Shown here: positions 1 through 64,000 of the stretch, in pieces | Layout: each line of letters begins with the position of its first letter | How positions within the stretch are numbered: position 1 is the stretch's first letter | Origin: Bacteroidales bacterium | GTDB taxonomy: Bacteria; Bacteroidota; Bacteroidia; Bacteroidales; UBA4417 | Direction: 5' to 3' | DNA: 64,000 bases | Assembly (NCBI GenBank): GCA_038237165.1 | Contig: JBBRYZ010000002.1 | Coordinates: forward strand, 9,395 to 73,394 | The notes under the pieces: generated by a model | What the model was told of the DNA's origin: nothing | Database searches by the model: none | The model's input: the letters and a program-made list of their open reading frames with translations, nothing else | Made by a program: the position numbers and the translations under genes

Positions 1-68
1 TGAATTTGGTTTTTGGGAGCTTGGAACCTTAGATCCGATACAAAATTACAAATTGTAGAGTCACAAAT

Positions 69-1013
69 TTATACGATCGAGATCCTGGTTCCGCCATTAT
101 CAACGCCAAGTAATCCGGCAGAAGTAATAATAGCATCGCGGCTGGTATGCTTCACAAAGTGAATGGCAGCGCGGATTTTCGGAGCCATACTACCCTCGGC
201 AAAATGTCCTTCGGCCAGATATTGCTTGGCCTGTTTCACGCTCATACGATCAATGGCTGTTTCCTGGGGCGTATTGTAATTTATGCAGACTTTCGGCACA
301 TCAGTCAGGATGAAGAGCTTATCGGCACTGATATTTCCGCCAAGAAGCGCCGAAGCCAGATCTTTATCAATAACGGCATCAATACCCTGAAGTTTATTTT
401 CGGCAACATAAAATGCCGGAATACCTCCACCACCAACTGCAATTACAATTTGTCCGTCGCGAGCTATACGTTCAATGGAACGCTGGTTACTTATTACAAG
501 GGGTTTGGGCGAAGCAACAACTTTGCGCCATCCGCGGCCACGAGGATCTTCTTTAAAAATACTTTCATTTTCGGCAGTCATGCGATCGGCAGCTTCCTTT
601 GTGTAATATGGACCAATTGGCTTGGTGGGATTATCAAAAGCAACATCATCCCTGTCAACAAGAACCTGTGTTATAATGGTAATTACATCGCGGTCGAGAT
701 CGTGTGCGCGGAGCACATTACGCATTTGCTGCTCCAGGATGTAGCCAATAAATCCCTGCGAATAGGCTACGCAGATATCGAGTGGCATCTCAGGAAGGTT
801 ATAAACCTGGTTACCAGCAGCATTTGCAAGTAAAATATTGCCAACCTGCGGGCCGTTTCCATGGGTCAAAACCACATTATAATCCCTGTTAATCAGTGTA
901 AGAAGACGTTCGCAAGTATCCAGCGCATTCTGTTCCTGTTCTTCAATAGTTCCCAATTGATCTCCTCGTAGAAGAGCATTTCCGCCAAAAGCAACAACAG
1001 CAAGTTTTTTCAT
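69..1013 (-). CDS. arcC: carbamate kinase
   Basis: 314-aa ORF. It has the VVAFGGNALL and THGNGPQVG motifs of carbamate kinases and is full length. Confidence 0.9.
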   Translation of the reverse strand: MKKLAVVAFGGNALLRGDQLGTIEEQEQNALDTCERLLTLINRDYNVVLTHGNGPQVGNILLANAAGNQVYNLPEMPLDICVAYSQGFIGYILEQQMRNVLRAHDLDRDVITIITQVLVDRDDVAFDNPTKPIGPYYTKEAADRMTAENESIFKEDPRGRGWRKVVASPKPLVISNQRSIERIARDGQIVIAVGGGGIPAFYVAENKLQGIDAVIDKDLASALLGGNISADKLFILTDVPKVCINYNTPQETAIDRMSVKQAKQYLAEGHFAEGSMAPKIRAAIHFVKHTSRDAIITSAGLLGVDNGGTRISIV

Positions 1014-1328
1014 AGAGTGATATGTATTGAAATGGCCCTTATTATCAGACCATGGTTATGATTTAGTTTTCATTTAGTATTTAACTTCCCAACATCACGA
1101 ATAATCATATTAAAAATGAAATGAGGGCGCAAAATTAGTGATTTAAACTTCCTGTGCAAGTACTTTAAAAGTTGATTACTTTTTCAATAAATATGCTGAA
1201 TGTTAGATAATTATCCGTTGTTACGGGTAATAAGTATTGCTGCCATCAACAAAAGGTAAATTATGATTGTTGAAATATAGCGTGTAATTTTACAGGCTCA
1301 ACTATTTACCACAATAAGCTTCCATTTA

Positions 1329-2237
1329 ATGCATAATCAATCAAAAGCTTACAGTCTCGCCCTTATTTCAATTGCTTTCTGGTCAACCATGGGCACAGCT
1401 TTTAAGCTTACTCTGAATTATCTGAACCCCGGAATGTTGCTGCTGATAGCTACTTTTACGGCTTTTATTTTTTTGGGTATTGTGGTTTTGATCAAAGGAA
1501 AACTGACTGTACTGAAGAAGATCACAAAGAAACAAATGATCAATTCAGCTCTGATGGGCCTTTTCAATCCTTTTTTGTATTACCTGGTATTATTCGAAGC
1601 TTACAACCGTATTCCTGCACAGGAGGGTGTAGCATTAAACTATATCTGGCCTGTAATTCTTGTAATTTTCTCTATAATCTTTCTGAAACAACATATAAAC
1701 CTGTTGAGTGTGCTGGCAATAATTGTGAGTTTTGCCGGTACAGTTGTAATAGCCATGCATGGGAATTTTACTGAATTCAGATTTTCGAATACAACCGGCG
1801 TTTTGCTTGCCATTGGAAGTGCATTTTTCTGGGCTTCGTTCTGGATCATTAATATGAAAGATCCTCGTGAAGCAATTGTAAAGATGTTTGTCAATTTTGC
1901 GTTTGGAGCAGTCTACATCCTTGCCTGGAATATATACACACACAATATCATCTTACCTCCTGTTTATGGGTTTATTGGCGCTGTGTATATAGGTATTTTC
2001 GAAATGGGGCTAACTTTTGTGTTATGGCTTACTGCGCTCAATTTGTCAACACATACGGCCCGGGTCTCTAACCTGGTATTTATCTCGCCATTTATTTCAC
2101 TGATGCTGGTTTCATTTTTCGTGGGTGAAAAGATTCTTCCGTCAACTGTAATCGGTTTAGCAGTTATAGTTGCCGGGATTGGGATACAACAATACAGCCA
2201 ATGGAGGGAGAAGGGGATAGTGAAAAGTGAAAAGTGA
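1329..2237 (+). CDS. EamA/DMT-family transporter
   Basis: 302 aa, about 10 hydrophobic helices, two-EamA-domain architecture. The C-terminal codons and stop lie in the GTGAAAA heptamer array. Confidence 0.8.
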   Translation: MHNQSKAYSLALISIAFWSTMGTAFKLTLNYLNPGMLLLIATFTAFIFLGIVVLIKGKLTVLKKITKKQMINSALMGLFNPFLYYLVLFEAYNRIPAQEGVALNYIWPVILVIFSIIFLKQHINLLSVLAIIVSFAGTVVIAMHGNFTEFRFSNTTGVLLAIGSAFFWASFWIINMKDPREAIVKMFVNFAFGAVYILAWNIYTHNIILPPVYGFIGAVYIGIFEMGLTFVLWLTALNLSTHTARVSNLVFISPFISLMLVSFFVGEKILPSTVIGLAVIVAGIGIQQYSQWREKGIVKSEK

Positions 2238-2254
2238 AGAGTGAAAAACGAACA
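2220..2254. repeat. heptamer array (GTGAAAA), 5 units
   Basis: gtgaaaa gtgaaaa gtgaaga gtgaaaa acgaaca. It contains the EamA stop codon. Confidence 0.9.
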
Positions 2255-2260
2255 GCTATA

Positions 2261-2624
2261 ATCCTCCTTATATATCAAAAACCTGTAGTTTACGGTCCTT
2301 CTCCTTGAAGAGAAGGTGCCGAAGGCGGATGAGGTGAATAACGATCAGCGATCAGCTAAAATCCTCCTTATATACCAAAAATCTGTAGTTTACGGTCCTT
2401 CTCCTTGAGGAGAAGGTGCCGAAGGCGGATGAGGTGAACAACGACCAGCCAAAATCCACCCTTTATCCCAAAAACCTCTAGTTTACTGTCCTTCTCCTTG
2501 AGGAGAAGGTGCCGAAGGCGGATGAGGTGAACAACGACCAGCTGAAATCCAACCTTTATCCCAAAAACCTCTAGTTTACAGTCCTTCTCCTTGAGGAGAA
2601 GGTGCCGAAGGCGGATGAGGTGAA
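2261..2624. repeat. 4 tandem copies of a 93-100-bp hairpin-containing repeat
   Basis: Copies start at 2261, 2361, 2454 and 2547. Each carries CCTTCTCC-TTGA-GGAGAAGG followed by TGCCGAAGGCGGATGAGGTGAA. Confidence 0.95.
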
Positions 2625-2633
2625 AATAGTCCT

Positions 2634-2675
2634 TTCGATATCCGAAATCATAAATCCCAAATCCGAAATCCGTAC
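2634..2675. repeat. heptamer array (TCCGAAA), 6 units
   Basis: ttcgata tccgaaa tcataaa tcccaaa tccgaaa tccgtac. The array runs into the mtaB -7 box. Confidence 0.9.
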
Positions 2676-2680
2676 CTTTG
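2673..2680 (+). promoter_or_regulatory. -7 box (TACCTTTG) for mtaB
   Basis: TAnnTTTG ending only 4 nt before ATG 2685, which implies a leaderless or near-leaderless mRNA if it is used. Confidence 0.4.
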
Positions 2681-2684
2681 CCCC

Positions 2685-3992
2685 ATGACTTTAAAAAAGC
2701 GCATTGCATTTCATACTTTAGGCTGTAAACTTAATTTTTCCGAGACCAGCACTATTTCGAGGCAATTCGGAATTGAGAATTTTGAAGTGGTTGATTTTGC
2801 CGAACAAGCTGATTTTTATGTAGTTCATACCTGTTCGGTTACTTCGATAGCAGAAAAAAAATGTAAGACTGCCGTTAAACAGGCTCACAAGCGCAATCCT
2901 GATGCACAGGTGGCTGTGATTGGTTGTGCGGTTCAGGCAAACCCCGAAATGTTCAGCAATATGGAAGGTGTTAGCTGGGTGTTTGGGAATGCAGACAAAT
3001 TCAAACTGGGCGAAGTGATCAGTAGCCAGGGTGATGAAAACCATGCTTATGGTCATCACGAATCGTATGTTTCGGAAATAAGTAAAACAAAAGAGTTTAT
3101 TCCGTCATATTCCATGGGTGATCGTACCCGTTCGTTTTTCAAGGTTCAGGACGGATGCGATTATTTCTGTACCTATTGCAGCATTCCGTTTATGCGTGGC
3201 CGAAGCCGAAGCGAAAGCGTTGGAAATACAATAAAAGTTGCCCGTGAAATTGCAGCCACCGAGATTAAAGAAATCATTCTCACCGGAGTTAACATTGGCG
3301 ATTTTGGACAGCAAAATCAAGAATCATTTTTAGACTTGCTGCATCAGCTTGCCATTCTTGATGGAATTGAACGCATCCGTATATCTTCAATTGAGCCAGA
3401 GTTACTCAATAACGAAATTATTGAACTGGTTTCAGTTTCCCAAAAACTGCTTCCTCATTTTCATATTCCGCTTCAAAGCGGCAGCGATAAAATTCTGCAA
3501 CTTATGAAACGTAAATATCTGTGCGAGGTTTTCGCCGGAAGGGTTAAGCGCATAAAGGAGCTGATGCCTGACGCCTGCATTGCGGCTGATGTTATTGTAG
3601 GATTTCCGGGCGAAACGAACGAAGACTTTGACGATGCGTATGAATTTATAAAAAATATGGATATAACTTACCTGCATGTATTTACGTATTCCGAACGACC
3701 CGGCACAAAAGCCCTGGCAATGGAAGGTAAAGTGGATGAACGCGAGAAACGGCGCCGCAGCGTACTTTTGCATGAACTTTCGGAAGCAAAAAAGCAGCAC
3801 TTTTACAACCAGCAAATTGGCAAAACAGCCGATGTATTATGGGAATCGGACAACATTAACGGATTTATGCACGGCTTTACAGGCAATTATGTAAAAGTCC
3901 GGACGCCTTTCGATGCTAAACTAATCAACCATATCCTAAAAGTAAAAATAACCGGCGTAAATGATGATGATACTTGTAGGGTTGAGTTCTGA
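2685..3992 (+). CDS. mtaB: MiaB-like tRNA methylthiotransferase (MtaB type)
   Basis: 435 aa. N-terminal HTLGCKLN MTTase motif and radical-SAM CDYFCTYC cluster motif. Confidence 0.85.
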   Translation: MTLKKRIAFHTLGCKLNFSETSTISRQFGIENFEVVDFAEQADFYVVHTCSVTSIAEKKCKTAVKQAHKRNPDAQVAVIGCAVQANPEMFSNMEGVSWVFGNADKFKLGEVISSQGDENHAYGHHESYVSEISKTKEFIPSYSMGDRTRSFFKVQDGCDYFCTYCSIPFMRGRSRSESVGNTIKVAREIAATEIKEIILTGVNIGDFGQQNQESFLDLLHQLAILDGIERIRISSIEPELLNNEIIELVSVSQKLLPHFHIPLQSGSDKILQLMKRKYLCEVFAGRVKRIKELMPDACIAADVIVGFPGETNEDFDDAYEFIKNMDITYLHVFTYSERPGTKALAMEGKVDEREKRRRSVLLHELSEAKKQHFYNQQIGKTADVLWESDNINGFMHGFTGNYVKVRTPFDAKLINHILKVKITGVNDDDTCRVEF

Positions 3993-4013
3993 TTATAATT
4001 TCAGCTTTAATTG

Positions 4014-4156
4014 GAGTTTCAGGTTTACAGAGTTACAGAGTTACACCGTTTCAGAGTTACAGAGTTACAAGGTTACAAGGTTACAGTCCAATTCCGAAAT
4101 CCAAAATCTACAATCCTGCATCCCTAATCCCTAATCCCCAACGCCTAAACCCTCCC
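4014..4156. repeat. octamer lattice (GAGTTACA changing to AATCCCTA), about 18 units
   Basis: 8-nt phase holds from 4014 to 4156, with one 7-nt unit. The lattice covers nearly the whole mtaB-lgt spacer. Confidence 0.9.
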
Positions 4157-4161
4157 TTTAA

Positions 4162-5337
4162 ATGTTCCCAAAGCTATCCGATCTAATAAACTACATGTTT
4201 GGAAGCCAGATTGACTTACCAATACAGACATATGGTTTTTTCCTGGCTTTTGCTTTTCTTGTCGGAGGAATTGTGCTCAGGAGCGAACTGAAACGAAAGG
4301 AAAAAGAAGGATTACTTAAGCCTCGAAGCCGTACCATTCACCCAAACAAACCAGCCAGCCTGCTCGAAATCATTCCCGGAATAATTTTGTCATCCGTTAT
4401 CGGATGGAAATTTTTTGGAATTATCTTTCAATATCATGAGTTTGCATTAAATCCACAGCATTATATCCTTTCGGGTAAAGGGAGCCTAGCTGCCTTGTTG
4501 GTTATTGCGATAATATCTTTTGCTTATCATTTCTATTCTCTAACTAAAGCGAAAAATAACACACATGATGAGTATGAAGAAATCATACATCCCTATCAGA
4601 ACACATGGAATTTATTGATTGTTGCCATTGTTTCCGCGCTGATTGGCTCTAAACTTTTCGACATTCTTGATAATTTAGGCAGCTTTTTGCACGATCCGGT
4701 TCGCAGTCTGGTTTCATTCAGCGGGTTAACTTTCTACGGAGGCTTTATCGTTACAGTAATTGTTCTGATGCAGTATGTAAAAGTTATAAAACTCGATTGG
4801 AGGCATGTGATCGACAGCGCTGCACCGGTAATTATGATAGGTTATGCCGTGGGAAGGTTAGGCTGTCATTTTTCGGGCGACGGCTGCTGGGGAGTTATTA
4901 ACGCTATGGCACAACCTCACTGGCTTGCCTGGCTTCCCGATTGGCTGTGGTCGTATGATTTCCCGCATAATGTTGCAAATCATGGAATTCCTATTCCCGG
5001 TTGCGTGGGTCAACATTGTATGATCCTTGAAAATCCGGTTTTTCCTACTTCGCTTTATGAATCCATTATTTCGTTCACCTCTTTCGGGATCTTGTGGATT
5101 ATGAGGAGAAAAATAAAAGCACCAGTTGTGCTTTTCGGGCTCTTTATGATTCTGAACGGAGTTGAACGATTTTTCATCGAACATATCCGGATCAACAACA
5201 AATACAACATTCTCGGATTAAATCTTACCCAGGCAGAAATTATTTCAGCTGGATTAATTCTTATTGGAATCGCTGTAATGATTTATTATACAAAACAATA
5301 CAAAACTGGAAAAGTAGAGTTAATGGAAAACAGTTAA
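4162..5337 (+). CDS. lgt: prolipoprotein diacylglyceryl transferase (long Bacteroidota form)
   Basis: 391-aa polytopic membrane protein with Lgt-like FYGGF and GRLGC motifs. The stop codon lies inside a 14-bp repeat. Confidence 0.7.
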   Translation: MFPKLSDLINYMFGSQIDLPIQTYGFFLAFAFLVGGIVLRSELKRKEKEGLLKPRSRTIHPNKPASLLEIIPGIILSSVIGWKFFGIIFQYHEFALNPQHYILSGKGSLAALLVIAIISFAYHFYSLTKAKNNTHDEYEEIIHPYQNTWNLLIVAIVSALIGSKLFDILDNLGSFLHDPVRSLVSFSGLTFYGGFIVTVIVLMQYVKVIKLDWRHVIDSAAPVIMIGYAVGRLGCHFSGDGCWGVINAMAQPHWLAWLPDWLWSYDFPHNVANHGIPIPGCVGQHCMILENPVFPTSLYESIISFTSFGILWIMRRKIKAPVVLFGLFMILNGVERFFIEHIRINNKYNILGLNLTQAEIISAGLILIGIAVMIYYTKQYKTGKVELMENS

Positions 5338-5433
5338 TGGAAAACAGTGGAAACTCTTCAAACCCAAAACAATTGATTGACCACCGAATGACCACCGTAT
5401 GACCATCGTATAACCATCGTATAACCATCGTAT
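5319..5433. repeat. 14-mer (GTTAATGGAAAACA, about 2.5 units) and 11-mer (GACCATCGTAT, 5 units) arrays
   Basis: 14-mers run from 5319 to 5354 and include the lgt TAA stop. 11-mers run from 5379 to 5433 and are the reverse complement of the ATACGATGGTC family at 57138 and 61842. Confidence 0.9.
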
Positions 5434-5482
5434 GACAACCCAATCCACCCATTTATCCCAATCATCTCAAACACCTTAAAAA

Positions 5483-6280
5483 ATGGACTATAAAAACATC
5501 ACCCTACTGGTAATCGAATTAGCAAAAGAAACCGGTAAATTTTTCCTTGAGGAAATCAATAAAGTTAAAGCATCAGATATTGAAGTTAAAGGCCTTCATG
5601 ACTTTGTGAGCTATGTTGATAAAACAGCCGAATTAGCTATTGTTAAAAGGCTTGCAGAGATTTTACCTGAAGCTGGATTTATTACCGAAGAACAAACTGC
5701 AACACACCGCGGCAAACGTTTTAACTGGATTGTTGATCCGCTTGACGGCACAACCAATTTCCTTCACCACATTCCCTTATTTTCGGTTAGCATCGCACTG
5801 ATGGAAAATGACAAGATAGTTGCAGGCGTGGTTTATGAACCCAATCTGGATGAATGTTTTTATGCCTGGAAAGGCGGAAGCGCTTATCTGAATGGAAAAG
5901 AAATTCACGTCTCAGATCAGAAAGAAATGAAAAACACTTTGCTTGCCACTGGTTTCCCTTACAATGATTTTGGAAGACTGGACGGCTATATTGAACTTTT
6001 CACATGGTTTGCACGTAATACATCCGGGCTGCGTAGGTTGGGTTCGGCAGCAGTCGATTTGGCGTACACCGCCTGTGGTCGTTACGAAGGCTTTTACGAA
6101 TATGGCTTGCATGCCTGGGATGTGGCTGCAGGAGTAATTATTGTACAGCAGGCAGGCGGAACTGTAACCGATTTCGAAGGTGGAGAAAATCATATTTTCG
6201 GAGGAGAACTTCTGGCATCCAATACATTGCTTCACCCATCTTTACTCGGAGCCGTAAAGTCACATTTCAGGAAAGCATAA
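5483..6280 (+). CDS. suhB: inositol monophosphatase family protein
   Basis: 265 aa. WIVDPLDGTTNF and WDVAAG motifs of the IMPase family. Confidence 0.85.
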   Translation: MDYKNITLLVIELAKETGKFFLEEINKVKASDIEVKGLHDFVSYVDKTAELAIVKRLAEILPEAGFITEEQTATHRGKRFNWIVDPLDGTTNFLHHIPLFSVSIALMENDKIVAGVVYEPNLDECFYAWKGGSAYLNGKEIHVSDQKEMKNTLLATGFPYNDFGRLDGYIELFTWFARNTSGLRRLGSAAVDLAYTACGRYEGFYEYGLHAWDVAAGVIIVQQAGGTVTDFEGGENHIFGGELLASNTLLHPSLLGAVKSHFRKA

Positions 6281-6309
6281 ATTCAAAAGTTTTTTTGAAA
6301 AAATATCTA

Positions 6310-6317
6310 TATTTTTG
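6310..6317 (+). promoter_or_regulatory. -7 box (TATTTTTG)
   Basis: TAnnTTTG 19 nt upstream of ATG 6336. Confidence 0.45.
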
Positions 6318-6335
6318 CAAATCAATAAGTTTAAA

Positions 6336-6677
6336 ATGTCCGAAATAGAAGTACCTGATCAACAATCACCTGAAGTAGAAGTAATATTTCGCGACAGCCC
6401 GCAGCGAAGCCTGATGAAAACAATCACTTACAGATTGTTTGCTTCGGGAGCCATGTTTGTCGCTATATTCATCTATTCGCATGAATATCAAAGCCTTTCA
6501 CTAGGCGAAAGCATTGGAAATGCAGGATTAATTGCAATCATTGAATTTTTCATTAAGCTGGTGATCTATTACATTCACGAACGAATATGGTCGGGAATTA
6601 AGTGGGGTAAATACTGGCGAAGGCATTACTGGGCACGACTTGCATGGAAAAGAGCATACCGCAAGGCACATAAATAA
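6336..6677 (+). CDS. DUF2061-like small membrane protein
   Basis: The KTITYR...(TM)...IHERIW pattern resembles DUF2061. ATG 6336 is preferred over the TTG at 6315 because a TAnnTTTG box sits at 6310-6317. Confidence 0.6.
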   Translation: MSEIEVPDQQSPEVEVIFRDSPQRSLMKTITYRLFASGAMFVAIFIYSHEYQSLSLGESIGNAGLIAIIEFFIKLVIYYIHERIWSGIKWGKYWRRHYWARLAWKRAYRKAHK

Positions 6678-6733
6678 GCCTCTCTCAGTCATAATATGAC
6701 AGCATATAACCTTGATTTTAGTTTGTAAGTATC

Positions 6734-7237
6734 ATGATGGCTCAACTTGAAGTTATAAAATCAGACATCACCCAACTCGATGTCGATGCCATTGTAAATG
6801 CAGCCAACAACAGTCTTCTAGGCGGAGGAGGAGTTGACGGGGCCATTCACAGGGCAGCCGGACCAAAGTTATTACAAGAATGCATTAGCCTTGGAGGCTG
6901 TCCGACCGGCGCCGCCAAAATCACCAAAGGATATAATCTGAAGGCACGATATGTAATTCATACTGTAGGTCCAATATGGCATGGCGGCAAAAATAATGAA
7001 ACTGGCTTATTGGCAAGTTGTTACCGCAAGAGTTTATCACTGGCAGTTGAACATAATTGTACTTCAGTTGCTTTTCCGAATATCAGTACCGGAATTTATG
7101 GATTCCCAAAAGAACTTGCAGCAGAAATTGCCATTCACGAAGTCCGGTCATTTTTGCAAACGAACAAATCCATTACAAAAGTGTTTTTTTGTTGTTTCGA
7201 TGCCGAAAACTTCGCCATCTACAACAATCTTCTCTAA
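6734..7237 (+). CDS. ymdB: macro-domain protein (O-acetyl-ADP-ribose deacetylase, YmdB-like)
   Basis: 167 aa. [15 protein letters not shown] and [14 protein letters not shown] macro-domain motifs. Confidence 0.85.
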
Positions 7238-7248
7238 TCTTTTCATAG

Positions 7249-7884
7249 ATGAATTCATCAAAATGGCTCACCACTGCTTTATGGCTGAGTATTATAACTA
7301 TTGTTTATAACATTATCGAAGGCCTGGTTTCTGTTTATTTTGGAAGCACCGACGATACGCTTGTTTTACTTGGCTTTGGTGTGGATAGTTTTGTAGAAGT
7401 GATATCGGGAATAGGAATATTGCATATGGTTTTGCGGATGCAGCGAAGTGAAATAAAAGATTTTGATAAATTCGAACGGCTTGCACTTCGTATCACAGGT
7501 GTTGCTTTTATTGTGCTGGCTATTGGCCTGGTTGCTGGCAGCATTCTTAACATCGTTAATAAAACAAAGCCGGAAACTACATTTGCCGGGATTATTATTG
7601 CAATAATATCCATTCTAAGTATGTATTTTCTGATGAATTACAAGCTAAAAACCGGAAAAGCGCTTAATTCGGAGGCGATAATTGCCGATGCGCACTGCAC
7701 AAAAACCTGTCTCTATTTAAGTTTTATTTTATTGGCATCCAGTTTATTATATGAGTTTTTCAAAATCAGTTATATTGATATTATCGGCTCACTGGGAATA
7801 GCCTGGTATGCATTTAGCGAAGGACGCGAAAGCCTCGAAAAAGCGAGAAAAAATAAGCTTTCGTGCGGCTGTTGCGAAGATTAA
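7249..7884 (+). CDS. cation-efflux-like membrane protein (TM domain only) with a Cys-rich tail
   Basis: 211 aa with 5-6 TM helices. The N-terminus resembles the CDF transmembrane domain (FGVDSFVE) and the C-terminus ends in LSCGCCED. Confidence 0.45.
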   Translation: MNSSKWLTTALWLSIITIVYNIIEGLVSVYFGSTDDTLVLLGFGVDSFVEVISGIGILHMVLRMQRSEIKDFDKFERLALRITGVAFIVLAIGLVAGSILNIVNKTKPETTFAGIIIAIISILSMYFLMNYKLKTGKALNSEAIIADAHCTKTCLYLSFILLASSLLYEFFKISYIDIIGSLGIAWYAFSEGRESLEKARKNKLSCGCCED

Positions 7885-7891
7885 TAATTTT

Positions 7892-7914
7892 GACCTGAGA
7901 CACCAGATCAGGTC
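7892..7914 (+). terminator. candidate hairpin after the cation-efflux-like gene
   Basis: GACCTGA(9 nt)TCAGGTC, a 7-bp perfect stem 8 nt after the stop. It lacks a clean T-run. Confidence 0.35.
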
Positions 7915-8027
7915 CATTTGTATTGGATATTGCTGGCTTCTATTCAGAAAACAGAAGATTCGAAAGTATATTATTTTGATTATCGCAATCTAAATAGCTA
8001 ATTCCCAAATCGTTTGCATATTATCTT

Positions 8028-8588
8028 CTATGCCGAAAGATGTTCGTAAAGTATTTTCAATCCAATTAATATCAGCATTACTCCTCCAAGTATTTCCATT
8101 CTCCGGCCCATACGTGCACCGATTTTTTTACCAAAAAGCATCCCCAACATTGCAACTATATAAGTTACCGCCCCAATAATCCCCACCGAAACCAGTATTT
8201 TAAAATCCAGCAGTGCAAAACTAAATCCAACAATCAGCGCATCAATGCTGGTAGCTATTGCCATAGCAATCATCACTTTAATGTCCAGCGGATTAAATGA
8301 ACGGTTTTCGGGATCGGTTTTAAAACTTTCGTAAATCATTTTTCCGCCCAGCAAGGCAAGAATTCCAAATGCGATCCAGTGATCAAAATCCCGTGCATAA
8401 TTTTTTATTTCTGAACCTGCCAGCCAGCCAAGTACCGGCATGGCTGCCTGAAAAACAGCAAGAGTAACCGCAATTTTTGTGGCATTGAAAAAGTCAATCT
8501 TTTTTAATATCAGTCCGCTGGATACAGAAACAGCGAAAGTATCAAATGAAAGCCCGATTGCAATTAGGAAAATGGTAAGCAGTTGCAT
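8028..8588 (-). CDS. mntP: manganese efflux pump MntP
   Basis: MntP-type LSFDTFAVS motif and 6 TM helices. ATG 8588 is preferred because a -7 box lies at 8610-8617, inside the longer ORF. Confidence 0.85.
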   Translation of the reverse strand: MQLLTIFLIAIGLSFDTFAVSVSSGLILKKIDFFNATKIAVTLAVFQAAMPVLGWLAGSEIKNYARDFDHWIAFGILALLGGKMIYESFKTDPENRSFNPLDIKVMIAMAIATSIDALIVGFSFALLDFKILVSVGIIGAVTYIVAMLGMLFGKKIGARMGRRMEILGGVMLILIGLKILYEHLSA

Positions 8589-8609
8589 AGAATTCTCAGA
8601 AAAGAGATG

Positions 8610-8617
8610 CAAAAGTA
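8610..8617 (-). promoter_or_regulatory. Bacteroidota -7 box (TACTTTTG) for mntP
   Basis: TAnnTTTG on the minus strand, 22 nt upstream of ATG 8588. Confidence 0.5.
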
Positions 8618-8789
8618 AATAAAGCAATCAAATAACTGAGGTTTAAGAAGAAGTTGTACGAATTTGTAAATCGTTTCTCTCTATTCTGATTGTTTAAAAT
8701 ACCGAATATGTATATTGCTTATTATAATTTTGATGCTTAAAACCTCAACCTTATAATTTTAAATTCCGCATGACGGATCAGAATGAATT

Positions 8790-8836
8790 TCAGAAGAAAA
8801 ACGCTGTCAGATCTTTGCAGACGCTGACAGCGTTTT
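8790..8836 (-). terminator. rho-independent terminator after the collagen-like gene
   Basis: 13-bp perfect stem (8798-8810 / 8824-8836), 13-nt loop, then a T-run on the minus strand. Confidence 0.75.
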
Positions 8837-8851
8837 CTGAAAAATGTATTG

Positions 8852-10411
8852 TTAAAAGGACCGAACGGCACGCACATTTAATGTGTTCCCCTTTTGGATG
8901 GAGCTGGTCTGTAAGCCATTGTATAAGGACTGAACCCATGCATAGTCGGAATTGAACTCGCTGGAACACCAATAGTACGAACCTTCAAAACCACCAATTG
9001 CTACACTATTTATGTAAAGTTTGTCCAATTCATCTTTGCTGGGCAAATACCAATCGGAATACCCGCCTCCTGAATAATCCCTGCAAATTTTAGCTGCATA
9101 AGTACCTGTATTTCCTATACTAGCAATAATTGCTGTTGTGTTTGCACTACCTGTACCTATTGCTGTAGCTGTTGCTCCGGTTGTTGTATAACTCCCCTTA
9201 TCCCACCTTATGCCAGTGCTTTGATCGGCCGTAGCAGCAATTATACCGCGTTGAACATTTGCATCATAACCTGGGTCGCCACTTTGTAAAATATAAGCTA
9301 TAACTCCACCTTGATAACTATCTCCAACAACTTTGGTTTTTGCAGAAGTGCCATCGTAGTTCATCCAGATAGTACCGTTGTAATAGTTTGGCAGATGAGT
9401 TGTTGCGTTATAAACAATCAAGCCTTCGGTTGCTGTTAAGGCATCTATTTGGGTTTGTGTGAGGTTTGGAATTGCATTTACCACATAAGGGCTTGCTGTT
9501 GTTCCTGCACCTATCACGGTTACATTTGTTCCAGCGGTTACTTTTGTTTCGGAGCCGTTGGCATTGGTTAAGCCTGCTAATTTTGTTTTTTCAGCAGTGG
9601 TGTAATCTTCTGTTGATAATCCTTTGCCTGTTACTTTATCCACTTTTAAATCTAAGGCTGTTTGAGTAGCAGTGCTAATAGGTTTGTTAGCATCGGAAGT
9701 GTTGTCAACATTACCTAAGTTAATATCAGATTTTGTTAATGTTATTATTCCCGCAATTTGGGCTACACCATTCACTGAAGTTGTAAGACCTGCTGCGCCT
9801 GTTAATCCTTGTGACCCTTGTGGACCGATTACGCCAGTTTCTCCTTGTATGCCTTGAATACCTTGGTCGCCTTTTGCTCCGGTTAAACCAGTTTCTCCTT
9901 GTATGCCTTGAATACCTTGATCACCTTTTGCTCCGGTTAAACCAGTTTCTCCTTTTATGCCTTGATCACCTTTTAACGTAAGAATTTGTGCATCGGTTAG
10001 GCTTACTTCACCGGCTGTTTTTGCATATAATGCGTAGGGTACACTCAATAATTGGCTTATGCCTGTAATGGTGTAACTATTACCGCCGGTAGGATCGGTT
10101 TCGGTTTTAATAAAATAAGGCCCGTTTGCCCAGTCAATGGTAGTAAAATCGCCACTAACCACTGTTCCTGCTCCAATTTCAATACTTACCAAACCATTGG
10201 CATTGGTACCTGGAGTTTGGGTTTCGGTGTAAACCTCTGTTCCACTTACCGAGCTTTGCAAAATGCTTATTTGCATGCCAACTGCGGTACTTGTTACAAG
10301 ATTATTACCTGCATTGCGGATTACTGCCTGATAACTCATTTTTTGGGGACTTTGTGCCCAAATTGTTGCCGACAATAATACGGCTGTTATAATGGTAAAT
10401 AGTTTTTTCAT
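8852..10411 (-). CDS. secreted collagen-like repeat protein with a DUF1566 (Lcl C-terminal-like) domain
   Basis: Signal peptide ([11 protein letters not shown]), a conserved N-terminal domain ending in SVPYALYA, Gly-X-Y repeats ([24 protein letters not shown]...), and a C-terminal WYLPSKDEL...YWCSSE...NVRAVRSF region. Confidence 0.75.
9834..9975. repeat. 54-bp in-frame tandem repeat (about 2.5 copies) inside the collagen-like gene
   Basis: Copies start at 9834, 9888 and 9942. Copies 1 and 2 differ at 2 positions. Each unit encodes 18 aa of Gly-X-Y. Confidence 0.85.
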
Positions 10412-10514
10412 TGTTTGTTATTTTTACAAATTCAACTTCTTTTTTATTTGTTCCCGATACGCTTCGCTACCAGGGCTAAATTCGACTATATGTTTTTTTA
10501 AAAAAAACACTGTC

Positions 10515-11003
10515 TTATTGAGCTTTAATGATTTTAAATGTTTTTATTTCTTTGTTGCCTTCTGTAATTTTTACAAAATACGTTGCAGTTACAAGGTTGC
10601 TCATAGCAACGCTGGTTAAGTTGCTTGTAATCTTTTTGTTTTGCAAAAGTTTCCCATTCATGTCATGCAGTTGATAGCTTAAGTCTTTAAACTTTTCAGT
10701 TTCAACTTTTAACTGCAAAAAATCAAATGTTGGGTTGGGATAAGCTGAAATGGCAAGATTAATCGCAGTTTGTTCAATCCCTGTTACAACCCAAATTTCA
10801 AATGGTTGCTGTACACCTTGTGCCACCGAACCACTTGTTCCGGTATTGGTGGTGTAAACTACCTGTCCAACGGAATAGCTCACCGAGCCTCCGCTACCAG
10901 ATGCATTTCCGCCAGTGACGTTAACGCTTTCCTATGCTTGTAATCCTGTTAGTCCAAGTCCTAACAAGAGTACGGCACTTAATTTTAATCGTTTGTGTCG
11001 CAT
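10515..11003 (-). pseudogene. T9SS C-terminal-sorting-domain cargo protein interrupted by an in-frame TAG
   Basis: ATG 11003 encodes the signal peptide MRHKRLKLSAVLLLGLGLTGLQA. A TAG follows at 10934-10932, and the same frame then continues ESVNVTGGNASGSGG...AYPNPT...FKIIKAQ, which is a Por secretion tail. Confidence 0.6.
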
Positions 11004-11752
11004 TTTTATCCTCTTTTTTTATTTGATTAATATCGTTTTAATGTTCATTATTCAGTGTCTTTTCATTGTCACTGTCCGTTTTTTATTTGTGTTTTTATGG
11101 CTACTAAAGATCCAGGTGGAGTTATCGTAAATGATTTTTGCCAACGCAAAACCATTTGCGTCAGTTATCTTATAGATACTTGCACTTCTATGAGAATTTG
11201 CATTTAAAAAAGATATTTATTTTGAATCGGAATTTTTATTGCTGGTGCAAATGAGCTTATTGGGATTTACAGAAAAACTTCTCTTATTTATGATCCATAA
11301 TTTAAAAGCAAGATCAGTTTCAATATAGAGTTACTATTAATTTATGTAATATAAGATGTAATGTAACTTCCAATTCATAAAAAAACTTATTTTTAATTGA
11401 TACAGATATGCCCATTAAACGCATAAAAGCATGACAATTAAACTTATAATCTGATATTGCAATTATTAAAATATATTATCTAGTAACATAAGTTTACTGT
11501 TTCAGTGCATATAATATTTGTAATTGAAATAGATGCTTATAAATATCCTCAGATCCATTGAGTAAAATGCAGTTAAATGAGAGGTATAGGAAAATTATTA
11601 TAATTGCACACTGAAAAATTCGCATTGAAAATAAATCTTGAGCCTTTGTCCATTGTATTTTGTAATATTAGTACCTTTACAAGAAGGAATTATCTATCTG
11701 TTAAATCAAACAGTTTGTGGCCTTTATCAAGGATCTTTTAAAATACAGTATA

Positions 11753-11760
11753 TATTTTTG
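11753..11760 (+). promoter_or_regulatory. -7 box (TATTTTTG) for the DUF2892 gene
   Basis: TAnnTTTG 40 nt upstream of ATG 11800. Confidence 0.45.
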
Positions 11761-11799
11761 TACTTTTAATAATTATATTCACCTAAAACCAATCGAGCT

Positions 11800-12006
11800 A
11801 TGAAATCAAACATGGGAACTACTGACAAAATTATCCGCATAGCCGCCGCTGTGCTAATTGTAATTTTATATTTTACCGGAGTTATCACTCTCACATTGGG
11901 AATCATACTGCTGGTTATTGCTGGCGTATTTGTACTCACCAGCCTGTTTAGTTTTTGCCCGATTTGGGCAATATTTGGTGTTAATACTTGCAAGAATAAA
12001 GCATAA
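11800..12006 (+). CDS. DUF2892 (YgaP-like) small membrane protein
   Basis: 68 aa, two TM helices, C-terminal SFCPIW...G.NTC motif. Confidence 0.7.
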   Translation: MKSNMGTTDKIIRIAAAVLIVILYFTGVITLTLGIILLVIAGVFVLTSLFSFCPIWAIFGVNTCKNKA

Positions 12007-12024
12007 CACAAAAAAGTTTTTATA

Positions 12025-12062
12025 AAAAGAGGCTGTTCCATTGGATTGAAACAGCCTCTTTT
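12025..12062. terminator. bidirectional rho-independent terminator
   Basis: AAAAGAGGCTGTT(11 nt)AACAGCCTCTTTT, a 13-bp perfect stem with A/T-runs on both sides, between convergent genes. Confidence 0.8.
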
Positions 12063-12102
12063 GCATTTATAAATGAGCACTTAGCAATGTGATCGGATTT
12101 TG

Positions 12103-13356
12103 TCAAAAATAATATCCTACCGAAAAACTAAGTCTTGTATTAGTAACCGGAGTAGAATCATAAACTTTGAAATGTTCATCAGTCTTTCCATACGCAGCAG
12201 TGGTAAACTCACATTCTGCCGCAAGGGTTAATTTCCCGTTTATATAACTGATCATAGGTGCAAGGCGATAAACATATTCAATATCGGCATCACGCGCATA
12301 AACAGCACCGCTTATTGATTCCTTCGCACCGAATCCTTTGGTATAGCCGGCAAAAAAAGATCCCTGCCAGGTTTTGCCGGTTGTCTGGAAATTTATCCAA
12401 CCGGTAAGATAATTCAAAGGAATATATTCGTGCAGGTTGGTTAATACGTCAGTTTTACTCACCCCATAACCACCCATTACCAGGTGATCGTTAAGCCCCT
12501 GACCGTAAATCCACTGCATCCTTATTACAAGAGGCTTCATTTTAGCCGTTGCAAATGCAGTGTACGACAGGCAATTTACCGCTGCATCAGTAGCGTATAA
12601 GCTATCAGTGACCAGCCTTGGATGTATGTGTTTGTAATCAATGCCGGCACCAGCAAATAAATTTCCTGTAATATAATGAACCTGGGCATGTAGATTTGGT
12701 ATGGCACTGTTGCGTAAATAAACCGATGACGCTCCCGATGGACCGTTATTCATATAATCGCGTTGTGACAAAACAGCAAATACCGTATTAAATTTTCCTC
12801 TCGAATAATCGATCCTGATCTGGGGCTGCCTGCTGAAGGGGTGAAAAGGCGCGCCTGTATTGAGCGCCAGCACATTCGGAATCATTTCGGGAATAGTGAT
12901 AGGATGCCAATACTGACCGGCAGTAATTGCAGTATGAGTCCATTTCAACCTCAGGTAAGCATGACGAAGGCGGAAACTGTTATTTTCGGAATTTGAAGCA
13001 CCGGTAAAATCCCCTTCAATCAACGCTAAAACCTTTGCACCCAGCACATCCGGGCCTGTAGCTTTCATAGCTAATCTTGCCATCATGGCATACTGGTTAA
13101 AGCTGCCTTGGGCATTAATATCCTTACCGTTTTTATCGAAGCTCACTTTTTTGGGATAAAGTAATAAGTATCCTTCCCTGGCTTCGACCACCTGGCGGGT
13201 ATCATACATGCCTTCTGCTTTAACAAAACCGCTCCAGGTAAGCGAAGGTTTTTCAGAAGTTGAAACTGGTTTTGATTCTTGCGAAAAGACTTGATTAAGA
13301 CTAAAAAGCAGAAACACAAAGGAAAATGCAGCAATCCGGGTATTGATTGTATTCAT
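12103..13356 (-). CDS. putative outer-membrane beta-barrel porin
   Basis: 417 aa with a signal peptide, alternating beta-strand pattern and C-terminal ...SVGYYF. The family was not identified. Confidence 0.5.
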   Translation of the reverse strand: MNTINTRIAAFSFVFLLFSLNQVFSQESKPVSTSEKPSLTWSGFVKAEGMYDTRQVVEAREGYLLLYPKKVSFDKNGKDINAQGSFNQYAMMARLAMKATGPDVLGAKVLALIEGDFTGASNSENNSFRLRHAYLRLKWTHTAITAGQYWHPITIPEMIPNVLALNTGAPFHPFSRQPQIRIDYSRGKFNTVFAVLSQRDYMNNGPSGASSVYLRNSAIPNLHAQVHYITGNLFAGAGIDYKHIHPRLVTDSLYATDAAVNCLSYTAFATAKMKPLVIRMQWIYGQGLNDHLVMGGYGVSKTDVLTNLHEYIPLNYLTGWINFQTTGKTWQGSFFAGYTKGFGAKESISGAVYARDADIEYVYRLAPMISYINGKLTLAAECEFTTAAYGKTDEHFKVYDSTPVTNTRLSFSVGYYF

Positions 13357-13490
13357 ATTATACTATTTATTGTCAATGAGTTAGATTGAAAAAATAAATT
13401 TTACATTGCTTTTTAAAAAGCGGGCAAAGATACAGGAAAATGAATGCCACAAACAAGAAGTTGAAAAAGAGTGATCCGATTTGAAATTGA

Positions 13491-13532
13491 GAAGACGGAA
13501 GACGGAAGACAGAAGACGGAAAACGGAAGCGA
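13491..13532. repeat. heptamer array (GAAGACG family, 6 units)
   Basis: gaagacg gaagacg gaagaca gaagacg gaaaacg gaagcga. Confidence 0.9.
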
Positions 13533-13716
13533 ATTCACTTTCATTACCTCTTTCATTTATAAATCCTTAGTTACATTTCTTTAAATGAACTGTTTGGATA
13601 ACTAATTGTAAACTAGTGAATTTAAGCTGTTTCGAAACTATAAATAGAAATTTAGATTTGAGACTTAAGATTTGGGGCTTGGGGCTTGGAATTTGCAACT
13701 TTAAATTTAGAAAAGA

Positions 13717-13790
13717 CCCCTCTGTCCTTCGGACATCTCCCCGTTGGGGAGAACCCTCCGAGCAAAGCTTCGTAGTAACTTTAGTTTTGG
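13717..13790. repeat. double-hairpin dispersed repeat, copy 1
   Basis: CCCCTCTGTCCTTCGGACATCTCCCCGTTGGGGAGAACCC plus a similar tail of about 35 bp. The motifs GTCC-TTCG-GGAC and CTCCCC-GTT-GGGGAG each form a hairpin. Confidence 0.85.
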
Positions 13791-13847
13791 AACAAGAATT
13801 GAAACTTGGAATTTCATTATTCAATATTCATTATTCACTATTTTCAT

Positions 13848-13920
13848 CCCTCTGTCCTTCGGACATCTCCCCGTTGGGGGGAACCCACCGAACAAATTCT
13901 GATAGTAATTTGAATTTAGG
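13848..13920. repeat. double-hairpin dispersed repeat, copy 2
   Basis: Same core, 131 bp downstream of copy 1, in the same orientation. Confidence 0.85.
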
Positions 13921-14106
13921 AGCGAGGATTTGAGTTCTGGAATTTGAGACCTGGAATTCCCCCAATCCCTCTCCTGTCGATTAAAAATAAGGTTTTAGCG
14001 ATAACTCAACGGCTCTTAACGATTAGCTTTTTACACATGCCTAACAATTTATACTTTTACTTTCATTTTTCTGAAAACATAACCTAACTTTAATCTGTTA
14101 CTTTTT

Positions 14107-16164
14107 ATGAACTTATTATTAAAACAATCACTTATGGCAGCTGCAGGCATTATAGCCCTTGCAATAGGCACCGGCGGATGTGGCGACAAAGGCAAAGAAA
14201 AAAAGGCCGAACCTGCATTGAGCGCCGCTAACATGGATACCACTGTAAAAGCAGGCGACGATTTTTACAGATTTGCTAATGGCAACTGGCTTAAAAACAA
14301 TCCAGTACCCGCCGAATATAGCCGTTATGGCGCGTTCGAAGCACTACAGGAAGAAAACTACATTCAATTAAAAACTATCCTGGCTGATGCATCGGCCGAC
14401 AAAAATGCTGCGGAAGGATCGGTAAACCAGAAGATACGCGATTTTTATAATTCCGGAATGGATACGTTAAAAATTGAAAAAGCTGGTATTAGTCCGCTTA
14501 AAGCTGATCTGGATATGATTGGTGCCTTTGCAACTCCGGCTGATGTTCAGAAAATGGTTATCCGGCAACATGCTTCAGGCAATTACCCGCTTTTTTATTT
14601 ATACAGCTCTGCCGACGAGAAAAATTCGAACCAGGTTATCGCTAACACTCATCAGGGAGGATTGGGATTGCCCGACAGGGATTACTACCTGAGCGAAGAA
14701 ACACGTTCCAAAGAAATCCGTGCAAGTTACCTGAACCATATGGCAAAAATGTTTGTCCTTGCCGGCTCCACCCCTGAACAGGCTGCAAAAGATGCCGACA
14801 TTGTAATGAAAATTGAAACTAACCTGGCGAAGATTTCATCAACCAGGCTCGAACTGCGCGATCCGGTTTCGAATTACAATAAAACCGATTTGGCAGGTCT
14901 TCAGAAAATGGCTCCAGGCATCGACTGGAAAGCTTATTTTGATGGTATTAAACTAACGGCTACTTCCGAAATAAATGTAGGACAACCCAAATTTTTTGCC
15001 GGAATGGCAGCCATGATCAATACTGTTCCGGTTGCCGATTGGAAAGTTTATTTCCGCTGGGATCTTATAAACAGTTCAGCATCTTCACTTTCGTCGGATT
15101 TCGATAAGGAGCATTTTGCTTTTTACGGAACCATTTTATCCGGTGCAAAGGAACAGCGTCCACGCTGGAAACGCATGATCGACCAGACCAGCAACTCCCT
15201 CGGAGAAGCCGTAGGACAACTCTATGTTCAGAAATTCTTCCCGCCAGAAGCCAAGAAACGGATGACCGAACTGGTTTCGAACCTTAGAGCTTCACTGGGC
15301 GAACGTATTGCAGGCCTTACCTGGATGAGTGATGTTACCAAAAAAGAAGCTGAGGCTAAACTTGCGAAAATCAATGTTAAAATAGGTTATCCCGACAAAT
15401 GGATTGATTACAGCAACCTTACAATCGGCACTGAATCATATTATATGAATCTGAAAAATGCCCGGCAGTTCGAAACAAATCACGGCATTGCAAAAATCGG
15501 CAAACCTGTCGATCGTACCGAATGGGATATGACTCCCCAGACAATAAATGCATATTACAGTCCGAATATGAATGAGATCGTGTTCCCGGCCGCAATTCTG
15601 CAACCGCCATTCTTTTTTATGGATGGTGACGATGCTGTGAATTATGGAGCTATAGGAATGGTAATTTCGCACGAAATGACTCACGGTTTTGATGACCAGG
15701 GTCGTCAGTACGACAAAGAGGGAAACCTGCACGACTGGTGGATAGCTGAGGATTCGAAGAATTTTGAAGCTAAAACAAAGGTACTCATCGATCAGTACGA
15801 TAATTATAAAATGTTGAAAGACCTGCATGTGGATGGCAAACTTACACTTGGTGAAAACATTGCCGATCTCGGAGGGATGAATGTGGCCTACAATGGCCTA
15901 CAGAAAGCGCTGAAAGGTAAAAATGTCGAAAAAATTGACGGGTTCACACCTGATCAGCGGTTTTTCCTTTCGTACGCACAAGTATGGCGCGCCAATACCC
16001 GCGACGAGGAAACCATGCGCCGCCTGAAAGAAGATGTGCATTCGCCTGCCGAAACACGCGTTAATGCGATTGTTTACAATATACCAGCCTTCTACACTGC
16101 ATTTAATATTAAACCGGGAGACAAGAGATACCTTGCTCCCGAAAACAGGGCGGATATCTGGTAG
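14107..16164 (+). CDS. pepO: M13-family zinc metallopeptidase (PepO / endothelin-converting-enzyme-like) lipoprotein
   Basis: 685 aa. Lipobox (IGTGGC), the HEMTHGFD zinc motif and GENIADLGG. Confidence 0.9.
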   Translation: MNLLLKQSLMAAAGIIALAIGTGGCGDKGKEKKAEPALSAANMDTTVKAGDDFYRFANGNWLKNNPVPAEYSRYGAFEALQEENYIQLKTILADASADKNAAEGSVNQKIRDFYNSGMDTLKIEKAGISPLKADLDMIGAFATPADVQKMVIRQHASGNYPLFYLYSSADEKNSNQVIANTHQGGLGLPDRDYYLSEETRSKEIRASYLNHMAKMFVLAGSTPEQAAKDADIVMKIETNLAKISSTRLELRDPVSNYNKTDLAGLQKMAPGIDWKAYFDGIKLTATSEINVGQPKFFAGMAAMINTVPVADWKVYFRWDLINSSASSLSSDFDKEHFAFYGTILSGAKEQRPRWKRMIDQTSNSLGEAVGQLYVQKFFPPEAKKRMTELVSNLRASLGERIAGLTWMSDVTKKEAEAKLAKINVKIGYPDKWIDYSNLTIGTESYYMNLKNARQFETNHGIAKIGKPVDRTEWDMTPQTINAYYSPNMNEIVFPAAILQPPFFFMDGDDAVNYGAIGMVISHEMTHGFDDQGRQYDKEGNLHDWWIAEDSKNFEAKTKVLIDQYDNYKMLKDLHVDGKLTLGENIADLGGMNVAYNGLQKALKGKNVEKIDGFTPDQRFFLSYAQVWRANTRDEETMRRLKEDVHSPAETRVNAIVYNIPAFYTAFNIKPGDKRYLAPENRADIW

Positions 16165-16182
16165 TAGTAGATACACAGCATG

Positions 16183-16214
16183 CTGTAGAGACACAACATG
16201 TTGTGTCTCTACAG
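16183..16214. repeat. 32-nt perfect palindrome (terminator-like)
   Basis: CTGTAGAGACACAACATGTTGTGTCTCTACAG, 19 nt after the pepO stop. It overlaps the 12-nt palindrome ACAGCATGCTGT. Confidence 0.9.
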
Positions 16215-16421
16215 TTAGATGTTGGATTTCGGATTGGGGGAAAATTCTCTAATCCGGAATCCGAATTTCACATCCAAAAGTAGATACACAGCATGCTGTG
16301 AATCTACGGTAATATCGGATATTAGTTTTATCCTCAATCCCATCCATCGTTTCAATCTCTTCAAAGTCTGAAACCCTCCGCTTCGGCTCCGCTCAGCGAC
16401 CTGTAACACTGAAACCCAACT

Positions 16422-17450
16422 ATGAAAAGCAGATACAAAATCCTTATCCACGTCCTGTTCTGGATATACATGCTGAACCAGGCATTTTTCCCTGTATTTC
16501 TCAACAAGATAGACACCAAACTGTTAGAGGACTATATCTACCTCAAGGATATCTTTATTACCATGCTGCTTAACATTTTTGTATTCTATGCAGTGTATTT
16601 TGTTATCCCTAATTTCCTCAGTCTACGCCGTAAATGGTATGTTTTCCCTTTTGTTATAATACTGGCAGTACTATTATCGGCTGTCAGGCTACCGGTTGAA
16701 ATAGCGTATTGGAAATATATCGTTAAAATGCCGGCCAGCCAACTCCAGTTTCAATATGATTGGATATGGGCAACATTAAAGGTTACCGTAATCATAAGTA
16801 TTTATGCCATGTTGATCCGCTTCAGTATCGACTGGTTCGATTCGCAGAAGTACAAGGATGAACTGATTAAAGAACGACAGGCAAGTGAAATTGCGTTGTT
16901 GCGATCACAGGTAAATCCCCATTTTCTGTTTAACACCTTAAATAATATTTATTCACTGGTGTATAATAAATCGAACGAAGCACCCAATGCTGTAATGAAG
17001 CTCTCGAGTATTATGCGTTACATGCTTTATGATTCAAATACCGACCTGGTGGCGGTACTCAAGGAAGTTGAATACCTGGATAGCTTTATTGAATTACAAC
17101 AATTACGCATTACGCAGAAAGGATTTGTCGAAATTAAGGTAACCGGTTCAATGGAAAATCGCACCATTGCACCCATGCTATTGATTCCGTTTGTTGAAAA
17201 TGCTTTTAAACACGGAGAAAAAAATCATGAACCGGGAATTATCATACATTTGAACCTCGAACCTGACAAGCTTTTTTTCACAGTAACTAATTTCATGAAA
17301 ATTAACGGCCAGGTTTCGAATGAGGATTCAGGTGGTTTTGGGCTCAATAACATTAAAAGAAGGCTTGGATTGTTATACCCTGATAAACATGATCTGAAAA
17401 TCACAACCACCGGAGATATGTATAAAGTTGAACTTACAATCCTGAATTAA
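16422..17450 (+). CDS. LytS/YehU-type sensor histidine kinase
   Basis: N-terminal TM helices, the His_kinase motif QVNPHFLFNTLNNI, and a C-terminal HATPase domain (FVENAFKHG, GGFGLNN). Confidence 0.85.
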   Translation: MKSRYKILIHVLFWIYMLNQAFFPVFLNKIDTKLLEDYIYLKDIFITMLLNIFVFYAVYFVIPNFLSLRRKWYVFPFVIILAVLLSAVRLPVEIAYWKYIVKMPASQLQFQYDWIWATLKVTVIISIYAMLIRFSIDWFDSQKYKDELIKERQASEIALLRSQVNPHFLFNTLNNIYSLVYNKSNEAPNAVMKLSSIMRYMLYDSNTDLVAVLKEVEYLDSFIELQQLRITQKGFVEIKVTGSMENRTIAPMLLIPFVENAFKHGEKNHEPGIIIHLNLEPDKLFFTVTNFMKINGQVSNEDSGGFGLNNIKRRLGLLYPDKHDLKITTTGDMYKVELTILN

Positions 17451-17451
17451 A

Positions 17452-18186
17452 ATGAAGATCAATTGTATAGCAATAGATGATGAACCACTGGCTCTTGATA
17501 TTATAAAGGCCTACTGCTCCAAAATTCCATTTCTGAATCTTGAAGGCACTTTCAGCAATGCCATTGATACGCTTGAATACCTGCGTCATAACACAGTTGA
17601 CCTGATGTTTCTTGATATACAGATGGAGGAGCTCACAGGTATTCAGTTGCTTAATTCATTGAAAAACAAGCCTCTTGTTATATTTACTACCGCCTACGAT
17701 CAGTATGCATTGCAGGGTTACGATCTGGATGTACTCGATTATCTTCTGAAACCTATTCCCTTCGAAAGGTTTGTAAAAGCTACAAATAAAGCACTTGAAC
17801 AAATTCTTAAAATGTCAGTGCCAACTGTTTCAGCAAAGTACGAAAAGCCAGTAATGATCAATACCAACACTTTTTTCTTTGTAAAAACGGAAACACGGAT
17901 TGAAAAGGTAAATGCTGCCGAAGTATTGTATGTTGAAGGCATGGGCGACTATTGGCGTATTGTAACAAAAACACGTCGTATTATGACCCTTATGAATGCT
18001 AAAGGAATCGAAGAAATACTTCATGAACCAGGATTCTGCAGGGTACATAAATCATTTTTTGTGGCAGTGGATAAAATTGAATTTGTTGAACGCAAACAGA
18101 TCAAGATCGGAGAAATCCTTATTCCCGTTAGCGATACTTATCAGAAGAACTTCTTTGAGCTGATTGAGAAGCATAAAATGATGTAG
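17452..18186 (+). CDS. LytTR-family response regulator
   Basis: Receiver domain (IAIDDEP...FLDIQM) plus a C-terminal LytTR DNA-binding domain. There is a 1-nt gap from the kinase gene. Confidence 0.9.
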   Translation: MKINCIAIDDEPLALDIIKAYCSKIPFLNLEGTFSNAIDTLEYLRHNTVDLMFLDIQMEELTGIQLLNSLKNKPLVIFTTAYDQYALQGYDLDVLDYLLKPIPFERFVKATNKALEQILKMSVPTVSAKYEKPVMINTNTFFFVKTETRIEKVNAAEVLYVEGMGDYWRIVTKTRRIMTLMNAKGIEEILHEPGFCRVHKSFFVAVDKIEFVERKQIKIGEILIPVSDTYQKNFFELIEKHKMM

Positions 18187-18241
18187 ATGAGGGGTTAGGT
18201 TTTAGCGGTTAAGTGATTAGGGATGCTGGATTGTGGATTTC

Positions 18242-18381
18242 GAAGTCGGAAGACAGAAGTCGGAAGACAGAAGTCGGATTTGGGACGTCAGATTGAGGAA
18301 TGCAGATTGAAATTCTGAAACATGAAACTCTTCAAACATTTCAAGCTCTTCAAACATTTCAAACTCTTCAAACCTTTCAAA
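18242..18381. repeat. heptamer lattice (GAAGTCG/GAAGACA) passing into a 9-mer array (CTCTTCAAA/CATTTCAAA)
   Basis: 7-nt phase holds from 18242 to 18325. Six 9-mers run from 18328 to 18381. The array lies between convergent genes and reaches the stop of the 18377 gene. Confidence 0.9.
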
Positions 18382-19588
18382 CCCCCAATTCCTTCCCCAC
18401 AACATATGCCGTTGAGAATGCCGCCTGCAAATTATACCCGCCGGTATCACCATCGATATCAATTACTTCACCGGCGAAATATAGTCCGGGAACAAGTTTT
18501 GACTCCATGGTCTTTGAATTTACCTCATCCAGGCTCACTCCACCGGCTGTAACCATTGCAGTATTAAATCCACCAACTTTCTCAACCATAAATGGAAATT
18601 CACAAAGCGTTGACACGAGCTGGATTCGTTGATTTTTCTTGATATCAGCAAGCCTCGTTTCTGGTTCAACCTGAATTGATTGCAGAATAATTAATACCAA
18701 GCTCCTGGGCAGATCAAATTTCCTGAGGTAAGTCTGTATGGCTGTTTTACCTTCTTTTTCCGAAGCGCGGATCAGTTCATTTCTGAAATTATCCATGTTC
18801 AGATCGATAAAATTTATTTTTAACATATCACCACTCAGGATATGCCTGGAGAAATCAAGTATTCCCGGTCCGCTCAGTCCTTTGTGGGTAAAGCCGATAT
18901 CGCCGCGATGTTCGCTGATTTTTTTATTTCCACGGTACAAATAGATCATTTTGTCCTGCACCGAAACGCCCGAAATGGAAGCCATACCATAATCACGAAT
19001 AAAAACCGGGCTTAGCGATGGCTTTGGAGGCACAACGGAATGGCCCAATTGTTTTGCAAAATGATACCCGTCACCCGTTGAACCAGTTGCCGGATATGAC
19101 ATTCCACCGGTTGTAATTACAAGAAACCTGGCAGAAAATATAGCCGTATTGGTTTTCACTTCAAAACCATCCTCTGTCTTATTAATTTCGGCAACATGCT
19201 GATTACATGATATCTCGATATTATTTTTCGAACAAACATTTACCAAAACCTGCAATACATCTGCGGCTTTTTGTGATGCCGGAAATACTTTACCGTTTTT
19301 ATCAACCACTGTTTCCATTCCATGATCTTCGAAAAAACGGAGCAGGTCGGTGTTGGTAAAGCTGTGCAAAGCCGTTTTCAGAAACCGCTGGTTATGGCCA
19401 TAGTGACTAAAAAAATTACTTAACTTACAATCGTGTGTAAGGTTGCAGCGGCCAGTGCCTGAAATAAGGAGTTTTTTGCCGGGCGTGGCATTTTTCTCCA
19501 GCACTATAACCTTGCCGCCTTTGCAATGAATGGCTGCAAAAAGGCCGGCAGGTCCTGCCCCAATAATAAGAACATCAGCAGTTTTCAA
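18377..19588 (-). CDS. NAD(P)/FAD-dependent oxidoreductase, HI0933 (BaiN/RdsA) family
   Basis: 403 aa. N-terminal DVLIIGAGPAGLFAA dinucleotide-binding motif and HI0933-like length. Confidence 0.85.
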   Translation of the reverse strand: MKTADVLIIGAGPAGLFAAIHCKGGKVIVLEKNATPGKKLLISGTGRCNLTHDCKLSNFFSHYGHNQRFLKTALHSFTNTDLLRFFEDHGMETVVDKNGKVFPASQKAADVLQVLVNVCSKNNIEISCNQHVAEINKTEDGFEVKTNTAIFSARFLVITTGGMSYPATGSTGDGYHFAKQLGHSVVPPKPSLSPVFIRDYGMASISGVSVQDKMIYLYRGNKKISEHRGDIGFTHKGLSGPGILDFSRHILSGDMLKINFIDLNMDNFRNELIRASEKEGKTAIQTYLRKFDLPRSLVLIILQSIQVEPETRLADIKKNQRIQLVSTLCEFPFMVEKVGGFNTAMVTAGGVSLDEVNSKTMESKLVPGLYFAGEVIDIDGDTGGYNLQAAFSTAYVVGKELGV

Positions 19589-19621
19589 ATGGAGTGATTA
19601 ACAATAACGAGATTTTTGCTG

Positions 19622-19629
19622 CAAAAGTA
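19622..19629 (-). promoter_or_regulatory. -7 box (TACTTTTG) for the HI0933-family gene
   Basis: TAnnTTTG on the minus strand, 34 nt upstream of ATG 19588. Confidence 0.45.
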
Positions 19630-19763
19630 GGGAGAAAGATAGGGTTTCTGAAAAATATCAGTTAAGAACCAAATCCCATGTTTTTACAATTATAAAAGCA
19701 TCGGAATGTCCGGAAAACAATACGCCTGAAGAGTTCCAATCAATTCTGATAGGAAAACATAAA

Positions 19764-20969
19764 TCAGTGTAAATCAATACGACCAATTTCAACGGATGCA
19801 CTGTCTTCCTTTTCCTTCTTAAAAGTAATCTGATCATAAATAATTTTAAACCAGATAAGTATGCATGGTAAAACTTTGAGATTGTATTGAATTACATATT
19901 CATCTCTCAGAAACCGGGGGAAAATATCCGTCGGAGACAAAGATGTTAAAATGAACGCGCTAACAAACAAGGCAATATTGATATAATTTTTCGGACTTGC
20001 CACAAACCACAACGAAATTCCGGCCATGGCAATAATAAACGTTGGCGATTCAGCCTTATGATTGAATATCACAATCCATATCAAAACAGAGGATAAGGCC
20101 AGTATCCTGAACGTAAAGTATTTGAAGTTCTGAAACTTGTAAAAAGGCAACATGAAAACCAACGCTCCACCCAGTACAACAAAAAGTTTATTAACGGGGA
20201 TTCCGAACCACGAATTGAACCAACCCATAACCGAGTATCCATATGAAGTTTCATGATCATTATAGAGCATATTGCCATAAGATATGTACAGGTTTTTATA
20301 GTGTTCGGGACTGACAAAAGCTAATGGAATTGCAAAAAGGAGTATGCTCCAAAAAGCTGAATAAAGAATTAATTTCCATTTTTGGGGATAAAACAAGAAC
20401 AGGGCAAAACCAACTATTCCAAATAATTTTATGTAAACGGAGAAAACAACACAAAACGTTGCGAGTATGAGCTTATCCTTTTCGAGCAATCCTAGTGTTA
20501 AAATTAATAAACCGGCAATAAGCGCGTTCGATTGTCCATTTTGCAATGAGGTCATCAATTCGATCAATGAAAGTAAAAGAATTAAACTTTTCTGTTTATC
20601 CGTATATCGGGGAAGATAATAAACCGCAAACAGAAGTAACAATGCGTTGAATAAATTCCACAAACTTAGTCCGAGCCAATCGGGAAATATGGCAAAGAGT
20701 CCGAAAAATGCAGCGAAGGTTGGTGTGTATTTGAATAAATCCCATTGCTCCAGCGGATATAAGATGTATAAATCTTTATTTTCGAGCAGATGATGAAACG
20801 ATTGCTCAAATATGACATAATTATTGTAAAACGTATACTCCAATCCTCCATCGAGAAAAGTTTTATTTCCTGACATCAAAGCCTGAATACCAGCAAATAA
20901 AGCAAAAATTACAAATAATACAAACAGGACTTTTTTTTGAAGTATGAAGTTTCCAAACTTGTTTACCAT
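19764..20969 (-). CDS. polytopic membrane protein, DUF2029/GT87-like glycosyltransferase
   Basis: 401 aa with at least 10 TM helices. The family call rests on overall architecture only. Confidence 0.45.
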   Translation of the reverse strand: MVNKFGNFILQKKVLFVLFVIFALFAGIQALMSGNKTFLDGGLEYTFYNNYVIFEQSFHHLLENKDLYILYPLEQWDLFKYTPTFAAFFGLFAIFPDWLGLSLWNLFNALLLLFAVYYLPRYTDKQKSLILLLSLIELMTSLQNGQSNALIAGLLILTLGLLEKDKLILATFCVVFSVYIKLFGIVGFALFLFYPQKWKLILYSAFWSILLFAIPLAFVSPEHYKNLYISYGNMLYNDHETSYGYSVMGWFNSWFGIPVNKLFVVLGGALVFMLPFYKFQNFKYFTFRILALSSVLIWIVIFNHKAESPTFIIAMAGISLWFVASPKNYINIALFVSAFILTSLSPTDIFPRFLRDEYVIQYNLKVLPCILIWFKIIYDQITFKKEKEDSASVEIGRIDLH

Positions 20970-21087
20970 TTTTAATAAAAGTTATAGTCAATATCGATGT
21001 GTTAGTATCCGGAACAAAACTTTAGTTTCCAAATTTGCAACATTGTCAGCGAAATTAAGAATAATGCGCAATATTTCGTCTGTTCAC

Positions 21088-21693
21088 TTATTTCTTGTCA
21101 CTATAATACCGAACCATAGGTCTGTTTTTAGAGGTTTGATCCACAATATCGAAACCGGCACGCTCAAATGATTTATACAAACCAATCCATGCAAATGAAT
21201 CCGGTAAGGATTCCGTCGTCGGGATAGTTGGATAAGCTTCAATAATTTTAATGCCTTTTTCTTTGGCATAACTGATAACACCTTTCAATAATTCCAGGGT
21301 AATTCCTTTTCGGCGGAAGTTTTTATCAATAAAAAAACAAGGTATTGACCACACCGGTTTGTCATCAATTCGTTTGTGAACACGCGATCTTTCAAGTTTT
21401 GTAAAATCTTCTCTTGGAGCAAAGGCACACCAGGCAATGGGTTGTCCTTCATAAAAACCAAGTATTCCCGTTGATTTTTTCTCTTTCACCAGTTCAAGCA
21501 TTGCATTCTTATTGCCATCAGAAGCTTTGCCCTCTTTAAAATCAGCTTTACTCAGCCGGTAATACATGCACCAGCAATTTCCGCAGGCTCCTTTTTCGCC
21601 GAAAAGTTGGACAAATTTTGTCCAGTTCGCTTTTGTCAGAGGTTCAAAAGTTATTGCGTTTAAAAATTCCGCGTCAGAATTTAATTTTGCCAT
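21088..21693 (-). CDS. GNAT-family N-acetyltransferase
   Basis: 201 aa. FIDKNFRRKGITLELLKGVISYAKEKG is an acetyl-CoA-binding motif. Confidence 0.75.
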   Translation of the reverse strand: MAKLNSDAEFLNAITFEPLTKANWTKFVQLFGEKGACGNCWCMYYRLSKADFKEGKASDGNKNAMLELVKEKKSTGILGFYEGQPIAWCAFAPREDFTKLERSRVHKRIDDKPVWSIPCFFIDKNFRRKGITLELLKGVISYAKEKGIKIIEAYPTIPTTESLPDSFAWIGLYKSFERAGFDIVDQTSKNRPMVRYYSDKK

Positions 21694-21827
21694 TCTTCTT
21701 TAATATTTCAGTTTTAACAACCTCAGCTAAAGGAATTAACTATGTAAAAATATTGATTTTTCGTTTCATCAGTGTTTGATTGAATTAAGTGAGAAATTTT
21801 AGCATCGGAAACATGTATGATTAATGG

Positions 21828-22526
21828 TTAATTATTATTAATAAAGACCTCCCATTTCCCTTTTTCCAGAATCGTAAATGTAAGATTGCATTGCCGCAAT
21901 ACGCCGGCAGCCGGAATAGTAAATCGCAGGGAGCAGGTAACCGGGAAACTATACCCGGCCACAACAACTTTTAAATTACCTGCAGGCCTGTAACCGGATG
22001 TAATGGTAACCACAAGATCGTTAGGGATATACTTTTTCTGGTATTTCTCAAACGAAATTTCGATAAGATTCACGGTATCAATGGTTTTCTTTATGGAGTA
22101 ATATTCTATTCCGGTAACGCTGGTAACCCGGTAACCTTCATCAGCGGGCGTGGCTCTTTTGTAAATTCCCTTTTTCCAATATCCTATAACTATTGAGTCT
22201 TTTCCGTTGATTACATGCCTGTATTCACCCACACCATCCTTAAGCCCGTTTTTAAATAAGCCTATGAAGACATCCCCATTTTTAAATTTATAAACACCTT
22301 TGCCTTCCGGTAATCCTTTTTTAAATAACCCATAATAAGTATCAATTCCGGACGAAACTCCCTGGCCATCAGCCAAACCATTTTTACACTGGCCTTCGTA
22401 AGTTCCTGAAATTTCGGGAAGTAAAACTTTGCAGCCGGAGTTATCTGCCTGTGAAAATGCGAACGATATCCCTGTAAACAGGATAAAAGCCAGCATAACG
22501 AGATGCTTTGAACTAAGTGTGATCAT
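21828..22526 (-). CDS. secreted MORN-repeat protein
   Basis: Repeated Y.G....G...G.G.Y motif. The internal start MITLSSKHLVMLAFILFTGISFAFSQ gives a signal peptide. Confidence 0.65.
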   Translation of the reverse strand: MITLSSKHLVMLAFILFTGISFAFSQADNSGCKVLLPEISGTYEGQCKNGLADGQGVSSGIDTYYGLFKKGLPEGKGVYKFKNGDVFIGLFKNGLKDGVGEYRHVINGKDSIVIGYWKKGIYKRATPADEGYRVTSVTGIEYYSIKKTIDTVNLIEISFEKYQKKYIPNDLVVTITSGYRPAGNLKVVVAGYSFPVTCSLRFTIPAAGVLRQCNLTFTILEKGKWEVFINNN

Positions 22527-22716
22527 TGAATTTGTATTTATATTAGTTAATGCAATTGTTAAAATAAGTTTACTGAAATAACAATGCAATTTAAGATTTA
22601 AAGTTGATCCTGGAGTCGCAAATATTGAAATATTAAATTTAAAAAAAAACCTCAAATATTACTACGCTATACCAACCGAACAATCGTTTTTATAATATGC
22701 TTCCGTTTTTTATCAA

Positions 22717-22724
22717 TAACTTTG
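22717..22724 (+). promoter_or_regulatory. -7 box (TAACTTTG) for the MFS gene
   Basis: TAnnTTTG 28 nt upstream of ATG 22752. It overlaps the alternative TTG start of the ORF track. Confidence 0.45.
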
Positions 22725-22751
22725 CTGCCTGCTAACCGGAGTCGTGGCGCT

Positions 22752-23918
22752 ATGAATGAAAGAATTTGGAATAAGGATTTTATTCTTCTGATATTGTCAA
22801 ATTTCCTGATGTATATTACGTATTATGCAATATTATCAGCTTTACCGATTTACTTAGTCAGCGATCTTAATGCTTCGAAAATGCAGGTAGGCATTGTAAT
22901 CGGGGCTTATACTATTGCATCGGTGCTGGTGCGTCCGTTTTCGGGTTTTGCCCTCGACAGGTTTGGACGCCGTACCATCTTTTTGGTGGCATTAATAATC
23001 TATACTTTGCTGTTTGCCGGCTACCTGGTTGCCATTACCATTATTGCCATAATATTGCTGCGATTTACGCAAGGCATAACCTGGGCATTTACTACCGTTT
23101 CGGGATCAACCATTGCCGTTGATATTATCCCGGTATCAAAACGGGGTCAGGGTATAGGATATTTCGCGCTTTCAACCACCCTGGGTATGTCTGTGGGACC
23201 GGTTATAGGTTTATTTGTCTGCAATCAGTGGGGTTATACCACCATGTTTGTTTCAGGCTGCTTTATAAGCGCAGCAAGCCTTGCATGTGCTTATGCCATT
23301 CATCTGCGAAAGCGGTTTGTGGTCGGCAAGCGCATAAAGCTTAAATGGAACAGTATGTTCGATAAAAAGTCTATCCGTCCATCGGTAAATGTTTTTATAA
23401 CCATGATTTCCTATGGTGGTATGCTTTCGTTTGTTGCCTTGTATGGACGTGAAATAGGAATTCAGAACTCCTCGCTATACTTTTTAATTCTTTCCATTGG
23501 AATCGCAGCTGCAAGGTTAACCACAGGAAAGGCCTTCGACAAAAACGGACCACGAAAAATTATTACTTTCTGCCTTATTTTACTGATAATAGGCTTCCCA
23601 ATACTGGCTTTAGCTAAAAATGCAGTGCTTTTTTATGTGTCAGCAATAATTATTGGTTTTGGAAATGGAGTAATATTTCCAACGTTTTCATCGATGGTGA
23701 ATAACCTTGCAGATTCCACCCATCGCGGAGCGGCTAATTCAACCCTTTACACCATGGTTGACCTGGGAATGGGAGTCGGAATGATCTCGGCGGGACTGAT
23801 TGCACAACATTTTTCTATTTCAGCTTTCTTCTGGATATGTGCCGCTGTGTGTGCCGCGGGACTATTGTTTTTCAGGATCGTTGTACTCAATCTTTACGAA
23901 AACCGGCTAAGTCGATAG
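22752..23918 (+). CDS. MFS transporter
   Basis: 12 TM helices and the MFS loop motif LDRFGRR. Confidence 0.8.
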   Translation: MNERIWNKDFILLILSNFLMYITYYAILSALPIYLVSDLNASKMQVGIVIGAYTIASVLVRPFSGFALDRFGRRTIFLVALIIYTLLFAGYLVAITIIAIILLRFTQGITWAFTTVSGSTIAVDIIPVSKRGQGIGYFALSTTLGMSVGPVIGLFVCNQWGYTTMFVSGCFISAASLACAYAIHLRKRFVVGKRIKLKWNSMFDKKSIRPSVNVFITMISYGGMLSFVALYGREIGIQNSSLYFLILSIGIAAARLTTGKAFDKNGPRKIITFCLILLIIGFPILALAKNAVLFYVSAIIIGFGNGVIFPTFSSMVNNLADSTHRGAANSTLYTMVDLGMGVGMISAGLIAQHFSISAFFWICAAVCAAGLLFFRIVVLNLYENRLSR

Positions 23919-23960
23919 CTGAATTTTTCAATTGTATTTTAGGTATTGATAACTTCTCAA

Positions 23961-24446
23961 TCATTTATTCTCTGAGCGTTTATACAAAGGCAGATATGTC
24001 AGCCGTGCCACGGTTTCAACCACCAGATCACCTTCTTTGGTGAAGGGCCAAACGAATAGTGCTTTTAAAGGATGATCTTTTCGAATATTATCAATAGCTG
24101 CCAGTATAAGTCGTTTTGCTATTCCTTTTCGCCGGAACTCTTCCAGTACAAGAGCCGAGCAAAGGTAAACAGCATCATAGGTTGTATCCGTCGGAGTAAG
24201 CTCGAAAAGCTCCTTCTCCGAAATTTTATTATCCAGAAATTGCTTCATCAGATCAATGGAGGTTGGTATCAGCAAAATCCATGCGACAGGTCCATTTGCA
24301 TCAGCATATTCCGAAACACTCGAAGGATGTAGTTTGTGCAACTGCTCTATAACTTCCTGGTTTACATCAAGCTGATCAGGATCATTTTTAACGGCAAAAA
24401 CTTCGTCTGCCAGTTGGATCATTCGCTCGTAATTGTTGGAAGACAT
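23961..24446 (-). CDS. GNAT-fold acetyltransferase-like protein
   Basis: 161 aa. LVLEEFRRKGIAKRLILAAI is an acetyl-CoA-binding-like motif. Confidence 0.5.
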   Translation of the reverse strand: MSSNNYERMIQLADEVFAVKNDPDQLDVNQEVIEQLHKLHPSSVSEYADANGPVAWILLIPTSIDLMKQFLDNKISEKELFELTPTDTTYDAVYLCSALVLEEFRRKGIAKRLILAAIDNIRKDHPLKALFVWPFTKEGDLVVETVARLTYLPLYKRSENK

Positions 24447-24605
24447 CTGTTTTGATCAGGAAAAATAATGTTTATATTTCGATTTTCTTCTATGCTTATT
24501 CAAGGGTTAACCTCTCCTTTCCGCATTCAATTAATTAGTGCTTTACAATAAGGTTTATGTATTTTTTAGTAAAATACCTCAAGTTGAATTTAAAATACCG
24601 AATAC

Positions 24606-24739
24606 TGAACAATGCGAATCAGGTGTTTCAATTGCAACTTATTAGTTATCTGGTGATCTCTTTCAAAGTTTAAAACCTTGAAAGTGTTTAACGCCCAAAT
24701 AGACAAAACATGAATTCAACCCTTGATTCGCATGAACAA
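24606..24739. mobile_element. MITE-like 134-bp element, copy 1
   Basis: Imperfect terminal inverted repeats of about 25 bp (TGAACAATGCGAATCAGGTGTTTCAATT / AATTCAACCCTTGATTCGCATGAACAA). The whole length aligns with 31953-32086. Confidence 0.55.
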
Positions 24740-24917
24740 GGAATTATGAACCCGATAGCTATCGGGTTCGAAGTAATGAAGCTATAGAATTAGCTCTATT
24801 ACCCTCATTGTTATTTATTCAATTCCAATCTCCTTGTTTTTACTTCAATATTCGATATTCCTTGTTCATTATTCGATATTACAATCTTTATTGGTTCTGG
24901 CTTAACCAGGTTAGGAT

Positions 24918-26015
24918 TTAGCCACCAATAGCAACCCCGATAATTTTACCGATTCCAAAAGTAACAGCTGCAGCCGCCAGTCCGAACAGCACCTGCCGGA
25001 AACCCGAAAACCATACATTTTTCCCGGTAAACAAGGTAATGGCAGCGCCAATTAAAAACAAACCCAGGGCACTTAAGCATACACTAAATGCAACTGCTGT
25101 CATTCCACTGATAAACATAAAGGGAATCACAGGAATTACGGCACCGATTGCGAAAAGCACAAAAGAATATAGAGCGGCCTCCATGGCAGAGCCTTTCATA
25201 TCATCGGGATTAATACCCAACTCTTCTACAACCAAAAGTTGATGAGCCTGAGTCGTATCCTTCATTATTTCTGCTGCCATTTCACGTGCCTGGCTTTCAG
25301 GAATTCCTTTTGCCATATAGATTAATGCAATCTCTTTTTGTTCTCCCTTGGGATTTGTGACGAGTTCATCCATTTCGAGGTCCATCTGGTTCTCGTACAA
25401 TTCCTTCGAACTTTTAACCGAAATCCATTCGCCCAGCGCCATCGAAAGAGCACCAGCCAATAATCCGGCGATACCGGCCAGCAAAACACCCTGGTTTCCT
25501 GAAGTTGCCCCGGCAATTCCCATTATCAGGCTGAAGTTGGAAAGCAAGCCGTCGCTCCCACCCAAAACGGCAGCACGTATTGCATTTCCTCCAACCGATC
25601 GGTGACGGCTTTCAAATTTCGAAAGCTGCTTGCCGGTTACATTTTCCTCCTTTTCGAGTATCGAGCGAAGTATTTTTACATGGTTGATTTCCGAACCGGT
25701 AATTTCCTGGTTTTTCTTTTTCTTGTTCGAGATAATATTGGATGATAAACTTTTTTCCGTGTCCAAAAGCACACCCAGAATATAATCATACCCGAACAAT
25801 CGCCCGATCGTGTTTAAAGTCTTAGCTCGCCACGAAGGCTTTATTAAGTTCGTCAAACTGATATTTTCGCGTATCGCAAAAGCCTCAGCATGACCTTTTT
25901 CAATCTCACTCATCTGCTTGAACACATCTGCAATGGTTGCATCAGATTCATTTTCAGCCAGCTTCTGATAAAGATAGCAAGTGTCAATTTCAGTCTGTGT
26001 ATTTTTGGATATCAT
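24918..26015 (-). CDS. VIT1/CCC1-family iron/manganese transporter with an N-terminal ferritin-like domain
   Basis: Ferritin/rubrerythrin-like N-terminus (EKGHAEAF), VIT1 motif GGSDGLLSNFSLIMG and C-terminal TM helices. ATG 26015 is chosen because the tRNA terminator covers the longer start. Confidence 0.8.
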   Translation of the reverse strand: MISKNTQTEIDTCYLYQKLAENESDATIADVFKQMSEIEKGHAEAFAIRENISLTNLIKPSWRAKTLNTIGRLFGYDYILGVLLDTEKSLSSNIISNKKKKNQEITGSEINHVKILRSILEKEENVTGKQLSKFESRHRSVGGNAIRAAVLGGSDGLLSNFSLIMGIAGATSGNQGVLLAGIAGLLAGALSMALGEWISVKSSKELYENQMDLEMDELVTNPKGEQKEIALIYMAKGIPESQAREMAAEIMKDTTQAHQLLVVEELGINPDDMKGSAMEAALYSFVLFAIGAVIPVIPFMFISGMTAVAFSVCLSALGLFLIGAAITLFTGKNVWFSGFRQVLFGLAAAAVTFGIGKIIGVAIGG

Positions 26016-26100
26016 AACCTGGATTTTAAAAATTTCACTGATATGCAATAGCAAAGGTAACTCAACCAGTTGATGAAAATCAGAATATTGAATCAGTTTC

Positions 26101-26136
26101 AAAAAAAAATGTCACCAATCAACGACTGATGACATT
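26101..26136 (-). terminator. rho-independent terminator after tRNA-Gly
   Basis: On the minus strand: AATGTCA(15 nt)TGACATT followed by T9. Confidence 0.7.
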
Positions 26137-26211
26137 TGGAGCGGAAAACGGGGATTGGACCCGCGACCTCCAGTTTGGGAAACTGGCGCTCTACCGCTGA
26201 GCTATTTCCGC
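26137..26211 (-). tRNA. tRNA-Gly (anticodon CCC), CCA encoded
   Basis: The reverse complement folds by hand into a cloverleaf: acceptor GCGGAAA/TTTCCGC, D-arm GCTC.AGCGGTA.GAGC, anticodon stem CCAGT/ACTGG with loop TTCCCAA, T-arm GCGGG/CCCGT. Confidence 0.85.
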
Positions 26212-26274
26212 CTGGTTGGCTGCAAAAGTAATAAATGATTGCAGTTTTCCGAAATTTCCTTTAAAAAAAAGCGA

Positions 26275-27552
26275 TTACTTTTCAAAAACCCTATATCCCC
26301 AGGCCTCAAGTGAAAAACAAGGCGTATCACATATAATTACAGGCATTTCAGTAATTACATCTTTATAACTGCCCTGGTAGCCCTGGCCGGTAAGACTAAA
26401 ATCTACCCTTTCTGCACTCAGATTTAAAACAACCATAATTTTATCAAGCCCGCTTTCGCGTTTAAAACAAAGGATTTTATCGTCACGATCGGTTGTAAGC
26501 AATTGAAAATCACCTTTTGACTGCAAACTCCACATCGCCAGGTTTCTCATACGCAGATATGCAAGTTTAGTGTAAAGTTCAGCAACCTTATCAGATTTCC
26601 AGTCAATGCAGTCTTTATCAAAAAAACTGAGCCTTCGGTTGTTTCCGGCTTCCATACCGGAATACAGCATTGGCATACCCGGAAGCGTAAATATAACCAC
26701 GGCAAGGGCTTCAAGAGCCGGTCCCAGCCGTTCTATTTCTGATCCGTTCCACGAATTCTCATCGTGGTTGCTGATAAACATGAGGTTGTCAGCACCTTCC
26801 GGGAAATCAGTAATCTCCGAAGGAATCCGCCAGCGGATCTCATCAGCTGAATATTTTCCATGTGCCATATCGTTCCATACATGCATCAGGTTCCAGTTGT
26901 ACAACACATCAAAAGCTTCTGCAACCAGCTCACGCTCTTCAGCCTCGGCAAGCATAAAAACAGGTTTCACCTCATCAAGAGCAACCCTTGCCTCGTTCCA
27001 GAAACTTGTTGGTACAAGATGAGCCATATCGCAACGGAATCCGTCAATATCGGCAGTTGTGAGCCAGAATTTCATGGACGAGATCATCTCCGAACGCAGG
27101 TCAGGGTTTGTGTAATCAAGCCCGATCACATCCTCCCAATCGGGGAATGGCGGATGAACCATGCCTATATCATTCCGGCGGTAAAATGTCGGGAATTCAT
27201 CCACCCAGTGATGGTCCCATGCGGTGTGATTGGCAACCCAGTCGAGAATAACATACATCCCCATTGCATGAATTTCATCCACAATTTCGATGAATTCGGA
27301 CATTGTGCCATAGGACTCATCCAGTTTACAATAATCCCGGATAGAATAATAGCTTCCGAGTGTACCTTTCCTGTTAAGGATTCCGATGGGCTGCAATGGC
27401 ATAAACCAAAGTATTCCGGCGCCAAGTTCCTTTAACCGCGGCAAATGCTGCCTGAACTCTTTAATTGTGCCTCCCGGCGTATATTGCCTGAGATTAACTT
27501 CGTATACTACCTGGTTGCGCGCCCATTCGGGGAATTTATATTTTTGACTCAC
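26275..27552 (-). CDS. alpha-amylase-family glycoside hydrolase (GH13)
   Basis: 425 aa. GH13 regions DWVANH, GFRCDMAHLV, MLAEAE and FISNHDE. Confidence 0.85.
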   Translation of the reverse strand: MSQKYKFPEWARNQVVYEVNLRQYTPGGTIKEFRQHLPRLKELGAGILWFMPLQPIGILNRKGTLGSYYSIRDYCKLDESYGTMSEFIEIVDEIHAMGMYVILDWVANHTAWDHHWVDEFPTFYRRNDIGMVHPPFPDWEDVIGLDYTNPDLRSEMISSMKFWLTTADIDGFRCDMAHLVPTSFWNEARVALDEVKPVFMLAEAEERELVAEAFDVLYNWNLMHVWNDMAHGKYSADEIRWRIPSEITDFPEGADNLMFISNHDENSWNGSEIERLGPALEALAVVIFTLPGMPMLYSGMEAGNNRRLSFFDKDCIDWKSDKVAELYTKLAYLRMRNLAMWSLQSKGDFQLLTTDRDDKILCFKRESGLDKIMVVLNLSAERVDFSLTGQGYQGSYKDVITEMPVIICDTPCFSLEAWGYRVFEK

Positions 27553-27562
27553 TTGTTTTCGG

Positions 27563-27625
27563 GGGTTAGGGATGGGGTTTAGGGTTTAGGGTTTGGCACT
27601 TGGTGCTTGGCACTTAGTGCTTTAC
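27563..27625. repeat. heptamer array (GTTTAGG changing to GCTTGGC), 9 units
   Basis: gggttag ggatggg gtttagg gtttagg gtttggc acttggt gcttggc acttagt gctttac. The array starts 11 nt upstream of the amylase ATG. Confidence 0.9.
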
Positions 27626-27853
27626 CTAATATATTGATGTATTTTTGGCAAAGTATTTAATCACACTAAGGCACAAAGTTCACTAAGCTGCTTTTTGTTA
27701 TCAATGGATTTGTGGAAAATCTTTTGGTTTCCGTACGGATAGCTATCGGGATGTCCAGGTTAGGATAATAGACCTTTGATCGAAGCTGAAGGACAGAGCT
27801 ATAGAGTTTAGAAGATTTAATCAAAATCTACATCTGAAAGGCATAGGAACAAG

Positions 27854-27916
27854 ACTCTTCTAACATTTCAAACTCTTCAATCCCATCAATCCCTTCAATC
27901 TCATCAATCCCTTCAA
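27854..27916. repeat. 9-mer array (ACTCTTCAA/TCCCTTCAA), 7 units
   Basis: The array ends 9 nt from the stop codon of the 27925 gene. Confidence 0.9.
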
Positions 27917-27924
27917 TCCTGAAT

Positions 27925-28563
27925 CTACAGATGAAAAATCTCCCCTGCCGTATCGAAATCAATGTAAAAATCGGCAAGAGGTTTCAGCGATTGTACAGCT
28001 TTATGTTCCTGTTTAAGCACTTCCATTCTGAAGTCATCCATCACTTCTTTGTGCGTAATTGCCTGCTCTTCCCAGGTATCTTTATAGGTAAGCTCAATAA
28101 AAACGCGTAAATCGCTTTGGTTGATACGGATGGAATATAAGCCTGCAATTATAAGCATTTCTATGCCTTTAAAATCAGTGTGAAGCTGATCAACCTTTTG
28201 TGTAAACAAGTCAACAACAGGCATCACCGACTTTTTATTCATCCGGAAATCATCAATATTCTGGTTCAGGGTATTCCAATCGTATTCATCATACCCAATT
28301 TTTTCAAGACCGTTTTTTTTACGCCATTCCATTCGTTCGAGTGGCGGAATATGGTAGTAATTGTCGAGCAACAATAGTTTTACACTGATGCCGGATTCAA
28401 GGAGTATACGGCCAAGTTCGTGCGCTATCTCACATTTGCCGGTGCCTACTTCACCCGAAATGGCGACAATAAATTTTGGTTTGCGATCACGAATAACCCT
28501 GTCGAATAAAGTAGTTGCGGCATTCGTATGTTTTTTTTCAATGGTAACGACGTCGTTAAGCAT
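27925..28563 (-). CDS. P-loop kinase-like protein (uridine kinase / PRK-family-like)
   Basis: Walker-A-like ISGEVGTGKC followed by LLLLDNYY. The internal start MLNDVV is preferred. The family assignment is tentative. Confidence 0.4.
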   Translation of the reverse strand: MLNDVVTIEKKHTNAATTLFDRVIRDRKPKFIVAISGEVGTGKCEIAHELGRILLESGISVKLLLLDNYYHIPPLERMEWRKKNGLEKIGYDEYDWNTLNQNIDDFRMNKKSVMPVVDLFTQKVDQLHTDFKGIEMLIIAGLYSIRINQSDLRVFIELTYKDTWEEQAITHKEVMDDFRMEVLKQEHKAVQSLKPLADFYIDFDTAGEIFHL

Positions 28564-28789
28564 TTTAAATTTCGTTATAAAACAATATTCTTTACTCTTT
28601 CGTTCAACTAACAACACTAAATTTGCTGTTTTTATAAACCGGAGCAAAATTACAATGAAAAATCTGATTTCTATTCATTGGAAATTTTTGGTAATTCCAA
28701 CTTAAAATGTGCCAATACAATCTGAAACTCCTTGCCCTCACTTCCCCTATTTATGATCATTTGTTCAGGTACAACTAGATCCCTGTTTC

Positions 28790-29581
28790 ATGAAAATGCC
28801 TAAAAACCTCCGCATATTACTCCGGCTATTTATCATTCCTGGTTTCCTGCTGATAATCATGCTTTTGATATTGAAAACGCCTGACTGGTTTAATTCGCTT
28901 TTTAACAGGAATGCAGGCAATTCGCCACCGGTATCTTCGTTCGGTATCCTTATGCCTAAAGGGTATTCGGTACATGGCATAGATGTGTCGAAGCATCAGG
29001 GCGCTATAGATTGGAAAAGGGTAAGAAACATGAAAAAAAATGATATCCAGGTTTCTTTTACTTTTATTAAAGCCACTGAAGGCATTACCAGGCAGGATAA
29101 TAAATTCGAATCAAACTGGGAACAAGCCGCGCATAATGGAATATTACGAGGGGCGTACCACTTCTATTATCCTTCGCGGGATGCTGACAAGCAGGCTGAT
29201 AATTTTATTAGAGTGGTTAAACTAAGTACTGGTGATCTGCCGCCAGTAGTGGATATTGAATACAGTAATGGAAAATCGAAACAGAAAATCTGCGTTGACC
29301 TGAAAGTATTTATCGGCAGGCTTGAGAAACAATATGGAGTTAAGCCTATTATTTATACGAATATCAATTTCTTTACCACCTACCTCAATGGAAATTTTGA
29401 TAAATATCCTTTATGGATTGCCGGTTATTTCGACCACGACCGTTTTTATAATGAGTTCCTAACGCCATGGGTGATATGGCAACACAGTGAAAACGGCAAG
29501 GTTGACGGAATCCAGGGCAGCGTTGATTTTAATGTCTTTAACGGGAGCCTTGACAGTATGAAGAGGATGGCTTTGAAATAG
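28790..29581 (+). CDS. GH25 muramidase (lysozyme) with an N-terminal TM/signal anchor
   Basis: GIDVSKHQG.IDW, FIKATEG and GAYHF motifs of GH25. Confidence 0.85.
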   Translation: MKMPKNLRILLRLFIIPGFLLIIMLLILKTPDWFNSLFNRNAGNSPPVSSFGILMPKGYSVHGIDVSKHQGAIDWKRVRNMKKNDIQVSFTFIKATEGITRQDNKFESNWEQAAHNGILRGAYHFYYPSRDADKQADNFIRVVKLSTGDLPPVVDIEYSNGKSKQKICVDLKVFIGRLEKQYGVKPIIYTNINFFTTYLNGNFDKYPLWIAGYFDHDRFYNEFLTPWVIWQHSENGKVDGIQGSVDFNVFNGSLDSMKRMALK

Positions 29582-29740
29582 AAGAAAGTTGTTTCTATAA
29601 ATGTGTAATTATAAATCAGGATTCATTTAAACATATATCGATTTATAATGTTTATTAAAAACTATCCTGTCATCCGCAGCATTCCCTTTAACTTTGGCCA
29701 CATTTTGAGGCAAATGTCATTATATATGACTGAAAGTGAT

Positions 29741-29748
29741 TATATTTG
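29741..29748 (+). promoter_or_regulatory. -7 box (TATATTTG)
   Basis: TAnnTTTG 55 nt upstream of ATG 29803. Confidence 0.4.
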
Positions 29749-29802
29749 GCATGGGAATTATTTCTAAAATCATAAACTTATAGTATCACTAACCCCTGTT
29801 GT

Positions 29803-31107
29803 ATGAAAAACAAGGAAATACCTGAAGGCTATCTCTTTACAAAAGGATATACCAATTATATTTTCATGCTTTTGTTCCTGCTTTATATGTTCGACTATAT
29901 CGACAGGATGGTGATCACTTCCCTATTCCCTTTTCTGAAAGCCGACTGGAACCTGACTGACACTCAATGTGGAGCACTTGTTTCGTCCGTTTACGGGTCG
30001 ATTGTATTGTTTACTTTCCCGGTTTCCATACTTGTAGATCGCTGGAGTAGGCGAAAAACAATTGGTCTGATGGCTGTTTTGTGGAGTCTGGCTACCGGTG
30101 TGGGTGCATTGACAGGAAATTTCAGGCAACTGTTATCAGCTCGTACAATGATCGGTGTTGGCGAAGCAGGCTATGCTCCCGGCGGTTCAGCCATGATGTC
30201 AGCTTTGTATCCAGATCGGAAAAGATCGTGGATGATGGGATTATGGAATGCATCAATTCCACTCGGAAGTGCAATTGGAGTCGCTATAGGGGGTATAATT
30301 GCCACTTACTGGGGATGGAGGCATGCGATTGGAATTGTAGCAATCCCAGGATTTATAATAGCTATTCTGTTTTTCTTTGTAAAAGACTATAAGACAATCG
30401 GACTGGAAAAAACCGTTACAAAAGCAGATAAAAAAGCAGAGCGGAAGAAAGTCAGAATGTCAATCATGGATATGATTAAGGAATTTCTAGTAAAGCCGTC
30501 GCTTCTTTTTACTTATTTTGGAATGGCGGCAGTTGTTTTCACCACCACTTCAATACTCACCTGGTTGCCGACGTACTTTCACAGGGCACAGGGAGTACTC
30601 GAAAAAGATGCCGGGATTAAAGCAAGCGCTGTTATGCTGTTTGCCATTATCGGGGCACCACTTGGCGGATACATTACTGACAGATGGCGGAAGAAAAAGA
30701 TCAATGCCCGTCTTTTAGTACCAACCATAACTTCACTGGTTTCTGCAATACTTATGTTTCTGGCATTCAGTGTTTTTGGCGGTCAGATGCAGTATCTGAT
30801 TCTTTTATCAATGGGAATATCAATCACTGCTTTTATTGCCGCAACGGCAGCTGTTACACAGGATGTGGTTCATCCCGGTATGAGAGCTATTTCATACGCA
30901 GTTGCTGTTGTGATTCAGAACCTTTTGGGAGCTTTCCTCGGCCCTATTGTAATGGGTGCCATATCCGATGCCAGTGATATTCAAACTGCTTTCACATTTC
31001 TTCCTATAGCTCTGCTTATTGCCTCTGGTTTGTTTTTTGCAGGTTCATTCTATTATGAAAAAGATCTTCGCAAAGTAGAAAAGGTAAAGCTTGAAGTGGT
31101 GGAATAA
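29803..31107 (+). CDS. MFS transporter (Spinster-like)
   Basis: 434 aa, 12 TM helices, loop motif VDRWSRRK. Confidence 0.8.
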   Translation: MKNKEIPEGYLFTKGYTNYIFMLLFLLYMFDYIDRMVITSLFPFLKADWNLTDTQCGALVSSVYGSIVLFTFPVSILVDRWSRRKTIGLMAVLWSLATGVGALTGNFRQLLSARTMIGVGEAGYAPGGSAMMSALYPDRKRSWMMGLWNASIPLGSAIGVAIGGIIATYWGWRHAIGIVAIPGFIIAILFFFVKDYKTIGLEKTVTKADKKAERKKVRMSIMDMIKEFLVKPSLLFTYFGMAAVVFTTTSILTWLPTYFHRAQGVLEKDAGIKASAVMLFAIIGAPLGGYITDRWRKKKINARLLVPTITSLVSAILMFLAFSVFGGQMQYLILLSMGISITAFIAATAAVTQDVVHPGMRAISYAVAVVIQNLLGAFLGPIVMGAISDASDIQTAFTFLPIALLIASGLFFAGSFYYEKDLRKVEKVKLEVVE

Positions 31108-31286
31108 ACCGAAGGATTTTAAGATGTCAATCACTTAAAACTCTGAAATTTTAAGCTACAATATAGTTGAGTATTGTTTGCATGAAAGATTGTAGCCTGT
31201 GAGTTCTGTACCATTAAATTAATCTCTTCATAAGTCATTTTTTCTGTTGGTTTGTTTCATAAGTATCTGATTCGAAAAGCTTGTTT

Positions 31287-31913
31287 ATGAAAAAAGCAAT
31301 ACTGTTCCTTATCCTGATTATACCGGTTGTACTTTCAGCGCAATCATGGAAATCGAATCCCATCGCCATAAGCGTGTTCAACAATGCCACTATGTTGCCA
31401 CCGGCCTCTCTTACTGCGACATTTAACCAGCCCTTGCATCCTGGGTTAACCGCATCCTACGAATTCGGCTGGAAGGAAACGACAAACCACAAATGGTTTC
31501 AGAATGCCGGCATCAGCTATATGTACCACCAGTTTGTGTACCAGGCCATACTGCTTAATTCGCAGGCCGGATATCGTTGGAAACTAAGCAGGTTTTCAAT
31601 CGAAGGATACTTGCAGGCCGGATATATGCACGCTTTTCTGCTTACAGATCGGGCAGTATTGCAGTCGGATGGAACTTATAAAGCAAAAAAAGGTTTTGGG
31701 AAACCACAGTTTATTGCAGGTGCCGGTGCCGGATTAGGTTATAACTTTGGAAACGAATCAACGCTGCGGCGAATCTTTATCAATTATGACATCCGCCTTC
31801 AGATGCCTTTTGTAAAGAGTTATGTAACACTATTGCCAAATGGCGCCTTGTCCGTAGGAATGCAGTTTACGCTTAGCCGTGTGGCGGATAAGGGAGATTG
31901 CAGTCCGTATTAA
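31287..31913 (+). CDS. hypothetical secreted / outer-membrane beta-barrel-like protein
   Basis: Signal peptide MKKAILFLILIIPVVLSAQ and an aromatic-rich alternating pattern. No family was recognised. Confidence 0.4.
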   Translation: MKKAILFLILIIPVVLSAQSWKSNPIAISVFNNATMLPPASLTATFNQPLHPGLTASYEFGWKETTNHKWFQNAGISYMYHQFVYQAILLNSQAGYRWKLSRFSIEGYLQAGYMHAFLLTDRAVLQSDGTYKAKKGFGKPQFIAGAGAGLGYNFGNESTLRRIFINYDIRLQMPFVKSYVTLLPNGALSVGMQFTLSRVADKGDCSPY

Positions 31914-31962
31914 AAAGTGAAGAGTGAAAAGTGAAAAACGTAAAACGAAAAGTGAATAATAC
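31914..31962. repeat. heptamer array (AAAGTGA family), 7 units
   Basis: The array begins at the nucleotide immediately after the TAA stop at 31911-31913. Confidence 0.9.
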
Positions 31963-32086
31963 CAATCAAGGGTTGAATTTGTAACTTATTAATTGCCAGG
32001 CGAACTTTTCAAGAGTTTAAAACTCCGGAAAAGTTTAACGCCTAAATAGACGAATCATTAATTCAACACTCGATTCGCATGAATAA
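31953..32086. mobile_element. MITE-like 134-bp element, copy 2
   Basis: Aligns with 24606-24739 at roughly 75-80 percent identity by eye. It is flanked on both sides by GTGAA-type heptamers. Confidence 0.55.
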
Positions 32087-32111
32087 TGAATAACGAAAAG
32101 TGAATCACAAA
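32077..32111. repeat. heptamer array (TAATGAA/AAGTGAA), 5 units
   Basis: gcatgaa taatgaa taacgaa aagtgaa tcacaaa. Confidence 0.8.
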
Positions 32112-32173
32112 TATGATTCTTTTTCACTTTAAATAAAAAAATCACTTTTTTTAGAACTCATACATATAAAGAT

Positions 32174-33385
32174 ATGATTCCCAAACGATATTTAATCTTC
32201 TTGTTTTTACTGGTGATGATCCTCGGCTGGTCGTGCAAAAAGACTGATATAAGCCGGCCTTCAACATTATCATGCCCGTTGGAAGACCAGTCCACTTACC
32301 GCGTTAACTCAAAAAGCGCGCAATACCAGTCGCTTATCGAAGAATACGTTAAGAAAGGTTTGCCGGGAGTTATCCTGCTGGTAAAAGATGATAACGGATT
32401 TTACATTGGTTCAGCAGGCATGGCCGATATTAAGGAAGGGATCAAACTTCAACCCTGCCATATCTCCAAAATAGCCAGCATTACCAAGTTTATGCTGGGT
32501 GTCGCCATTTTGCGGCTTGAAGAAAAAGGTATTTTGTCGCTTAACGATCCGGTAAGCAAGTATATTTCAAAAGACAAACTGAATAAAATCGGCAACGGAA
32601 ACGCTCCACTTACCATTCGCAACCTGATGAATCATACCAGCGGAATATACGATGTGATTGATGACCAGGGATTCTATCTTCAGGTTCTTAACGATCCGTC
32701 CAAACACTGGACGGCGGACGATCTGCTTAAATATGTTTACAACAAACCAGCGATGTTCCCGTTCAGCCCCGACGACACAGCCGCATACAGCAATACCAAC
32801 TTTACTTTGCTGAGTATGTTAGTGGAATCAGCAACAGGCAAACCGCAATCGCAGGTGCTTCACGAGGAAGTGATTGATAAGCTGGGTTTGAATGACACTT
32901 ACTATTTCTGGCATGATCCGCTCCCCGCCGGAAAGATTGCCCAAGGCTATTACGATCTGTACAACAACGGCAACCTCGAAAACCTTACCGATTGGAACAC
33001 CGGAAGCGGAAACGGCTATGGAGGCGTTTACAGCACCGTTTGGGATATGTACGAATTTATCGACGCACTTTATGTAAAGAAGACCTTGCTCACCCACGCT
33101 TCACTGGATGAAATGCTGGTATTTCATCACACAATCGAATCGCGGAAGCAACTGGGTGTAGCCTGTTTTAAGGATTTTATCGATATTGGCGATCCTGCCA
33201 AAGATTATGCCTGGGGTCACCGTGGCCGCGACCTTAGCTACAGCGCCGATCTGTTCTATTTCCCCGAACACAACGCCATAATGTCGATGATTGTAAACTA
33301 CGGTACAGATGGCAACAGCCCGCTGCGCCCTATTTTCCAGGAAATGCGGGATAAAGTGGCAAAGATTATTGTTGGGGCGAAATAG
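32174..33385 (+). CDS. serine hydrolase, class C beta-lactamase/PBP family lipoprotein
   Basis: Lipobox (LGWSC), SxxK motif (SITK) and 403-aa length. Confidence 0.8.
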   Translation: MIPKRYLIFLFLLVMILGWSCKKTDISRPSTLSCPLEDQSTYRVNSKSAQYQSLIEEYVKKGLPGVILLVKDDNGFYIGSAGMADIKEGIKLQPCHISKIASITKFMLGVAILRLEEKGILSLNDPVSKYISKDKLNKIGNGNAPLTIRNLMNHTSGIYDVIDDQGFYLQVLNDPSKHWTADDLLKYVYNKPAMFPFSPDDTAAYSNTNFTLLSMLVESATGKPQSQVLHEEVIDKLGLNDTYYFWHDPLPAGKIAQGYYDLYNNGNLENLTDWNTGSGNGYGGVYSTVWDMYEFIDALYVKKTLLTHASLDEMLVFHHTIESRKQLGVACFKDFIDIGDPAKDYAWGHRGRDLSYSADLFYFPEHNAIMSMIVNYGTDGNSPLRPIFQEMRDKVAKIIVGAK

Positions 33386-33589
33386 CTAAATTAATTTATG
33401 AATAACATGAGTGTTTAACTTTGGCGCACATCACATCACGCATACCGCTTGCAAAAAATATAAATAAGTGAATCAGAATGAGGAATAAACGCAAAATATC
33501 ATAAAAGGATGAAACACAATGTTTCTGTCAGACATCGGATAACCTGCCAGCAAATGGTTACTGGCAACAAAGTATATCAACAGAAGTAT

Positions 33590-34171
33590 TTATTTTTTAT
33601 ACCTGTAATGCCCGATAATCTTAAACTGGAACAGGCAATCACAAAGAACCTGGCCGCCGCCGATATTATGAACTATCAATAAGCGTTGTTGGCCTTTAAT
33701 TCTCTTATTTACCACTATTCCGATATGGGTAATTCCGCCGCCTAAATCCCAGCAGACAATATCACCGGGATGGTAATCCGAAGCATCATCAGTTATTGGC
33801 TCTACTACGCCCTTTGCCGAGAAAAACACCATCAGGTTCGGCACTCTTCTATGGTCAATATTGGTGTCAGTATGCTTTAGCCCCCATTTCTTCGGGTATT
33901 TTGCGAAATGGGCAATCATATCTTCGTGAACTTCTTTCTGAAGATCAATTCCCAATAATCGGTAAGCCCGGATAATCACATCTGTACAAACGCCACGATC
34001 TACAGGCACATCTCCGTTTGGATAAGGGATTCTGAAATAGGCCGGATCGTAAACTACTTTATTCTTTGTTAATTGCAGGGCTGCATCCGAAAGGCGATTA
34101 TAGAAATCTTCCTGGCTAAAAGCCATTAGCGAAATGGAGAGAAAGAGGAATAAGGTAAAAGTTCGTTTCAA
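33590..34171 (-). CDS. DUF1287 domain protein
   Basis: 193 aa with a signal peptide. The YDPAYFRIPYPNGDVP..RGVCTDV motif is characteristic of DUF1287. Confidence 0.8.
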   Translation of the reverse strand: MKRTFTLFLFLSISLMAFSQEDFYNRLSDAALQLTKNKVVYDPAYFRIPYPNGDVPVDRGVCTDVIIRAYRLLGIDLQKEVHEDMIAHFAKYPKKWGLKHTDTNIDHRRVPNLMVFFSAKGVVEPITDDASDYHPGDIVCWDLGGGITHIGIVVNKRIKGQQRLLIVHNIGGGQVLCDCLFQFKIIGHYRYKK

Positions 34172-34408
34172 AATACGGGTGCTGACAATTACATTTAAAC
34201 TTCTGTGCCTTATTATTTATGCTTTATAGTCTATGGTAATCTCAAACAAATATACTGATTAGGTATTGCAGATATCCAAATATTTAAAATATTATTTCAA
34301 ACGAAGACAAACACAAAACAAAGATTTATTCGCTTTCACACCTTGAGAAATGCCAAGAATGGTAAATGGAAAAGTGGCCGCCAACTATGTGCTATGCATA
34401 TTAATAAA

Positions 34409-35701
34409 TTAGTCTTTAATGCAACGAACACTAAATCCCGATATTTTTTTAAAATCCCTGATATAAGCGCCATTCATAGTTAAATTCGTTACTATAACCT
34501 TAGCTTTTTCTGAACTATATTCTGTGGAGGACCACATTAGACCTAATTTTCCTATATCCCAATATATGCCGTTAAGATCCCGCAAACCTCCTGGAAGAGC
34601 AGTAAACTGAAATAGATTGGTAGCACCTTCATTTGGAGTTTCCCAGTGCGAAAATCCGGTTTCTTTAAGTTTGCCTCCCGTAACACTCTCCCCACCCAAA
34701 TAATTAATCAGTAATGACCAATCATAATAACTGGGGATATGCCAGCCCTGAGGACTCAGTTTGCGCTCATCAAGAACAGTGTAAAAATTATAAAGTTTCC
34801 CAAAAATATTGCCATTGGATAGAATGTTATCATAATCACAACATGCTCCGTTTGTAAGTTGGGACCATTGCTCATGATCAGCAATATAAGGTATTGTCTC
34901 GCCATTCCGGAAGTGAGTAGTCTTAAGATTTTCTGCCATCCAGGTTTGACCTCCAATGGAAACAGTTCTATAAACATTCCCATCAATATCGGTTAGTGTT
35001 CCGAAATCCGAAGTTGAAAATGATAAGATATTTCCATATCCTGTTACATATAATGTAGTTGCATAAGCTCTGATATAATAAGTAGTATTAGGCAGTAAAC
35101 CTGTAAGGTTACTGATAAATGTACCGTTATCTTCACGGTCAGATGTTTTTTTATCTGAGATGGTTGGTGTTGAACCAGTGCTCCAGCAAACTCCTTGAGT
35201 AATAACAGCTGAGTAACCCTCTGATATAATTTTTCCTCCGCAAGTAATAGTTGTTTGTGTAATATTGGCCACCGCGGAAGTTGAAAGCACTGGTAATCGC
35301 AAGGTGTTAAAAAATATTGGGTTACCATACTCCGTGCCGACACTGTTAGTAGCATATGCCCGAACATAATATCTGGTTCCGGCATTTAAACCTGAAAGAC
35401 TGCTATTAAAACTACCTATACCTTCTCCATCTGAAGTTTTACTGTCGTTGATAGTAGGGTCTGGAAGTATGCTCCAGCAAACCCCGCGCGCCGTTACTTT
35501 TGATCCTCCGTCAGAAGAAATAAAACCACCGCTGCTGGCTGCACTTATGTCAATATACATTGCTTCAGATGTAGTTAAAACAGGTAATTGCTTGTTCTCT
35601 TCTTTCTTGCAGTTGCTTAGGCATATCAGGAATGTTCCAAATGCTAATAATTTGAATATCCGTATCCTATTTGTCTGTTTCATCTGGCACAAATCTTTCA
35701 T
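34409..35701 (-). CDS. FISUMP (Fibrobacter succinogenes major paralogous domain) lipoprotein
   Basis: Lipobox (LSNC), two N-terminal repeats of about 90 aa (GVCWS...YYVRAYATN) and a C-terminal DIDGNVYRTVSIGGQTWMAENL...ALPGG domain. Confidence 0.85.
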   Translation of the reverse strand: MKDLCQMKQTNRIRIFKLLAFGTFLICLSNCKKEENKQLPVLTTSEAMYIDISAASSGGFISSDGGSKVTARGVCWSILPDPTINDSKTSDGEGIGSFNSSLSGLNAGTRYYVRAYATNSVGTEYGNPIFFNTLRLPVLSTSAVANITQTTITCGGKIISEGYSAVITQGVCWSTGSTPTISDKKTSDREDNGTFISNLTGLLPNTTYYIRAYATTLYVTGYGNILSFSTSDFGTLTDIDGNVYRTVSIGGQTWMAENLKTTHFRNGETIPYIADHEQWSQLTNGACCDYDNILSNGNIFGKLYNFYTVLDERKLSPQGWHIPSYYDWSLLINYLGGESVTGGKLKETGFSHWETPNEGATNLFQFTALPGGLRDLNGIYWDIGKLGLMWSSTEYSSEKAKVIVTNLTMNGAYIRDFKKISGFSVRCIKD

Positions 35702-35828
35702 ACTGTTTTCTCTAATTCTGACCGATCTATATAATTTTTAAAATCTGCGGGGTAAAGGCAGGAAAGTCAATTAAGGTTGAAAATAAGTTGTTACTTTTTA
35801 TTTTCATGAACTTACAACAAGTAACTAC

Positions 35829-37139
35829 CTAATCCTTAACGCATCGCGCCGAATATCCATCCGTATAGGATCCACCCCCATATATACCATTATTATTCTC
35901 GTCGAAACTTAGCATAAGATGTCGACCCGTAATCAGATTACCAGATCCAAGATCTGAAAAATACCATACACCTTGCCAACTTAGGTTCATAAACTGGTCT
36001 CCAACACGGAAACCGCCTGGAAGAGCCGTAAACCCACTTTCATTTGTAGCCCCTGTATTAGGCACACCCCAATGAGTTGTACTGGATTCTTTTAGTTTTA
36101 ACCTTGCTGCACTGATTCCTCCTAAAAAACCGATTAATGTGTCCCACTCTGCCCTGGTGGAAATATGCCAACCTGCAGGTGCAATCTGCCTACTGTCAGA
36201 TATTGAATACGCATTGTACAGCCTGCCAATCATAGCGATGGTATCATCATTGCTAATGTTCAAATAATTACAATAAGCAGATGAAGTTGTATTATACCAG
36301 CCAGTTCCATCGATGATCCGGATAATAGGTTCACCGTTCCGGTAATGAGTTGTCCGAAGATTCTGGGCCATCCAGGTTTGTGTTCCAATAGTTATTGTCT
36401 TATAGATATTGCCATCAATGTCTGCTGTTGTTTCGTAAGTGAGATTAGGATTAAATTTGATTTCGAATTTTGTGTTGAATGAATATGTCATTCCATACCC
36501 AGTTCCCGCACTATTAGTAGCATAAGCACGAACATAATATTGAGTACTGGGTTCCAGGTTAATAATCGAACTTTGGAAAATGCCGATACCAATACCATTT
36601 GATGTTTTAGTATCAGTGATCATCGGGTTTTTATTTTTGCCCCAGCAAACTCCCCGTGCAGTTATAGAAGCACCACCGTCATCTGTAATGGCTCCTCCGC
36701 AATTGGCAGTTGATTTTGACACATCTGTTATGTCGGAAGTAGTGAGTACTGGTAAAGCAGCTATAGTTGAAAAGGTAGCCTGTGCACTATATGCTGTTCC
36801 TGTACTATTGGTAGCATATGCTCTTACATAATAGGTTCCGCCGTGATTTAACTGAGTAATCAGGCTGGTGAAAATGCCAACCCCAGTTCCATCTGTAGTT
36901 TTAAAATCAGCAATAGTCGGGTTTTGATTCATACTCCAACAAACACCCCGTGATGTTATTTCCGAATTACCATCAGCCGTGATGTGGCCTCCACAAACAG
37001 CATTATTGTCAGAAATTGCTGTTACTGCATCTATCGTAACTGCCGGAAGTTCCTTAGGGGATTCTTTTTTACAGCTAACTAACAGAATTGCAAATAGTGC
37101 TGTAAGAATACCTTGATATACTATAAGTTTGATTCTCAT
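35829..37139 (-). CDS. FISUMP-domain lipoprotein, tandem paralog
   Basis: Same architecture as the adjacent gene: lipobox LVSC, two GVCW repeats, and DIDGNIYKTITIGTQTWMAQNL. Confidence 0.85.
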   Translation of the reverse strand: MRIKLIVYQGILTALFAILLVSCKKESPKELPAVTIDAVTAISDNNAVCGGHITADGNSEITSRGVCWSMNQNPTIADFKTTDGTGVGIFTSLITQLNHGGTYYVRAYATNSTGTAYSAQATFSTIAALPVLTTSDITDVSKSTANCGGAITDDGGASITARGVCWGKNKNPMITDTKTSNGIGIGIFQSSIINLEPSTQYYVRAYATNSAGTGYGMTYSFNTKFEIKFNPNLTYETTADIDGNIYKTITIGTQTWMAQNLRTTHYRNGEPIIRIIDGTGWYNTTSSAYCNYLNISNDDTIAMIGRLYNAYSISDSRQIAPAGWHISTRAEWDTLIGFLGGISAARLKLKESSTTHWGVPNTGATNESGFTALPGGFRVGDQFMNLSWQGVWYFSDLGSGNLITGRHLMLSFDENNNGIYGGGSYTDGYSARCVKD

Positions 37140-37426
37140 GGCTTTATGTATAGAATATTATTGATGTCAGATAATAAATTTTCTTAAATCCTCATTCGTT
37201 GATCAACGTATAGAATTAATTTGCTTTATCGCAGATAATTGGCCTTTTAACCCATACTTCGCATTTGTAATCTGGATATCTTTAGACCTTTCAAATATAT
37301 AAATTATTTTCATATGGAAATACTTTGCAAAATAGTTTTTTTACCATAGCTAGCGTAGCTGGTTCCAGAATAATTAAAGCATCAAAAGTAAAGCTACTCA
37401 AATCCAAACTTTCATTTTTAATAGCA

Positions 37427-37557
37427 ACAAGCATCCCTTTTCAAACCCATAACTACAGCTTTTCAAAAACATAAGCATCGCTTTCTAAAAATATAAGCAC
37501 AGTTTTTAAAAATATAAGCACAGTTTTATAAACCTGTAAGCATCGCTTATAAAAAAG
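37427..37557. repeat. six tandem units of about 22 bp (ATAAGCAyCGCTTTyTAAAAAt-like)
   Basis: Units start near 37427, 37449, 37471, 37493, 37514 and 37537, in the divergent spacer between the FISUMP and DHOD-like genes. Confidence 0.8.
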
Positions 37558-37759
37558 ATGCGCACCGATTTGTTTCCGGCATGCATCTACAATCCAATTC
37601 CTGGCCAAATAGTTATAAAACTACTGGCTATCAGACTTATCGTATTTTAAAGCAAGCATTATTTACTTCAAGCAGCTGAATGGAGTGAAAATGAGACGCA
37701 GCACCTTAAAAGTCATAAATATTCTTCAAATATAGTATCCAACCTATGAAAGAGTATTT

Positions 37760-37767
37760 TATCTTTG
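37760..37767 (+). promoter_or_regulatory. -7 box (TATCTTTG) for the DHOD-like gene
   Basis: TAnnTTTG 34 nt upstream of ATG 37801. Confidence 0.45.
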
Positions 37768-37800
37768 TTAAGCGATTTAACAAACTTAAAAAGAATCTTT

Positions 37801-38838
37801 ATGGCTGATTTATCAACCCAATACCTCGGACTGAAATTAAAAAATCCGTTAATAGTAGGCAGTTCGGGAATGACAGGAACCATTGCCGGTGTAAAGCATG
37901 CCGCCGAAAATGGTGCAGGTGCCGTGGTTTTAAAATCCATTTTCGAAGAGCAGATCCTTCACGAAATGGAAAGCTATTTAAATGATTCTGAAAAAGATAA
38001 CGGCAATTCATTTAACAAAGGATATCAATCCGTTCTGAACGAAAGGGAATACGACCATGAAGAAGCCTACCTGTACCTGGCCGATCATGCCAAAAATCTG
38101 ACTCTGGAAAAATACCTGGCATTTGTTAAAGAGGCTAAAGAAGCCGTCGATATTCCTGTAATTGCAAGCATCAACTGCACCTCAGCCTACGACTGGCATT
38201 ACTTTGCCCGCAAGATCGAAGAAGCCGACGCCGATGCACTTGAGCTGAATGTGTATGTGCTTCCATCGAATACCATGAAGAATTCGGCTGAAAACGAAAA
38301 GATTTATTTTGATATAATCGAAGCCGTACTGAAACAGGTTAAAATACCGGTATCCTTAAAAATGGGGTATTATTTTTCTGGTCTGGCAACCACTGCCATT
38401 GAGCTTTCGAAAACCGGAATCAGCGGACTTGTTCTTTTCAACAGACCATTTCACCCGGATATTGACATTGATAAACTTGAAGTAAACTCCAAATATCTGC
38501 TGAGCGATCCTTCGGAATATTCACAGGTTCTGCGTTGGATCGCCATTTTATCAAGCAGGGTTGAGTGCCCGCTTGTAGCCACCACAGGAATTCATACCGC
38601 CGAATCAGCTATAAAACAATTACTTGCTGGAGCTACTGCTTTTGAAGTTGTTTCGGCTGTTTATAAAAATGGATACCCTGAAATATCAACTATTTTGAAA
38701 GGAATTGAGAAGTGGATGGACAGCAAAGGATATAAAACCATTGATAGTTTCAGGGGAAAAATGAATCAGCAAAATATCAGTAACCCGGCTGAGTTCGAAA
38801 GGGTTCAGTTTATGAAGTTGTATTCGGAGATTGTGTAG
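37801..38838 (+). CDS. dihydroorotate dehydrogenase-like flavoprotein (class-1 PyrD-like TIM barrel)
   Basis: LSTQYLGLKLKNPLIVGSSG at the N-terminus, and ALELNV and GATAFEVVSAV motifs typical of DHOD/DPD-type FMN barrels, with a C-terminal extension. Confidence 0.7.
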   Translation: MADLSTQYLGLKLKNPLIVGSSGMTGTIAGVKHAAENGAGAVVLKSIFEEQILHEMESYLNDSEKDNGNSFNKGYQSVLNEREYDHEEAYLYLADHAKNLTLEKYLAFVKEAKEAVDIPVIASINCTSAYDWHYFARKIEEADADALELNVYVLPSNTMKNSAENEKIYFDIIEAVLKQVKIPVSLKMGYYFSGLATTAIELSKTGISGLVLFNRPFHPDIDIDKLEVNSKYLLSDPSEYSQVLRWIAILSSRVECPLVATTGIHTAESAIKQLLAGATAFEVVSAVYKNGYPEISTILKGIEKWMDSKGYKTIDSFRGKMNQQNISNPAEFERVQFMKLYSEIV

Positions 38839-38945
38839 AATGCAGGATTTTCAACTGGAACGCGGATGACGCGGAAAGAACGGATAATCGTGGATTTATG
38901 ATGTCGGATGTTAGCTTGCAGACTAGGAATAGTATAACTTGAACC

Positions 38946-38982
38946 TAAAAAAAACCTGCTCTAAAGGCAGGTCTTTTTTTTT
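38946..38982. terminator. bidirectional rho-independent terminator
   Basis: A8-ACCTGC(7 nt)GCAGGT-C-T9, between the convergent DHOD-like gene and the last hdr/flx gene. Confidence 0.75.
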
Positions 38983-39820
38983 AATATTCGTCAGGTAACT
39001 CCTTTAGTTGTGTGCGGGTAAAAACGGGTCCGTCCTTGCAGACAAAAACTTTTCCTACATTGCAACGGCCACATTTGCCAAGGCCGCATTTCATACGGTT
39101 TTCAAGAGTGGTATAAACCTGGTCATCCGTAAAGCCATATTTTTCGAGTACAGGGAATGTAAATTTGATCATGACCGGAGGACCGCAAACAATGGCGATT
39201 GTGTTTTCACCTACCGGTTTCATCCGGTCGAGAATGGTTGGCACAAATCCGATCTCACCTTTCCAGTCGGGGGTTTCGCCGCCCGGGTCAACGGTTGTAA
39301 CCAGATTCACATCAGGGCGGGCTTTCCATTCGTCGAGTTCGTTTTTATAAACTAAATCGTTAACGGATTTGGCACCATAAAGTATCGAAATATCTTTAAA
39401 GTTTTCTCTTTGATCCAGACACGACCAGATGACGCTGCGCATGGGAGGCAATGCAATTCCGCCTGCAATAAAGAGAAGATTTTTACCTTTCCATTCATCG
39501 ATGGGGAAAATATTTCCGTAAGGTCCGCGGAAGCCAATGGTGTCGCCTTCGTTAAGACTGGCCAGTTCCGAAGTTACCCTTCCGGCTTCACGGAAAGTAC
39601 ATTCGATATATCCATTCCGGGTATGTGGCGAAGCAACGCAAAAGGTAACTTCTCCTTCGCCGAAAACGGAATACTCGCCGAATTGCCCGGTATGGAAAGA
39701 GAAATTATTTCCTTCCTCTTCGTTGGTAAATTTCAACCGGAATGTTTTGACCATGGGTGCCTCCTCAGTGATTTTCTCAATCTCCATCAGGTAAGGCTGG
39801 TAAATATTCTGTTGCTCCAT
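38981..39820 (-). CDS. flxA: FAD/NAD(P)-binding 2Fe-2S oxidoreductase subunit (FlxA / AsrB / HydG-like)
   Basis: 279 aa with a ferredoxin-reductase-type fold and C-terminal CGLGKCGRCNVG cluster motif. It is the last gene of the hdr/flx cluster. Confidence 0.7.
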   Translation of the reverse strand: MEQQNIYQPYLMEIEKITEEAPMVKTFRLKFTNEEEGNNFSFHTGQFGEYSVFGEGEVTFCVASPHTRNGYIECTFREAGRVTSELASLNEGDTIGFRGPYGNIFPIDEWKGKNLLFIAGGIALPPMRSVIWSCLDQRENFKDISILYGAKSVNDLVYKNELDEWKARPDVNLVTTVDPGGETPDWKGEIGFVPTILDRMKPVGENTIAIVCGPPVMIKFTFPVLEKYGFTDDQVYTTLENRMKCGLGKCGRCNVGKVFVCKDGPVFTRTQLKELPDEY

Positions 39821-39850
39821 GTTGTGTGTATGCGGGGTTATTTATATTAG

Positions 39851-39960
39851 TATTTAGTACTTGGTGCCTGGTACTTGGTGTCTGGTGCCTGGTGTCTTGT
39901 GCTTGGTGCTTGGTGCTTGGTACTATTCACTATTCACTATGCACTATGCGCTATGCGCTA
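39851..39960. repeat. 16-unit phase-locked heptamer array inside the hdr/flx operon
   Basis: tatttag tacttgg tgcctgg tacttgg tgtctgg tgcctgg tgtcttg tgcttgg x3 tactatt cactatt cactatg x2 cgctatg cgcta. The last unit contains the flxB-like stop codon. Confidence 0.95.
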
Positions 39961-40995
39961 CGCACTTAAAATTACCTGACTACCTATTTCACTCAAATGC
40001 TCCTTAATATTCATATCCACCGGGCAGGCTCTTGAACATCGTCCGCAGCCTTCGCAACCTACAACATGAAGTTGTTCTGGCATGTAAGCAAACTTATGCA
40101 TGATGCGTTGGCGCCAGCGTTGGCTTTGAACTTCCCTTGGATTGTGACCGGAGGTATGTAACGTGAACAGCGAAAATCCACATGAATCCCAAAGACGGAG
40201 ACGTACTCCTTTTTTGGTGTTCTGCTCATCCTGAAAATCGAAACAGGCACAGGTAGGGCAAACAAAAGCACATGCCCCGCAACCAATGCATCGGAGAGAT
40301 TGCTCAAGCCATAAAGCTGCATTATTAAAGGAAGCGGTTGTATTTTTAACTACCGAATTCACATCAAATACAACTTTTACATCGGCAAGAAATTTACTCT
40401 TATCAATGTCGCTTTTTGCATCGGTGAGAAGATCTGTGAAAACAGTTGCCAGCTTAATGCCTTTTTCGGTAAGGATTTCAACAAGAATTTCATCTTTGCT
40501 GATTCCTGTAAACTGAAGGTCGCTGCCCGCCGTATTGCCCGGTCCGCCGCCCACTGAAGTGCAGAAACAATATTCATCAGCCGTAGGGCAGGAAAAAGAA
40601 ATAATAGTGGTCTTCTCCTTTTTCTTCAAATATAGTTCATCCTTGGGAGTATCACCAAAAATGGCATCAAGCGATTTAAAACCGGAAGCGTCACAGGGTC
40701 TTACTCCGAAAAGAATCGTTTCCTTACAAGTTTCCGGATCAACAGGTGTTTGTTTTACATCTGATTTGCCGAAGGTAAAATCAAGCACTTTTTCCACTTT
40801 AGGAAAAGCTGCTTTCTTAGCCGACTGCGTTGACAATAATGCATCAAGTGCAACATCTTCGAGCGATTCAACCAATTCTATCTCCACGACCTTATCTTTG
40901 CGGACAGGCGCCAGCACAGGATACCCCTGCGAGCGAAACCTTTCAATAAGTTTTGGCAGATCGGTGTATTTCAGTATTTTAAGTTCTTTCTCCAT
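39958..40995 (-). CDS. flxB: 4Fe-4S dicluster protein (FlxB / AsrA / HydB-like)
   Basis: 345 aa. CIGCGACAFVCPTC and CEGCGRCSRACP ferredoxin motifs. Confidence 0.65.
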   Translation of the reverse strand: MEKELKILKYTDLPKLIERFRSQGYPVLAPVRKDKVVEIELVESLEDVALDALLSTQSAKKAAFPKVEKVLDFTFGKSDVKQTPVDPETCKETILFGVRPCDASGFKSLDAIFGDTPKDELYLKKKEKTTIISFSCPTADEYCFCTSVGGGPGNTAGSDLQFTGISKDEILVEILTEKGIKLATVFTDLLTDAKSDIDKSKFLADVKVVFDVNSVVKNTTASFNNAALWLEQSLRCIGCGACAFVCPTCACFDFQDEQNTKKGVRLRLWDSCGFSLFTLHTSGHNPREVQSQRWRQRIMHKFAYMPEQLHVVGCEGCGRCSRACPVDMNIKEHLSEIGSQVILSA

Positions 40996-40998
40996 GGG

Positions 40999-41802
40999 TC
41001 AGATAATGAAATTTTCCTTGTCATCGGGTTTATAAGTTGACAGGGCATAGACGGCATCGGCTTTCATTCCTGCGGTAGCGCCAAAAGTTTCCTGAATGGG
41101 CTGAATCAACTGATAGGTAAGCAGGTTAAGCGGAATATCCATTGGGCAGGCATTGGCACATTCGCCGCAGTTTACACAACGTCCGGCCAGATGCATGGCG
41201 CGCATCAGGTGGTAATCGAGGTTACCGAGTTCGTGGCTGGCAACAGGAATCCACTGCGGCTGATTTACATCCGTAGTACAGCGGTGGCAATAGCACATCG
41301 GGCAGGCAGCACGGCAGGCGTAACACTTAATGCATTTTTCAAATTCCTTGTTCCAAAAAGCCCAACGCTCCTTGACACTCATTGCCTCAAGCAGGGTAAT
41401 CATTTCCTGTTCTTCCGATTTTATTCCAACATCGGTAGTTTCAAGATAGGCTTCGATGGAATGAAAATCAGTGAATTCAGTAAATGAATTATCTGCATTT
41501 GGAAACAAAGCTAAAACCTCTCCATCCTTAATCTGGAATTCAGATGCAAGCTGCATCATACTCCTCAAAGCAGATACATTGGTCAGAATACCAAGTTTAC
41601 CAAGCTTTTTTACTTCATGTTTTAGAAGATAACCAGCCAGATTTTGAGTGCAAGATGCGTCGAAGATCAGTTTACCGGCCTGTTCGGCTGTCCTTATAAA
41701 CGTAGTCCTGATGCGGTCAGCGGAGCCTTTTTCGTAACCGATAAATACATCTATCGTTTTATCGCTTAGTAGCTGCGTTACTTTTTTAATAAGTTCACTC
41801 AT
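40999..41802 (-). CDS. flxC: 4Fe-4S dicluster protein (FlxC-like)
   Basis: CIKCYACRAACPMC and CVNCGECANACP motifs. Start MSELIKK at 41802 gives an ATGAGTGA overlap with the mvhD stop. Confidence 0.6.
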   Translation of the reverse strand: MSELIKKVTQLLSDKTIDVFIGYEKGSADRIRTTFIRTAEQAGKLIFDASCTQNLAGYLLKHEVKKLGKLGILTNVSALRSMMQLASEFQIKDGEVLALFPNADNSFTEFTDFHSIEAYLETTDVGIKSEEQEMITLLEAMSVKERWAFWNKEFEKCIKCYACRAACPMCYCHRCTTDVNQPQWIPVASHELGNLDYHLMRAMHLAGRCVNCGECANACPMDIPLNLLTYQLIQPIQETFGATAGMKADAVYALSTYKPDDKENFII

Positions 41803-42253
41803 GGGTTGCGCCCTCCTCGTTAAATAAAGTGGAAACGGCAATTTTCTTATAACTATCGTTCGGACCGAATTCCTTAATCTTTTTTACTGTGTTATTCACA
41901 ACATCGGCCCACTTGAAACCTTCGGCTGCAGATACCCAGCTGAATTGTATGCGATCGGTTTCTATCCCTGCAAAATTGAGCAGATTGCGGAAAACGATCC
42001 ACCTCCTGCGTGCATGAAAATTGCCGGTACTGTAATGGCAATCATTTGGGTGACACCCCGAAACTATAATTCCGTCGGCTCCGTTTTCAAATGCTTTCAT
42101 CAGTATCATAAAGTCGATACGGCCGGTACATGGGAAACGGATTATTTTCACGTTGGCCGAATACTTGATGCGGCTCGTACCCGTGAGGTCGGCACCGGCA
42201 TAGGTGCACCAGTTACATACAAATGCCACAATTTTTGGTTCAAATTCCTGCAT
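41795..42253 (-). CDS. mvhD: MvhD/FlpD-type hydrogenase iron-sulfur (delta) subunit (FlxD-like)
   Basis: 152 aa. IVAFVCNWCTYAGADLTG...RFPCTGR...SGCHPNDCHY is the signature of the MvhD family. Confidence 0.85.
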   Translation of the reverse strand: MQEFEPKIVAFVCNWCTYAGADLTGTSRIKYSANVKIIRFPCTGRIDFMILMKAFENGADGIIVSGCHPNDCHYSTGNFHARRRWIVFRNLLNFAGIETDRIQFSWVSAAEGFKWADVVNNTVKKIKEFGPNDSYKKIAVSTLFNEEGATHE

Positions 42254-42265
42254 TCTATTCTGCTA

Positions 42266-44266
42266 TTAATCGTTTAATAAAGCCATTACTTCTGTGTAAA
42301 CCTGCTGGTTCGAGTATCCATGTATGTCGATTGCCTTGGTACGGCATAGTGCGACGCATGTTCCGCAGCCCTGGCAAAGTCCTTCGTTCACCCTGGCCAG
42401 AGTTTTGATTACTTCACCGTTTCTGTTTTTGATTTCTTCGCGCTCGATGGCCTGATATGGGCAGACACTCTGGCAAAGGAAACAGCCAACACATTGCGAA
42501 TATACGGGCGGAGCCTGGCGGTTTACCACAGCTACCAGCGGATCGCGGGTTAACAAATCATTGCTGAAAAGAGCAGCAACTTTTACGGCAGCGCCTGACG
42601 CGGCAGCCACCGATTCTGGAATATCTTTCGGAGCCTGACAGGCGCCCGCAAGGAAAATACCGGCAGTATTGGTTTCGACGGGTTTCAGTTTGGGATGTGC
42701 TTCGGCAAAGAATTTATACGAGTCGTACGAAACGTGAACAGTCTGAGCCAGTTCTTCGGCTCCTTTATTTGCTACCCCGGCAGTCGCCAGAACAACCATA
42801 TCGGCTTCAATTTCAATCGGAATACCACCCATCAGCGTATCAGCGCCTTTTACGATCAGTTTGCCATTTTTTTCGTAGATGGTCGAAACACGGCCACGCA
42901 CATAATGTGTTCCGTCCTCAACAATGGTGCGGCGCACAAATTCCTCGTACATCTTCCCTCCTGCCCTGATGTCCATATAAAAAACATAGGGAGTGCCATC
43001 ATGAACCTTGTGTTTGTAAAGCATAGCATGCTTGGCGGTGTACATGCAGCAGATTTTTGAGCAATATTCAATTCCCTTGGCGGGATCGCGTGAACCGGCA
43101 CAGGCAACGAAAACAATCTTTTTAGGAATCTGTCCGTCCGACGGCCTGCGGATTTCACCCTGAGTCGGACCTGATGCAGATGCAAGGCGTTCGAACTGAA
43201 GACCGTCGATTACATCTTTGTATTTCCCATAACCATATTCGGGGAAATAGTCAGGTTTGAGAACATCAAAACCGGTGGCAAGCACAATTGCGCCGACAGC
43301 TACCTGAACAATTTCATCTTCCTGATCGAAACGAATGGCTTTTGTCGGGCAAACGATTTCGCAAACCTTACATTTGCCTTTAATATAATAGGTGCAATTT
43401 TCTCTATCGATAACCGGTTTGTTTGGAACAGCCTGCGGAAAAGGTACATAAATAGCAGGACGGAAACCTAAGCCGCGTTCAAATTCATTGGGAATTTTCT
43501 TTTGAGGACATTTGGTTGTACAAAGTCCACAGCCCGTACAATCGTGCTCGTCAATGCTTTTTGATTTCTTGCGGATTATTACTGTGAAGTTGCCGATGAA
43601 CCCATCCACACTTTCCACTTCGGAATAAGTATGAAGTGTAATATTGGGATGCTGGGCAATTTCAACCATCCTCGGTGTGAGAATACACTGTGAGCAGTCA
43701 AGCGTTGGAAAAGTTTCGGACAACTGCGACATATGACCACCAATGGAAGGTTGTTTTTCGACCATGATCACTTTGTGTCCGCAATTGGCAATATCCAGAG
43801 CAGCCTGTATGCCGGCAATTCCACCACCAATCACTAAGGCGGTTTTTGTTACCGGAACTTTGATAGAGTTTAGCGCTTTATTTTTCTTGACTTTCTCAAC
43901 CATTACCCTTACCAGAGCCTCAGCTTTTTCAGTGGTAAGATCATCTTTGGGATGAACCCATGAGCAATGCTCGCGGATATTCGACATCTCGCAAAGGAAA
44001 GGATTCAAACCCGCTTCGGCGCAGGCTTTACGGAAAGTCGGCTCATGCATACGAGGCGAACACGCAGCTACCACAACACCATCCAGTTTATGCTCCTTGA
44101 TTGCATCTTTCAGCATTGTCTGACCGGGGTCGGAACACATATATTTATAATCGGTGGCAAATTCAACACCTTTGAGTTCACCAGTGATTTTGGCAACTTT
44201 TTCGCAATTTACCGTGGCTGAAATATTTTCACCACAGTGACAAACAAAAACTCCTATCCGCGACAT
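42266..44266 (-). CDS. hdrA: heterodisulfide reductase subunit A-like flavoprotein
   Basis: 666 aa. FAD motif VIGGGIAGIQAA, several CxxCxxCxxxCP clusters, HdrA-typical length. Confidence 0.9.
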   Translation of the reverse strand: MSRIGVFVCHCGENISATVNCEKVAKITGELKGVEFATDYKYMCSDPGQTMLKDAIKEHKLDGVVVAACSPRMHEPTFRKACAEAGLNPFLCEMSNIREHCSWVHPKDDLTTEKAEALVRVMVEKVKKNKALNSIKVPVTKTALVIGGGIAGIQAALDIANCGHKVIMVEKQPSIGGHMSQLSETFPTLDCSQCILTPRMVEIAQHPNITLHTYSEVESVDGFIGNFTVIIRKKSKSIDEHDCTGCGLCTTKCPQKKIPNEFERGLGFRPAIYVPFPQAVPNKPVIDRENCTYYIKGKCKVCEIVCPTKAIRFDQEDEIVQVAVGAIVLATGFDVLKPDYFPEYGYGKYKDVIDGLQFERLASASGPTQGEIRRPSDGQIPKKIVFVACAGSRDPAKGIEYCSKICCMYTAKHAMLYKHKVHDGTPYVFYMDIRAGGKMYEEFVRRTIVEDGTHYVRGRVSTIYEKNGKLIVKGADTLMGGIPIEIEADMVVLATAGVANKGAEELAQTVHVSYDSYKFFAEAHPKLKPVETNTAGIFLAGACQAPKDIPESVAAASGAAVKVAALFSNDLLTRDPLVAVVNRQAPPVYSQCVGCFLCQSVCPYQAIEREEIKNRNGEVIKTLARVNEGLCQGCGTCVALCRTKAIDIHGYSNQQVYTEVMALLND

Positions 44267-44268
44267 GT

Positions 44269-45186
44269 TTAAGCCTCCGTTTTTTGAGTGGTTACTACTT
44301 TCCTGGCAACTTCTGCAACCGGAATTTCCTTTATGGGACGATCCGGCAGATTTACTTCTGTCATATGCCTGTTAATTCCAAGTGATTTAGCATCAAGCCC
44401 GACGGCAAGTCCCAATACCTGTGAAATATACAAAACCGGAATATCAATTTTCTCGCTGAGGAATTTATTGATTTCCGGGCGACGCATATCCAGGTTCGAA
44501 TGACACATAGGGCAAGCCACCACTACTACTTCGGCTTCCCGGTCGTTTGCATCTTTCATTATATTTCCTGACAAACGGGCAACAGTATCGGTACGTGAAA
44601 CCGACATTCCGGCTCCGCAGCATTCCGTTTTAAAAGCCCAGTCAATCGCATTTCCACCGGCTTTCCTCACTAGTACATCCATGCTTTGCGGATCTTCAAC
44701 CCTATCGAATTTAAGGATGGAATGCGGACGAACCAGAAGGCAACCGTAATAACAAGCTGTTTTGTAATCAAAAGGCTTTACCACTTTTTCTTCCAGCCTG
44801 TCAGTTATATATTTGTCGATAAACTGAATAATATTAAGGATATGTGTGGTTCCCTCATATTTCATATCGATAATTGAAGCGACTTTTGAAGATAAAGAAG
44901 GATCTTCTTCAAGTTCATGCTTAACTAGCGAAAGCCGGTTGTAACAGGCAGCACAAGGAACAACGATATCCGTGATGCCTTCCCTTTCGGCCAAAGCCAT
45001 AATCCGGGCCGGCAAGCTGAGCGACAATTCCTTGTTAAGGTTATGAGCCGCAGTGGCTCCGCAGCAGTTCCAGTCAGGAATTTCGACAAGCTCTATATCA
45101 AATACTTTTGCCAGGGCTGTAACCGATTCCTGGTATTCCTGAGCGCCACCTTTCATGGAGCAACCCGGATAAAATCCTACTTTCAT
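44269..45186 (-). CDS. hdrB: heterodisulfide reductase subunit B-like (two CCG domains)
   Basis: 305 aa. Two CCG motifs (WNCCGA, TECCGAG) plus PCAACY and CPMCH. Confidence 0.9.
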   Translation of the reverse strand: MKVGFYPGCSMKGGAQEYQESVTALAKVFDIELVEIPDWNCCGATAAHNLNKELSLSLPARIMALAEREGITDIVVPCAACYNRLSLVKHELEEDPSLSSKVASIIDMKYEGTTHILNIIQFIDKYITDRLEEKVVKPFDYKTACYYGCLLVRPHSILKFDRVEDPQSMDVLVRKAGGNAIDWAFKTECCGAGMSVSRTDTVARLSGNIMKDANDREAEVVVVACPMCHSNLDMRRPEINKFLSEKIDIPVLYISQVLGLAVGLDAKSLGINRHMTEVNLPDRPIKEIPVAEVARKVVTTQKTEA

Positions 45187-45764
45187 TGTTTACCCTCCTC
45201 TTTCTTAATCTGAACTTTATTAAAAATAGCAGCTACCTTTTTCCTTCCCTTTATAATTTCGGGAATGGGATTCAGCTTTCCCTTGAAAAACATTTTGGGG
45301 GCAATAGCTACATCCTGCATCATGGCTCCTGTTCGCATTTTATAATCAACGATCAGTCCCATTTCATAAAGTCTGCCCGTATAATTGATCGAATCGAGAA
45401 ATGATTTATGAAATGATATTATCTTTTTGGCCAGTGGATTTGTCTTTTTGGCTTTCACCGATTTCTGCCTCAGGTTATCCATGATGGTGGGAATATCAAT
45501 TTCCATCGGGCAACGGGTAAGACACATCTCACAACTCACACATAGCCATATGGACATGGATTTCAATAGCTTTTCATAATGAACAGGTTCGTCAGTCTGT
45601 AGCATCCGCATCACAAGGCTGGGCGGATAATCCATTTCGGTTGCTACCGGACAGCCAGCCGAACATTTGCCGCACTGGTAACATTTATTAATGATCACGC
45701 CGGTTTCCATCTGCATTTCGCCGCTGAGGGATAAAGGGTGACTTATTTCGAGTGAAGCGGACAT
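45183..45764 (-). CDS. hdrC: heterodisulfide reductase subunit C-like
   Basis: 193 aa. CYQCGKCSAGCP and CVSCEMCLTRCP motifs. A 4-nt ATGA overlap with hdrB. Confidence 0.85.
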   Translation of the reverse strand: MSASLEISHPLSLSGEMQMETGVIINKCYQCGKCSAGCPVATEMDYPPSLVMRMLQTDEPVHYEKLLKSMSIWLCVSCEMCLTRCPMEIDIPTIMDNLRQKSVKAKKTNPLAKKIISFHKSFLDSINYTGRLYEMGLIVDYKMRTGAMMQDVAIAPKMFFKGKLNPIPEIIKGRKKVAAIFNKVQIKKEEGKQ

Positions 45765-46336
45765 AAAACTAGATTTCGCTTAGGTTAAACATATTTTCCA
45801 GAATACTTTTTCTTTAATAATAGCATTTATCTCACATCAATCATGATAGTTACGATCATAAATCAGCCAGCCCATTCGAGCCGGAAATCAAAATCGGAAA
45901 GTTACCTGAAGAAAGAAAAGATGATGACACTGTTGTTCAGAATTAAGATTCTTCTGTTATTCAATTCACAGGCAAAATTAATATATTGAACAAACCAAAT
46001 ATGATTTTTTGCAATTTATAATGCTTTTAAATAGAGCACTTTCATGGGTTCCGAAGGTATCTCCATTCAACATATCGCCTGCTTTTATATCCAAAGCAGA
46101 AAAATGCCAATCAGGGGTTATGTCTTTTTTATATTTCAACAAAGCCCTGAAATGGCTATTTCTTTCCAACTTTTGATTCAAATGGAAAAGTATTTTTCAT
46201 AAAACCAGAAATCCAATGTTAACAAAAAAAAATGCATTCCGACATTTTTAATCCTCTGAATATTTACTCAAGCAACAAATTCAATCGAAAGATAAACTCC
46301 GTAAAGTTATTATTGTATAAAGTGCGGGTAGTTTAT

Positions 46337-46344
46337 TACTTTTG
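46337..46344 (+). promoter_or_regulatory. -7 box (TACTTTTG) for tatA
   Basis: TAnnTTTG 27 nt upstream of ATG 46371. Confidence 0.5.
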
Positions 46345-46370
46345 TGGGGTAAAATTTAAAACTCCTGATT

Positions 46371-46787
46371 ATGTCCGGATTACCGGTACTCTTATTTTTT
46401 GACATAAGCGGTGGCGAACTGCTTATTATAATGGTGGTTGTATTCCTGGTTTTCGGACCTGAGAAAATGCCTGAAATGGCCCGCAAAGCCGGACGTCTGA
46501 TGAACCAGATGAAAAAAGCTTCAAGCGATCTGACCAACGAATTCAAGAAAGAAACTTCGGTTATTCAGAACGAAATCAACGCTGCTCATGCCAAGGTTGA
46601 TGAACAGATCGATAGTGTGCGCCGTGAAGTTAACCGCACAAAAGCACAGGTTGCTAATGATATGAATGTTGAAATCAAACCTGTAACAGAAGCTGACCCA
46701 GTAACTTCAACCGAAGGATCTTTAGCAGATAACCAGGTTCATACTGTGCCTTCAAAAACTGAGACCAATACCTCGAAAAAGGAATAA
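46371..46787 (+). CDS. tatA: twin-arginine translocase TatA/TatB/TatE-family protein
   Basis: N-terminal TM helix followed by FGPEKMPEMARKAG and an amphipathic helix. 138 aa. Confidence 0.8.
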   Translation: MSGLPVLLFFDISGGELLIIMVVVFLVFGPEKMPEMARKAGRLMNQMKKASSDLTNEFKKETSVIQNEINAAHAKVDEQIDSVRREVNRTKAQVANDMNVEIKPVTEADPVTSTEGSLADNQVHTVPSKTETNTSKKE

Positions 46788-46855
46788 TAAAATCATTTGA
46801 ATTCCGTTTTTAGTAACAGTAAAACATCATTCCTGATCAGTACATATCAAATAAG

Positions 46856-49522
46856 ATGAGAATACGTATCCTGCTTTTTACCTTTATATTCAGTCTGGCT
46901 GTTTTCCCGGTTTTTGCACAGAATCGCTCCCTGAAGGCAGCAGATGATGCATTCAACAATATGCAGTACAATGTTGCACTCAGTAAGTACAAAAAAGCTC
47001 TGTCGAAAGCCAAAGCCAAGCCTGACAAAGAAAAGATTTCGTTCCAAATGGCTGAATGTTACCGAATAATCAATAATACAAGGAAAGCAGAAGCCGCTTA
47101 CAAACGACTTGCCAAAACCAAATATGCCGAATCCAATCCCCTGGTTTTTTTGTACCTGGCTGAGGCACTGAAATCGAATGAAAAATACGAGGAAGCAAAA
47201 ACTTATTACGAAAAATACACTAATGCAGCTCCCAAGGATCCCCGCGGACCGGCCGGCTCACTTTCCTGCAAACTGGCTAAGGAATGGCTCGACAATCCTA
47301 CAAAATATAAAATCAAACTGGAAAAAGTTTTAAATTCCAGGGAATCGGATTTCTCAGCCACCTATGCCGACAAACTATACAACACCATTATTTTTACTTC
47401 TACACGCGAAGCTTCAACCGGAAAAGATATGGATAACTGGACCGGTCAGAATTTCAGCGACCTTTTTGTTTCGAAACTCGATCCGAAAGGCCAATGGTCG
47501 ACCCCGGTGCAGCTCGAAACCAACAATGTAATCAATACTGAGGCCAACGAAGGCAATCCTTTTGTGAACAGCAAGTTCAACCAGCTGTATTTTACACGTT
47601 GTCCTAATGATAAAGGAACACTGCAAGGTTGTAAAATTATGGTATCGCGACGTGCCGGCCGCAACTGGGGCGAACCAAAAGCCCTGGATCTGGGTGGCGA
47701 TAGTACAACTGTTTTCGGAAATCCTTCGGTAAGCCCTGATGAGTTGACCCTTTTATTTTCGAGCAACCTTCCCAAAGGGCAGGGCGGAAAAGACATCTGG
47801 ATGTCAACCAGGAAATCTACAGCTGATAATTTCGGCAGACCTCTGAATGCAGGCCCGGTTATCAATACGCCTGATGACGAAATGTTTCCGTTTATGCGAA
47901 ACGATACAACCCTATATTTTTCATCCAACGGTCACCCGGGAATGGGTGGTCTTGATATTTTCCGCTCCACATTTTCGAACGGTGCATGGACAAAACCTGT
48001 TAACATGCAGGCTCCGATCAATTCGCCGGGAGATGATTTCGCGATTATATTCAATCCCGAATCAGATGAAGGATTCTTTTCGTCGAACCGCAAAGGTGGA
48101 AAAGGAAGTGATGACATATATTCATTTGTAAATCCACCGGTTCTGTTTACCCTTGCCGGTGTTGTGAAGGATGATAATACTTTGCAGTTTATCCCTGGAG
48201 CAGTTGTAAAAATTACAGGTTCGAACGGCACCTCGGTTGAAGCACGAACCGATGCGCAGGGACATTACGGTTTCAATAAAGTTCAGATCAAGCCCAATAC
48301 AACGTATGAGCTTATCTGTATGAAGCCAAATTATTTTAACAAGAAAGCCAAAGAAACTACCGTAGGACTCGAAAGCAGCAAAGACTTCACAATCGATTTC
48401 AGGCTACAGCCAATTCCTGATAAGCCGATTGTGCTGCCGGATATTCTTTATGATCTTGCCAAATGGGACCTAAAACCCCAATACCAGGATTCGTTGCAGG
48501 GCCTGATAAAGACACTGGATGAAAACGAAACCATAATTATTGAACTTGCTTCGCATACCGACTCGCGTGGTACGGATGAAAGCAATGATGTACTTTCGCA
48601 GAAACGTGCCGAATCGGTTGTTAACTACCTTATTGACCGTGGTATTGATCCCGATAGACTAGTTGCCAAAGGTTATGGTGAACGTGTTCCTCGACGCCTG
48701 GCAAAGGATATGGTTAAAGACGGTTTCCTGTTTAAAGCAGGGACGGTTCTTTCACAGGCTTTTGTTGATTCTCTGAAAACAAAACCTGAACAGGAAGCTG
48801 CTTACGCGCTCAACCGCCGTTCGGAATTCAAGATTTTAAGTAAGGACTTTGTTCCTAAAACCCAGAATAAAGCCGTTACCGGCCAGGTACAAAATACAGT
48901 TGGCACTGAACCGGCCGACATTCCAGTCCAGCAAAAACAAACAGAAGTAACTCCCGGAAAAGCAGAGAATAAAGCTCCGGTGATTCAGGGGCAAACTCCT
49001 GTTACTCCGGGCAAAACACCGATAGTTACTCCTGCTGAACAGAAGGCAAATCCGGCCCCGATAACCAAAGCTCCGGTCGTAATACCTCCGACCCAGGCCC
49101 AAAAAGTCAATATTCAGATTAACCCTGATGACAATGTAGTGCAGATGAGTAGTAATCCCGACAATTCACTTTCGTTCAGCGCTGTTATAAATGGGCATAC
49201 CACACAAATCACTTTGGGTGAAGAAGGTTCAGGCTTGAGTTTCTCTGTGGATGAAACCCTGAAAATGCTGAAATCAGGATCCATTGGTAAAAATGATTTC
49301 GCGGGCGATCCCGAAAAAATACTAAGCCATAATTCAGTGGCTGATAAATCAATTTTTACGGTAGGCGAAATTAACATCTCAAATAAATCATCATTCGACG
49401 TGGAAGCAACTGTACTTCAGAAACAAAAAGTGGCTGTGTTGATGAGTGAAAAAGTGCTGAAAAAATTTGGTAACTATGTAATTGATAAGGATAGGAAGCA
49501 GCTTATTTTCAAAGTGAAGTAA
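46856..49522 (+). CDS. OmpA-family outer-membrane protein (TPR + TolB-like repeats + CarboxypepD_reg-like + OmpA_C) with an extra C-terminal extension
   Basis: Signal peptide. OmpA_C motif (ELASHTDSRGTDESNDVLSQKRAESV) around aa 570-650. A Pro/Thr/Gln-rich linker and a tail of about 150 aa follow. Confidence 0.8.
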   Translation: MRIRILLFTFIFSLAVFPVFAQNRSLKAADDAFNNMQYNVALSKYKKALSKAKAKPDKEKISFQMAECYRIINNTRKAEAAYKRLAKTKYAESNPLVFLYLAEALKSNEKYEEAKTYYEKYTNAAPKDPRGPAGSLSCKLAKEWLDNPTKYKIKLEKVLNSRESDFSATYADKLYNTIIFTSTREASTGKDMDNWTGQNFSDLFVSKLDPKGQWSTPVQLETNNVINTEANEGNPFVNSKFNQLYFTRCPNDKGTLQGCKIMVSRRAGRNWGEPKALDLGGDSTTVFGNPSVSPDELTLLFSSNLPKGQGGKDIWMSTRKSTADNFGRPLNAGPVINTPDDEMFPFMRNDTTLYFSSNGHPGMGGLDIFRSTFSNGAWTKPVNMQAPINSPGDDFAIIFNPESDEGFFSSNRKGGKGSDDIYSFVNPPVLFTLAGVVKDDNTLQFIPGAVVKITGSNGTSVEARTDAQGHYGFNKVQIKPNTTYELICMKPNYFNKKAKETTVGLESSKDFTIDFRLQPIPDKPIVLPDILYDLAKWDLKPQYQDSLQGLIKTLDENETIIIELASHTDSRGTDESNDVLSQKRAESVVNYLIDRGIDPDRLVAKGYGERVPRRLAKDMVKDGFLFKAGTVLSQAFVDSLKTKPEQEAAYALNRRSEFKILSKDFVPKTQNKAVTGQVQNTVGTEPADIPVQQKQTEVTPGKAENKAPVIQGQTPVTPGKTPIVTPAEQKANPAPITKAPVVIPPTQAQKVNIQINPDDNVVQMSSNPDNSLSFSAVINGHTTQITLGEEGSGLSFSVDETLKMLKSGSIGKNDFAGDPEKILSHNSVADKSIFTVGEINISNKSSFDVEATVLQKQKVAVLMSEKVLKKFGNYVIDKDRKQLIFKVK

Positions 49523-49694
49523 GCAGTTAATGGTTAATGGAAAATGGAAAATGGTTAACATTAATTTATTCAGGAATTCAAAAAACATTTAACATTAAAC
49601 ACAAAACATTTAACACTTAACAGCACTCCATGCACTAAGCACCACACACCACTCAAAGCACTTTTACCTCTAATTTTAAAACTCAATCAACCCC
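49523..49694. repeat. heptamer lattice filling the whole spacer from stop to start (about 24 units)
   Basis: gcagtta atggtta atggaaa atggaaa atggtta ... then 11 consecutive units beginning with C (caaaaaa catttaa cattaaa cacaaaa catttaa cacttaa cagcact ccatgca ctaagca ccacaca ccactca). Confidence 0.9.
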
Positions 49695-50855
49695 ATGACC
49701 GACAAGTATTCGCAACGAGGAGTTTCGGCCACAAAAGACGATGTTCATAAAGCAATAAAAAACATAGACAAAGGCTTGTTTCCGAATGCATTTTGCAAGG
49801 TTGTTCCTGACTTTCTTGGCAACGATCCCGAGTATTGCTATGTGATGCATGCCGATGGCGCGGGCACTAAATCATCACTCGCATACATCTACTGGCGCGA
49901 AACCGGTGATGTTTCTGTGTGGAAAGGCATCGCCCAGGACGCAGTGGTCATGAATACCGACGATTTACTGTGTGTAGGAATTACCGACGGCATTTTACTT
50001 TCTTCAACCATAGGCAGGAATAAAAACCTGATTCCCGGAGAAGTGATCAGCGCAATAATCGAAGGTACCGAAGAATGTCTTGCGATGATGCGCGAAAATG
50101 GGATCGGCATTCATTCAACTGGTGGCGAAACTGCTGATGTGGGCGACCTTGTACGAACGATAATAGTGGATAGCACTGTAATAGCAAGGGTTCGCCGGAG
50201 TGATATCATTGAAAATAATATTCAACCGGGTGATGTGATTGTCGGTTTGGCTTCGTTCGGACAGGCAACTTATGAAAATGTATATAACGGAGGCATGGGC
50301 AGTAACGGGCTTACATCGGCACGTCACGATGTGTTTGCACATGACTATGCTTTGAAATATCCCGAAAGCTACGATCAGTCTATTGAAAAAGACCTTGTGT
50401 ATGCCGGCAACCTGATGGTTACCGATCCTTCGGAAGTTACGGGCATAAATGCCGGCAAACTGGTGCTGTCCTCTACCCGCACTTATGCACCGGTTATTAA
50501 GGTGCTCCTCGATCATCTGAGGAATGAAATCCATGGTATGATACATTGCAGCGGAGGCGCTCAAACCAAAGTGCTGCATTTTGTGGAAAACCTGCATATC
50601 ATTAAGGATAACCTTTTCCCGATCCCACCACTATTCAGGATGATTCAGCAACAATCAGGAACTCCGCTGCGCGAGATGTACCAGGTTTTTAATATGGGAC
50701 ATCGCATGGAAATATATGTTCCCGCGGATGTAGCGGATGAAATTATTTCCATATCCGAAAGTTTCGGCATCGCTGCCAGGGTTGTGGGAAGGTGTGAAAA
50801 GTGGGAAGGCAAAAAGCTTACGATTCAGACAGATACTGAAACATTCGCATATTAA
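49695..50855 (+). CDS. purM: phosphoribosylformylglycinamidine cyclo-ligase (Bacteroidota-type AIR synthase)
   Basis: 386 aa. The YSQRGVSATKDDVHKAIKNIDKGLFPNAFCK...MHADGAGTKSSLAY pattern matches Bacteroides-type PurM as I recall it. Confidence 0.8.
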   Translation: MTDKYSQRGVSATKDDVHKAIKNIDKGLFPNAFCKVVPDFLGNDPEYCYVMHADGAGTKSSLAYIYWRETGDVSVWKGIAQDAVVMNTDDLLCVGITDGILLSSTIGRNKNLIPGEVISAIIEGTEECLAMMRENGIGIHSTGGETADVGDLVRTIIVDSTVIARVRRSDIIENNIQPGDVIVGLASFGQATYENVYNGGMGSNGLTSARHDVFAHDYALKYPESYDQSIEKDLVYAGNLMVTDPSEVTGINAGKLVLSSTRTYAPVIKVLLDHLRNEIHGMIHCSGGAQTKVLHFVENLHIIKDNLFPIPPLFRMIQQQSGTPLREMYQVFNMGHRMEIYVPADVADEIISISESFGIAARVVGRCEKWEGKKLTIQTDTETFAY

Positions 50856-50912
50856 TATTGATTACAAAAAGGAAAGCATTGATCATTTGTAGAAACTGTA
50901 ATATTTTCTAAA

Positions 50913-51416
50913 ATGGAACGATACGTCCAACAACTTATTGAAGATCTGGAACATGTGGCATCCAATCCGCCGGCTCATCCATACGTTGAGTCACCTCCAC
51001 ATCTAAACGGAAATATTGAAATTGCAGAATTAGCGCTTACTCCTTATAAGCCAATCAGCGAATGGACTGGTATTAGCCGGGAAGAATTTCCTTGCATACT
51101 GCAACTTTCGATCGATCAGGCAAACAAAATTAACTTGGCTATTTTCAAGGTTTTTGCTTCGCTCAATATTGAACTGATAGATGCACCTGACGATTTGCCG
51201 CCTGACATGCTATACGAAGCAATTACTTTCAACTGGGATATGCTGATTCAATTTCTGCCTAACGCTGGCTATGACCTTGAGCTATGTAGCCATGATGCCG
51301 ACTTCTGCCTGTATGGCGAATTTTGTGATTGTTATATAGACCCTGATTTTACGAATCTTGAAGATGACACTCCCGATATTGTAAAAAACGAAAGCGAAGA
51401 AGAACTGCCGTTTTAA
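50913..51416 (+). CDS. hypothetical acidic protein
   Basis: 167-aa ORF in a coding-like context. No family was recognised. Confidence 0.4.
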   Translation: MERYVQQLIEDLEHVASNPPAHPYVESPPHLNGNIEIAELALTPYKPISEWTGISREEFPCILQLSIDQANKINLAIFKVFASLNIELIDAPDDLPPDMLYEAITFNWDMLIQFLPNAGYDLELCSHDADFCLYGEFCDCYIDPDFTNLEDDTPDIVKNESEEELPF

Positions 51417-51542
51417 AACAGGAAAACAAAGCTGGAATAAATAGCATTCAATTAAATTTTCTTAAAATCAATCTTCGGATTTGAGTAAAATAGTTTTGTT
51501 ATTAATAGAATTTAGTCCTGAACTATTGTTAATCTGCGACAA

Positions 51543-52127
51543 ATGGAAGAATTGGATAGCATATTACAGATCCTTTACACTGTAAAGGAGGATAAGGCAA
51601 AACTGGCGAAAATACTTACCTTTCTGGAAACGGAAATATATGAAGAAACGGATCAGAAGGAAGAAATCCAGGTGCCTGAAAAATTTCTGAAAGCTGTTGC
51701 AGAAATTGCCGACAGCATTGATGCCGGGTTAACATGTTTCCTCAATCTCGATACGCTCGAAGTGGAAGAAATTCCTAAAAATGAGTTAGAGTTGTATTAT
51801 GATGATCCTGACGATGAGGACAATGATTCTGCCGACGAACCGGAAATTAAACATTTTGAATGGGAAAATTGTCTGGAAGTTGAGCCCCTCGAATCAAATG
51901 AATCATTCCGTATCATGGAAGCCTTTGCAGAAAACCTGGAAGACCATCATATTCAAAACAAATTGGTTAATACACTCAACAACCGCAAACCCTTTGCCAA
52001 TTTTAAATTTGCCATCGACAATTCGCCCTACCGGCAGCAATGGTTCGGATTTAAAAAGAAATGGCTCGAAAACTATGTAAAAGATCTCCTTATTTTAAAG
52101 TTGGATAAAGATTCAGATACTCTTTAA
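51543..52127 (+). CDS. hypothetical acidic protein, UPF0158-like C-terminus
   Basis: 194 aa. The C-terminal RKPFANFKFAI...RQQWFGFKKKW resembles UPF0158. This call is tentative. Confidence 0.4.
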   Translation: MEELDSILQILYTVKEDKAKLAKILTFLETEIYEETDQKEEIQVPEKFLKAVAEIADSIDAGLTCFLNLDTLEVEEIPKNELELYYDDPDDEDNDSADEPEIKHFEWENCLEVEPLESNESFRIMEAFAENLEDHHIQNKLVNTLNNRKPFANFKFAIDNSPYRQQWFGFKKKWLENYVKDLLILKLDKDSDTL

Positions 52128-52239
52128 ACCTGAAAGGTATTTCGTCAGAGCAACTTTACAAGCTGATCTATGCTTTATCAAACAGATTGAAAATTTGATA
52201 ATTGCAATATCAGGTCTGCAAACCAATCCTCTTTTCACG

Positions 52240-52247
52240 TACCTTTG
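52240..52247 (+). promoter_or_regulatory. -7 box (TACCTTTG) for prfA
   Basis: TAnnTTTG 24 nt upstream of ATG 52271. It lies inside the longer ORF-track start. Confidence 0.5.
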
Positions 52248-52270
52248 CACCCGCAAAATCAATTACCCAT

Positions 52271-53341
52271 ATGTTAGATAAGCTTGCAGCCATAAACGAA
52301 CGTTACCTTACTATTGCTACTCAAATCAATGATCCTGACGTAATGCAGGATATGAAAGCATATATAAAACTCAGCAAAGACTATAAAGAACTTCAGCCTA
52401 TTATCGAAGGTTATAAGAAATATAAAGTGATTGTGGAAGGCATCGAAGCCTGCCATTCCATACTTGATGAAGAAAAGGACGAGGAAATGCGTTCCTTTGC
52501 CAGAGAGGAAATGGAGTCGCTTACCGACCAGCGCGACAAACTGGAAGAAGAAATCCGCCTTATGCTCATTCCTTCCGATCCGCAGGATGTAAAAAATGCT
52601 GTGGTCGAAATCAGGGCAGGCTCAGGTGGAGACGAAGCCAGTATTTTTGCAGGCGACCTTTACCGTATGTACATACGCTATTGCGAACGTAAAAACTGGA
52701 AGATAGAGCCTGTTAGTATGACCGAAGGCACTATGGGCGGTTTTAAGGAAGTTATTTTCGAAGTAAAAGGCGACGGAGTTTATGGTTTATTGAAATATGA
52801 ATCGGGAGTGCATCGCGTACAGCGTGTTCCCGACACCGAAACTCAGGGCCGGATTCATACTTCGGCAGCATCTGTTGCGGTTTTGCCCGAAGCTGATGAA
52901 TTTGAAGTAGACTTGAAACCCAGCGATATCCGTAAAGACACGTATTGTTCATCCGGTCCCGGTGGACAAAGTGTAAATACAACTTACTCAGCAGTGCGCC
53001 TTACCCATGCTCCTACCGGAATCGTGGTTGCCATTCAGGATGAAAAATCGCAGATGAAGAATTTCGAAAAAGCCATGACGATTTTACGGGCACGAATTTT
53101 CGAACGGGAATACCAGAAATATCTGGATGAGATTTCGAAAAAACGTAAAACCATGGTTTCCTCCGGCGACCGGTCTGCAAAAATCCGCACCTATAATTAC
53201 CCGCAAAGCCGCGTTACTGATCATCGCATCAATTATACCATGTATAATCTACCAGTCTTTCTGGATGGTGAAATACAGGATTTTATTGATAATCTGCAAC
53301 TGGCTGAAAATGCGGAAAGACTGAAAGAAGCGACGGAATAA
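52271..53341 (+). CDS. prfA: peptide chain release factor 1
   Basis: GGQ motif (SGPGGQSVN) and an RF1-type RVQRVPDTETQGR region. Start MLDKLAAINERY. Confidence 0.9.
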   Translation: MLDKLAAINERYLTIATQINDPDVMQDMKAYIKLSKDYKELQPIIEGYKKYKVIVEGIEACHSILDEEKDEEMRSFAREEMESLTDQRDKLEEEIRLMLIPSDPQDVKNAVVEIRAGSGGDEASIFAGDLYRMYIRYCERKNWKIEPVSMTEGTMGGFKEVIFEVKGDGVYGLLKYESGVHRVQRVPDTETQGRIHTSAASVAVLPEADEFEVDLKPSDIRKDTYCSSGPGGQSVNTTYSAVRLTHAPTGIVVAIQDEKSQMKNFEKAMTILRARIFEREYQKYLDEISKKRKTMVSSGDRSAKIRTYNYPQSRVTDHRINYTMYNLPVFLDGEIQDFIDNLQLAENAERLKEATE

Positions 53342-53588
53342 ATTCGGATTTGTCCACAAATGTTCACAAATAAAACACAAATAGGCACAAATAATTCTTG
53401 CTTATTATTTATCAATTATTCTTCAGGCTGGTCAGAATTTTATTGATAATCTGCAACTGGCTGAAAATGCGGAAAGACTGAAAGAAGCGACGGAATAAAT
53501 TCGGATTTGTCCACAAATGTTCACAAATAAAACACAAATAGGCACAAATAATTCTTGCTTATTATTCATCAATTATTCTTCAGGCTGG
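53276..53588. repeat. tandem duplication, 2 x 157 bp, covering the last 66 nt of prfA (stop codon included) plus 91 nt downstream
   Basis: 53276-53432 and 53433-53588 are collinear with 2 mismatches (53279 vs 53436, and tatttatc vs tattcatc). Confidence 0.95.
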
Positions 53589-53660
53589 AAAGAATTGGCA
53601 CAATAATTTTGTGTTAATTTGTGAAACATTTGAGTTATTTGTGGAAGATACATTTCCACG

Positions 53661-53690
53661 CTATGCACCAAGCACCTAGCACCAAATCCT
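53661..53690. repeat. heptamer array (CCAAGCA family) abutting the pyrF ATG
   Basis: ctatgca ccaagca cctagca ccaaatc. The unit is the reverse complement of the TGCTTGG family at 27598 and 39900. Confidence 0.75.
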
Positions 53691-54533
53691 ATGAACCGTT
53701 CCGACCTTTTCCATCTTATCCAGAAAAAGAAATCTTTCCTCTGCGTTGGCCTCGACAGCGATCTGAATAAAATCCCGAAACACCTTCTGGACTCTGACGA
53801 TCCTGTTTTTGAGTTCAACAAACAGATTATTGATGCTACTCTGCCATATACTGTTGCTTATAAGCCAAACCTGGCCTTTTACGAAAGCCGTGGAATAAAA
53901 GGCCTGATCAGTCTGGAAAAGACAATGAATTATCTCGAAAATTTCAAAAGCGAAGTATTCACTATTGCCGATGCCAAACGCGGTGATATTGGAAATACTT
54001 CAACTCAATACGCCATTTCTGTTTTCGACAAAGAGGCTTCGGGATTCAGTTTTGATGCTATTACTGTTGCTCCTTATATGGGTGCAGACTCAGTTCAGCC
54101 TTTCCTGGCTTTTCCGGGCAAATGGGCAATCGTGCTGGCACTCACTTCCAACAAAGGATCCGACGATTTTCAGTTGTTGGCGGATGGAAATGAAACCCGT
54201 CTTTTCGAACGTGTACTCGAACGCGCCTCCGCATGGGGAACTTCTGATAATATGATGTACGTGGTTGGCGCTACCAAGGCCGAAATGTTTGAAGGAATCC
54301 GCAAAATTGTACCCGACCATTTCCTTTTGGTTCCCGGAGTCGGGGCACAGGGCGGTGATCTGAATGCCGTTGCAAAATATGGATTGAACAACCACTGCGG
54401 GTTGCTGGTTAATGCTTCACGAAGCATCCTTTTTGCCACGGCGGGAATTGATTTTGCTGAAAAAGCAGCAAAGGAAGCTCATTCAATGCAAAAAGAAATG
54501 GAAACCATATTGCAGCATAACCACCTGATCTAA
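53691..54533 (+). CDS. pyrF: orotidine-5'-phosphate decarboxylase (type 2)
   Basis: 280 aa. LCVGLDSD, ADAKRGDIGNT and LVPGVGAQGG motifs. Confidence 0.9.
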   Translation: MNRSDLFHLIQKKKSFLCVGLDSDLNKIPKHLLDSDDPVFEFNKQIIDATLPYTVAYKPNLAFYESRGIKGLISLEKTMNYLENFKSEVFTIADAKRGDIGNTSTQYAISVFDKEASGFSFDAITVAPYMGADSVQPFLAFPGKWAIVLALTSNKGSDDFQLLADGNETRLFERVLERASAWGTSDNMMYVVGATKAEMFEGIRKIVPDHFLLVPGVGAQGGDLNAVAKYGLNNHCGLLVNASRSILFATAGIDFAEKAAKEAHSMQKEMETILQHNHLI

Positions 54534-54539
54534 ATAGCT

Positions 54540-55712
54540 ATGAGTAAGAAGATTATTCGAATTTTACTATCCCTTGCAGTATTCATGCTGCTGGCTTTTA
54601 TATTTGCTCCTGCTTATGTTAGCCAGGCACTTATTCATCGCTATGCGAGAATTGACAATTATAAAATTTTTGATTACAGGATTGTCCAAAATGATCAACC
54701 TATTCCCTGGCAACACGATTCAACATATAATCTTCAGAAAATAAATCCTAAGTCACTTCAGGAAATTGGTTCCTTTGGAACAACTGCTTTCGTGGTAATC
54801 CGGAATAATAAGATTTTACATGAAGAATATTGGGCTGGCGCAACCGATACAACGCGTAGCAATTCGTTTTCTGTCGCCAAAAGCATTGTATCTCTGATGA
54901 TTGGCTGCCTTGTGGACGAAGGAAAAATCAAAAGTCTGGATCAGCCTATCACTGATTTTCTTCCTGAATTCAGGAATACCAATGGTTACACTCTGCGTAT
55001 CATAGATCTGCTAACCATGAGTTCGGGACTCGATTGGAAAGAAAGCTATTCAAGTCTTTTTTCACCAACTACCAAAGCATATTATGGCAGTCATCTGGCC
55101 GACCAGGTTCTGGCCCTGAAAGTAAAAAGCGAACCAGGAAAAGTATTCGACTACCAAAGCTGCAATACCCAATTGCTTGGGTTAATTATTGAAAAGGCAT
55201 CAGGTAAAAAGCTCTCAGACTATACCTCCGAAAAGCTTTGGAAACCCCTGGGTGCGGAGCAATCTGCCTATTGGAGCGTTGATAGGAATGGTGGAGTTGA
55301 GAAAGCTTACTGCTGCTTTAACAGCACTGCTACCGATTTTGCACGCATAGGACAGATGGTTCTCGACAGCGGTCAATTTAATAATAAGCAAATCGTTTCG
55401 AAATCATACCTTAAACAAGCAACCTCTCCGGCCTCCTGGCTTAAAGGTGAAGACGGCACTCCCCTGGATTACTACGGATACCAGTTTTGGATGCTGACGT
55501 ACAAAGGGCACAAAGTGGTTTATGCCCGGGGAATTTTAGGACAGTATATTTTTATAATCCCATCACTGAATGCAATTGCAGTAAGGCTTGGCAACGAAAG
55601 AAGCAAAGTACAGGTAAGGCATGTTCCATCAGATATTTTTACTTACCTGGATGCGGCGTTTGGACTGATAGAGAAAGATAGCAAACAGATAAGTGTTATT
55701 CAAAAGAAATAG
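54540..55712 (+). CDS. serine hydrolase (beta-lactamase-family)
   Basis: 390 aa with an N-terminal TM anchor, an SxxK motif (SVAK), and a 6-nt gap after pyrF. Confidence 0.75.
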   Translation: MSKKIIRILLSLAVFMLLAFIFAPAYVSQALIHRYARIDNYKIFDYRIVQNDQPIPWQHDSTYNLQKINPKSLQEIGSFGTTAFVVIRNNKILHEEYWAGATDTTRSNSFSVAKSIVSLMIGCLVDEGKIKSLDQPITDFLPEFRNTNGYTLRIIDLLTMSSGLDWKESYSSLFSPTTKAYYGSHLADQVLALKVKSEPGKVFDYQSCNTQLLGLIIEKASGKKLSDYTSEKLWKPLGAEQSAYWSVDRNGGVEKAYCCFNSTATDFARIGQMVLDSGQFNNKQIVSKSYLKQATSPASWLKGEDGTPLDYYGYQFWMLTYKGHKVVYARGILGQYIFIIPSLNAIAVRLGNERSKVQVRHVPSDIFTYLDAAFGLIEKDSKQISVIQKK

Positions 55713-55833
55713 ATTGCTACTTTCGGATTTAAATCAAATGGTTTAAATATGAAAACAGGCACAATTTATCGCCCTTCTCCGAAAAAAGAAAATATTCCTG
55801 TTTCCTACTCCAGGAAAGCAAAAAGTCCTATTT

Positions 55834-55876
55834 CCTTCTCCTCTCAGGAGAAGGTGCCCGAAGGGCGGATGAGGTG
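55834..55876. repeat. solo copy of the hairpin + GGATGAGGTGA repeat
   Basis: CCTTCTCC-tctca-GGAGAAGG TGCCCGAAGGGCGGATGAGGTGA, the same core as the four tandem copies at 2261-2624. Confidence 0.85.
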
Positions 55877-55899
55877 AGAAGTGAAATGGGATGAGGTCA

Positions 55900-55933
55900 A
55901 AAAAAACGCCGGAATGATTCCGGCGTTTTTTTA
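55900..55933. terminator. bidirectional rho-independent terminator
   Basis: A-run, CGCCGGAA-tga-TTCCGGCG, then T7. It sits between convergent genes. Confidence 0.8.
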
Positions 55934-55947
55934 TGTGTTATGATTTA

Positions 55948-56970
55948 CTAAAAATCTACCACCGAAGTCCAGCCAAATTTATCCTCGGCATCACCATACT
56001 GAATATCAACAAGCCGCTTATAAAGTTGTGTTGATTTTTCACCGGCTTTGCCATCAAGACAATAATTCCATTCGGTTCCCATTTCGATATCCACAATCCG
56101 GCGGATAGGTGAAATTACGGCTGCAGTTCCGCAGGCGCCAACTTCGTCGAATTCGGATAATTCGGTAAGTTCTATCGGTCTTCTTTCAACTTTCATTCCC
56201 ATATCTTCAGCCAATACCATCAGGCTTTTATTTGTGATGGATGGAAGAATGGATTCAGAAAGCGGAGTGACGTAAGTATTCCCTTTAATAGCAAAGAAAT
56301 TTGCAGGACCTGCCTCGTCGATATATTTCTTTTCGTGTGCATCCAGAAACAGAGCTGATGCAAAGCCTTCATGATGAGCTAATTCACCGGCAGTAAGACT
56401 GGCGGCATAGTTTCCACCCACTTTATAGCGTCCGGTTCCTTTCGGAGCGGCACGGTCGAATTCGCGGGCTACCATAATGCTTACCGGGTTAAATCCTCCT
56501 TTAAAATATGGACCTACCGGTGATACAAACACGAGCAACAGATATTCGTCAGCCGGGCTCACTCCTACCCTTGGCCCTGAGCCAAACAACAACGGACGGA
56601 TATACAAAGAAGCACCGGTACCATATGGGGGAACGAATTCGGTGTTAAGCCGAACAGCAGTAAAAACAGCTTCTTTGAAAAGCTCAATCGGCGGAACAGC
56701 CATCATAATTCCTTTGGCTGATTCCTGCATACGCTTTGCATTCTCTTGCCAACGGAACAACCTGATCTTTCCATCCTTGCCCATATATGCCTTTAAGCCT
56801 TCGAATGCTTCCTGTCCGTAATGCAGGCCAGTTGCAGCCATATGGATTGAAACGAACTCGGAATCTGTTGATTCCAATTTGCCCCATTCGCCCTCGCGAA
56901 AGTAGGAACGTACATTGTAATTTGTTTTCTGGTAACCAAAAGGCAGGCTACTCCATTCTATCTGATTCAT
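55948..56970 (-). CDS. ilvE: branched-chain amino acid aminotransferase
   Basis: About 340 aa of the class IV aminotransferase family (YGQEAFEGLKAY, GTGRYKVGGNYAAS). Start MNQIEWSSLPFGY. Confidence 0.85.
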   Translation of the reverse strand: MNQIEWSSLPFGYQKTNYNVRSYFREGEWGKLESTDSEFVSIHMAATGLHYGQEAFEGLKAYMGKDGKIRLFRWQENAKRMQESAKGIMMAVPPIELFKEAVFTAVRLNTEFVPPYGTGASLYIRPLLFGSGPRVGVSPADEYLLLVFVSPVGPYFKGGFNPVSIMVAREFDRAAPKGTGRYKVGGNYAASLTAGELAHHEGFASALFLDAHEKKYIDEAGPANFFAIKGNTYVTPLSESILPSITNKSLMVLAEDMGMKVERRPIELTELSEFDEVGACGTAAVISPIRRIVDIEMGTEWNYCLDGKAGEKSTQLYKRLVDIQYGDAEDKFGWTSVVDF

Positions 56971-57137
56971 ATACTCTGATTTATATGTTAATGACCTGTT
57001 TCCCAAATTAATAAACAGTACGACCTGATCAAATTTCAGTGATATTCTTAACGAGACAAAGGTAGAAAATATAACTGTAGTTATTATAAGTTCGAAGAAT
57101 ATTCTTTCGGGAATTTTTTAAGGTTTCAGGGGTCTAA

Positions 57138-57270
57138 TGGTCATACGATAGTCATACGATAGCCATTCATTGGTCATACGATAGTCTTACAATGGTCAGT
57201 CGATAGTTATGCGATGGTCATTCAATCTCTTCAAACTCTTCAAAACCTTCAAAACCTACAAAACCATAAA
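57138..57270. repeat. 11-mer array (TGGTCATACGA/TAGTCATACGA, 8 units) followed by a 9-mer array (ACTCTTCAA, 5 units)
   Basis: 11-nt phase from 57138 to 57225, with a 22-bp super-period. 9-nt phase from 57226 to 57270. Confidence 0.9.
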
Positions 57271-57300
57271 ACTGTCACACTGAGCGTAGTCGAAGTGCCA

Positions 57301-57399
57301 AAATCTGTAAACATTTCAAACCCTTCTAACTCCTCAAACCCTTCAATCTCTTCAAACATTTCAAACTCGTCAAACATTTCAGACTCATCAAACCATTAT
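57301..57399. repeat. 9-mer array (AACATTTCA/AACCCTTCA), 11 units
   Basis: It is separated from the preceding 9-mer array by a 30-bp insert, ACTGTCACACTGAGCGTAGTCGAAGTGCC, which breaks the phase. Confidence 0.9.
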
Positions 57400-57468
57400 T
57401 AAACCTACACCCACCTTTCCCGCAAGGTGCCAAATTGACAGTCCCTACCCCATGGCACATGCTTTGAT

Positions 57469-57476
57469 TAACTTTG
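57469..57476 (+). promoter_or_regulatory. -7 box (TAACTTTG) for htpG
   Basis: TAnnTTTG 28 nt upstream of ATG 57504. Confidence 0.5.
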
Positions 57477-57503
57477 GAAAAGAAAATATAAAATAGATAA
57501 ACT

Positions 57504-59414
57504 ATGACAACCGGAAAAATCAACGTACAGACTGAGAACATATTCCCTATCATTAAAAAATTCCTTTATTCGGATCACGAAATATTCCTGCGTGAGCTTA
57601 TAGCCAATGCAGTTGATGCTACTACGAAAATAAAGACTCTTTCGTCACTCGACAAGATGAAGGATGAACTTGGTGATCTTACCATCGAAGTTATCCTTGA
57701 TAAAACTGCAAAAACCCTTACAATCAAGGATCGCGGTATAGGTATGACTGCCGAAGAAATCGACAAATACATCAACCAGATTGCTTTTTCAGGAGCCGAA
57801 GAATTTGTTAAGAAGTTCAAAAATAAATCTGAAGCCGAACAGGCCGGTTTAATTGGTCATTTCGGGCTGGGTTTCTACTCTTCTTTTATGGTTTCGGATA
57901 AGGTTGAAATCAATACCAAAACATTCAAAAAAGGCGCCGGTGCAAAAGCCGTAAAGTGGGAATGCGACGGTTCACCTGAATACAATATCACCGAAACTGA
58001 AAAATCAGACCGCGGAACCGAGATCGTTCTTTACATTAACGAAGAATCCAACGAATTCCTCGAAGAGTATCGTATCCTCGAACTGCTGAATAAATATTGC
58101 AAGTTCCTGCCGGTTGCCATCCGTTTTGGTAACGAAAAAACATGGGAAAAATCAGAGACCGAAAAGGACGAAAAAGGCGAGCCTAAGGAAATCGAGATCG
58201 AAAAACCCCGCATAATCAACAATACAAATCCGTTGTGGAAACAGAAACCTTCGGATCTGACTGAAGAAGATTATAAAAAATTCTATCACGAATTGTACCC
58301 TACCAGTTTCGAGGATCCTTTGTTCAGCATTCATTTGAACGTTGATTATCCTTTCAACCTCACCGGCATCATGTTCTTCCCAAAAGTGAAGAAAAACTTT
58401 GAAGTTCAGCGCGACAAAATCCAGCTCTATTGCAACCAGGTATTTGTAACCGACTCAGTTGAAGGCATCGTTCCTGATTTCCTTACCCTGCTTCATGGCG
58501 TTATTGATTCGCCGGATATTCCGCTCAACGTATCGCGCAGCTACCTGCAAAGCGATTCGAATGTGAAGAAAATTTCGGGCCATATCATGAAAAAAGTGGC
58601 TGATAAACTAGAAGAGATCTTCAAAAACAACCGTGAGGAATTTGAAAAGAAATGGGACGACATCAAGGTATTTATTGAATACGGTATGATATCGGAACCT
58701 AAATTCTTCGACCGTGCCGAAAAATTCTGCCTGCTTAAAACAATGAATGACAAGTATTTCACTTTAGGTGAATATAAGGAATTTATAAAGGAAAACCAGA
58801 CCGATAAAGAGGGAAATCTTACATTGATTTATACTTCGAATATCGAAGATCAGCATAGCTACATCCAGAATGCTCAGGAACGCGGTTATGATATCCTGGT
58901 GCTCGATGGCCCGGTTGACAACCATTTTATTAATTCGCTTGAACAGAAATTCGAAAAGAGCCATTTTGTTCGCGTAGATGCCGAAGTAGCTGACAAACTG
59001 ATCAAAAAATCAGATGATCTCCCTTCGAAACTCAGTGAAGAGCAGACCAAACAACTTACTGAAGCATTTGAACAACAAGTCAATAAAGCCGTTTATCATA
59101 TTTCAGTCGAAAACCTTGGTGAAAACGATTCGCCGGTAACTGTAACCCAGAATGAGTTCATGCGTCGTATGAAAGATATGTCGGCAATGGGTGGCGGCGG
59201 TCAGTATTCATTTATGGGCAATATGCCCGACAGCTACAACCTGGTACTTAATTCGAATCATAAACTGATGAACCAGTTACTGTCTACCGAAGATCAGGAA
59301 GTTAAGGTGAAAATGATCAAGCAACTTATTGACCTGGCTCTGTTATCGCAAAACCTGCTGAAAGGCGAAGCACTGACAGGATTTATTAAACGAAGTGTAG
59401 ATATAATCAAGTAA
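57504..59414 (+). CDS. htpG: molecular chaperone HtpG (Hsp90)
   Basis: 636 aa. IFLRELIANAVDA, GIGMT and GHFGLGFYSSFMV motifs. Confidence 0.95.
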   Translation: MTTGKINVQTENIFPIIKKFLYSDHEIFLRELIANAVDATTKIKTLSSLDKMKDELGDLTIEVILDKTAKTLTIKDRGIGMTAEEIDKYINQIAFSGAEEFVKKFKNKSEAEQAGLIGHFGLGFYSSFMVSDKVEINTKTFKKGAGAKAVKWECDGSPEYNITETEKSDRGTEIVLYINEESNEFLEEYRILELLNKYCKFLPVAIRFGNEKTWEKSETEKDEKGEPKEIEIEKPRIINNTNPLWKQKPSDLTEEDYKKFYHELYPTSFEDPLFSIHLNVDYPFNLTGIMFFPKVKKNFEVQRDKIQLYCNQVFVTDSVEGIVPDFLTLLHGVIDSPDIPLNVSRSYLQSDSNVKKISGHIMKKVADKLEEIFKNNREEFEKKWDDIKVFIEYGMISEPKFFDRAEKFCLLKTMNDKYFTLGEYKEFIKENQTDKEGNLTLIYTSNIEDQHSYIQNAQERGYDILVLDGPVDNHFINSLEQKFEKSHFVRVDAEVADKLIKKSDDLPSKLSEEQTKQLTEAFEQQVNKAVYHISVENLGENDSPVTVTQNEFMRRMKDMSAMGGGGQYSFMGNMPDSYNLVLNSNHKLMNQLLSTEDQEVKVKMIKQLIDLALLSQNLLKGEALTGFIKRSVDIIK

Positions 59415-59575
59415 AAAGACGGAAGTCCGAAGACGGAAGTTCGAAGACGAAAGGTAGTAGTAGAACATAGAATTCGGAAGACAGAAGCAGGTAGTCGAAG
59501 TTATGAATATGTAATTAGCACTTCCGACTCCGGTCTTCGGACTTCCTACCTTTTCACACCAATTACAATTTAAAA
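59415..59575. repeat. heptamer lattice (GAAGACG/GAAGTCC family) with an internal inverted segment
   Basis: 7-nt phase begins at the nucleotide after the htpG stop. The 14-bp perfect inverted repeat 59421-59434 / 59533-59546 can form a long hairpin. Confidence 0.9.
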
Positions 59576-59587
59576 AAGAAAAAGAAT

Positions 59588-59595
59588 TACCTTTG
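59588..59595 (+). promoter_or_regulatory. -7 box (TACCTTTG) for lemA
   Basis: TAnnTTTG 41 nt upstream of ATG 59636. Confidence 0.5.
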
Positions 59596-59635
59596 AATCA
59601 ATCAAAAACAAAACCATAACCAATAAAACAGGACA

Positions 59636-60232
59636 ATGAAAAAATCGTGGATTATTATAGGCGTAATTGTGTTACTTGTCATTATTGTATTCTCTTCTGT
59701 AAAAGGGACCTACAACGGACTTGTAAAATCGGAGGAAAAGGTGAACAAGAGCTGGGCCGATGTACAAGGCGCCTACCAGCGTCGGATGGATCTTATTCCT
59801 AACCTCGTGAGCACTGTAAAAGGCTATGCCAAGTTCGAACAGGAAACCCTGATCAAAGTCATTGAACAACGGGCTGCGGCTACCAAGCCAACAATAAATG
59901 TGGATGCATCCAAACTGGATGCCAACACTCTTGCACAATTCCAGAAAACTCAGGATGAACTTGGATCTTCATTAAGTCGGTTATTGGTTACCGTTGAGAA
60001 ATACCCTGATCTGAAAGCCAACCAAAACTTTCTGCAGCTTCAGGCTCAGTTGGAAGGCACCGAAAACAGGATTAATGTTGAAAGGCGTAATTTTAACGGT
60101 ACAGTTAATGAATTCAATTCAACGTTAAGAAGCTTTCCTACTAATATTCTGGCAGGTATGTTCGGATTCTCAAAGAAACCTTATTTCGAAGCTCAGGCAG
60201 GTGCTGATGCGGCTCCCAAAGTTGATTTCTAG
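59636..60232 (+). CDS. lemA: LemA-family protein
   Basis: 198 aa with an N-terminal TM helix. The YNGLV...W..V...YQRR.DLIPNLV motif is typical of LemA. Confidence 0.9.
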   Translation: MKKSWIIIGVIVLLVIIVFSSVKGTYNGLVKSEEKVNKSWADVQGAYQRRMDLIPNLVSTVKGYAKFEQETLIKVIEQRAAATKPTINVDASKLDANTLAQFQKTQDELGSSLSRLLVTVEKYPDLKANQNFLQLQAQLEGTENRINVERRNFNGTVNEFNSTLRSFPTNILAGMFGFSKKPYFEAQAGADAAPKVDF

Positions 60233-60390
60233 TCAGATCCGATAGATACAACAGCGATTGTACATTCTGATAGCCTTCAATATTAGCTTTTGGCAAGTTG
60301 CCTGATTTTATTACTGATGCCTAGAAACCGTTAAATTGAATCTACGAATTGCATTACCGAATGGATGAAACCATAATAATTAAACTCATA

Positions 60391-60478
60391 AAGAAGTCAC
60401 AAGTGAGTAAGCCGAAAACATTTATAGGAGATTAATTTAAGATTTCTTCTGTTTTCTTACTCCTGACTTCTTTTTTTT
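60391..60478 (+). terminator. long imperfect hairpin plus T8 in the lemA-TPM spacer (terminator/attenuator candidate)
   Basis: AAGAAGTCA..GAGTAAG..AAAACA pairs with TGTTTTC TTACTC C TGACTTCTT, followed by a T-run of 8. It ends 40 nt upstream of ATG 60518. Confidence 0.55.
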
Positions 60479-60517
60479 ATGCCCGATCATTAATCATCTG
60501 TATAAAAGAAAACCGAC

Positions 60518-60955
60518 ATGCCCAGTGCAAGTAATTTTTTCACAAAAGATCAACAGGAATATCTTCGCCAAGCTATCATGAATGCCGAACTGGATACTTC
60601 AGGCGAAATACGCGTACATATCGAGAACACTTGTAAGGGTGATGCGTTGGACCGCGCCCTGGCTGTTTTCAAAAAACTCGGGATGGAAAAAACCGAAAGC
60701 CGGAATGGCGTACTGATTTACCTGGCTGTTAAAAACCGTAAATTTGCACTTATCGGCGATGAAGGCATTCACTCTGCAGTAACTGAAATTTTCTGGGAGA
60801 GTATCAAAAACAAGATGCTTAACCAATTCCGCGAAAATCATTTTACGGAAGGACTGGTTGAAGCCATTACCGAAACCGGGCAACAATTGAAGAAGTATTT
60901 TCCACACCAGACCGACGATAAGAACGAGCTCCCGGATGATATTTCATTCAATTAA
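60518..60955 (+). CDS. TPM-domain protein (small, cytoplasmic type)
   Basis: 145 aa. E.....SGEIRVHIE...NGVLIYLAV..RKFALIGDEGI pattern of the TPM/DUF477 family. Confidence 0.8.
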   Translation: MPSASNFFTKDQQEYLRQAIMNAELDTSGEIRVHIENTCKGDALDRALAVFKKLGMEKTESRNGVLIYLAVKNRKFALIGDEGIHSAVTEIFWESIKNKMLNQFRENHFTEGLVEAITETGQQLKKYFPHQTDDKNELPDDISFN

Positions 60956-61003
60956 TCATCCATTTTCAGGAACATGCAACTAACTCAATTTAATACTCCG
61001 CTC

Positions 61004-61804
61004 ATGAAATCCGGAAATTCGTTTAAAACCTTACTCCTTTTTGCCATTCTACTGCTGCAATCCGGATTAATTTTTGCCCAGGGCATTCCAGCCAGGCCAG
61101 ATCCTCCGCGCCTGGTTAACGATTTTGCAAATATTCTGAGCCCGGATCAGTTGCAAAGCCTTGAATCAAAGTTGGTGGCATTTAATGATTCCACTTCTGT
61201 TCAGATAGCAATTGTTATTGTACCCACACTCGACGGTTACGAAAAGGCTGACTACGCCCAGCAACTCGGGCAAAAATGGGGTGTTGGCGGAAGTAAATTC
61301 AATAATGGTTTCGTAGTACTAATCAAACCTAAAAGCGGATCCGAAAATGGTGAAGCTTTTATTGCAACCGGCTATGGGGTTGAGCAATTTGTTCCTGATG
61401 CTACCTCATATGATATTGTTAACAACGAAATGATCCCCCGTTTCAAACAGAATGATTATTACGGAGGTATTGATGCTGCTACGAATGTTATTATGTCGCT
61501 GGTAAAAGGCGAGTTTAAGGCCGAAGCTTACTCAAAAAAGAAGAAAGGTTCACCGGTAGGCATAATCGTTATTATCATTATTGTTATAATTTTTCTCATT
61601 TCAAGAAACAATAAAAACGGTGGTCGTACCATCAACCATTCAGGTTCTGCGGGTATGTTGTTGTTCCCATGGTTGATGGGTGGCGGCGGAGGTGGAGGTT
61701 TTGGCGGAGGTGGCGGCGGCGGTTTTGGCGGCGGCGGAGGCGGCGGTTTCGGTGGCTTCGGAGGCGGTGGCTTTGGAGGCGGAGGCGCAGGCGGAAGCTG
61801 GTAG
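61004..61804 (+). CDS. TPM-domain protein, YgcG-like, with a TM helix and Gly/Phe-rich tail
   Basis: Signal peptide, TPM domain (VNDFANILS...IAIVIVPTL), a TM helix and a C-terminal GGGGGGFGGGGGGGFGG... tail. Confidence 0.8.
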   Translation: MKSGNSFKTLLLFAILLLQSGLIFAQGIPARPDPPRLVNDFANILSPDQLQSLESKLVAFNDSTSVQIAIVIVPTLDGYEKADYAQQLGQKWGVGGSKFNNGFVVLIKPKSGSENGEAFIATGYGVEQFVPDATSYDIVNNEMIPRFKQNDYYGGIDAATNVIMSLVKGEFKAEAYSKKKKGSPVGIIVIIIIVIIFLISRNNKNGGRTINHSGSAGMLLFPWLMGGGGGGGFGGGGGGGFGGGGGGGFGGFGGGGFGGGGAGGSW

Positions 61805-61807
61805 GAT

Positions 61808-61995
61808 GAGAAATAGTTAATGGAAAATAGTTGACAGAAAATAGTCATACAATGGTCATGCGATAGTCATACGATTGTCGAAAGATGGTCATAGATTGTC
61901 ATGCGATGGTTAAATAATAGTCATTCGATGGTCGTAAAGTGGTTTCATCTAACTTTTCAAAATCATGAGACTCTTCAAACATTTCAAACTCTAAG
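61808..61995. repeat. 14/11-mer array (AAAATAGTTAATGG, then TGGTCATGCGA/TAGTCATACGA) followed by 9-mers
   Basis: About 10 units in approximately 11-nt phase (one 10-nt unit) from 61842 to 61950. GACTCTTCA AACATTTCA from 61969. The unit families are the same as at 57138-57399 and (in reverse complement) 5379-5433. Confidence 0.9.
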
Positions 61996-62117
61996 CTAAA
62001 GGGAAAATACTGAAGAGAATCTTACTTAGTGCTTTCTCCCCTATTCATGCTGAGAGGAGTCGTAGCATCAGGACGAGTCCGAGACCAGGCCACAGCCTTC
62101 AAAATAAATAAAAACCG

Positions 62118-62125
62118 TACTTTTG
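62118..62125 (+). promoter_or_regulatory. -7 box (TACTTTTG)
   Basis: TAnnTTTG 45 nt upstream of ATG 62170. Confidence 0.45.
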
Positions 62126-62169
62126 CCCTTTCCTAAACAAATAACTGATTTTATATCATATTACACATT

Positions 62170-63084
62170 ATGTCAGATCATACATTGAATTTCGGACTTA
62201 TTGGTGCAGGAGGGTATATCGCCCCCAGGCATATGAAAGCGATTAAAGAAACCGGCAATATACTCGTGGCAGCCCTCGACCGCTATGATGGCGTAGGAAT
62301 CATGGACAGCTATTTCCCGGATGCCAGTTTCTTTACGGAGCCTGAACGATTCGACCGGCACCTGGATAAACTCCGCCGAAAAGGTACTGGGTTTAAAATT
62401 GATTATGTTAGCATCTGTTCGCCAAATTACCTTCACGATGCCCATATGAGGCTGGCTTTGCGCAGCGATGCACATGCAATTTGTGAAAAACCGCTGGTTC
62501 TCAACCCATGGAATCTGGACGCACTTACCGAACTGGAACAGGAAACCGGTAAACGGATCTATACCATACTTCAACTCAGGCTGCATCCTGCTATTATCGC
62601 TTTGCGCGATAAAATAGCCAATGGTCCGGCAGGAAAAGTTTATGATGTAAAACTTAAATACATTACAAGCCGAGGCAAATGGTATCATATTTCCTGGAAA
62701 GGCGACCTGGCTCATTCAGGTGGAATTGCTACCAATATTGGCATTCATTTTTTTGATATGCTTACCTGGATTTTCGGTGATGTGAAAGAAAACAAATTGC
62801 ATTTACATGAAAGCGACCAGGCAGCCGGCTTCCTTGGCCTTGAGAAAGCCAATGTTGACTGGCATCTCAGCATAAATGCCGATCACCTGCCTGCATTTAC
62901 AAAGGAATCAGGTAAACGCACCTACCGTTCAATTACGGTTGATGGAGAAGAAGTTGAATTCAGTGAGGGATTTACCGATCTGCATACCCGCAGCTATGAA
63001 CAAATACTCGCCGGAAATGGTTTCGGACTTGAAGATGCCAGAAAAAGCATCATCATAGCACAGGGAATTAGGAAACAGATTTGA
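62170..63084 (+). CDS. Gfo/Idh/MocA-family oxidoreductase (WbpB-like sugar-nucleotide dehydrogenase)
   Basis: 304 aa. N-terminal Rossmann motif FGLIGAGGYIAPRHMKAI. It neighbours gmd, suggesting a glycan-synthesis context. Confidence 0.75.
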   Translation: MSDHTLNFGLIGAGGYIAPRHMKAIKETGNILVAALDRYDGVGIMDSYFPDASFFTEPERFDRHLDKLRRKGTGFKIDYVSICSPNYLHDAHMRLALRSDAHAICEKPLVLNPWNLDALTELEQETGKRIYTILQLRLHPAIIALRDKIANGPAGKVYDVKLKYITSRGKWYHISWKGDLAHSGGIATNIGIHFFDMLTWIFGDVKENKLHLHESDQAAGFLGLEKANVDWHLSINADHLPAFTKESGKRTYRSITVDGEEVEFSEGFTDLHTRSYEQILAGNGFGLEDARKSIIIAQGIRKQI

Positions 63085-63176
63085 AGGGTTTGAAGAGTTT
63101 CAGGGTTTCAGAGTTTCAGTTGCTAATTTTAAGTAAAACTTTTCAAACCTTCGGACGTGGATTGTTCAAACCCTTC
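63083..63176. repeat. inverted 8/9-mer arrays (GGGTTTGAA... / ...TTCAAACCC)
   Basis: The 12-bp perfect inverted repeat 63083-63094 / 63165-63176. The left arm includes the TGA stop of the Gfo gene. Confidence 0.8.
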
Positions 63177-63449
63177 AACCCCAATCAAAAACCTCCCCTA
63201 TCATCGGCTGGCACAGATTTTGAAATATTGTATTACACTTATGTTAATAATAATTTGTTCTTTTGGTGGAATCATAGCTAATATCCATAAAAATCATTCA
63301 GAACGGCTGTTATCAATGCTTTACAATCTGATTGTTATTTCGAAGTATTTCAGAAAAAGTCCCTTTAAAGGACTTGGATTCCCATTTTTGAACTAAATTC
63401 GCATTCTGTACTTTATTAATATCAAAATAAACTAATTTCATCCTCAAAC

Positions 63450-64000
63450 ATGAAAACTGCTTTAATTACCGGCATAACCGGACAGGATGGAGCCTACCTG
63501 GCCGAATTCCTACTTAAAAAAGGCTATGAAGTCCATGGGCTCAAACGTCGTAGTTCACTTTTTAATACCGACCGCATCGATCATCTTTACCAGGATCCTC
63601 ATGCGGATAAGAGGAATTTCTTTTTGCATTATGGGGATATGACGGATTCTACGAACCTGATACGTATCGTACAGGAGGTGCAGCCCGATGAAGTTTATAA
63701 CCTGGCTGCCATGTCGCATGTAAAAGTAAGTTTCGATACATCGGAATATACTGCCAATGCTGACGGAATCGGAACGCTGAGGCTTTTGGAAGCCATCAGG
63801 ATACTGGGGATGACAGAGAAAACACGATTTTACCAGGCTTCGACAAGTGAACTTTATGGACTGGTTCAGGAAGTACCGCAAAGCGAACGCACCCCGTTTT
63901 ATCCGCGAAGCCCTTATGCTGTTGCCAAATTATATGCCTACTGGATCACGGTAAATTACCGCGAAGCTTATAATATGTTTGCCTGCAATGGGATTTTATT
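63450..64000 (+). CDS. gmd: GDP-mannose 4,6-dehydratase (5' partial, runs off the window)
   Basis: [30 protein letters not shown]...[10 protein letters not shown]. There is no stop before 64000, so it is absent from the ORF track. Confidence 0.9.

Follow-up and report, generated by a model that had tools for sequence, protein, structure and literature searches.

The window analyzed here is a 64-kb stretch of a MAG of an uncultured member of the Lentimicrobiaceae (Bacteroidales), and it was examined together with about 20 kb from each relative. Its genes are separated by spacers, many of which carry short tandem repeats. An earlier note had listed such arrays at 17 places; TRF gave matches for all 17, displaced by no more than a few bases, with the periods of 7, 8, 9, 11, and 14 bp named there and with additional multi-unit periods of 16-24. 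The features are given below, with no strand assigned unless + is indicated and with the source of detection in brackets.

2219..2254, GTGAAAA heptamers, about 5 units (TRF, sequence); the + strand is C-poor, and the TGA stop of the EamA-family gene 1329-2237 (Pfam) is part of the third unit.
2634..2675, CGAAATC/CCAAATC heptamers, about 5 units, G-poor (TRF, sequence); stops 9 nt short of the ATG at 2685.
4014..4086, GAGTTACA octamers, 9 units, period 24 as well (TRF); begins 21 nt past the stop of gene 2685-3992 and folds more poorly than shuffles (z +1.8).
4087..4156, CCGAAAT to CCCTAAT heptamers, about 9 units (TRF); G 4%, C 43%, with 5 nt between its end and the ATG at 4162.
5318..5348, GTTAATGGAAAACA, 2.2 copies, 100% match (TRF, Pfam); the lgt gene 4162-5337 has its TAA stop inside this array.
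5378..5440, TGACCACCGTA 11-mers, 5.7 copies (TRF, sequence); reverse complement of the GGTCATACGAT family.
13491..13532, GAAGACG heptamers, about 6 units, divergent spacer (TRF).
13813..13842, TTCATTA heptamers, 4.3 copies, without G (TRF; outside the earlier list).
16214..16300, + strand, GGATTTC/GGATTGG units, then inverted AATCCGG/AATCCGA units (outside the earlier list).
18242..18278, GAAGTCGGAAGACA, 2.6 copies (TRF); 55 nt past the stop of a LytTR regulator gene.
18325..18382, CTCTTCAAACATTTCAAA 18-mers, 3.2 copies, 9-mer family TTCAAACNN (TRF); adjoins the stop of gene 18377-19588 (minus strand), along whose sense strand it reads GTTTGAAG.
27563..27625, GGGTTTA-type heptamers with G-runs, then TTGGCAC/TTAGTGC heptamers (TRF, sequence); 10 nt upstream of the start of an amylase gene on the minus strand, and therefore G-poor on the sense strand of that gene.
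27854..27919, CTCTTCAAA/TCAATCCCA 9-mers, about 7 units, + strand without G (TRF); 5 nt past the stop of gene 27925-28647 (minus strand).
31913..31962, GTGAAAA heptamers, about 6-7 units (TRF); begins at the next base past the stop of gene 31281-31913.
32077..32111, ATGAATA/GTGAATC heptamers, weak (TRF, score 33).
39851..39966, 16 heptamers in a single phase (TRF), changing from CTTGGTG-type to CTATGCA-type at unit 11 with the phase kept; flanked by a pyrK-like start and the stop of 39958-40995, both minus strand.
49523..49665, three successive arrays in the OmpA-family/purM spacer (TRF): GTTAATG/GAAAATG heptamers starting one base past the OmpA-family stop, AACATTT heptamers, and GCACYAA heptamers towards the purM ATG.
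53661..53690, GCACCAA heptamers, 3-4 units, adjoining the pyrF ATG (TRF, weak score).
57138..57273, GGTCATACGAT 11-mers (7.5 copies), then CTCTTCAAA/CTTCAAAAC 9-mers (about 5 units), in the divergent aminotransferase-htpG spacer (TRF).
57274..57300, + strand, GC hairpin element (CACACTGAGCGTAGTCGAAGTG), single copy amid 9-mer arrays.
57301..57399, TTCAAACNN 9-mers, about 11 units, G 3% (TRF); its end lies 104 nt before the htpG ATG, and a conserved promoter-proximal block follows downstream of it.
59415..59575, + strand, GGAAGAC/GGAAGTC heptamers, then their inverted complement (CTTCCGACTCCGGTCTTCGGACTTCC), then TTTTC (TRF); the heptamers begin one base past the htpG stop, and the whole forms a long hairpin.
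61808..61995, three arrays, GTTAATGGAAAATA-type units, GGTCATACGAT 11-mers (8.5 copies, one indel), and CTCTTCAAACATTTCAAA (TRF); follows the stop of a TPM-domain gene.
63083..63176, + strand, GAAGGGTTTGAAGAGTTTCAGGGTTTCAG, then inverted TTCAAACCCTTC, hairpin-forming (TRF); begins at the stop of gene 62170-63084.

The arrays are almost confined to the non-coding DNA that separates distinct transcription units, and the genes flanking them are ordinary housekeeping genes. With genes defined as ORFs of at least 120 aa and arrays as TRF hits of period 5-24 with at least 3 copies and a score of at least 40, 17 non-coding arrays were found to occupy 1,051 bp, which is 9.2% of the 11,413 non-coding bases in the window. 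The corresponding share of coding DNA was 0.28%, nearly all of it from a single Gly-rich coding repeat (61682-61794). Across 100 dinucleotide-preserving shuffles of the spacers, none contained more than 1 array and the mean was 0.02. The arrays described in the earlier note are real.

Arrays were present in 13-15 of the 41 spacers of at least 60 bp. The former count of 17 out of about 40 spacers was too high, as the 17 intervals fall in 14 spacers. In five of the listed intervals (49523-49694, 57138-57399, 59415-59575, 61808-61995, and 63083-63176) separate arrays are joined by non-repetitive linkers. The arrays at 32077-32111 and 53661-53690 scored no more than 33-35 in TRF and are weak. As for unbroken in-phase runs, the longest one found has 16 heptamers (39853-39966) and not 24 units. 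Arrays lying directly past a stop codon (31914, 49523, and 59415) or 0-10 nt from a start codon (2675, 4156, 53690, and 27563) were found as described. In two arrays the stop codon itself is supplied by the array (2235-2237 and 5335-5337).

The same unit families were found at unlinked loci and in both orientations, as previously claimed, both by sequence matches and by unit dimers that recur on both strands. The best match between spacers was 18328-18374 against 57348-57394 (47 bp, 91% identity). Matches of 22-30 bp with 90-100% identity link the spacers at 13.5, 18.2, 27.9, 57.1, and 61.9 kb, and one more (26 bp, 92%) links those at 4.1 and 18.2 kb. Similarity between spacers was restricted to the repeat units and reached at most 51 bp. 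The two-unit block CTCTTCAAACATTTCAAA (an 18-mer) was found at four unlinked loci and GGTCATACGAT at three loci in the window, and the latter was absent from the orthologous spacers of the relatives L081, L083, and L207. Judged from these sequences, identical 9-18-mers at unlinked spacers would require some copying between loci. To that extent there is something in the suggested "ongoing templated process".

The kept phase had been taken as an argument against slippage. Multi-unit periods (14, 18, and 22) were found to fit the arrays better than the base period: 18242-18278 matches 100% at period 14 vs. 73% at period 7, and 18325-18382 matches 92% at period 18 vs. 76% at period 9. Indels are nearly lacking within arrays, and the one in 61842-61940 breaks the phase. 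The better fit of multi-unit periods is the expected product of whole-unit slippage, so that selection on periodicity is unnecessary. The short units are duplicated and lost as whole units and as blocks of units; such gain and loss keeps the phase, creates multi-unit periods, and changes array length and unit variants between close relatives.

Comparison of orthologous spacers, as proposed previously, showed that relatives carry arrays in the same spacers with a different copy number and sometimes a different unit family. The length of the aminotransferase-htpG spacer varies between 334 bp (L083) and 685 bp (L081), the window having 497 bp; its flanks are conserved, the array blocks differ, and unit families are replaced wholesale. 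Heptamer counts past the htpG stop rise from about 4 (L081) through about 5.6 (window) and 6-7 (L206) to at least 12 (L207). Such numbers may be wrong where they come from short-read assemblies, since contigs of L082, L085, and L207 break off within arrays. The left hairpin arm at 59415..59575 is variable in copy number among relatives. L001 and L002, with HtpG 89-91% identical, have merely about 50 bp past the htpG stop. Upstream of pyrF, the GCACCAA family occupies the same position in L081 and L083. In the OmpA-purM spacer the first two arrays are about 88% identical to L081 compared to about 60% at four-fold degenerate sites, although conservation within arrays may be overestimated, since units of one family align well in whatever register.

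The array-bearing spacers also have a polarity, which the earlier note had missed. In 14 of 15 such spacers the 5' half is G-rich and the 3' half is G-poor (C-rich) on each strand (p = 0.001); the same order was seen in 15 of 22 array-free spacers, which is not significant. The G-poor strand is the one running 5' to 3' into the nearest gene, and under this rule every spacer reads G-rich and then G-poor on both strands. We extended the analysis to metagenomic contigs regardless of taxon. The rule was obeyed by 43 of 47 non-coding arrays of the TTCAAAC family, or 41 of 45 clusters after removal of redundancy. Upstream of start codons 17 were sense and 2 antisense, whereas downstream of stop codons 2 were sense and 26 antisense (Fisher p = 9e-9 across both positions). 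For all other arrays the strand into the gene was G-poor in 109 cases vs. C-poor in 59 (p = 1.4e-4), the rule being weak downstream of stop codons (52 vs. 34, p = 0.07).

Repeats of this class are already known from cyanobacteria, Xanthomonas, and a few Bacteroidetes, the orientation rule included. The cyanobacterial STRR heptamers, named earlier as the closest analogue, are an apt comparison: the present arrays are intergenic, heptamer-dominated, and made up of several dispersed unit families. Most units here are 7 bp, with 8, 9, and 11 bp also found, and heptamers make up 37 of the 68 gene-proximal arrays in the window and related loci. The G-rich/G-poor orientation rule is shared with the GGGAATC/GGGGATT heptamers of Xanthomonas and Nostoc, for which it has been published (PMC4692102). 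The belief that such repeats were undescribed in Bacteroidota does not hold. TAACTGA arrays occur in five Bacteroidetes, some with other heptamer direct repeats beside them, and in F. litoralis they show this kind of orientation bias as well (MacGregor, 2015; PMC4679880). A 2025 survey reported a high STR density in Bacteroidota (PMC12699852). The arrays described here are fast-evolving intergenic repeats of the STRR/long-SSR type, carried by the genome of an uncultured member of the Lentimicrobiaceae.

Altogether, we favor, with a probability of roughly 0.6, an explanation in which slippage and exchange between arrays are filtered by orientation-dependent selection. Arrays would be generated by replication slippage and unequal exchange. 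Ectopic recombination or template switching, with other arrays serving as homology, would carry blocks from one array to another and so give the small recurring vocabulary of units. The orientation rule would result from selection: G-poor sequence before a start codon may provide an unstructured leader free of spurious start codons and SD-like sequence, suited to Bacteroidota-type translation initiation, and G-poor, C-rich RNA running from the spacer interior towards the gene may be a good Rho substrate. A leader-based explanation fails to cover several G-poor arrays, since those of htpG, lemA, and the 62170 gene lie upstream of a likely -7 promoter motif and not in the 5' UTR. A minority of arrays may have been co-opted: inverted pairs may supply both arms of a terminator-like hairpin, and some arrays in leaders or past stop codons may be conserved past neutral expectation. 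Co-option is indicated by hairpins at 59412-59560 (z -4.0), 63080-63200 (z -3.2), and 61802-61950 (z -3.1) and by the identity to L081 in the OmpA-purM spacer.

A possible but considerably less probable reading is that the arrays are maintained functional modules that make each spacer a two-sided transcriptional insulator. Outgoing RNA would be G-rich first and either fold into one arm of a hairpin or stay paired with DNA in a stable hybrid; gene-bound RNA, being C-rich, G-poor, and unstructured, would let Rho load and so kill spurious or antisense transcripts, or else be a leader serving Bacteroidota-type translation initiation. Recognition by a protein (Rho, S1, an RRM, or a cold-shock protein) would be what makes the unit families persist. 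This agrees with the very strong TTCAAAC polarity irrespective of gene orientation, the composition of start-adjacent arrays (G 0-4%, C 30-43%), the conservation of some arrays well past four-fold sites, the family consensus kept across species despite turnover, the matching polarity in other phyla, and the candidate RNA-binding proteins put forward for TAACTGA. However, many orthologous spacers of related species (L001 and L002) function without an array, families are replaced wholesale at one site, distribution over Bacteroidales loci is sporadic, the likely promoter often lies downstream of the array, and Rehm et al. sought a regulatory role and found none.

It is improbable that the composite blocks are non-autonomous mobile elements inserting into intergenic DNA, despite a Bacteroidales precedent in BrickBuilt of Porphyromonas gingivalis, a MITE with an internal minisatellite (PMC4596501). 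The same families recur partly in the same order (GTTAATGGAAAA, GGTCATACGAT, CTCTTCAAA) at several loci, window arrays are missing from the orthologous site of relatives, and GC hairpin elements are embedded within arrays. However, neither a leader, a tail, nor a terminal inverted repeat is common to the spacers, the blocks are shuffled in order and orientation from locus to locus, left and right arrays are mostly not complementary, arrays change gradually in place between species, and no transposase, reverse transcriptase, or integrase genes were found in the 64 kb.

Still less probable is selection on periodicity itself, through DNA curvature, binding of nucleoid or other proteins to DNA, or RNA structure. 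In-phase runs are long, up to 16 units, and a few array pairs form strong hairpins. However, five periods are in use, the period may change within a single spacer (8 to 7, 11 to 9), and the phase is already explained by whole-unit slippage. Curvature seems unlikely, since periods of 7-9 bp would not keep pace with the helical repeat and A-tracts are lacking in the 11-mer. RNA structure, a role suggested before, was not found as a general array property: the mean z was -1.03 for array spacers vs. -1.35 for array-free spacers, and several array spacers fold more poorly than shuffles.

We dismiss as very improbable that low-complexity sequence arising by chance, or artefacts of assembly, could account for the arrays: contigs of relatives often end in arrays, but shuffles yield practically none, independent ENA and JGI assemblies from different samples recovered the same arrays, a 2.65-Mb contig of a related species has arrays in the same spacers, and position and family are conserved across species.

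In L081 the GC hairpin element CACACTGAGCGTAGTCGAAGTG belongs to a 48-bp unit repeated six times. The units at 16214..16300 form a near-perfect hairpin nested amid other palindromes, and are G-rich and then C-rich, as in the array spacers.

Tandem Repeats Finder and a direct reading of the sequence agree that short-period arrays are present at all the places that the earlier note had listed. Its 17 intervals hold as places but fall in 14 spacers rather than in about 17. Several of them are not single arrays but two to three different arrays chained by non-repetitive linkers, and two of the listed arrays are weak. Phase had been described as kept for up to 24 units, while the longest single-phase run was found to be 16 heptamers (39853-39966). 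The units are arranged head-to-tail without spacers, with periods from 7 to 24. The commonest period in the window is 7. Of 68 gene-proximal arrays from the window and related loci, period 7 accounts for 37, and period 14 or 21 for another 8.

For the census, genes were defined as ORFs of at least 120 aa picked greedily by length (coding share of the window 82%), and arrays as repeats of period 5-24 with at least three copies. Arrays made up 1,051 of 11,413 non-coding bases in the window (9.2%), compared to 148 of about 52,600 coding bases (0.28%), the latter being mostly one Gly-rich coding repeat (61682-61794). We found 17 non-coding arrays, whereas 100 dinucleotide-preserving shuffles of every spacer gave a mean of 0.02 and never more than one. 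Two of the checks proposed in the earlier note, intergenic enrichment (here within the window) and shuffled spacers as a source of comparable runs, came out in favor of the arrays. They are not assembly artefacts: independent ENA and JGI assemblies agree, and a 2.65-Mb contig of a relative, ctg82119l of ENA ERZ21831265, carries arrays in the same spacers. The protein encoded by the minus-strand gene at 8852-10411 has collagen triple-helix repeats and a C-terminal Lcl domain; the 54-bp and 9-bp periodicity of this gene's DNA (9834-9972) is a coding repeat unconnected with the intergenic arrays.

The nearest relatives of HtpG (57504-59414) were uncultured Lentimicrobiaceae MAGs (89-91% amino-acid identity), with about 72% identity to Lentimicrobium-labelled MAGs. 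A type IX secretion sorting domain at 10515-10883 is consistent with Bacteroidota. All 50 ORFs scanned against Pfam were ordinary chromosomal genes or had no match; they include purM, pyrF, a prfB-like gene, lgt, an Hdr/Mvh-like operon, transporters and peptidases, and no transposase, integrase or reverse transcriptase was found among them. Arrays are located between transcription units, with none in the tightly packed operon at 39958-45764, and the genes that they flank are housekeeping genes such as htpG, pyrF, purM and lgt. The sole Rfam match in the window at gathering score was a tRNA-Gly (26140-26211), and no array was matched. Considering spacers of at least 100 bp between co-directional genes in the window, arrays were present in 9/14 on the plus strand and 2/12 on the minus strand. 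This imbalance concerns small numbers and may reflect an influence of strand or replichore, or differences between regions. The stop codons of the EamA transporter gene (2235-2237) and of lgt (5335-5337) lie within heptamer and 14-mer arrays, and slippage there would alter the C-termini of both proteins.

The arrays have a polarity relative to the neighboring genes. In the window, arrays that directly follow a stop codon have little C on their sense strand (e.g., GTGAAAA, GAAGACG, GTTAATGGAAAA, GTTTGAAG), and those right before a start codon are G-poor (e.g., CTCTTCAAA, CCCTAAT, GCACCAA, AAACCCT). A spacer is thus G-rich and then G-poor on each strand, and the strand entering the nearest gene is G-poor. 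A single metagenome scan for three TTCAAACNN units, the 9-mer referred to here as the TTCAAAC family, gave 80 loci on taxonomically unassigned contigs; none of them overlaps the window, and they add no orthologous spacers. From these we took the 47 arrays that were non-coding and at most 150 nt from an ORF.

Orientation of arrays and spacers relative to the nearest gene.
Window, array-bearing spacers: 14/15 obey the rule; left half +0.16, right half -0.31; p=0.001
Window, array-free spacers: 15/22; difference 0.05; not significant
Metagenome TTCAAAC arrays, start-proximal: sense 17, antisense 2
Metagenome TTCAAAC arrays, stop-proximal: sense 2, antisense 26
All other arrays, all fetched loci: G-poor 109 vs C-poor 59; p=1.4e-4

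The polarity amounts to about -0.4, compared to a weak background skew of -0.08. The rule was obeyed by 43/47 metagenome arrays (Fisher p=9e-9) and by 41/45 non-redundant clusters. For arrays outside the TTCAAAC family it was clear at starts (57 vs 25) and weak at stops (52 vs 34). On viral contigs the majority of arrays with the TTCAAAC pattern (34/49) were coding repeats, and of the 13 non-coding ones 9 followed the rule and 4 did not (not significant). One array-bearing spacer of the window breaks the polarity. It separates pyrD from a divergent Fib_succ_major-domain gene, is 625 bp long and carries a longer-period array (37429-37556, the 22-bp unit AAGCATCGCTTTTAAAAAACAT about 5.9 times).

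In many spacers the left array is not complementary to the right one, and only about one in three such spacers folds significantly better than shuffles, so that a palindromic footprint alone does not account for the polarity. Repeated GGG runs were found at 27563-27594 alone, most families (GTTTGAAG, GAAGACG, GTGAAAA, GGTCATACGAT) having none, so that the arrays do not fit the subclass treated by Rehm et al. (2015), in which the unit forms G-quadruplexes from at least four G-tracts. Since the rule holds for units without G-runs, quadruplex formation cannot be its cause. The sequence at 27563-27594 (GGGTTAGGGATGGGGTTTAGGGTTTAGGGTTT) is a plant-telomere-like TTTAGGG run with G-quadruplex potential on the plus strand; it is located 10 nt upstream of a minus-strand amylase start, so that the sense strand is the C-rich one.

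We retrieved the same chromosomal neighborhood from six relatives for comparison with the window.

Related loci with the htpG neighborhood, compared to the window.
L206: htpG 93.7% nucleotide identity
L207: htpG 90.4% nucleotide identity
L081, L083, L085: genes 84-90% identical; four-fold degenerate sites about 60%
L259: HtpG 89% identical; from the 2.65-Mb contig
L001, L002: HtpG 89-91% identical; genes 74-84% nucleotide identity

Orthologous spacers of L081, L083, L206, L207 and L259 carry arrays at the same intergenic location, with variable length and sequence. In the divergent spacer between the aminotransferase gene and htpG both flanks and a promoter-proximal block are kept, and the middle is specific to each genome.

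Middle of the aminotransferase-htpG spacer.
Window: GGTCATACGAT 7.5 times, followed by 9-mers of the TTCAAAC type that surround a single hairpin element
L081: GGGTTTCGGGTTTGAAG six times, then a 48-bp higher-order unit six times
L083, L207: one to two units of each

Unit number varies among the relatives, a point that the earlier note had proposed to check by aligning orthologous spacers. Directly after the htpG stop codon the window has about 5.6 GGAAGAC/GGAAGTC heptamers. There are about 4 of them in L081 and 6-7 in L206, and L207 has at least 12, its contig breaking off within the array. L259 has eight GGATGTT-type units at this position, and the spacer of L001 and L002 is just about 50 bp long. 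Other stretches are conserved locally. Over the first two arrays of the OmpA-purM spacer, the window and L081 share about 88% identity and an uninterrupted identical stretch of 34 bases, compared to about 60% identity at four-fold sites of the flanking genes, and the GCACCAA array adjoining the pyrF start was found in all three species compared (window, L081, L083).

Multi-unit periods fit some arrays better than the base period. The match for the array at 18242-18278 is 100% at period 14 vs 73% at period 7, and for that at 18325-18382 it is 92% at period 18 vs 76% at period 9. Indels within arrays are rare, with one case in 61842-61940. Together these features are what slippage or unequal exchange would leave behind if whole units and blocks are gained and lost. 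The kept phase had earlier been taken as an argument for selection on periodicity; given the multi-unit periods and the gain and loss of whole units, slippage suffices and such selection is not needed. Reading the arrays by eye revealed no consistent gradient of the kind expected from polar growth, with the newest units proximal to the gene.

Sharing of unit families between unlinked loci, and in both orientations, was confirmed. An all-against-all comparison gave matches of 22-47 bp with 90-100% identity between spacers tens of kb apart, and the named units were found repeatedly as dimers, on the plus as well as the minus strand. The block CTCTTCAAACATTTCAAA is present at 18.3, 27.9, 57.3 and 62.0 kb. 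Chance convergence cannot account for identical 9-18-mers at several loci. The unit GGTCATACGAT is found at three window loci and is absent from the two orthologous spacers inspected in L081, L083 and L207, and has therefore spread or been lost since close species split from one another. The vocabulary is common to the closest relatives, and hardly any of it overlaps with that of more distant loci. A defined mobile element is unlikely, since there are no common flanks or inverted ends and the order and orientation of blocks differ between loci. We infer that arrays are copied from one another by ectopic recombination or template switching, with other arrays serving as homology.

Intergenic arrays of the heptamer class have been known since 1990. 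The canonical STRR1-3 units of heterocystous cyanobacteria are CCCCAGT, TTGGTCA and CAACAGT; no dimers of these with up to one mismatch were found in the window, the host being a member of the Bacteroidales. The analogy to cyanobacterial STRRs drawn in the earlier note is apt at the level of the class, though not of the units: both comprise several heptamer families, tandem in non-coding DNA at many loci per genome and without explained function, but the phylum differs and the window also uses 8-, 9- and 11-bp units. STRR heptamers have been reported for Calothrix PCC 7601, as cited by Rehm et al. (2015; PMC4692102).

The same paper describes heptamer SSRs in Xanthomonas (GGGAATC) and Nostoc PCC 7120 (GGGGA(T/C)T), located antisense within 50 bp upstream of an ORF or sense within 50 bp after a stop codon, so that the nearest ORF is on the 5' side of the repeat irrespective of its orientation. 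Most of these arrays are transcribed, no regulatory role was found, and they occupy the same gene intervals in related species with variable length and sequence (Rehm et al., 2015). The window arrays resemble them in being dispersed over the genome, strongly intergenic, arranged in inverted pairs and next to ordinary genes, with no function found, and in having the G-rich strand sense after a stop and antisense before a start. They differ in phylum, in having many unit families and periods (7, 8, 9, 11) instead of one motif, and in that most units lack G-runs; GGGAATC is absent among them.

That such repeats were undescribed in Bacteroidota, as the earlier note supposed, does not hold. MacGregor (2015; PMC4679880) reported TAACTGA arrays in Beggiatoaceae, cyanobacteria and five Bacteroidetes, with other heptamer arrays in the same Bacteroidetes spacers and shorter, repeat-free spacers in close relatives. 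Of the 14 sets in Flexibacter litoralis, 12 have forward orientation and precede a start by 1-43 nt, and one, in reverse orientation, directly follows a stop. The window arrays share the heptamers beside start and stop codons and a similar orientation bias, but have at least ten families rather than one privileged heptamer, and no TAACTGA dimer with up to one mismatch was found in the window. An excess of long SSRs with 5-11 nt units, heptamers being commonest, was described by Mrazek et al. (2007), with polymerase slippage as the proposed cause, as summarized in PMC4679880 and PMC4692102. Exceeding chance length and a scattered phylogenetic distribution are common to both sets; in these summaries Bacteroidota are not named among the richest, and polarity and shared vocabularies are not addressed. 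In a 2025 survey of STRs, Bacteroidota are one of the prokaryotic phyla listed for their high density (PMC12699852). The BrickBuilt MITE of Porphyromonas gingivalis (PMC4596501) is likewise strictly intergenic, multi-copy and from a Bacteroidales host, but there the tandem array, a 23-nt minisatellite, is internal to a dispersed element with leader, tail and inverted-repeat ends. The window spacers match one another in repeat units alone (up to 51 bp), without leader, tail, terminal inverted repeats or common flanks, and an element of this type was rejected. So was a CRISPR array, as the units of period 7-24 are head-to-tail without unique spacers, and so were contingency (phase-variation) SSRs, the flanking genes being housekeeping and the arrays lying outside the candidate -33/-7 core, though two overlap stop codons.

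The window arrays show the excess over composition, prevalence of heptamers, non-coding bias, orientation rule (weak at stops outside the TTCAAAC family) and shared location of the heptamer-class long SSRs. They are of this long-SSR/STRR kind and outside the named families TAACTGA, STRR1-3, GGGAATC and BrickBuilt. The feature is real, striking and well delimited, and belongs to a known but still unexplained class. It adds a well-resolved example with many unit families and periods from a Bacteroidales lineage (Lentimicrobiaceae) previously without a described case. It also gives evidence that the published orientation rule applies in Bacteroidota and to units unable to form G-quadruplexes, and places orthologous spacers of six related genomes side by side, with rapid turnover and local conservation both visible.

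The arrays are non-random, non-coding and polar, and they evolve in whole units; their location is kept across relatives, their content changes and their vocabulary is shared within the lineage. We favor, with a probability of about 0.6, a composite explanation in which slippage and exchange between arrays would generate and spread them, and selection would remove those that put G-rich sequence on the strand entering a gene. G-poor sequence ahead of a start would offer no AUG, GUG or UUG, no SD-like runs and little structure. Translation initiation in Bacteroidota is SD-independent, which a G-poor leader fits. For arrays upstream of a promoter or beyond a stop the leader argument fails, and a reason at the level of transcription is needed. 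A candidate would be Rho, with C-rich, G-poor transcripts directed towards the gene as its substrate; alternatively, mutational bias might be responsible.

That the arrays constitute a functional insulator or leader module we consider improbable. Somewhat further down we place the broader proposal that heptamer-class arrays across phyla are two-sided insulators independent of sequence family, with polarity as their point and vocabularies kept uniform by dedicated copying. RNA made towards the gene would then be G-poor, C-rich and unstructured, and could be read by Rho or another single-strand RNA binder, with the RNA leaving the gene as its G-rich partner. If so, the window would be a clear Bacteroidota example in which G-quadruplexes are not required. 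The remaining readings deserve little weight. Should the polarity prove functional, it would point to a widespread and cheap insulation of bacterial transcription units. Even if it is not, the arrays are a practical nuisance, as contigs break in them, and a source of strain markers in Bacteroidota metagenomes.

The -7 promoter motif of Bacteroidota is TAnnTTTG. A strict scan for it gave few sites, located mostly between an array and the ATG, and the arrays lie outside the candidate -33/-7 core. A generic scan of the window returned 42 promoter-like sites vs 39.9 expected, using a sigma-70 consensus that is inapplicable to Bacteroidota, and 21 terminator-like sites vs 17.4 expected. A few array pairs form the arms of a hairpin, as at 59412-59560, where TTTTC comes next and the element is also kept in L081, L083 and L085. 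Hairpins as a general property of arrays were rejected on the folding of spacers compared to mononucleotide shuffles. A convergent, array-free spacer contains a bidirectional intrinsic terminator of textbook type (55900-55932, AAAAAAACGCCGGAAT-GATTCCGGCGTTTTTTT); ordinary terminators hence coexist with array-built hairpins.

Further repeats and structured elements of the window.
57280-57295, 16381-16396 (minus), 62050-62065: GC hairpin motif CTGAGCG-AG-CGAAG (reverse complement CCCTTCGACTCCGCTCAGGG); 3 observed vs 0.19 expected
16165-16421: spacer between M13 peptidase and histidine kinase genes, with the strongest folding of all window spacers (-90.5 kcal/mol, z -7.9 to -10)
2241-2624: 93-bp unit, 4.1 copies, 88% match; each copy a GC hairpin CCTTCTCCTTGAGGAGAAGG, then GCCGAAGGCGGATGAGGTGAA
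53275-53596: 157-bp tandem duplication, 2.1 copies, 96%
24686-24736 and 32033-32083: dispersed 51-bp repeat, 88% identity, including hairpin AACTTTTCAAGAGTTTAAAACTCCGGAAAAGTT
24447-24917: strongly structured spacer, z -5.3
57418-57503: upstream of htpG, inverted repeat GTGCCAAATTGACAGTCCC(N7-8)CATGGCAC, then GCTTTGAT and an A-rich leader

The GC hairpin motif is at the center of many array-bearing spacers and at many metagenome loci. It forms part of the 48-bp unit repeated six times in L081 (9580-9860), and is present also in the distant Bacteroidota loci L013, L015 and L058. The spacer at 16165-16421 contains nested near-perfect palindromes, one of them built from inverted GGATTTC/AATCCGA heptamers, and a minus-strand copy of the hairpin motif CTGAGCGGAGCCGAAG; a permissive Rfam scan of it gave sub-threshold matches to miRNA-like hairpins and none above threshold. 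The repeat at 2241-2624 is flanked by GTGAAAA and CGAAATC arrays, a 45-bp piece of it recurs at 55833-55877, and it looks like a REP-like hairpin element that was tandemly amplified. The 157-bp duplication comprises the 3'-terminal 67 nt of a release-factor gene (52202-53341) together with downstream sequence. It is absent in L081 and L083, where the spacers are 183 bp and 134 bp, compared to 349 bp in the window. The inverted repeat upstream of htpG might serve as an operator for heat shock, as a promoter or as an RNA thermometer. Its right arm and core are kept in L001, L002, L081, L083 and L206, and its left arm has one change in L001, the HtpG of which is 91% identical to that of the window.

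Follow-up and report, generated by a model that had tools for sequence, protein, structure and literature searches.

Positions 38981-45764 of the Bacteroidales DNA analysed here, a stretch of 64 kb termed the window, carry on the minus strand seven intact, co-directional genes encoding HdrC, HdrB, HdrA, MvhD/FlxD, FlxC, FlxB and FlxA (ORF listing). Judged from its sequence, this segment is likely an Flx(Flox)-Hdr operon, which codes for a soluble, reversible flavin-based electron-bifurcating oxidoreductase, and part of this best explanation is that the genes probably constitute one transcription unit, hdrC-hdrB-hdrA-flxD-flxC-flxB-flxA. A preliminary description had already equated the inventory hdrCBA-flxDCBA with FlxABCD-HdrABC, and subunit types, motifs and order all match. 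The features of Flx-Hdr that are present comprise the contiguous, co-directional cluster of seven genes; a full-length HdrA, an HdrB with two CCG motifs and an HdrC with two 4Fe-4S motifs; an MvhD/FlpD-family FlxD encoded between hdrA and flxC; two [4Fe-4S] motifs each in FlxB and FlxC; and an FlxA that binds FAD and NAD(P) by domain match and harbours a [2Fe-2S] motif in its C-terminal region. Flx-Hdr ranks among the most widespread predicted electron-bifurcating systems of anaerobes and is important for gut colonization by Bilophila. The cluster is a further member of this already described family, and the window itself adds neither a new mechanism nor a candidate partner.

Organization and conservation of the cluster

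The hdrC stop and the hdrB ATG overlap as ATGA, and the mvhD stop overlaps the flxC ATG as ATGAGTGA, with GAGGAGG located just upstream of the latter start. The mechanical ORF of flxC begins at a TTG at 41841; the ATG, which yields 267 aa, is backed by homolog lengths of 266-267 aa. HdrA and MvhD are encoded by separate ORFs with a gap of 12 nt. The earlier account of seven co-directional genes with two start/stop overlaps was verified for the coordinates, the ORFs and both junctions.

Among the 80 related loci of the comparison set, the order hdrC-B-A-flxD-C-B-A is common to approximately 60, comprising essentially every complete locus, and loci with the identical order are found in Bacteroidota, Chlorobi, Geobacter, Planctomycetota, Actinomycetota, Clostridia and one archaeon. 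Homologs of all seven proteins recur in this order at about 60 independent loci, which puts the arrangement far beyond chance. The nearest loci stem from Bacteroidales MAGs (HdrA identity 94-95%), and “[Bacteroidota bacterium]” stands in the names of cluster members, in agreement with the Bacteroidota context noted before, while the loci of Geobacter and Trichlorobacter show the seven-gene order at an HdrA identity of 62-63%. The FlxC family is widespread, with 1109 clusters at 50% identity (E<=1e-3) among 1.84 billion representatives. The preliminary description had considered the gene order unlike that of Desulfovibrio, a view countered by the conserved order and by a Bilophila paper, where “hdrCBA-flxDCBA” designates the cluster of Desulfovibrionaceae and is treated as equivalent to that of D. 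vulgaris (PMC12125255); “FlxABCD-HdrABC” denotes the complex rather than an order of genes. The intact cluster is common in Bacteroidales, including the cultured gut- and plant-associated isolates Bacteroides oleiciplenus and Segatella paludivivens, and a literature search found no paper on Flx-Hdr in Bacteroidales. These two species are tractable hosts for attacking the acceptor question outside sulfate reducers.

The 606-bp hdrC-tatA intergenic region contains on the minus strand a conserved block of about 88 nt (45955-46042), which is near-invariant in an alignment with four relatives (positions 329-416 of the first sequence), while the remaining spacer is poorly conserved. The block is a candidate promoter or operator: a regex search located a Bacteroidetes-type -7-like motif TAnnTTTG (TAATTTTG) at 45980-45973, 216 nt upstream of the hdrC ATG, and a TTTG lies further upstream at a spacing below the textbook 19-21 nt. 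Scans for sigma-70 promoters and terminators did not rise above shuffled sequences, except for a hairpin distal to flxA. This GC-rich hairpin, ACCTGC...GCAGGT (38954-38972; minus-strand sequence AAAAAAAAGACCTGCCTTTAGAGCAGGTTTTTTTT), has an A-run on one side and a T-run on the other, separates the stops of flxA and a dihydroorotate dehydrogenase (DHOD)-like gene, which converge here, and is likely a bidirectional intrinsic terminator ending the operon. Inside the operon, the non-genic flxB-flxA spacer (39821-39957) is composed of heptamer tandem repeats (TRF: period 7 x 8.6 copies at 39862-39921, and period 7 x 6.4 copies at 39922-39966), the second array of which overlaps the 3' end of flxB by 9 nt. 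Relatives carry other 7-nt units at this position. No convincing small ORF was found upstream of hdrC in the window; Bacteroides loci harbour there an ORF of 141-144 aa, which belongs to no Pfam family and has an N-terminus that by eye resembles a signal peptide. An Rfam scan of 38700-46500 yielded nothing near gathering scores.

Subunits and proposed electron path

Pfam and NCBIfam profile searches gave strong domain matches, in keeping with the earlier naming of HdrABC and MvhD. Every NCBIfam match falls below the curated equivalog cutoff, and therefore no subunit counts as orthologous to a named enzyme. HdrC (45183-45764, 193 aa) is a 4Fe-4S dicluster protein (Pfam/NCBIfam) with the motifs C28xxCxxCxxxCP and C75xxCxxCxxxCP (Cys 28, 31, 34, 38, 75, 78, 81 and 85), predicted to bind two [4Fe-4S] clusters; its top NCBIfam match is HdrC (59 bits, under cutoff). 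HdrB (44269-45186, 305 aa), the putative catalytic subunit, contains two complete CCG motifs (C9...C41C42...C78xxC81 and C145/C149...C189C190...C225xxC228; ten CCG cysteines in all) for two predicted non-cubane [4Fe-4S] clusters, matches Pfam CCG in two stretches (E 2e-23) and aligns over its full length with methanogen HdrB structures (105-137 bits). HdrA (42266-44266, 666 aa, 32 Cys) is a full-length flavoprotein of the bifurcating type, where N-terminal, inserted and C-terminal ferredoxin domains accompany the GGGIAG FAD motif. Its residues 3-664 align with residues 5-650 of 5odc_A (692 bits), all Cys motifs and the FAD motif being retained, and in NCBIfam it scores 780.7 bits with the HdrA2 model (cutoff 1100) and 566-579 bits with the HdrA models.

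The predicted [2Fe-2S] connector protein FlxD/MvhD (41795-42253, 152 aa) displays the motifs CNWC, CTGR and CHPNDCH, matches Pfam FlpD (E 1e-49) and is similar to 7bkb_F, the MvhD of an Fdh-Hdr complex (155 bits), and to 5odc_D (147 bits); its top NCBIfam model is the fused HdrA2 model (160 bits). FlxC (40999-41802, 267 aa, predicted 2 x [4Fe-4S]) contains a 4Fe-4S dicluster domain (Pfam/NCBIfam), and a profile of 26 homologs matches FdhB (7bkb_E) twice, residues 8-120 with FdhB 31-146 and residues 138-253 with FdhB 269-382, leaving out the middle ~120 residues of FdhB; as a single sequence FlxC reaches an E of 1e-21. We infer that FlxC is a shortened FdhB-like adaptor, which could aid modelling of the complex. 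A kinship between the N-terminal domains of FlxC and FlxB was considered and rejected, as the profile-profile match is confined to the Fe-S domain. FlxB (39958-40995, 345 aa, 16 Cys) is an AsrA/sulfhydrogenase-beta-like Fe-S protein with two classical 4Fe-4S motifs and an extra Cys cluster, and matches Pfam Fer4_22 (E 8e-32), the NCBIfam models HydB (154 bits) and AsrA (146 bits; both under cutoff) and the sulfhydrogenase I beta subunit 9nez_B (E 1e-37). FlxA (38981-39820, 279 aa), a PyrK/AsrB/sulfhydrogenase-gamma-like protein with predicted FAD, NAD(P)H and [2Fe-2S] binding, matches FAD_binding_6, NAD_binding_1 and DHODB_Fe-S_bind in Pfam and the gamma subunit 9nez_C (E 6e-58), and is the predicted entry site for pyridine nucleotides. 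FlxAB thus appears to form an NAD(P)H-binding sulfhydrogenase beta/gamma module, which could likewise assist modelling. Every motif listed in the preliminary description was found, with the correction that CGLGKCGRC occupies FlxA residues 245-253, close to rather than at the C-terminus.

Gene content, intactness, cofactor-binding motifs, homology of the modules to solved structures and conservation of the seven genes are direct observations, beside which the electron-transfer order, bifurcation, the use of NADH or NADPH and a disulfide as acceptor are predictions. In the proposed path, the FAD of FlxA would oxidize NAD(P)H and pass electrons via the FlxA [2Fe-2S] cluster to the clusters of FlxB, the two subunits resembling the gamma/beta diaphorase module of Pyrococcus sulfhydrogenase I. 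The electrons would then traverse the two [4Fe-4S] clusters of the FlxC adaptor and reach the bifurcating FAD of HdrA through the [2Fe-2S] cluster of FlxD/MvhD. There the electrons would part: one would move uphill via the ferredoxin domains of HdrA onto ferredoxin or flavodoxin, and the other would pass downhill via HdrC to HdrB, to reduce a disulfide or some other high-potential acceptor at its two non-cubane clusters. Operating backwards, the complex would form NAD(P)H anew at the expense of reduced ferredoxin and a thiol.

Electron acceptor, direction and rival readings

Pfam searches of the ~40 neighbouring genes in the 64-kb window revealed no dsr, apr, qmo or hydrogenase genes, and a scan for the DsrC/TusE C-terminal motif in the window and the 80 loci returned spurious matches in non-coding frames only. 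In all-against-all clustering of the neighbours at the 80 loci, no gene beyond the seven was conserved in any lineage, and neither the window nor the flanks of the related loci offered a candidate thiol/disulfide partner. The absence of dsrC from the window, stressed in the preliminary description, is correct; it says little about the substrate, since no partner gene is conserved beside the cluster in any lineage. The question of the physiological substrate, raised there as open, is real, but it is already present in the literature and is not sharpened by this window.

The DHOD-like flavoprotein gene next to flxA (37801-38838) was considered as the missing partner and rejected on adjacency, homolog context and terminator. 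In a metagenome scan the gene adjoins flx-hdr only in relatives of at least 69% identity, always convergently, the exceptions being two genome loci (L005 and L008) with a co-directional DHOD-like gene. Homologs of at most 55% identity adjoin rubrerythrin, peroxiredoxin and ferritin genes or a PyrK-like gene, in close relatives the DHOD-like gene comes after the nuo operon, and it shares the bidirectional terminator with flxA. This neighbour is lineage-specific.

A complex of the same build might use a quinone, or a low-molecular-weight thiol feeding fumarate or enoate reductase, instead of a DsrC-type disulfide, a reading that would tie it to the respiratory chain and that we regard as unlikely. 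Quinone has been proposed as the acceptor of the CCG protein SdhE, and the methylmenaquinol:fumarate reductase SdhE model (quinone-site, CCG) is the top NCBIfam match of HdrB (174 vs 161 bits for the HdrB model); this score, however, barely exceeds that of HdrB and is far below the cutoff of 500, and the operon has no recognizable gene for a membrane-anchor or quinone-binding subunit. Gene neighbourhoods at several loci favour the respiratory reading: nuoA is divergent from hdrC in L007, L009 and L010, an hdrCBA cluster lacking flx genes is directly followed by nuoA-N in L016, two close relatives of the window (L087, L089) carry nuo beyond the DHOD-like gene, an NDH-2 gene lies 3' of flxA in L008, and the clusters of Pseudoclostridium and a Riftia symbiont sit with fumarate-reductase or rTCA genes. 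L093 shows the same nuo/DHOD-like arrangement as L087 and L089, with no flx-hdr match within the stretch covered. Because hdr(-flx) occurs repeatedly and non-identically beside nuo or NDH-2 in several Bacteroidota lineages, a wiring to the respiratory chain is suggested; yet the nuo operons are of two types, neither the window nor most loci show a nuo adjacency, and an accident of synteny fits as well as function. That Flx-Hdr in Bacteroidales, which appear to lack DsrC, serves another high-potential acceptor and is wired to a complex-I-like Nuo or the quinone pool is accordingly a rather improbable proposal; if true, electrons from NADH could for instance be driven uphill onto ferredoxin or flavodoxin and from there enter Nuo. 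Confurcation as the physiological direction, where reduced ferredoxin, supplied by pyruvate:ferredoxin oxidoreductase, and a thiol reduce NAD(P)+, is a possibility of some substance, though not the one we would expect; the complex would then serve fermentation as a redox-balancing valve and not function as an NADH dehydrogenase. In favour of this mode, Bacteroidales live by fermentation, not by sulfate respiration, and D. vulgaris is reported to reverse the complex during pyruvate fermentation (PMC12125255). The direction cannot be read from sequence, and confurcation is a variant of the Flx-Hdr explanation, not another machine.

Readings that invoke a different machine fare worse. A hydrogenase-linked Mvh-Hdr (H2:heterodisulfide/ferredoxin) with hydrogenase genes located elsewhere would be compatible with the presence of MvhD and methanogen-like HdrABC and with database names of cluster members that include “F420-non-reducing hydrogenase iron-sulfur subunit”. 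It is very improbable nonetheless: the MvhA/MvhG [NiFe] hydrogenase genes typical of MvhAGD-HdrABC were not found with mvhD/hdr in the window, there is no hydrogenase large or small subunit among its ~40 other genes, hydrogenase is not a conserved neighbour in the 80 loci, and flxCBA, by homology a complete NAD(P)H-oxidizing module, follows mvhD in essentially every complete locus. A sulfur-oxidizing sHdr-like or a Qmo-like system shares HdrA-, HdrB- and HdrC-type domains with the cluster and is extremely improbable. Hallmarks of sHdr are a short HdrA without ferredoxin domains, duplicated hdrB/hdrC and a lipoate-binding protein, and those of QmoABC are a QmoC with a membrane cytochrome-b domain and linkage to aprAB. 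Here, the sHdr-type HdrA structure 6tjr_A covers residues 325-566 only (139 bits), only one hdrB/hdrC pair is found, and a lipoate-binding protein is lacking; the match to the QmoC model reaches 54.9 bits (cutoff 300), HdrC is 193 aa long, and apr genes were not found in the window.

Comparison with known systems

Over its full length, the core of HdrA/B/C and MvhD shows homology to the methanogen complexes MvhAGD-HdrABC and FdhAB-MvhD-HdrABC (PDB 5odc, 7bkb, 8rvu, 9sfi), and FlxC is homologous to the FdhB subunit of the Fdh-Hdr complexes, whereas electrons would enter here through FlxAB from NAD(P)H and there through hydrogenase or formate dehydrogenase. Their substrate CoM-S-S-CoB is, to our knowledge, absent from bacteria. 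FlxB and FlxA in turn are homologous to the beta/gamma (AsrA/AsrB) NAD(P)H-FAD-FeS module of Pyrococcus furiosus sulfhydrogenase I (9nez) and AsrAB, but hydrogenase alpha/delta and the siroheme subunit AsrC are lacking, and the module is proposed to feed MvhD-HdrA instead. F420, the donor of HdrA2B2C2, is not expected in Bacteroidales. The HdrA2 model is the best NCBIfam model of both HdrA and MvhD; the HdrA-MvhD fusion that is the hallmark of Methanosarcina acetivorans HdrA2B2C2 (PMC5296606) is, however, replaced by two separate ORFs, and the HdrA score stays under the cutoff.

Flx-Hdr in the absence of sulfate respiration has already been described in syntrophs (PMC7382037, PMC5017805), in Geobacter, where the G. 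sulfurreducens cluster was assigned to FlxABCD-HdrABC (PMC4703632), and in Pseudoclostridium (PMC7282089). These organisms possess the same cluster and no dissimilatory sulfate reduction, but differ in phylum and ecology, and some of their clusters lie beside genes that are informative (a succinate operon, rTCA/tfrAB); the window contains no such neighbours.

The FlxABCD-HdrABC of Desulfovibrio vulgaris Hildenborough was reportedly described by Ramos et al. in 2015, and we know of no demonstration of Flx-Hdr bifurcation with purified enzyme, Desulfovibrio included. Genetic work in D. vulgaris and Bilophila links the cluster to NADH/ethanol metabolism and DsrC (PMC12125255; also Ferreira 2023, as far as its citation in PMC10504309 conveys). 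In the Bacteroidales host no adh gene adjoins the cluster, and since no sulfate- or sulfite-respiration genes are in view, DsrC, the acceptor shown for D. vulgaris, is probably unavailable here. With the systems of D. vulgaris and Bilophila wadsworthia the cluster nevertheless shares all seven subunit types, the cluster designation and the predicted cofactors, as well as the proposed logic of bifurcation among NADH, ferredoxin and a disulfide, a likeness that lies in subunit type and order.

The hdrCBA-flxDCBA operon and its intergenic regions

Seven complete open reading frames (ORFs) occupy positions 38981-45764 on the minus strand of the window with next to no intergenic space: hdrC (45764-45183, 193 aa), hdrB (45186-44269, 305 aa), hdrA (44266-42266, 666 aa), mvhD, also termed flxD (42253-41795, 152 aa), flxC (41802-40999, 267 aa), flxB (40995-39958, 345 aa) and flxA (39820-38981, 279 aa). 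The start of flxC was assigned to the ATG at 41802, as opposed to the TTG at 41841 in the mechanical ORF list, because homologs measure 266-267 aa. The preliminary description named these genes an hdrCBA-flxDCBA operon, and this designation is correct: Pfam and NCBIfam agree with the identity proposed for every protein, each cysteine and glycine motif listed there is found in the translations, and the overlaps claimed for hdrC/hdrB (ATGA) and mvhD/flxC (ATGAGTGA) are both read in the sequence.

The operon is closed by a GC hairpin with a flanking A-run and T-run (38954-38972), a likely terminator that also serves a convergent gene for a dihydroorotate dehydrogenase (DHOD)-like flavoprotein. 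Within the 606-bp spacer that precedes hdrC, a block of about 88 nt (45955-46042) is near-invariant among close relatives and harbours a TAnnTTTG motif; it is taken as no more than a candidate promoter or operator. Shine-Dalgarno sequences are generally considered to be little used by Bacteroidota, which makes the cores present in the operon notable. An AGGAGG-type core lies inside the 3' end of mvhD, directly before the flxC start (41803-41822), and similar cores also precede hdrB and hdrA. In a motif scan, the AGGAGG-type core was found before flxC at 19 of 23 Bacteroidota loci and before hdrC at none of 25 loci.

The 137-nt gap between flxB and flxA consists of two heptamer arrays (39821-39966; 8.6 and 6.4 copies of period 7 according to TRF), the second of which runs 9 nt into the 3' end of flxB. 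Five loci of close relatives (L083, L087, L086, L004 and L003) carry 7-nt arrays with differing repeat units at the same spot, and in more distant Bacteroidales the spacer is absent or spans a few nucleotides (overlap to 13 nt). Short intergenic tandem repeats with periods of 7, 8, 9, 11, 14 and 18 nt are unusually abundant throughout the window (e.g., 2219-2247, 2636-2672, 4014-4153, 5378-5440, 13491-13529, 18242-18382, 27575-27919, 31913-31956, 49584-49622, 57140-57394, 59416-59453, 61811-61933 and 63085-63119) and recall the heptameric STRR repeats of cyanobacteria. They are a genome-wide trait, and the operon is not special in having them. Longer units also occur, namely an intergenic 93-bp unit in 4.1 copies (2241-2624) and a 157-bp unit in 2.1 copies (53275-53596), which overlaps the 3' end of the RF-1 gene (52202-53341).

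Subunit relationships to solved complexes

The module homologies of the operon, like its gene content and motifs, are directly observed. HdrA aligns over residues 3-664 with HdrA of the Mvh-Hdr complex (5odc_A, 692 bits), with conservation of the FAD motif and of every cysteine group in its ferredoxin domains (N-terminal, inserted and C-terminal). The full length of HdrB matches methanogen HdrB, and both CCG motifs are present; MvhD matches its counterparts in Mvh-Hdr and Fdh-Hdr complexes. The best matches of FlxA and FlxB are the gamma and beta subunits, respectively, of Pyrococcus sulfhydrogenase I (9nez), a pair that forms the NADPH-FAD-FeS input module of this enzyme.

When FlxC is searched as a single sequence, its match to FdhB of Fdh-Hdr complexes is confined to the C-terminal Fe-S part. 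A profile built from 26 homologs aligns two stretches, FlxC 8-120 with FdhB 31-146 and FlxC 138-253 with FdhB 269-382, a pattern that marks FlxC as a shortened FdhB-like protein missing about 120 central residues. In a profile comparison of FlxC with FlxB, the Fe-S domain is the sole part in common. FdhB is the subunit that passes electrons to MvhD, and both proteins belong to the same solved complexes (7bkb, 8rvu, 9t1s). By analogy, we infer that FlxC may be an adaptor joining FlxAB to FlxD-HdrA. FlxC is the most Flx-specific subunit; a search of 1.84 billion representatives linked it to 1109 clusters at 50% identity (E<=1e-3).

Gene order, distribution and neighbours

A genome scan seeded with HdrA yielded at least 595 relatives; of these, the 80 best were retained and searched by tblastn with the seven window proteins. 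Essentially every one of these loci that was long enough to judge shows the same gene order and orientation, in Bacteroidota, Ignavibacteria, Chlorobi, Geobacter/Trichlorobacter, Scalindua and other Planctomycetota, Acidobacteriota, Actinomycetota, Clostridia and one Bathyarchaeia MAG. The Bacteroidota carriers include the isolates Bacteroides oleiciplenus YIT 12058 and Segatella paludivivens DSM 17968 as well as complete MAG chromosomes. The term “hdrCBA-flxDCBA” is reportedly also used in the abstract of Ramos et al. 2015. A Bilophila paper (PMC12125255) applies this name to the Desulfovibrionaceae cluster, which it treats as equivalent to that of D. vulgaris. Since the order is shared across phyla and bears the same name there, the earlier statement that it differs from Desulfovibrio is unsupported. 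The operon is an ordinary representative of a family that is already known and widespread, and its gene order is the standard one.

The Bacteroidota context proposed initially holds, as the closest loci among species-representative genomes belong to Bacteroidales MAGs (94-95% HdrA identity). In MAGs of Krumholzibacteriota, Spirochaetota and “Hyphomicrobiales”, HdrA stands at 76-79% to the window, as close as in many Bacteroidota, and the GC content of the operon (38001-46000) is 43-47% vs 37-42% in the immediate flanks. Horizontal mobility of the module or mis-binning of MAGs would fit both features. The hdrA-mvhD junction tolerates insertions among relatives: a PF05635 “23S rRNA intervening-sequence protein” gene (L004, 12067-12435), a 122-aa ORF (L087, 14488-14856), a 604-aa ORF (L013, 2861-4675) and, in Trichlorobacter (L051), a transposase-like ORF (12195-12629). 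The latter locus also contains a response-regulator-like ORF between hdrB and hdrA (9587-10000), both ORFs being judged by eye from their translations.

Clustering all flanking ORFs of the best 80 of at least 595 loci revealed no conserved neighbour; the seven-gene set acts as a module complete in itself. The DHOD-like gene (37801-38838, plus strand; NCBIfam PRK07565, 405 bits, above cutoff), which shares one terminator with flxA, was considered as a partner and rejected. Outside the window's own lineage, in which it is always convergent with flx-hdr, it adjoins the cluster in just two Rikenellaceae-like genomes (L005 and L008), lying there directly 5' of hdrC; distant homologs neighbour rubrerythrin, peroxiredoxin and ferritin genes or a PyrK-like gene, and in close relatives (L087, L089, L093) the gene follows a nuo operon. 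Its adjacency is local synteny, not a conserved partnership.

Proposed electron route and acceptor

About 40 further window genes searched against Pfam are housekeeping and envelope genes (among them carbamate-kinase-like, EamA, MiaB-like, Lgt, M13 peptidase, a LytS/LytTR pair, MFS transporters, alpha-amylase, Fib_succ_major lipoproteins, an OmpA/TPR protein, RF-1, PyrF and HtpG). No gene for sulfur respiration or for a hydrogenase is among them, and a motif scan detected no DsrC-type C-terminus, in agreement with the preliminary report of no sulfur genes in the 64 kb. A hydrogenase-linked Mvh-Hdr complex, the sHdr system and the Qmo complex were each rejected for lack of a defining feature: mvhD is followed by flxCBA, and the Pfam search of the window found no hydrogenase gene; the short HdrA of sHdr (6tjr) matches the window HdrA over part only; and NCBIfam scores together with the window Pfam search speak against Qmo.

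Weak hints point to a less probable alternative, a non-disulfide acceptor or coupling to the respiratory chain. HdrB scores marginally higher on the NCBIfam model of SdhE, a quinone-site CCG protein, than on that of HdrB, and nuo operons or NDH-2 genes adjoin the cluster in several Bacteroidota loci, yet such adjacency is missing from most loci and from the window, which contains no nuo genes. The complex I (nuo) operons directly beside hdr(-flx) are of two different types (L007/L009/L010, about 1260-8368; L016, 4270-12769; L087, 95-9371; L089). In L016, hdrCBA is followed immediately by nuoA-N and the stretch examined contains no flx genes, and L014 likewise has hdrCBA without flx. An NDH-2 gene follows flxA in L008 (15171-16463), and L093 combines a nuo operon and the DHOD-like gene with no flx-hdr match within the stretch examined.

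The evidence best supports the published Flx-Hdr model, along which we infer the order of electron transfer, bifurcation, the preferred nucleotide and a disulfide as the acceptor. NAD(P)H would enter at FlxA, and electrons would pass via FlxB, FlxC and FlxD to the HdrA flavin, where they would bifurcate, one branch leading to ferredoxin and the other via HdrC to the HdrB active site, in a presumably reversible reaction. The window gives no new handle on the acceptor question for organisms without DsrC, and the literature searched yielded no paper treating Flx-Hdr in Bacteroidales. For organisms without DsrC, published work terms the complex uncharacterised, namely in syntrophs (PMC7382037, PMC5017805), in Geobacter (PMC4703632), in Pseudoclostridium, where the cluster lies within a succinate operon (PMC7282089), and in the Riftia symbiont, where it accompanies rTCA and tfrAB genes (PMC11636981). 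For D. vulgaris, the acceptor is DsrC according to Ferreira 2023, as cited in PMC10504309.

Follow-up and report, generated by a model that had tools for sequence, protein, structure and literature searches.

Heptanucleotide repeats and intercistronic elements in bacteria

Cyanobacterial STRRs (short tandemly repeated repetitive sequences; Mazel et al. 1990) are reportedly tandem intergenic heptamers that also lie inside operons and are present in many copies per genome, and we know of no function established for them. REP/BIME elements are enterobacterial intercistronic stem-loops, for which malE-malF is the paradigm, and are associated with unequal expression of neighbouring cistrons. Rut sites are C-rich, G-poor and unstructured stretches of about 70-80 nt of RNA.

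Heptanucleotides form the commonest class of the long simple sequence repeats (LSSRs) with units of 5-11 nt, for which polymerase slippage is held responsible, and several Bacteroidetes are reported to carry heptamer arrays between genes (Mrazek et al. 2007, as summarized in PMC4679880). Direct-repeat arrays of the heptamer TAACTGA are present in Beggiatoaceae, Cyanobacteria and five Bacteroidetes (MacGregor 2015, PMC4679880). The AGAT repeats of Moraxella uspA2, as cited in PMC4679880, and the heptanucleotide repeats of Haemophilus hmw (PMC8262952) are phase-variable simple sequence repeats located in promoters and 5' UTRs.

A phase-locked heptamer array at the flxB-flxA junction

The window analysed here, a 64,000-nt stretch of DNA from an uncultured Bacteroidales lineage, contains seven minus-strand ORFs whose Pfam domains, in seven of seven cases, correspond to the composition of a FlxABCD-HdrABC cluster: HdrC (4Fe-4S), HdrB (CCG), HdrA (FAD and Fe-S), an MvhD-like FlxD, two Fe-S subunits and the FAD/NAD(P)-binding FlxA. 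The genes and the elements of the flxB-flxA junction are as follows.

45183-45764, minus strand: hdrC-like gene (Pfam)
44269-45186, minus strand: hdrB-like gene (Pfam)
42266-44266, minus strand: hdrA-like gene (Pfam)
41795-42253, minus strand: flxD/mvhD-like gene (Pfam)
40999-41841, minus strand: flxC-like gene (Pfam)
39958-40995, minus strand: flxB-like gene, 345 aa, Fer4_22 iron-sulfur subunit (Pfam PF17179, E = 7.6e-32), TAG stop at 39960-39958
39821-39957, between minus-strand genes: flxB-flxA gap, 137 nt
39849-39960, read on the minus strand: 16 units, with the phase set by the flxB-like TAG
39919-39960, minus strand: sub-array A, six heptamers with 11 G and 7 C (G >= C), from sequence, composition and stop-codon map
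39849-39918, minus strand: sub-array B, ten heptamers of the ARGCACC family, from sequence, TRF, composition and start-codon map
39821-39848, minus strand: degenerate unit AATATAA and leader ATAACCCCGCATACACACAAC, A-rich and G-poor
38981-39820, minus strand: flxA-like gene of 279 aa, the FAD/NAD(P)H-binding subunit, which also has a 2Fe-2S domain (Pfam PF00175, PF10418 and PF00970)

The order of the seven genes is kept in relatives, and the 137-nt gap is the sole large one in the hdrCBA-flxDCBA cluster. The initial annotation had counted six other junctions of at most 12 nt; the length limit holds for all of them, but with seven genes found the count is five (-4, +2, +12, -8 and +3 nt across 40999-45764).

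Read on the minus strand, heptamers follow one another in a single phase from the flxB-like stop codon, in 16-17 copies with no spacers between them, and fill approximately 80% of the gap. Units 1-6 are TAGCGCA (twice), TAGTGCA, TAGTGAA (twice) and TAGTACC, and units 7-16 are AAGCACC (twice), AAGCACA, AGACACC, AGGCACC, AGACACC, AAGTACC, AGGCACC, AAGTACT and AAATACT; the degenerate AATATAA and a 21-nt non-repeat leader follow unit 16. The lag-7 self-match is 0.76, against 0.29±0.045 and a maximum of 0.42 in 2000 dinucleotide shuffles, which confirms the phase-locked array that had been proposed for this junction. TRF scores the array at 55-82 with a period of 7 or 14 and splits it into two sub-arrays of opposite GC skew. 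The flxB stop codon had been described as the first unit; the TAG does open unit 1, but the periodicity begins approximately 6 nt ahead of it, in the final flxB codons (AAGTGCG; TRF start 39966), the last two of which (AGT GCG) are already unit-like.

That this pattern is due to chance or to an assembly artefact is barely conceivable, as the periodicity lies far beyond the shuffle range and over 15 independent assemblies have homologous arrays at this junction, among them complete-chromosome records (for example OY762227.1, L002). What speaks for an artefact is that short-read contigs frequently terminate within such arrays, so that individual copy numbers may be mis-assembled.

In sub-array A a TAG recurs every 7 nt, which places stops in all three frames. 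Coding potential in the gap was rejected, with the sense strand carrying stops in all three frames and no antisense ORF of at least 50 aa spanning the array. Sub-array B is C-rich and G-poor (24 C, 11 G, 30 A and 5 T), has a 14-nt higher-order period according to TRF, and contains no ATG, GTG or TTG in the start-codon map; no NTG codon is present in the last 98 nt upstream of the flxA ATG.

Copy number and unit composition among relatives

Length polymorphism in multiples of 7, which had been suggested as a check, is found in a sister lineage that shares the TAGTGAA and AAGCACC unit families with the window: in contigs encoding an identical FlxA (P0132) the gap measures 186, 200 or 242 nt, with differences of 14, 42 and 56 nt. 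These gap-length differences are copy-number variation in whole units, and the array thus gains and loses whole units. Additionally, the gaps of the P0133 lineage, at 340 and 364 nt, differ by three 8-mers.

An exact-protein look-up returned no record elsewhere of a protein identical to the FlxA of the window. The nearest relative (L081, 98% FlxA identity) has the same 3' leader, yet carries four copies of AAGCCCC and four of AAGCACC in place of the window units, and its contig ends inside the array; the unit mix therefore turns over between close relatives. Across close relatives the arrays range from 124 to more than 340 nt in length and repeat every 7, 8 or about 11-16 nt, and none is like that of the window.

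In the basal relatives L008, L084 and L161 the flxB-flxA gap is 2, -1 and 1 nt, and in L006 it is 1 nt. The array is absent from these four genomes and their operons are intact, which corresponds in part to the outcome that had been named as refuting a role, namely absence from all relatives with no effect on the operon; other relatives do carry arrays. Because basal relatives have a 1-2 nt junction, the spacer is derived and dispensable, and it is kept across most of the crown group. The hdrA-flxD junction, which is 12 nt in the window, extends to 121-629 nt with arrays in L001, L002, L003, L005 and L009, and the colonisation of junctions by arrays is opportunistic.

The modal units do not follow the divergence of the coding sequence. 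The window and the L169 lineage share identical ones, TAGTGAA/TAGTGCA and AAGCACC, whereas 57% of the four-fold degenerate flxA sites differ, and neutral drift alone should not allow this.

The array consists of a unit within the 5-11 nt range repeated head to tail, is longer than expected by chance, is non-coding, and in the sister lineage changes by whole units, which are the properties of an LSSR/VNTR. It resembles the LSSRs, as far as these are summarized in PMC4679880 (citing Mrazek, Guo and Shah 2007), in its head-to-tail 7-nt unit beyond chance length, its intergenic position, its concentration in particular lineages and its variable copy number. It differs from them, within the same summary, in that its units change progressively whereas LSSR units are near-identical, in that two families of opposite GC skew abut inside an operon, and in its host, an uncultured anaerobic Bacteroidales lineage outside the 2007 survey.

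Arrays of the same families in other spacers of the window

The flx array is one of many that fill spacers of every kind in this lineage. Strict arrays number 18 in the window, compared with 0 in 30 shuffled windows, and arrays are present in 14 of the 39 spacers, convergent and divergent ones included; 68% of array bases are intergenic (20% expected), and every strong period-7 array is intergenic. The unit families RAGTGMA and AAGCACC recur at unlinked loci, as listed below, and GAAGACG arrays are present also in distant Bacteroidales.

53663-53685, plus strand: AAGCACC-family array (ATGCACC, AAGCACC, TAGCACC, then AA), sense, ending 5 nt before the start codon (53691) of a pyrF-like gene
49630-49650, plus strand: AAGCACC-like array
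27595-27622, minus strand: AAGCACC-like array
13672-13689, minus strand: AAGCACC-like array
31913-31956, plus strand: RAGTGAA-family array (AAAGTGA/AGAGTGA), beginning with the upstream gene's stop codon
2218-2247, plus strand: RAGTGAA-family array

The initial annotation had set the flx array apart from arrays that could be dismissed as spacer filler. This distinction is not upheld, since the same unit families occupy other spacers, 14 of the 39 spacers hold arrays, and in relatives a second junction of this operon is also occupied by arrays.

Like the cyanobacterial STRRs, the flx array consists of tandem heptamers, is intergenic and in an operon, and belongs to a set of many per genome. Membership in STRR1-3 was rejected, as CCCCAGT, TTGGTCA and CAACAGT form no tandem pairs in the window and the phylum is also different. 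The arrays share with those of TAACTGA (PMC4679880) an intergenic position with an orientation bias relative to the downstream start, a location before housekeeping genes that have no Shine-Dalgarno sequence, the reuse of one unit across loci and taxa, and neighbouring relatives with short repeat-free spacers. They differ in that several unit families are present, that arrays also abut stop codons, and that the flx array lies 28 nt from the start, clear of the ribosome-binding region; TAACTGA itself is present in the window as 11 singletons with no tandem pair, and membership in that network was rejected.

The skew of the arrays is strictly ordered, with G>C in seven of seven arrays within 30 nt of a stop codon and C>G in nine of nine arrays nearest a start codon. 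For all four spacer types, to say that arrays are G-rich after stops and C-rich before starts is mathematically the same as to say that either strand, read 5' to 3', is G-rich and then C-rich, and the rule therefore cannot separate a gene-linked from a DNA-symmetric cause; gene-linked polarity was accordingly rejected as proof of an RNA-level role. A candidate gene for an RNA-binding protein beside the arrays was also rejected, as the protein that contains the Gly-rich repeat at 61682-61795 has a TPM domain, and the neighbours are housekeeping genes.

Under one improbable account, the arrays would be a lineage-wide, orientation-specific punctuation of transcripts, purine- and stop-rich after stop codons and C-rich and G-poor before start codons, whose few units (RAGTGAA, AAGCACC, GAAGACG and others) are selected, across species with saturated synonymous sites, as sites for an RNA-binding protein or Rho; at the flxB-flxA junction the level of FlxA would then be set relative to the other parts of the Flx-Hdr complex, with slippage as a heritable fine-tuning.

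Transcription signals and RNA structure

Consensus scans of the coding strand of the gap reveal neither a sigma-70-like promoter (-35/-10 hexamers) nor a Bacteroidetes sigma-ABfr promoter (TTTG at -33 with TAnnTTTG at -7), and no intrinsic terminator, that is, a G+C-rich hairpin followed by a U tract, is present on either strand of 39821-39957. The nearest -7-like match falls within flxB, at 40089-40096, and lacks a -33 partner. An internal promoter, which the initial annotation had offered as one route to setting flxA expression, is thus not supported, its motif being absent from the gap, and an internal promoter or terminator was rejected. Co-transcription of the two genes, which had also been proposed, is plausible, as the gap contains no sigma-70-like promoter, terminator or TAnnTTTG, the gene order is kept and some relatives have a 1-2 nt junction; judged from these sequence features, transcription of the array within the hdrCBA-flxDCBA mRNA is probable.

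The empty scans, which extend to the TTTG box alone, weigh heavily on the idea that the array is a DNA-level, phase-variable switch in which copy number alters an internal promoter or protein-binding site and turns flxA up or down in the manner of a contingency locus. Whole-unit copy-number variation within a species would fit such a switch, as would the many contigs that break in the array, which is consistent with population heterogeneity, and heptanucleotide repeats reportedly control the promoters of Haemophilus hmw and Vibrio ctxAB. However, flxA encodes a housekeeping redox subunit and is not a surface or contingency gene, and arrays occupy about one third of all spacers, which leaves the switch very unlikely. 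The flx array resembles those of uspA2 and hmw, as these are outlined in PMC4679880 and PMC8262952, in that a repeat tract separates the transcription start from the coding start and varies in copy number within a species; as outlined there, they lie at surface contingency genes with a demonstrated effect on expression, whereas the flx array is among dozens near housekeeping genes and has no detectable promoter.

The cores of the two sub-arrays are reverse-complementary, AGTGC after the stop codon and GCACT/GCACC before the start codon, in the window and in L009, L003, L082 and L169. The sub-arrays could be arms of a long imperfect hairpin (AGUGC paired with GCAC(U) units) that stabilises the upstream mRNA or creates an RNase site, in the manner of REP/BIME elements, and leads to unequal levels of flxB and flxA. 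Complementary array pairs are present in other spacers, such as GAAGACGGAAGTCCG with CGGACTTCC around 59416-59530 and the pair at 63085 and 63150, and every spacer reads G-rich then C-rich, as expected of a G-first hairpin. The sense fold is significantly stable in four of ten relatives (z = -2.4 in L005, -3.3 in L082, -3.0 in L083 and -4.8 in L150). In the window, however, its energy is -23.3 kcal/mol and its z value -0.18, or -0.79 when only the gap is folded, which is no better than shuffles, and it is also shuffle-like in L001, L002, L003, L004 and L009. TAGTGAA, which is the commonest 5' unit, forms only 3 bp with AAGCACC, and the copy numbers of the arms do not co-vary in L169, L170 and L172. 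A sub-array hairpin was therefore rejected for the window, and as an explanation of the junction in general it is quite unlikely. The comparison with REP/BIME elements extends to a dispersed repeat in an operon spacer and to the stable hairpin that the sub-arrays form in some relatives; the flx array differs in being built of tandem heptamers and not of a fixed palindrome, and in the sense RNA of the window, which has no significant structure.

No Rfam family is matched in the gap (the only match in the window is a tRNA elsewhere), and with the z values of the window and a stable fold in just four of ten relatives the array does not have the features of a structured cis-regulatory RNA. The proposal of the initial annotation that expression is set through RNA structure finds no support in these sense-strand values.

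The 78 nt at 39824-39901 are the strongest C>G sense stretch of the 7-kb operon (26 C and 9 G, about 3.5 sd above the mean) and are poorly structured; sub-array B and the leader, which are untranslated, resemble a rut site in composition, and in composition only. The array might be a cis-acting RNA platform, whose C-rich half loads Rho (rut-like) or a single-strand RNA-binding protein and tunes the flow to flxA, with copy number as a heritable knob. The conservation of unit sequences despite saturated synonymous divergence is consistent with this possibility, as are the sense-oriented AAGCACC arrays that precede starts at four further loci, and for the TAACTGA heptamer arrays that lie ahead of start codons, binding of S1, Csp or CsrA has been proposed (MacGregor 2015, PMC4679880). 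On the other hand, C-rich arrays also precede predicted -7 boxes, for example at 57221-57394 before TAACTTTG at 57469, and are present in convergent spacers, where an RNA role would not apply. Among relatives the array at the junction can be absent or exceed 340 nt in length, and the 70-nt half contains just 7 YC dinucleotides. Both the binder and the applicability of rut rules to Bacteroidota are putative. In contrast to a rut site, similar C-rich arrays precede most genes here, even upstream of predicted promoters. Taken together, these observations make the platform a doubtful explanation, although one to be kept in view.

The leader and start codon of flxA

The ATG at 39820 is the start of flxA in all relatives, with tblastn alignments beginning at residue 1, and no Shine-Dalgarno sequence is present in the leader region 39821-39848. 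The leader is nearly identical in L081, and its composition is conserved, with 55% A and 8% G at positions -30 to -1 in 14 relatives. An effect of the array on the accessibility of the flxA start was rejected, as folding in silico gives no clear difference: the mean P(unpaired) from -20 to +12 is 0.326 for the native sequence, 0.282 with the array deleted, 0.330±0.027 with the array shuffled and 0.299±0.042 with random operon sequence.

Discussion

On balance, the evidence leans toward a slippage-driven, hypervariable heptanucleotide VNTR of the long simple sequence repeat type, lying in a derived untranslated spacer with a mostly passive effect. The array is probably not a dedicated switch of the hdr-flx operon, and, being one of a genome-wide class, it is not to be taken for a dedicated regulator of Flx-Hdr stoichiometry.

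Under this slippage model, the seed would be the 3'-end sequence of flxB including its stop codon, which may explain why the stop is unit 1, and the array would have grown by slipped-strand mispairing or unequal exchange. It would be transcribed as part of the hdrCBA-flxDCBA mRNA, such that an ancestral, translationally coupled junction of 1-2 nt became approximately 140 nt of untranslated RNA, with mostly passive consequences. This RNA would be stop-dense first and then G-poor, with no start codons and only weak structure, and would act neither as a promoter nor as a terminator nor as a stable RNA structure. With the coupled junction replaced by an untranslated spacer, translation of FlxA would begin independently, and without a Shine-Dalgarno sequence, at the conserved A-rich, G-poor leader.

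The passive-filler model leaves some observations unexplained. The retention of the spacer across most of the crown group counts against it, and unit conservation, recurring families and the strict skew together indicate selection or a sequence-specific process. The skew rule and the unit conservation leave room for an RNA-level role.

The flx array belongs to an already known repeat class, LSSR/VNTR, and the main value of the finding is caution, in that a striking repeat inside an operon proves to be one instance of a genome-wide intergenic heptamer class. At this one junction, relatives provide a natural series from tight coupling through a spacer to arrays of 124 to more than 340 nt, with whole-unit variation within a population, which is usable to measure the effects of intercistronic spacer length and composition on expression in Shine-Dalgarno-less Bacteroidota. 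Additionally, the two unexplained regularities, the G-rich-then-C-rich order and the conservation of units beyond neutral expectation, bear on the old question of the role of bacterial heptanucleotide repeats such as STRR, LSSR and TAACTGA.

Organization of the hdr-flx cluster and its flxB-flxA junction

The ORF list and Pfam matches define an hdr-flx cluster of seven ORFs, arranged head to tail:

45183-45764, minus, hdrC-like (Pfam 4Fe-4S dicluster)
44269-45186, minus, hdrB-like (Pfam CCG domains)
42266-44266, minus, hdrA-like (Pfam FAD plus Fe-S)
41795-42253, minus, flxD/mvhD-like (PF02662)
40999-41841, minus, flxC-like (Pfam Fe-S)
39958-40995, minus, flxB-like (PF17179)
38981-39820, minus, flxA-like (Pfam FAD/NAD-binding plus 2Fe-2S)

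The junctions from hdrC to flxA measure, in order, -4, +2, +12, -8, +3 and 137 nt, in overall agreement with the initial annotation, although the other junctions number five and not six. About 210 nt upstream of hdrC, TAATTTTG (45973-45980, minus strand) matches the Bacteroidetes -7 box and is a candidate operon promoter, from which a long 5' UTR would follow.

Read on the minus strand, the array that fills the flxB-flxA gap (39821-39957) continues in unbroken phase from the flxB TAG stop (39960-39958). Units 1-6 are TAGCGCA x2, TAGTGCA, TAGTGAA x2 and TAGTACC, units 7-12 are AAGCACC x2, AAGCACA, AGACACC, AGGCACC and AGACACC, and units 13-16 are AAGTACC, AGGCACC, AAGTACT and AAATACT, followed by a degenerate AATATAA and a unique 21-nt leader up to the flxA ATG. 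The lag-7 self-identity is 0.76, compared with 0.29±0.045 (maximum 0.42) in 2000 dinucleotide shuffles, which confirms the phase-locked heptamer array first noticed in the sequence; the array is real, and the probability of an artefact or of chance is practically negligible. The periodicity is already present approximately 6 nt before the stop, within the final flxB codons (TRF start 39966), which suggests that the array was seeded from the flxB 3' end. TRF divides the array into a 42-nt part in which G equals or exceeds C and a C-rich, G-poor 70-nt part (24 C, 11 G); the latter shows a 14-nt higher-order period, as is usual where several units have been duplicated together.

The junction in relatives

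The closest genome matches of the window FlxA share 91-93% amino-acid identity, one being labelled Lentimicrobiaceae, and the FlxA homologues place the window in uncultured freshwater Bacteroidales. In most of approximately 150 relatives, flxB and flxA overlap or lie 15 nt or less apart. The gap in the closest group is 124-503 nt and holds tandem arrays in every case, with units and periods that vary between genomes:

Array units at the flxB-flxA junction of relatives (L, loci found via FlxA homologues)
L001, L005, L150: GTTCAAR and TTGAACGCGAAGCAWT
L002-L004: TAATGTGA, ATTTGAGG and CTCATAA
L009: TAGTGCA/TAGTGAA, then >30 GCACNNA

L081, a metagenome contig whose FlxA is 98% identical, shares its 3' leader with the window; AAGCCCC x4 and AAGCACC x4 precede this leader, and the end of the contig falls within the array.

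The crown of a neighbour-joining tree built from FlxB+FlxA consists of array-bearing genomes, among which a single tight junction (L006) is nested. Because the tight-junction relatives L008 (2 nt), L084 (-1 nt) and L161 (1 nt) are basal, the spacer is derived; the operon functions in its absence, and the spacer is dispensable. From 12 nt in the window, the junction between hdrA and flxD has grown to 121-629 nt in five relatives, where it holds arrays of its own (AGAATRC, GGAGTAA, CTTCTGT, TTACGAW):

Expanded hdrA-flxD junctions
L001: 5329-5523
L002: 4933-5561
L003: 2659-2793
L005: 2550-2670
L009: 3622-4213

Arrays at this second junction show that operon junctions are colonised opportunistically, with no restriction to flxA.

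Copy-number polymorphism

No other record matches the exact FlxA protein of the window. Two FlxA cluster members at ~93% identity, P0132 (from a sister lineage) and P0133, are each encoded on approximately 20 contigs from different samples, half of which end within the array. The P0132 arrays use the same unit families as the window, and their gaps of 186, 200 and 242 nt differ by 14, 42 and 56 nt, a positive outcome of the suggested check for length polymorphism in multiples of 7; there are 3 to 6 TAGTGAA units and ~9 to >20 units of the AAGCACC type. Between the P0133 gaps, 340 and 364 nt long, the difference amounts to three GATTTGAG-type 8-mers. Copy number varies, and the junction qualifies as a VNTR. 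At L163 (about 1380-1500), which encodes an identical P0133, unrelated small ORFs stand where flxB should; the join point falls in the distal array (TTGAACGCGAAGCAATTGAAC), and the contig is either rearranged at the repeat or chimerically assembled.

Signals, RNA structure and the flxA start

Known signals are absent from the flxB-flxA gap: neither a sigma-70-like promoter nor a hairpin-plus-U terminator was found, known RNA families give no match, and the coding strand lacks the Bacteroidetes -7 box (TAnnTTTG) that stands at many other gene starts of the window, typically 20-50 nt upstream. The internal promoter that had been proposed is thus not borne out, and a DNA-level phase-variable promoter is very improbable.

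The sense transcript of the array is no more stably folded than its shuffles (z = -0.18 and z = -0.79), and the earlier idea of an effect through RNA structure finds no support in these values. A better fold is reached by the antisense strand (z = -2.6 to -3.0), which can also form G·U pairs; no antisense promoter for the array is evident, and a terminator-like site of the convergent upstream gene lies at 38954-38972. Among relatives, L005, L082, L083 and L150 have a significant sense fold and L001-L004 and L009 do not, so a hairpin is no conserved property. A REP-like hairpin between the two sub-arrays is improbable.

In 14 relatives, A makes up 55% and G 8% of the 30 nt ahead of the flxA ATG, and these contain no Shine-Dalgarno sequence; this is the usual Bacteroidota initiation context. 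The possibility that the array keeps the flxA start accessible was rejected, as in silico deletion, shuffling or replacement of the array produced no change. TAG recurs every 7 nt in the early part of the spacer RNA, placing stops in all three frames, and the later part runs for 98 nt without any NTG codon. The C-rich half and leader form the highest C>G 78-nt stretch on the operon sense strand (C 26, G 9, ~+3.5 sd), a composition that may be called rut-like. A platform on the RNA for Rho or for a heptamer-reading RNA-binding protein could exploit it; this role is possible but unlikely.

Arrays across the window

The short-period arrays that TRF detects in the window run to dozens. With the filter tightened to a period of 5-12, 3.5 or more copies and a score of 40 or more, 18 are retained, versus 0 in 30 dinucleotide-shuffled windows. 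Non-coding DNA holds 68% of array bases (20% expected), and 14 of the 39 spacers of 60 nt or more carry arrays, between co-directional, convergent or divergent genes that are ordinary housekeeping genes (e.g., htpG, pyrF and a purM-like gene). Both unit families of the flx junction are found again:

53663-53685, 49630-49650, 27595-27622, 13672-13689: AAGCACC-type, other spacers
2218-2247, 31913-31956: RAGTGAA-type, directly at stop codons

The contrast once drawn between the flx array and spacer filler therefore does not hold; the array belongs to a genome-wide class.

Telomere-like heptamer arrays, (CCCTAAA)n/(TTTAGGG)n and CCCTAAT, also occur in spacers, at 27575-27594 and about 27540-27575 (minus strand, CCAAACCCTAAACCCTAAACCCCATCCCTAACCCCC) and at 4120-4153 (ATCCCTA x4.9); their G-rich strand could form G-quadruplexes and their C-rich strand i-motifs.

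Other repeats are present in the window:

2241-2624: 93-nt tandem repeat (4.1 copies, 88% identity), a palindrome in each copy (CTTCTCCTTGAGGAGAAG), heptamer arrays on both sides (AGTGAAA 2219-2247, CGAAATC 2636-2672); overlaps a doubtful 113-aa ORF
31946-32097 and 24599-24750: ~150-nt dispersed repeat (77% identity, same orientation) in unrelated spacers; inverted termini at its bounds (CGAATCAAGGGTTGAATT ... AATTCAACACTCGATTCG) make it MITE-like or inverton-like
13690-13790 and 13848-13920: 73-nt element, twice in a divergent spacer (84% identity), including hairpin-forming CCCTCTGTCCTTCGGACATCTCCCCGTTGGGG
53275-53596: 157-nt direct repeat (2.1 copies, 96% identity) covering the 3' end of the gene ending at 53341, with CACAAAT-type 10-11-mers inside
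37429-37556: 22-nt-period array (AAGCATCGCTTTTAAAAAACAT, ~5.9 copies) within a 661-nt divergent spacer adjoining a dihydroorotate-dehydrogenase-like gene

Regularities of the arrays

Of the window arrays, those lying no more than 30 nt from a stop codon all have G>C on that gene's sense strand (7/7), and those nearest a start codon are C>G (9/9; Mann-Whitney p = 0.004). Across the window and relatives, skew declines along the stop-to-start position (Spearman -0.59, n = 39, the loci being non-independent), and the flx array conforms. All array spacers of the window, whatever the orientation of the flanking genes, read G-rich array(s) then C-rich array(s) from 5' to 3' (e.g., 3993-4161, 18187-18376, 49523-49694, 56971-57503 and 59415-59635), a pattern unchanged by reverse complementation. 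As the rule amounts to "G-rich then C-rich on either strand" in all four spacer types, an arrangement set by genes is indistinguishable from a strand-symmetric, hairpin-like architecture.

At flxA four-fold degenerate sites, the window and the L169 lineage differ at 57% (Jukes-Cantor distance ~1). Under neutral drift, roughly half the positions of the array consensus would be expected to differ; the modal units of both are alike (TAGTGCA/TAGTGAA, then AAGCACC). GAAGACG/GAAGTCG arrays occur at three unlinked loci of the window and also in distantly related Bacteroidales (L040-L042, L085), some carriers having a FlxA just 72-78% identical to that of the window, which suggests a unit vocabulary common to different genera:

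Window: 13491-13529, 18242-18278, 59416-59453
L002: 5472-5517
L009: 4127-4158
L040-L042: ~2500-2800
L085: 361-402

A composite block in which TTCAAAC-type 9-mers follow an 11-mer array (GTCATACGATA) is present at 57140-57273 and 61841-62000, a likeness that hints at copied, or convergent, multi-array blocks.

Filler leaves the skew rule, unit conservation, shared vocabulary and rut-like composition unexplained. A conserved, orientation-specific system of heptamer punctuation that tunes intercistronic expression is an unlikely reading.

Interpretation and relation to known arrays

Among prokaryotic long simple sequence repeats (LSSR) with units of 5-11 nt, heptanucleotide tandem repeats are the most frequent class, and they have been ascribed to polymerase slippage (Mrazek et al. 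2007, as summarised in PMC4679880). TAACTGA heptamer arrays in Beggiatoaceae, Cyanobacteria and five Bacteroidetes are intergenic, orientation-biased and upstream of start codons without Shine-Dalgarno sites; their spacers also hold other heptamer repeats, arrays are missing from close relatives, and S1, Csp or CsrA have been proposed as binders (MacGregor, PMC4679880). The flx array is of the same kind, but its unit families differ, and tandem units of TAACTGA or of the cyanobacterial short tandemly repeated repetitive sequences are not found in the window.

We modestly favour a heptanucleotide VNTR of the LSSR kind that is driven by slippage, lies in a derived, untranslated spacer, is co-transcribed and is mainly passive in effect. 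Slippage is probably the mechanism of array change, and the array is probably co-transcribed with the operon. An ancestral coupled flxB-flxA junction would have become ~140 nt of RNA with stops in three frames first and the NTG-free stretch after them; FlxA would therefore rely on independent initiation at the A-rich leader. The earlier interpretation is partly supported: the whole-unit polymorphism that it suggested looking for was observed, and the internal promoter and RNA structure find no support. The useful particulars of the flx array are its operon-internal site, its two-family make-up and its documented whole-unit polymorphism.
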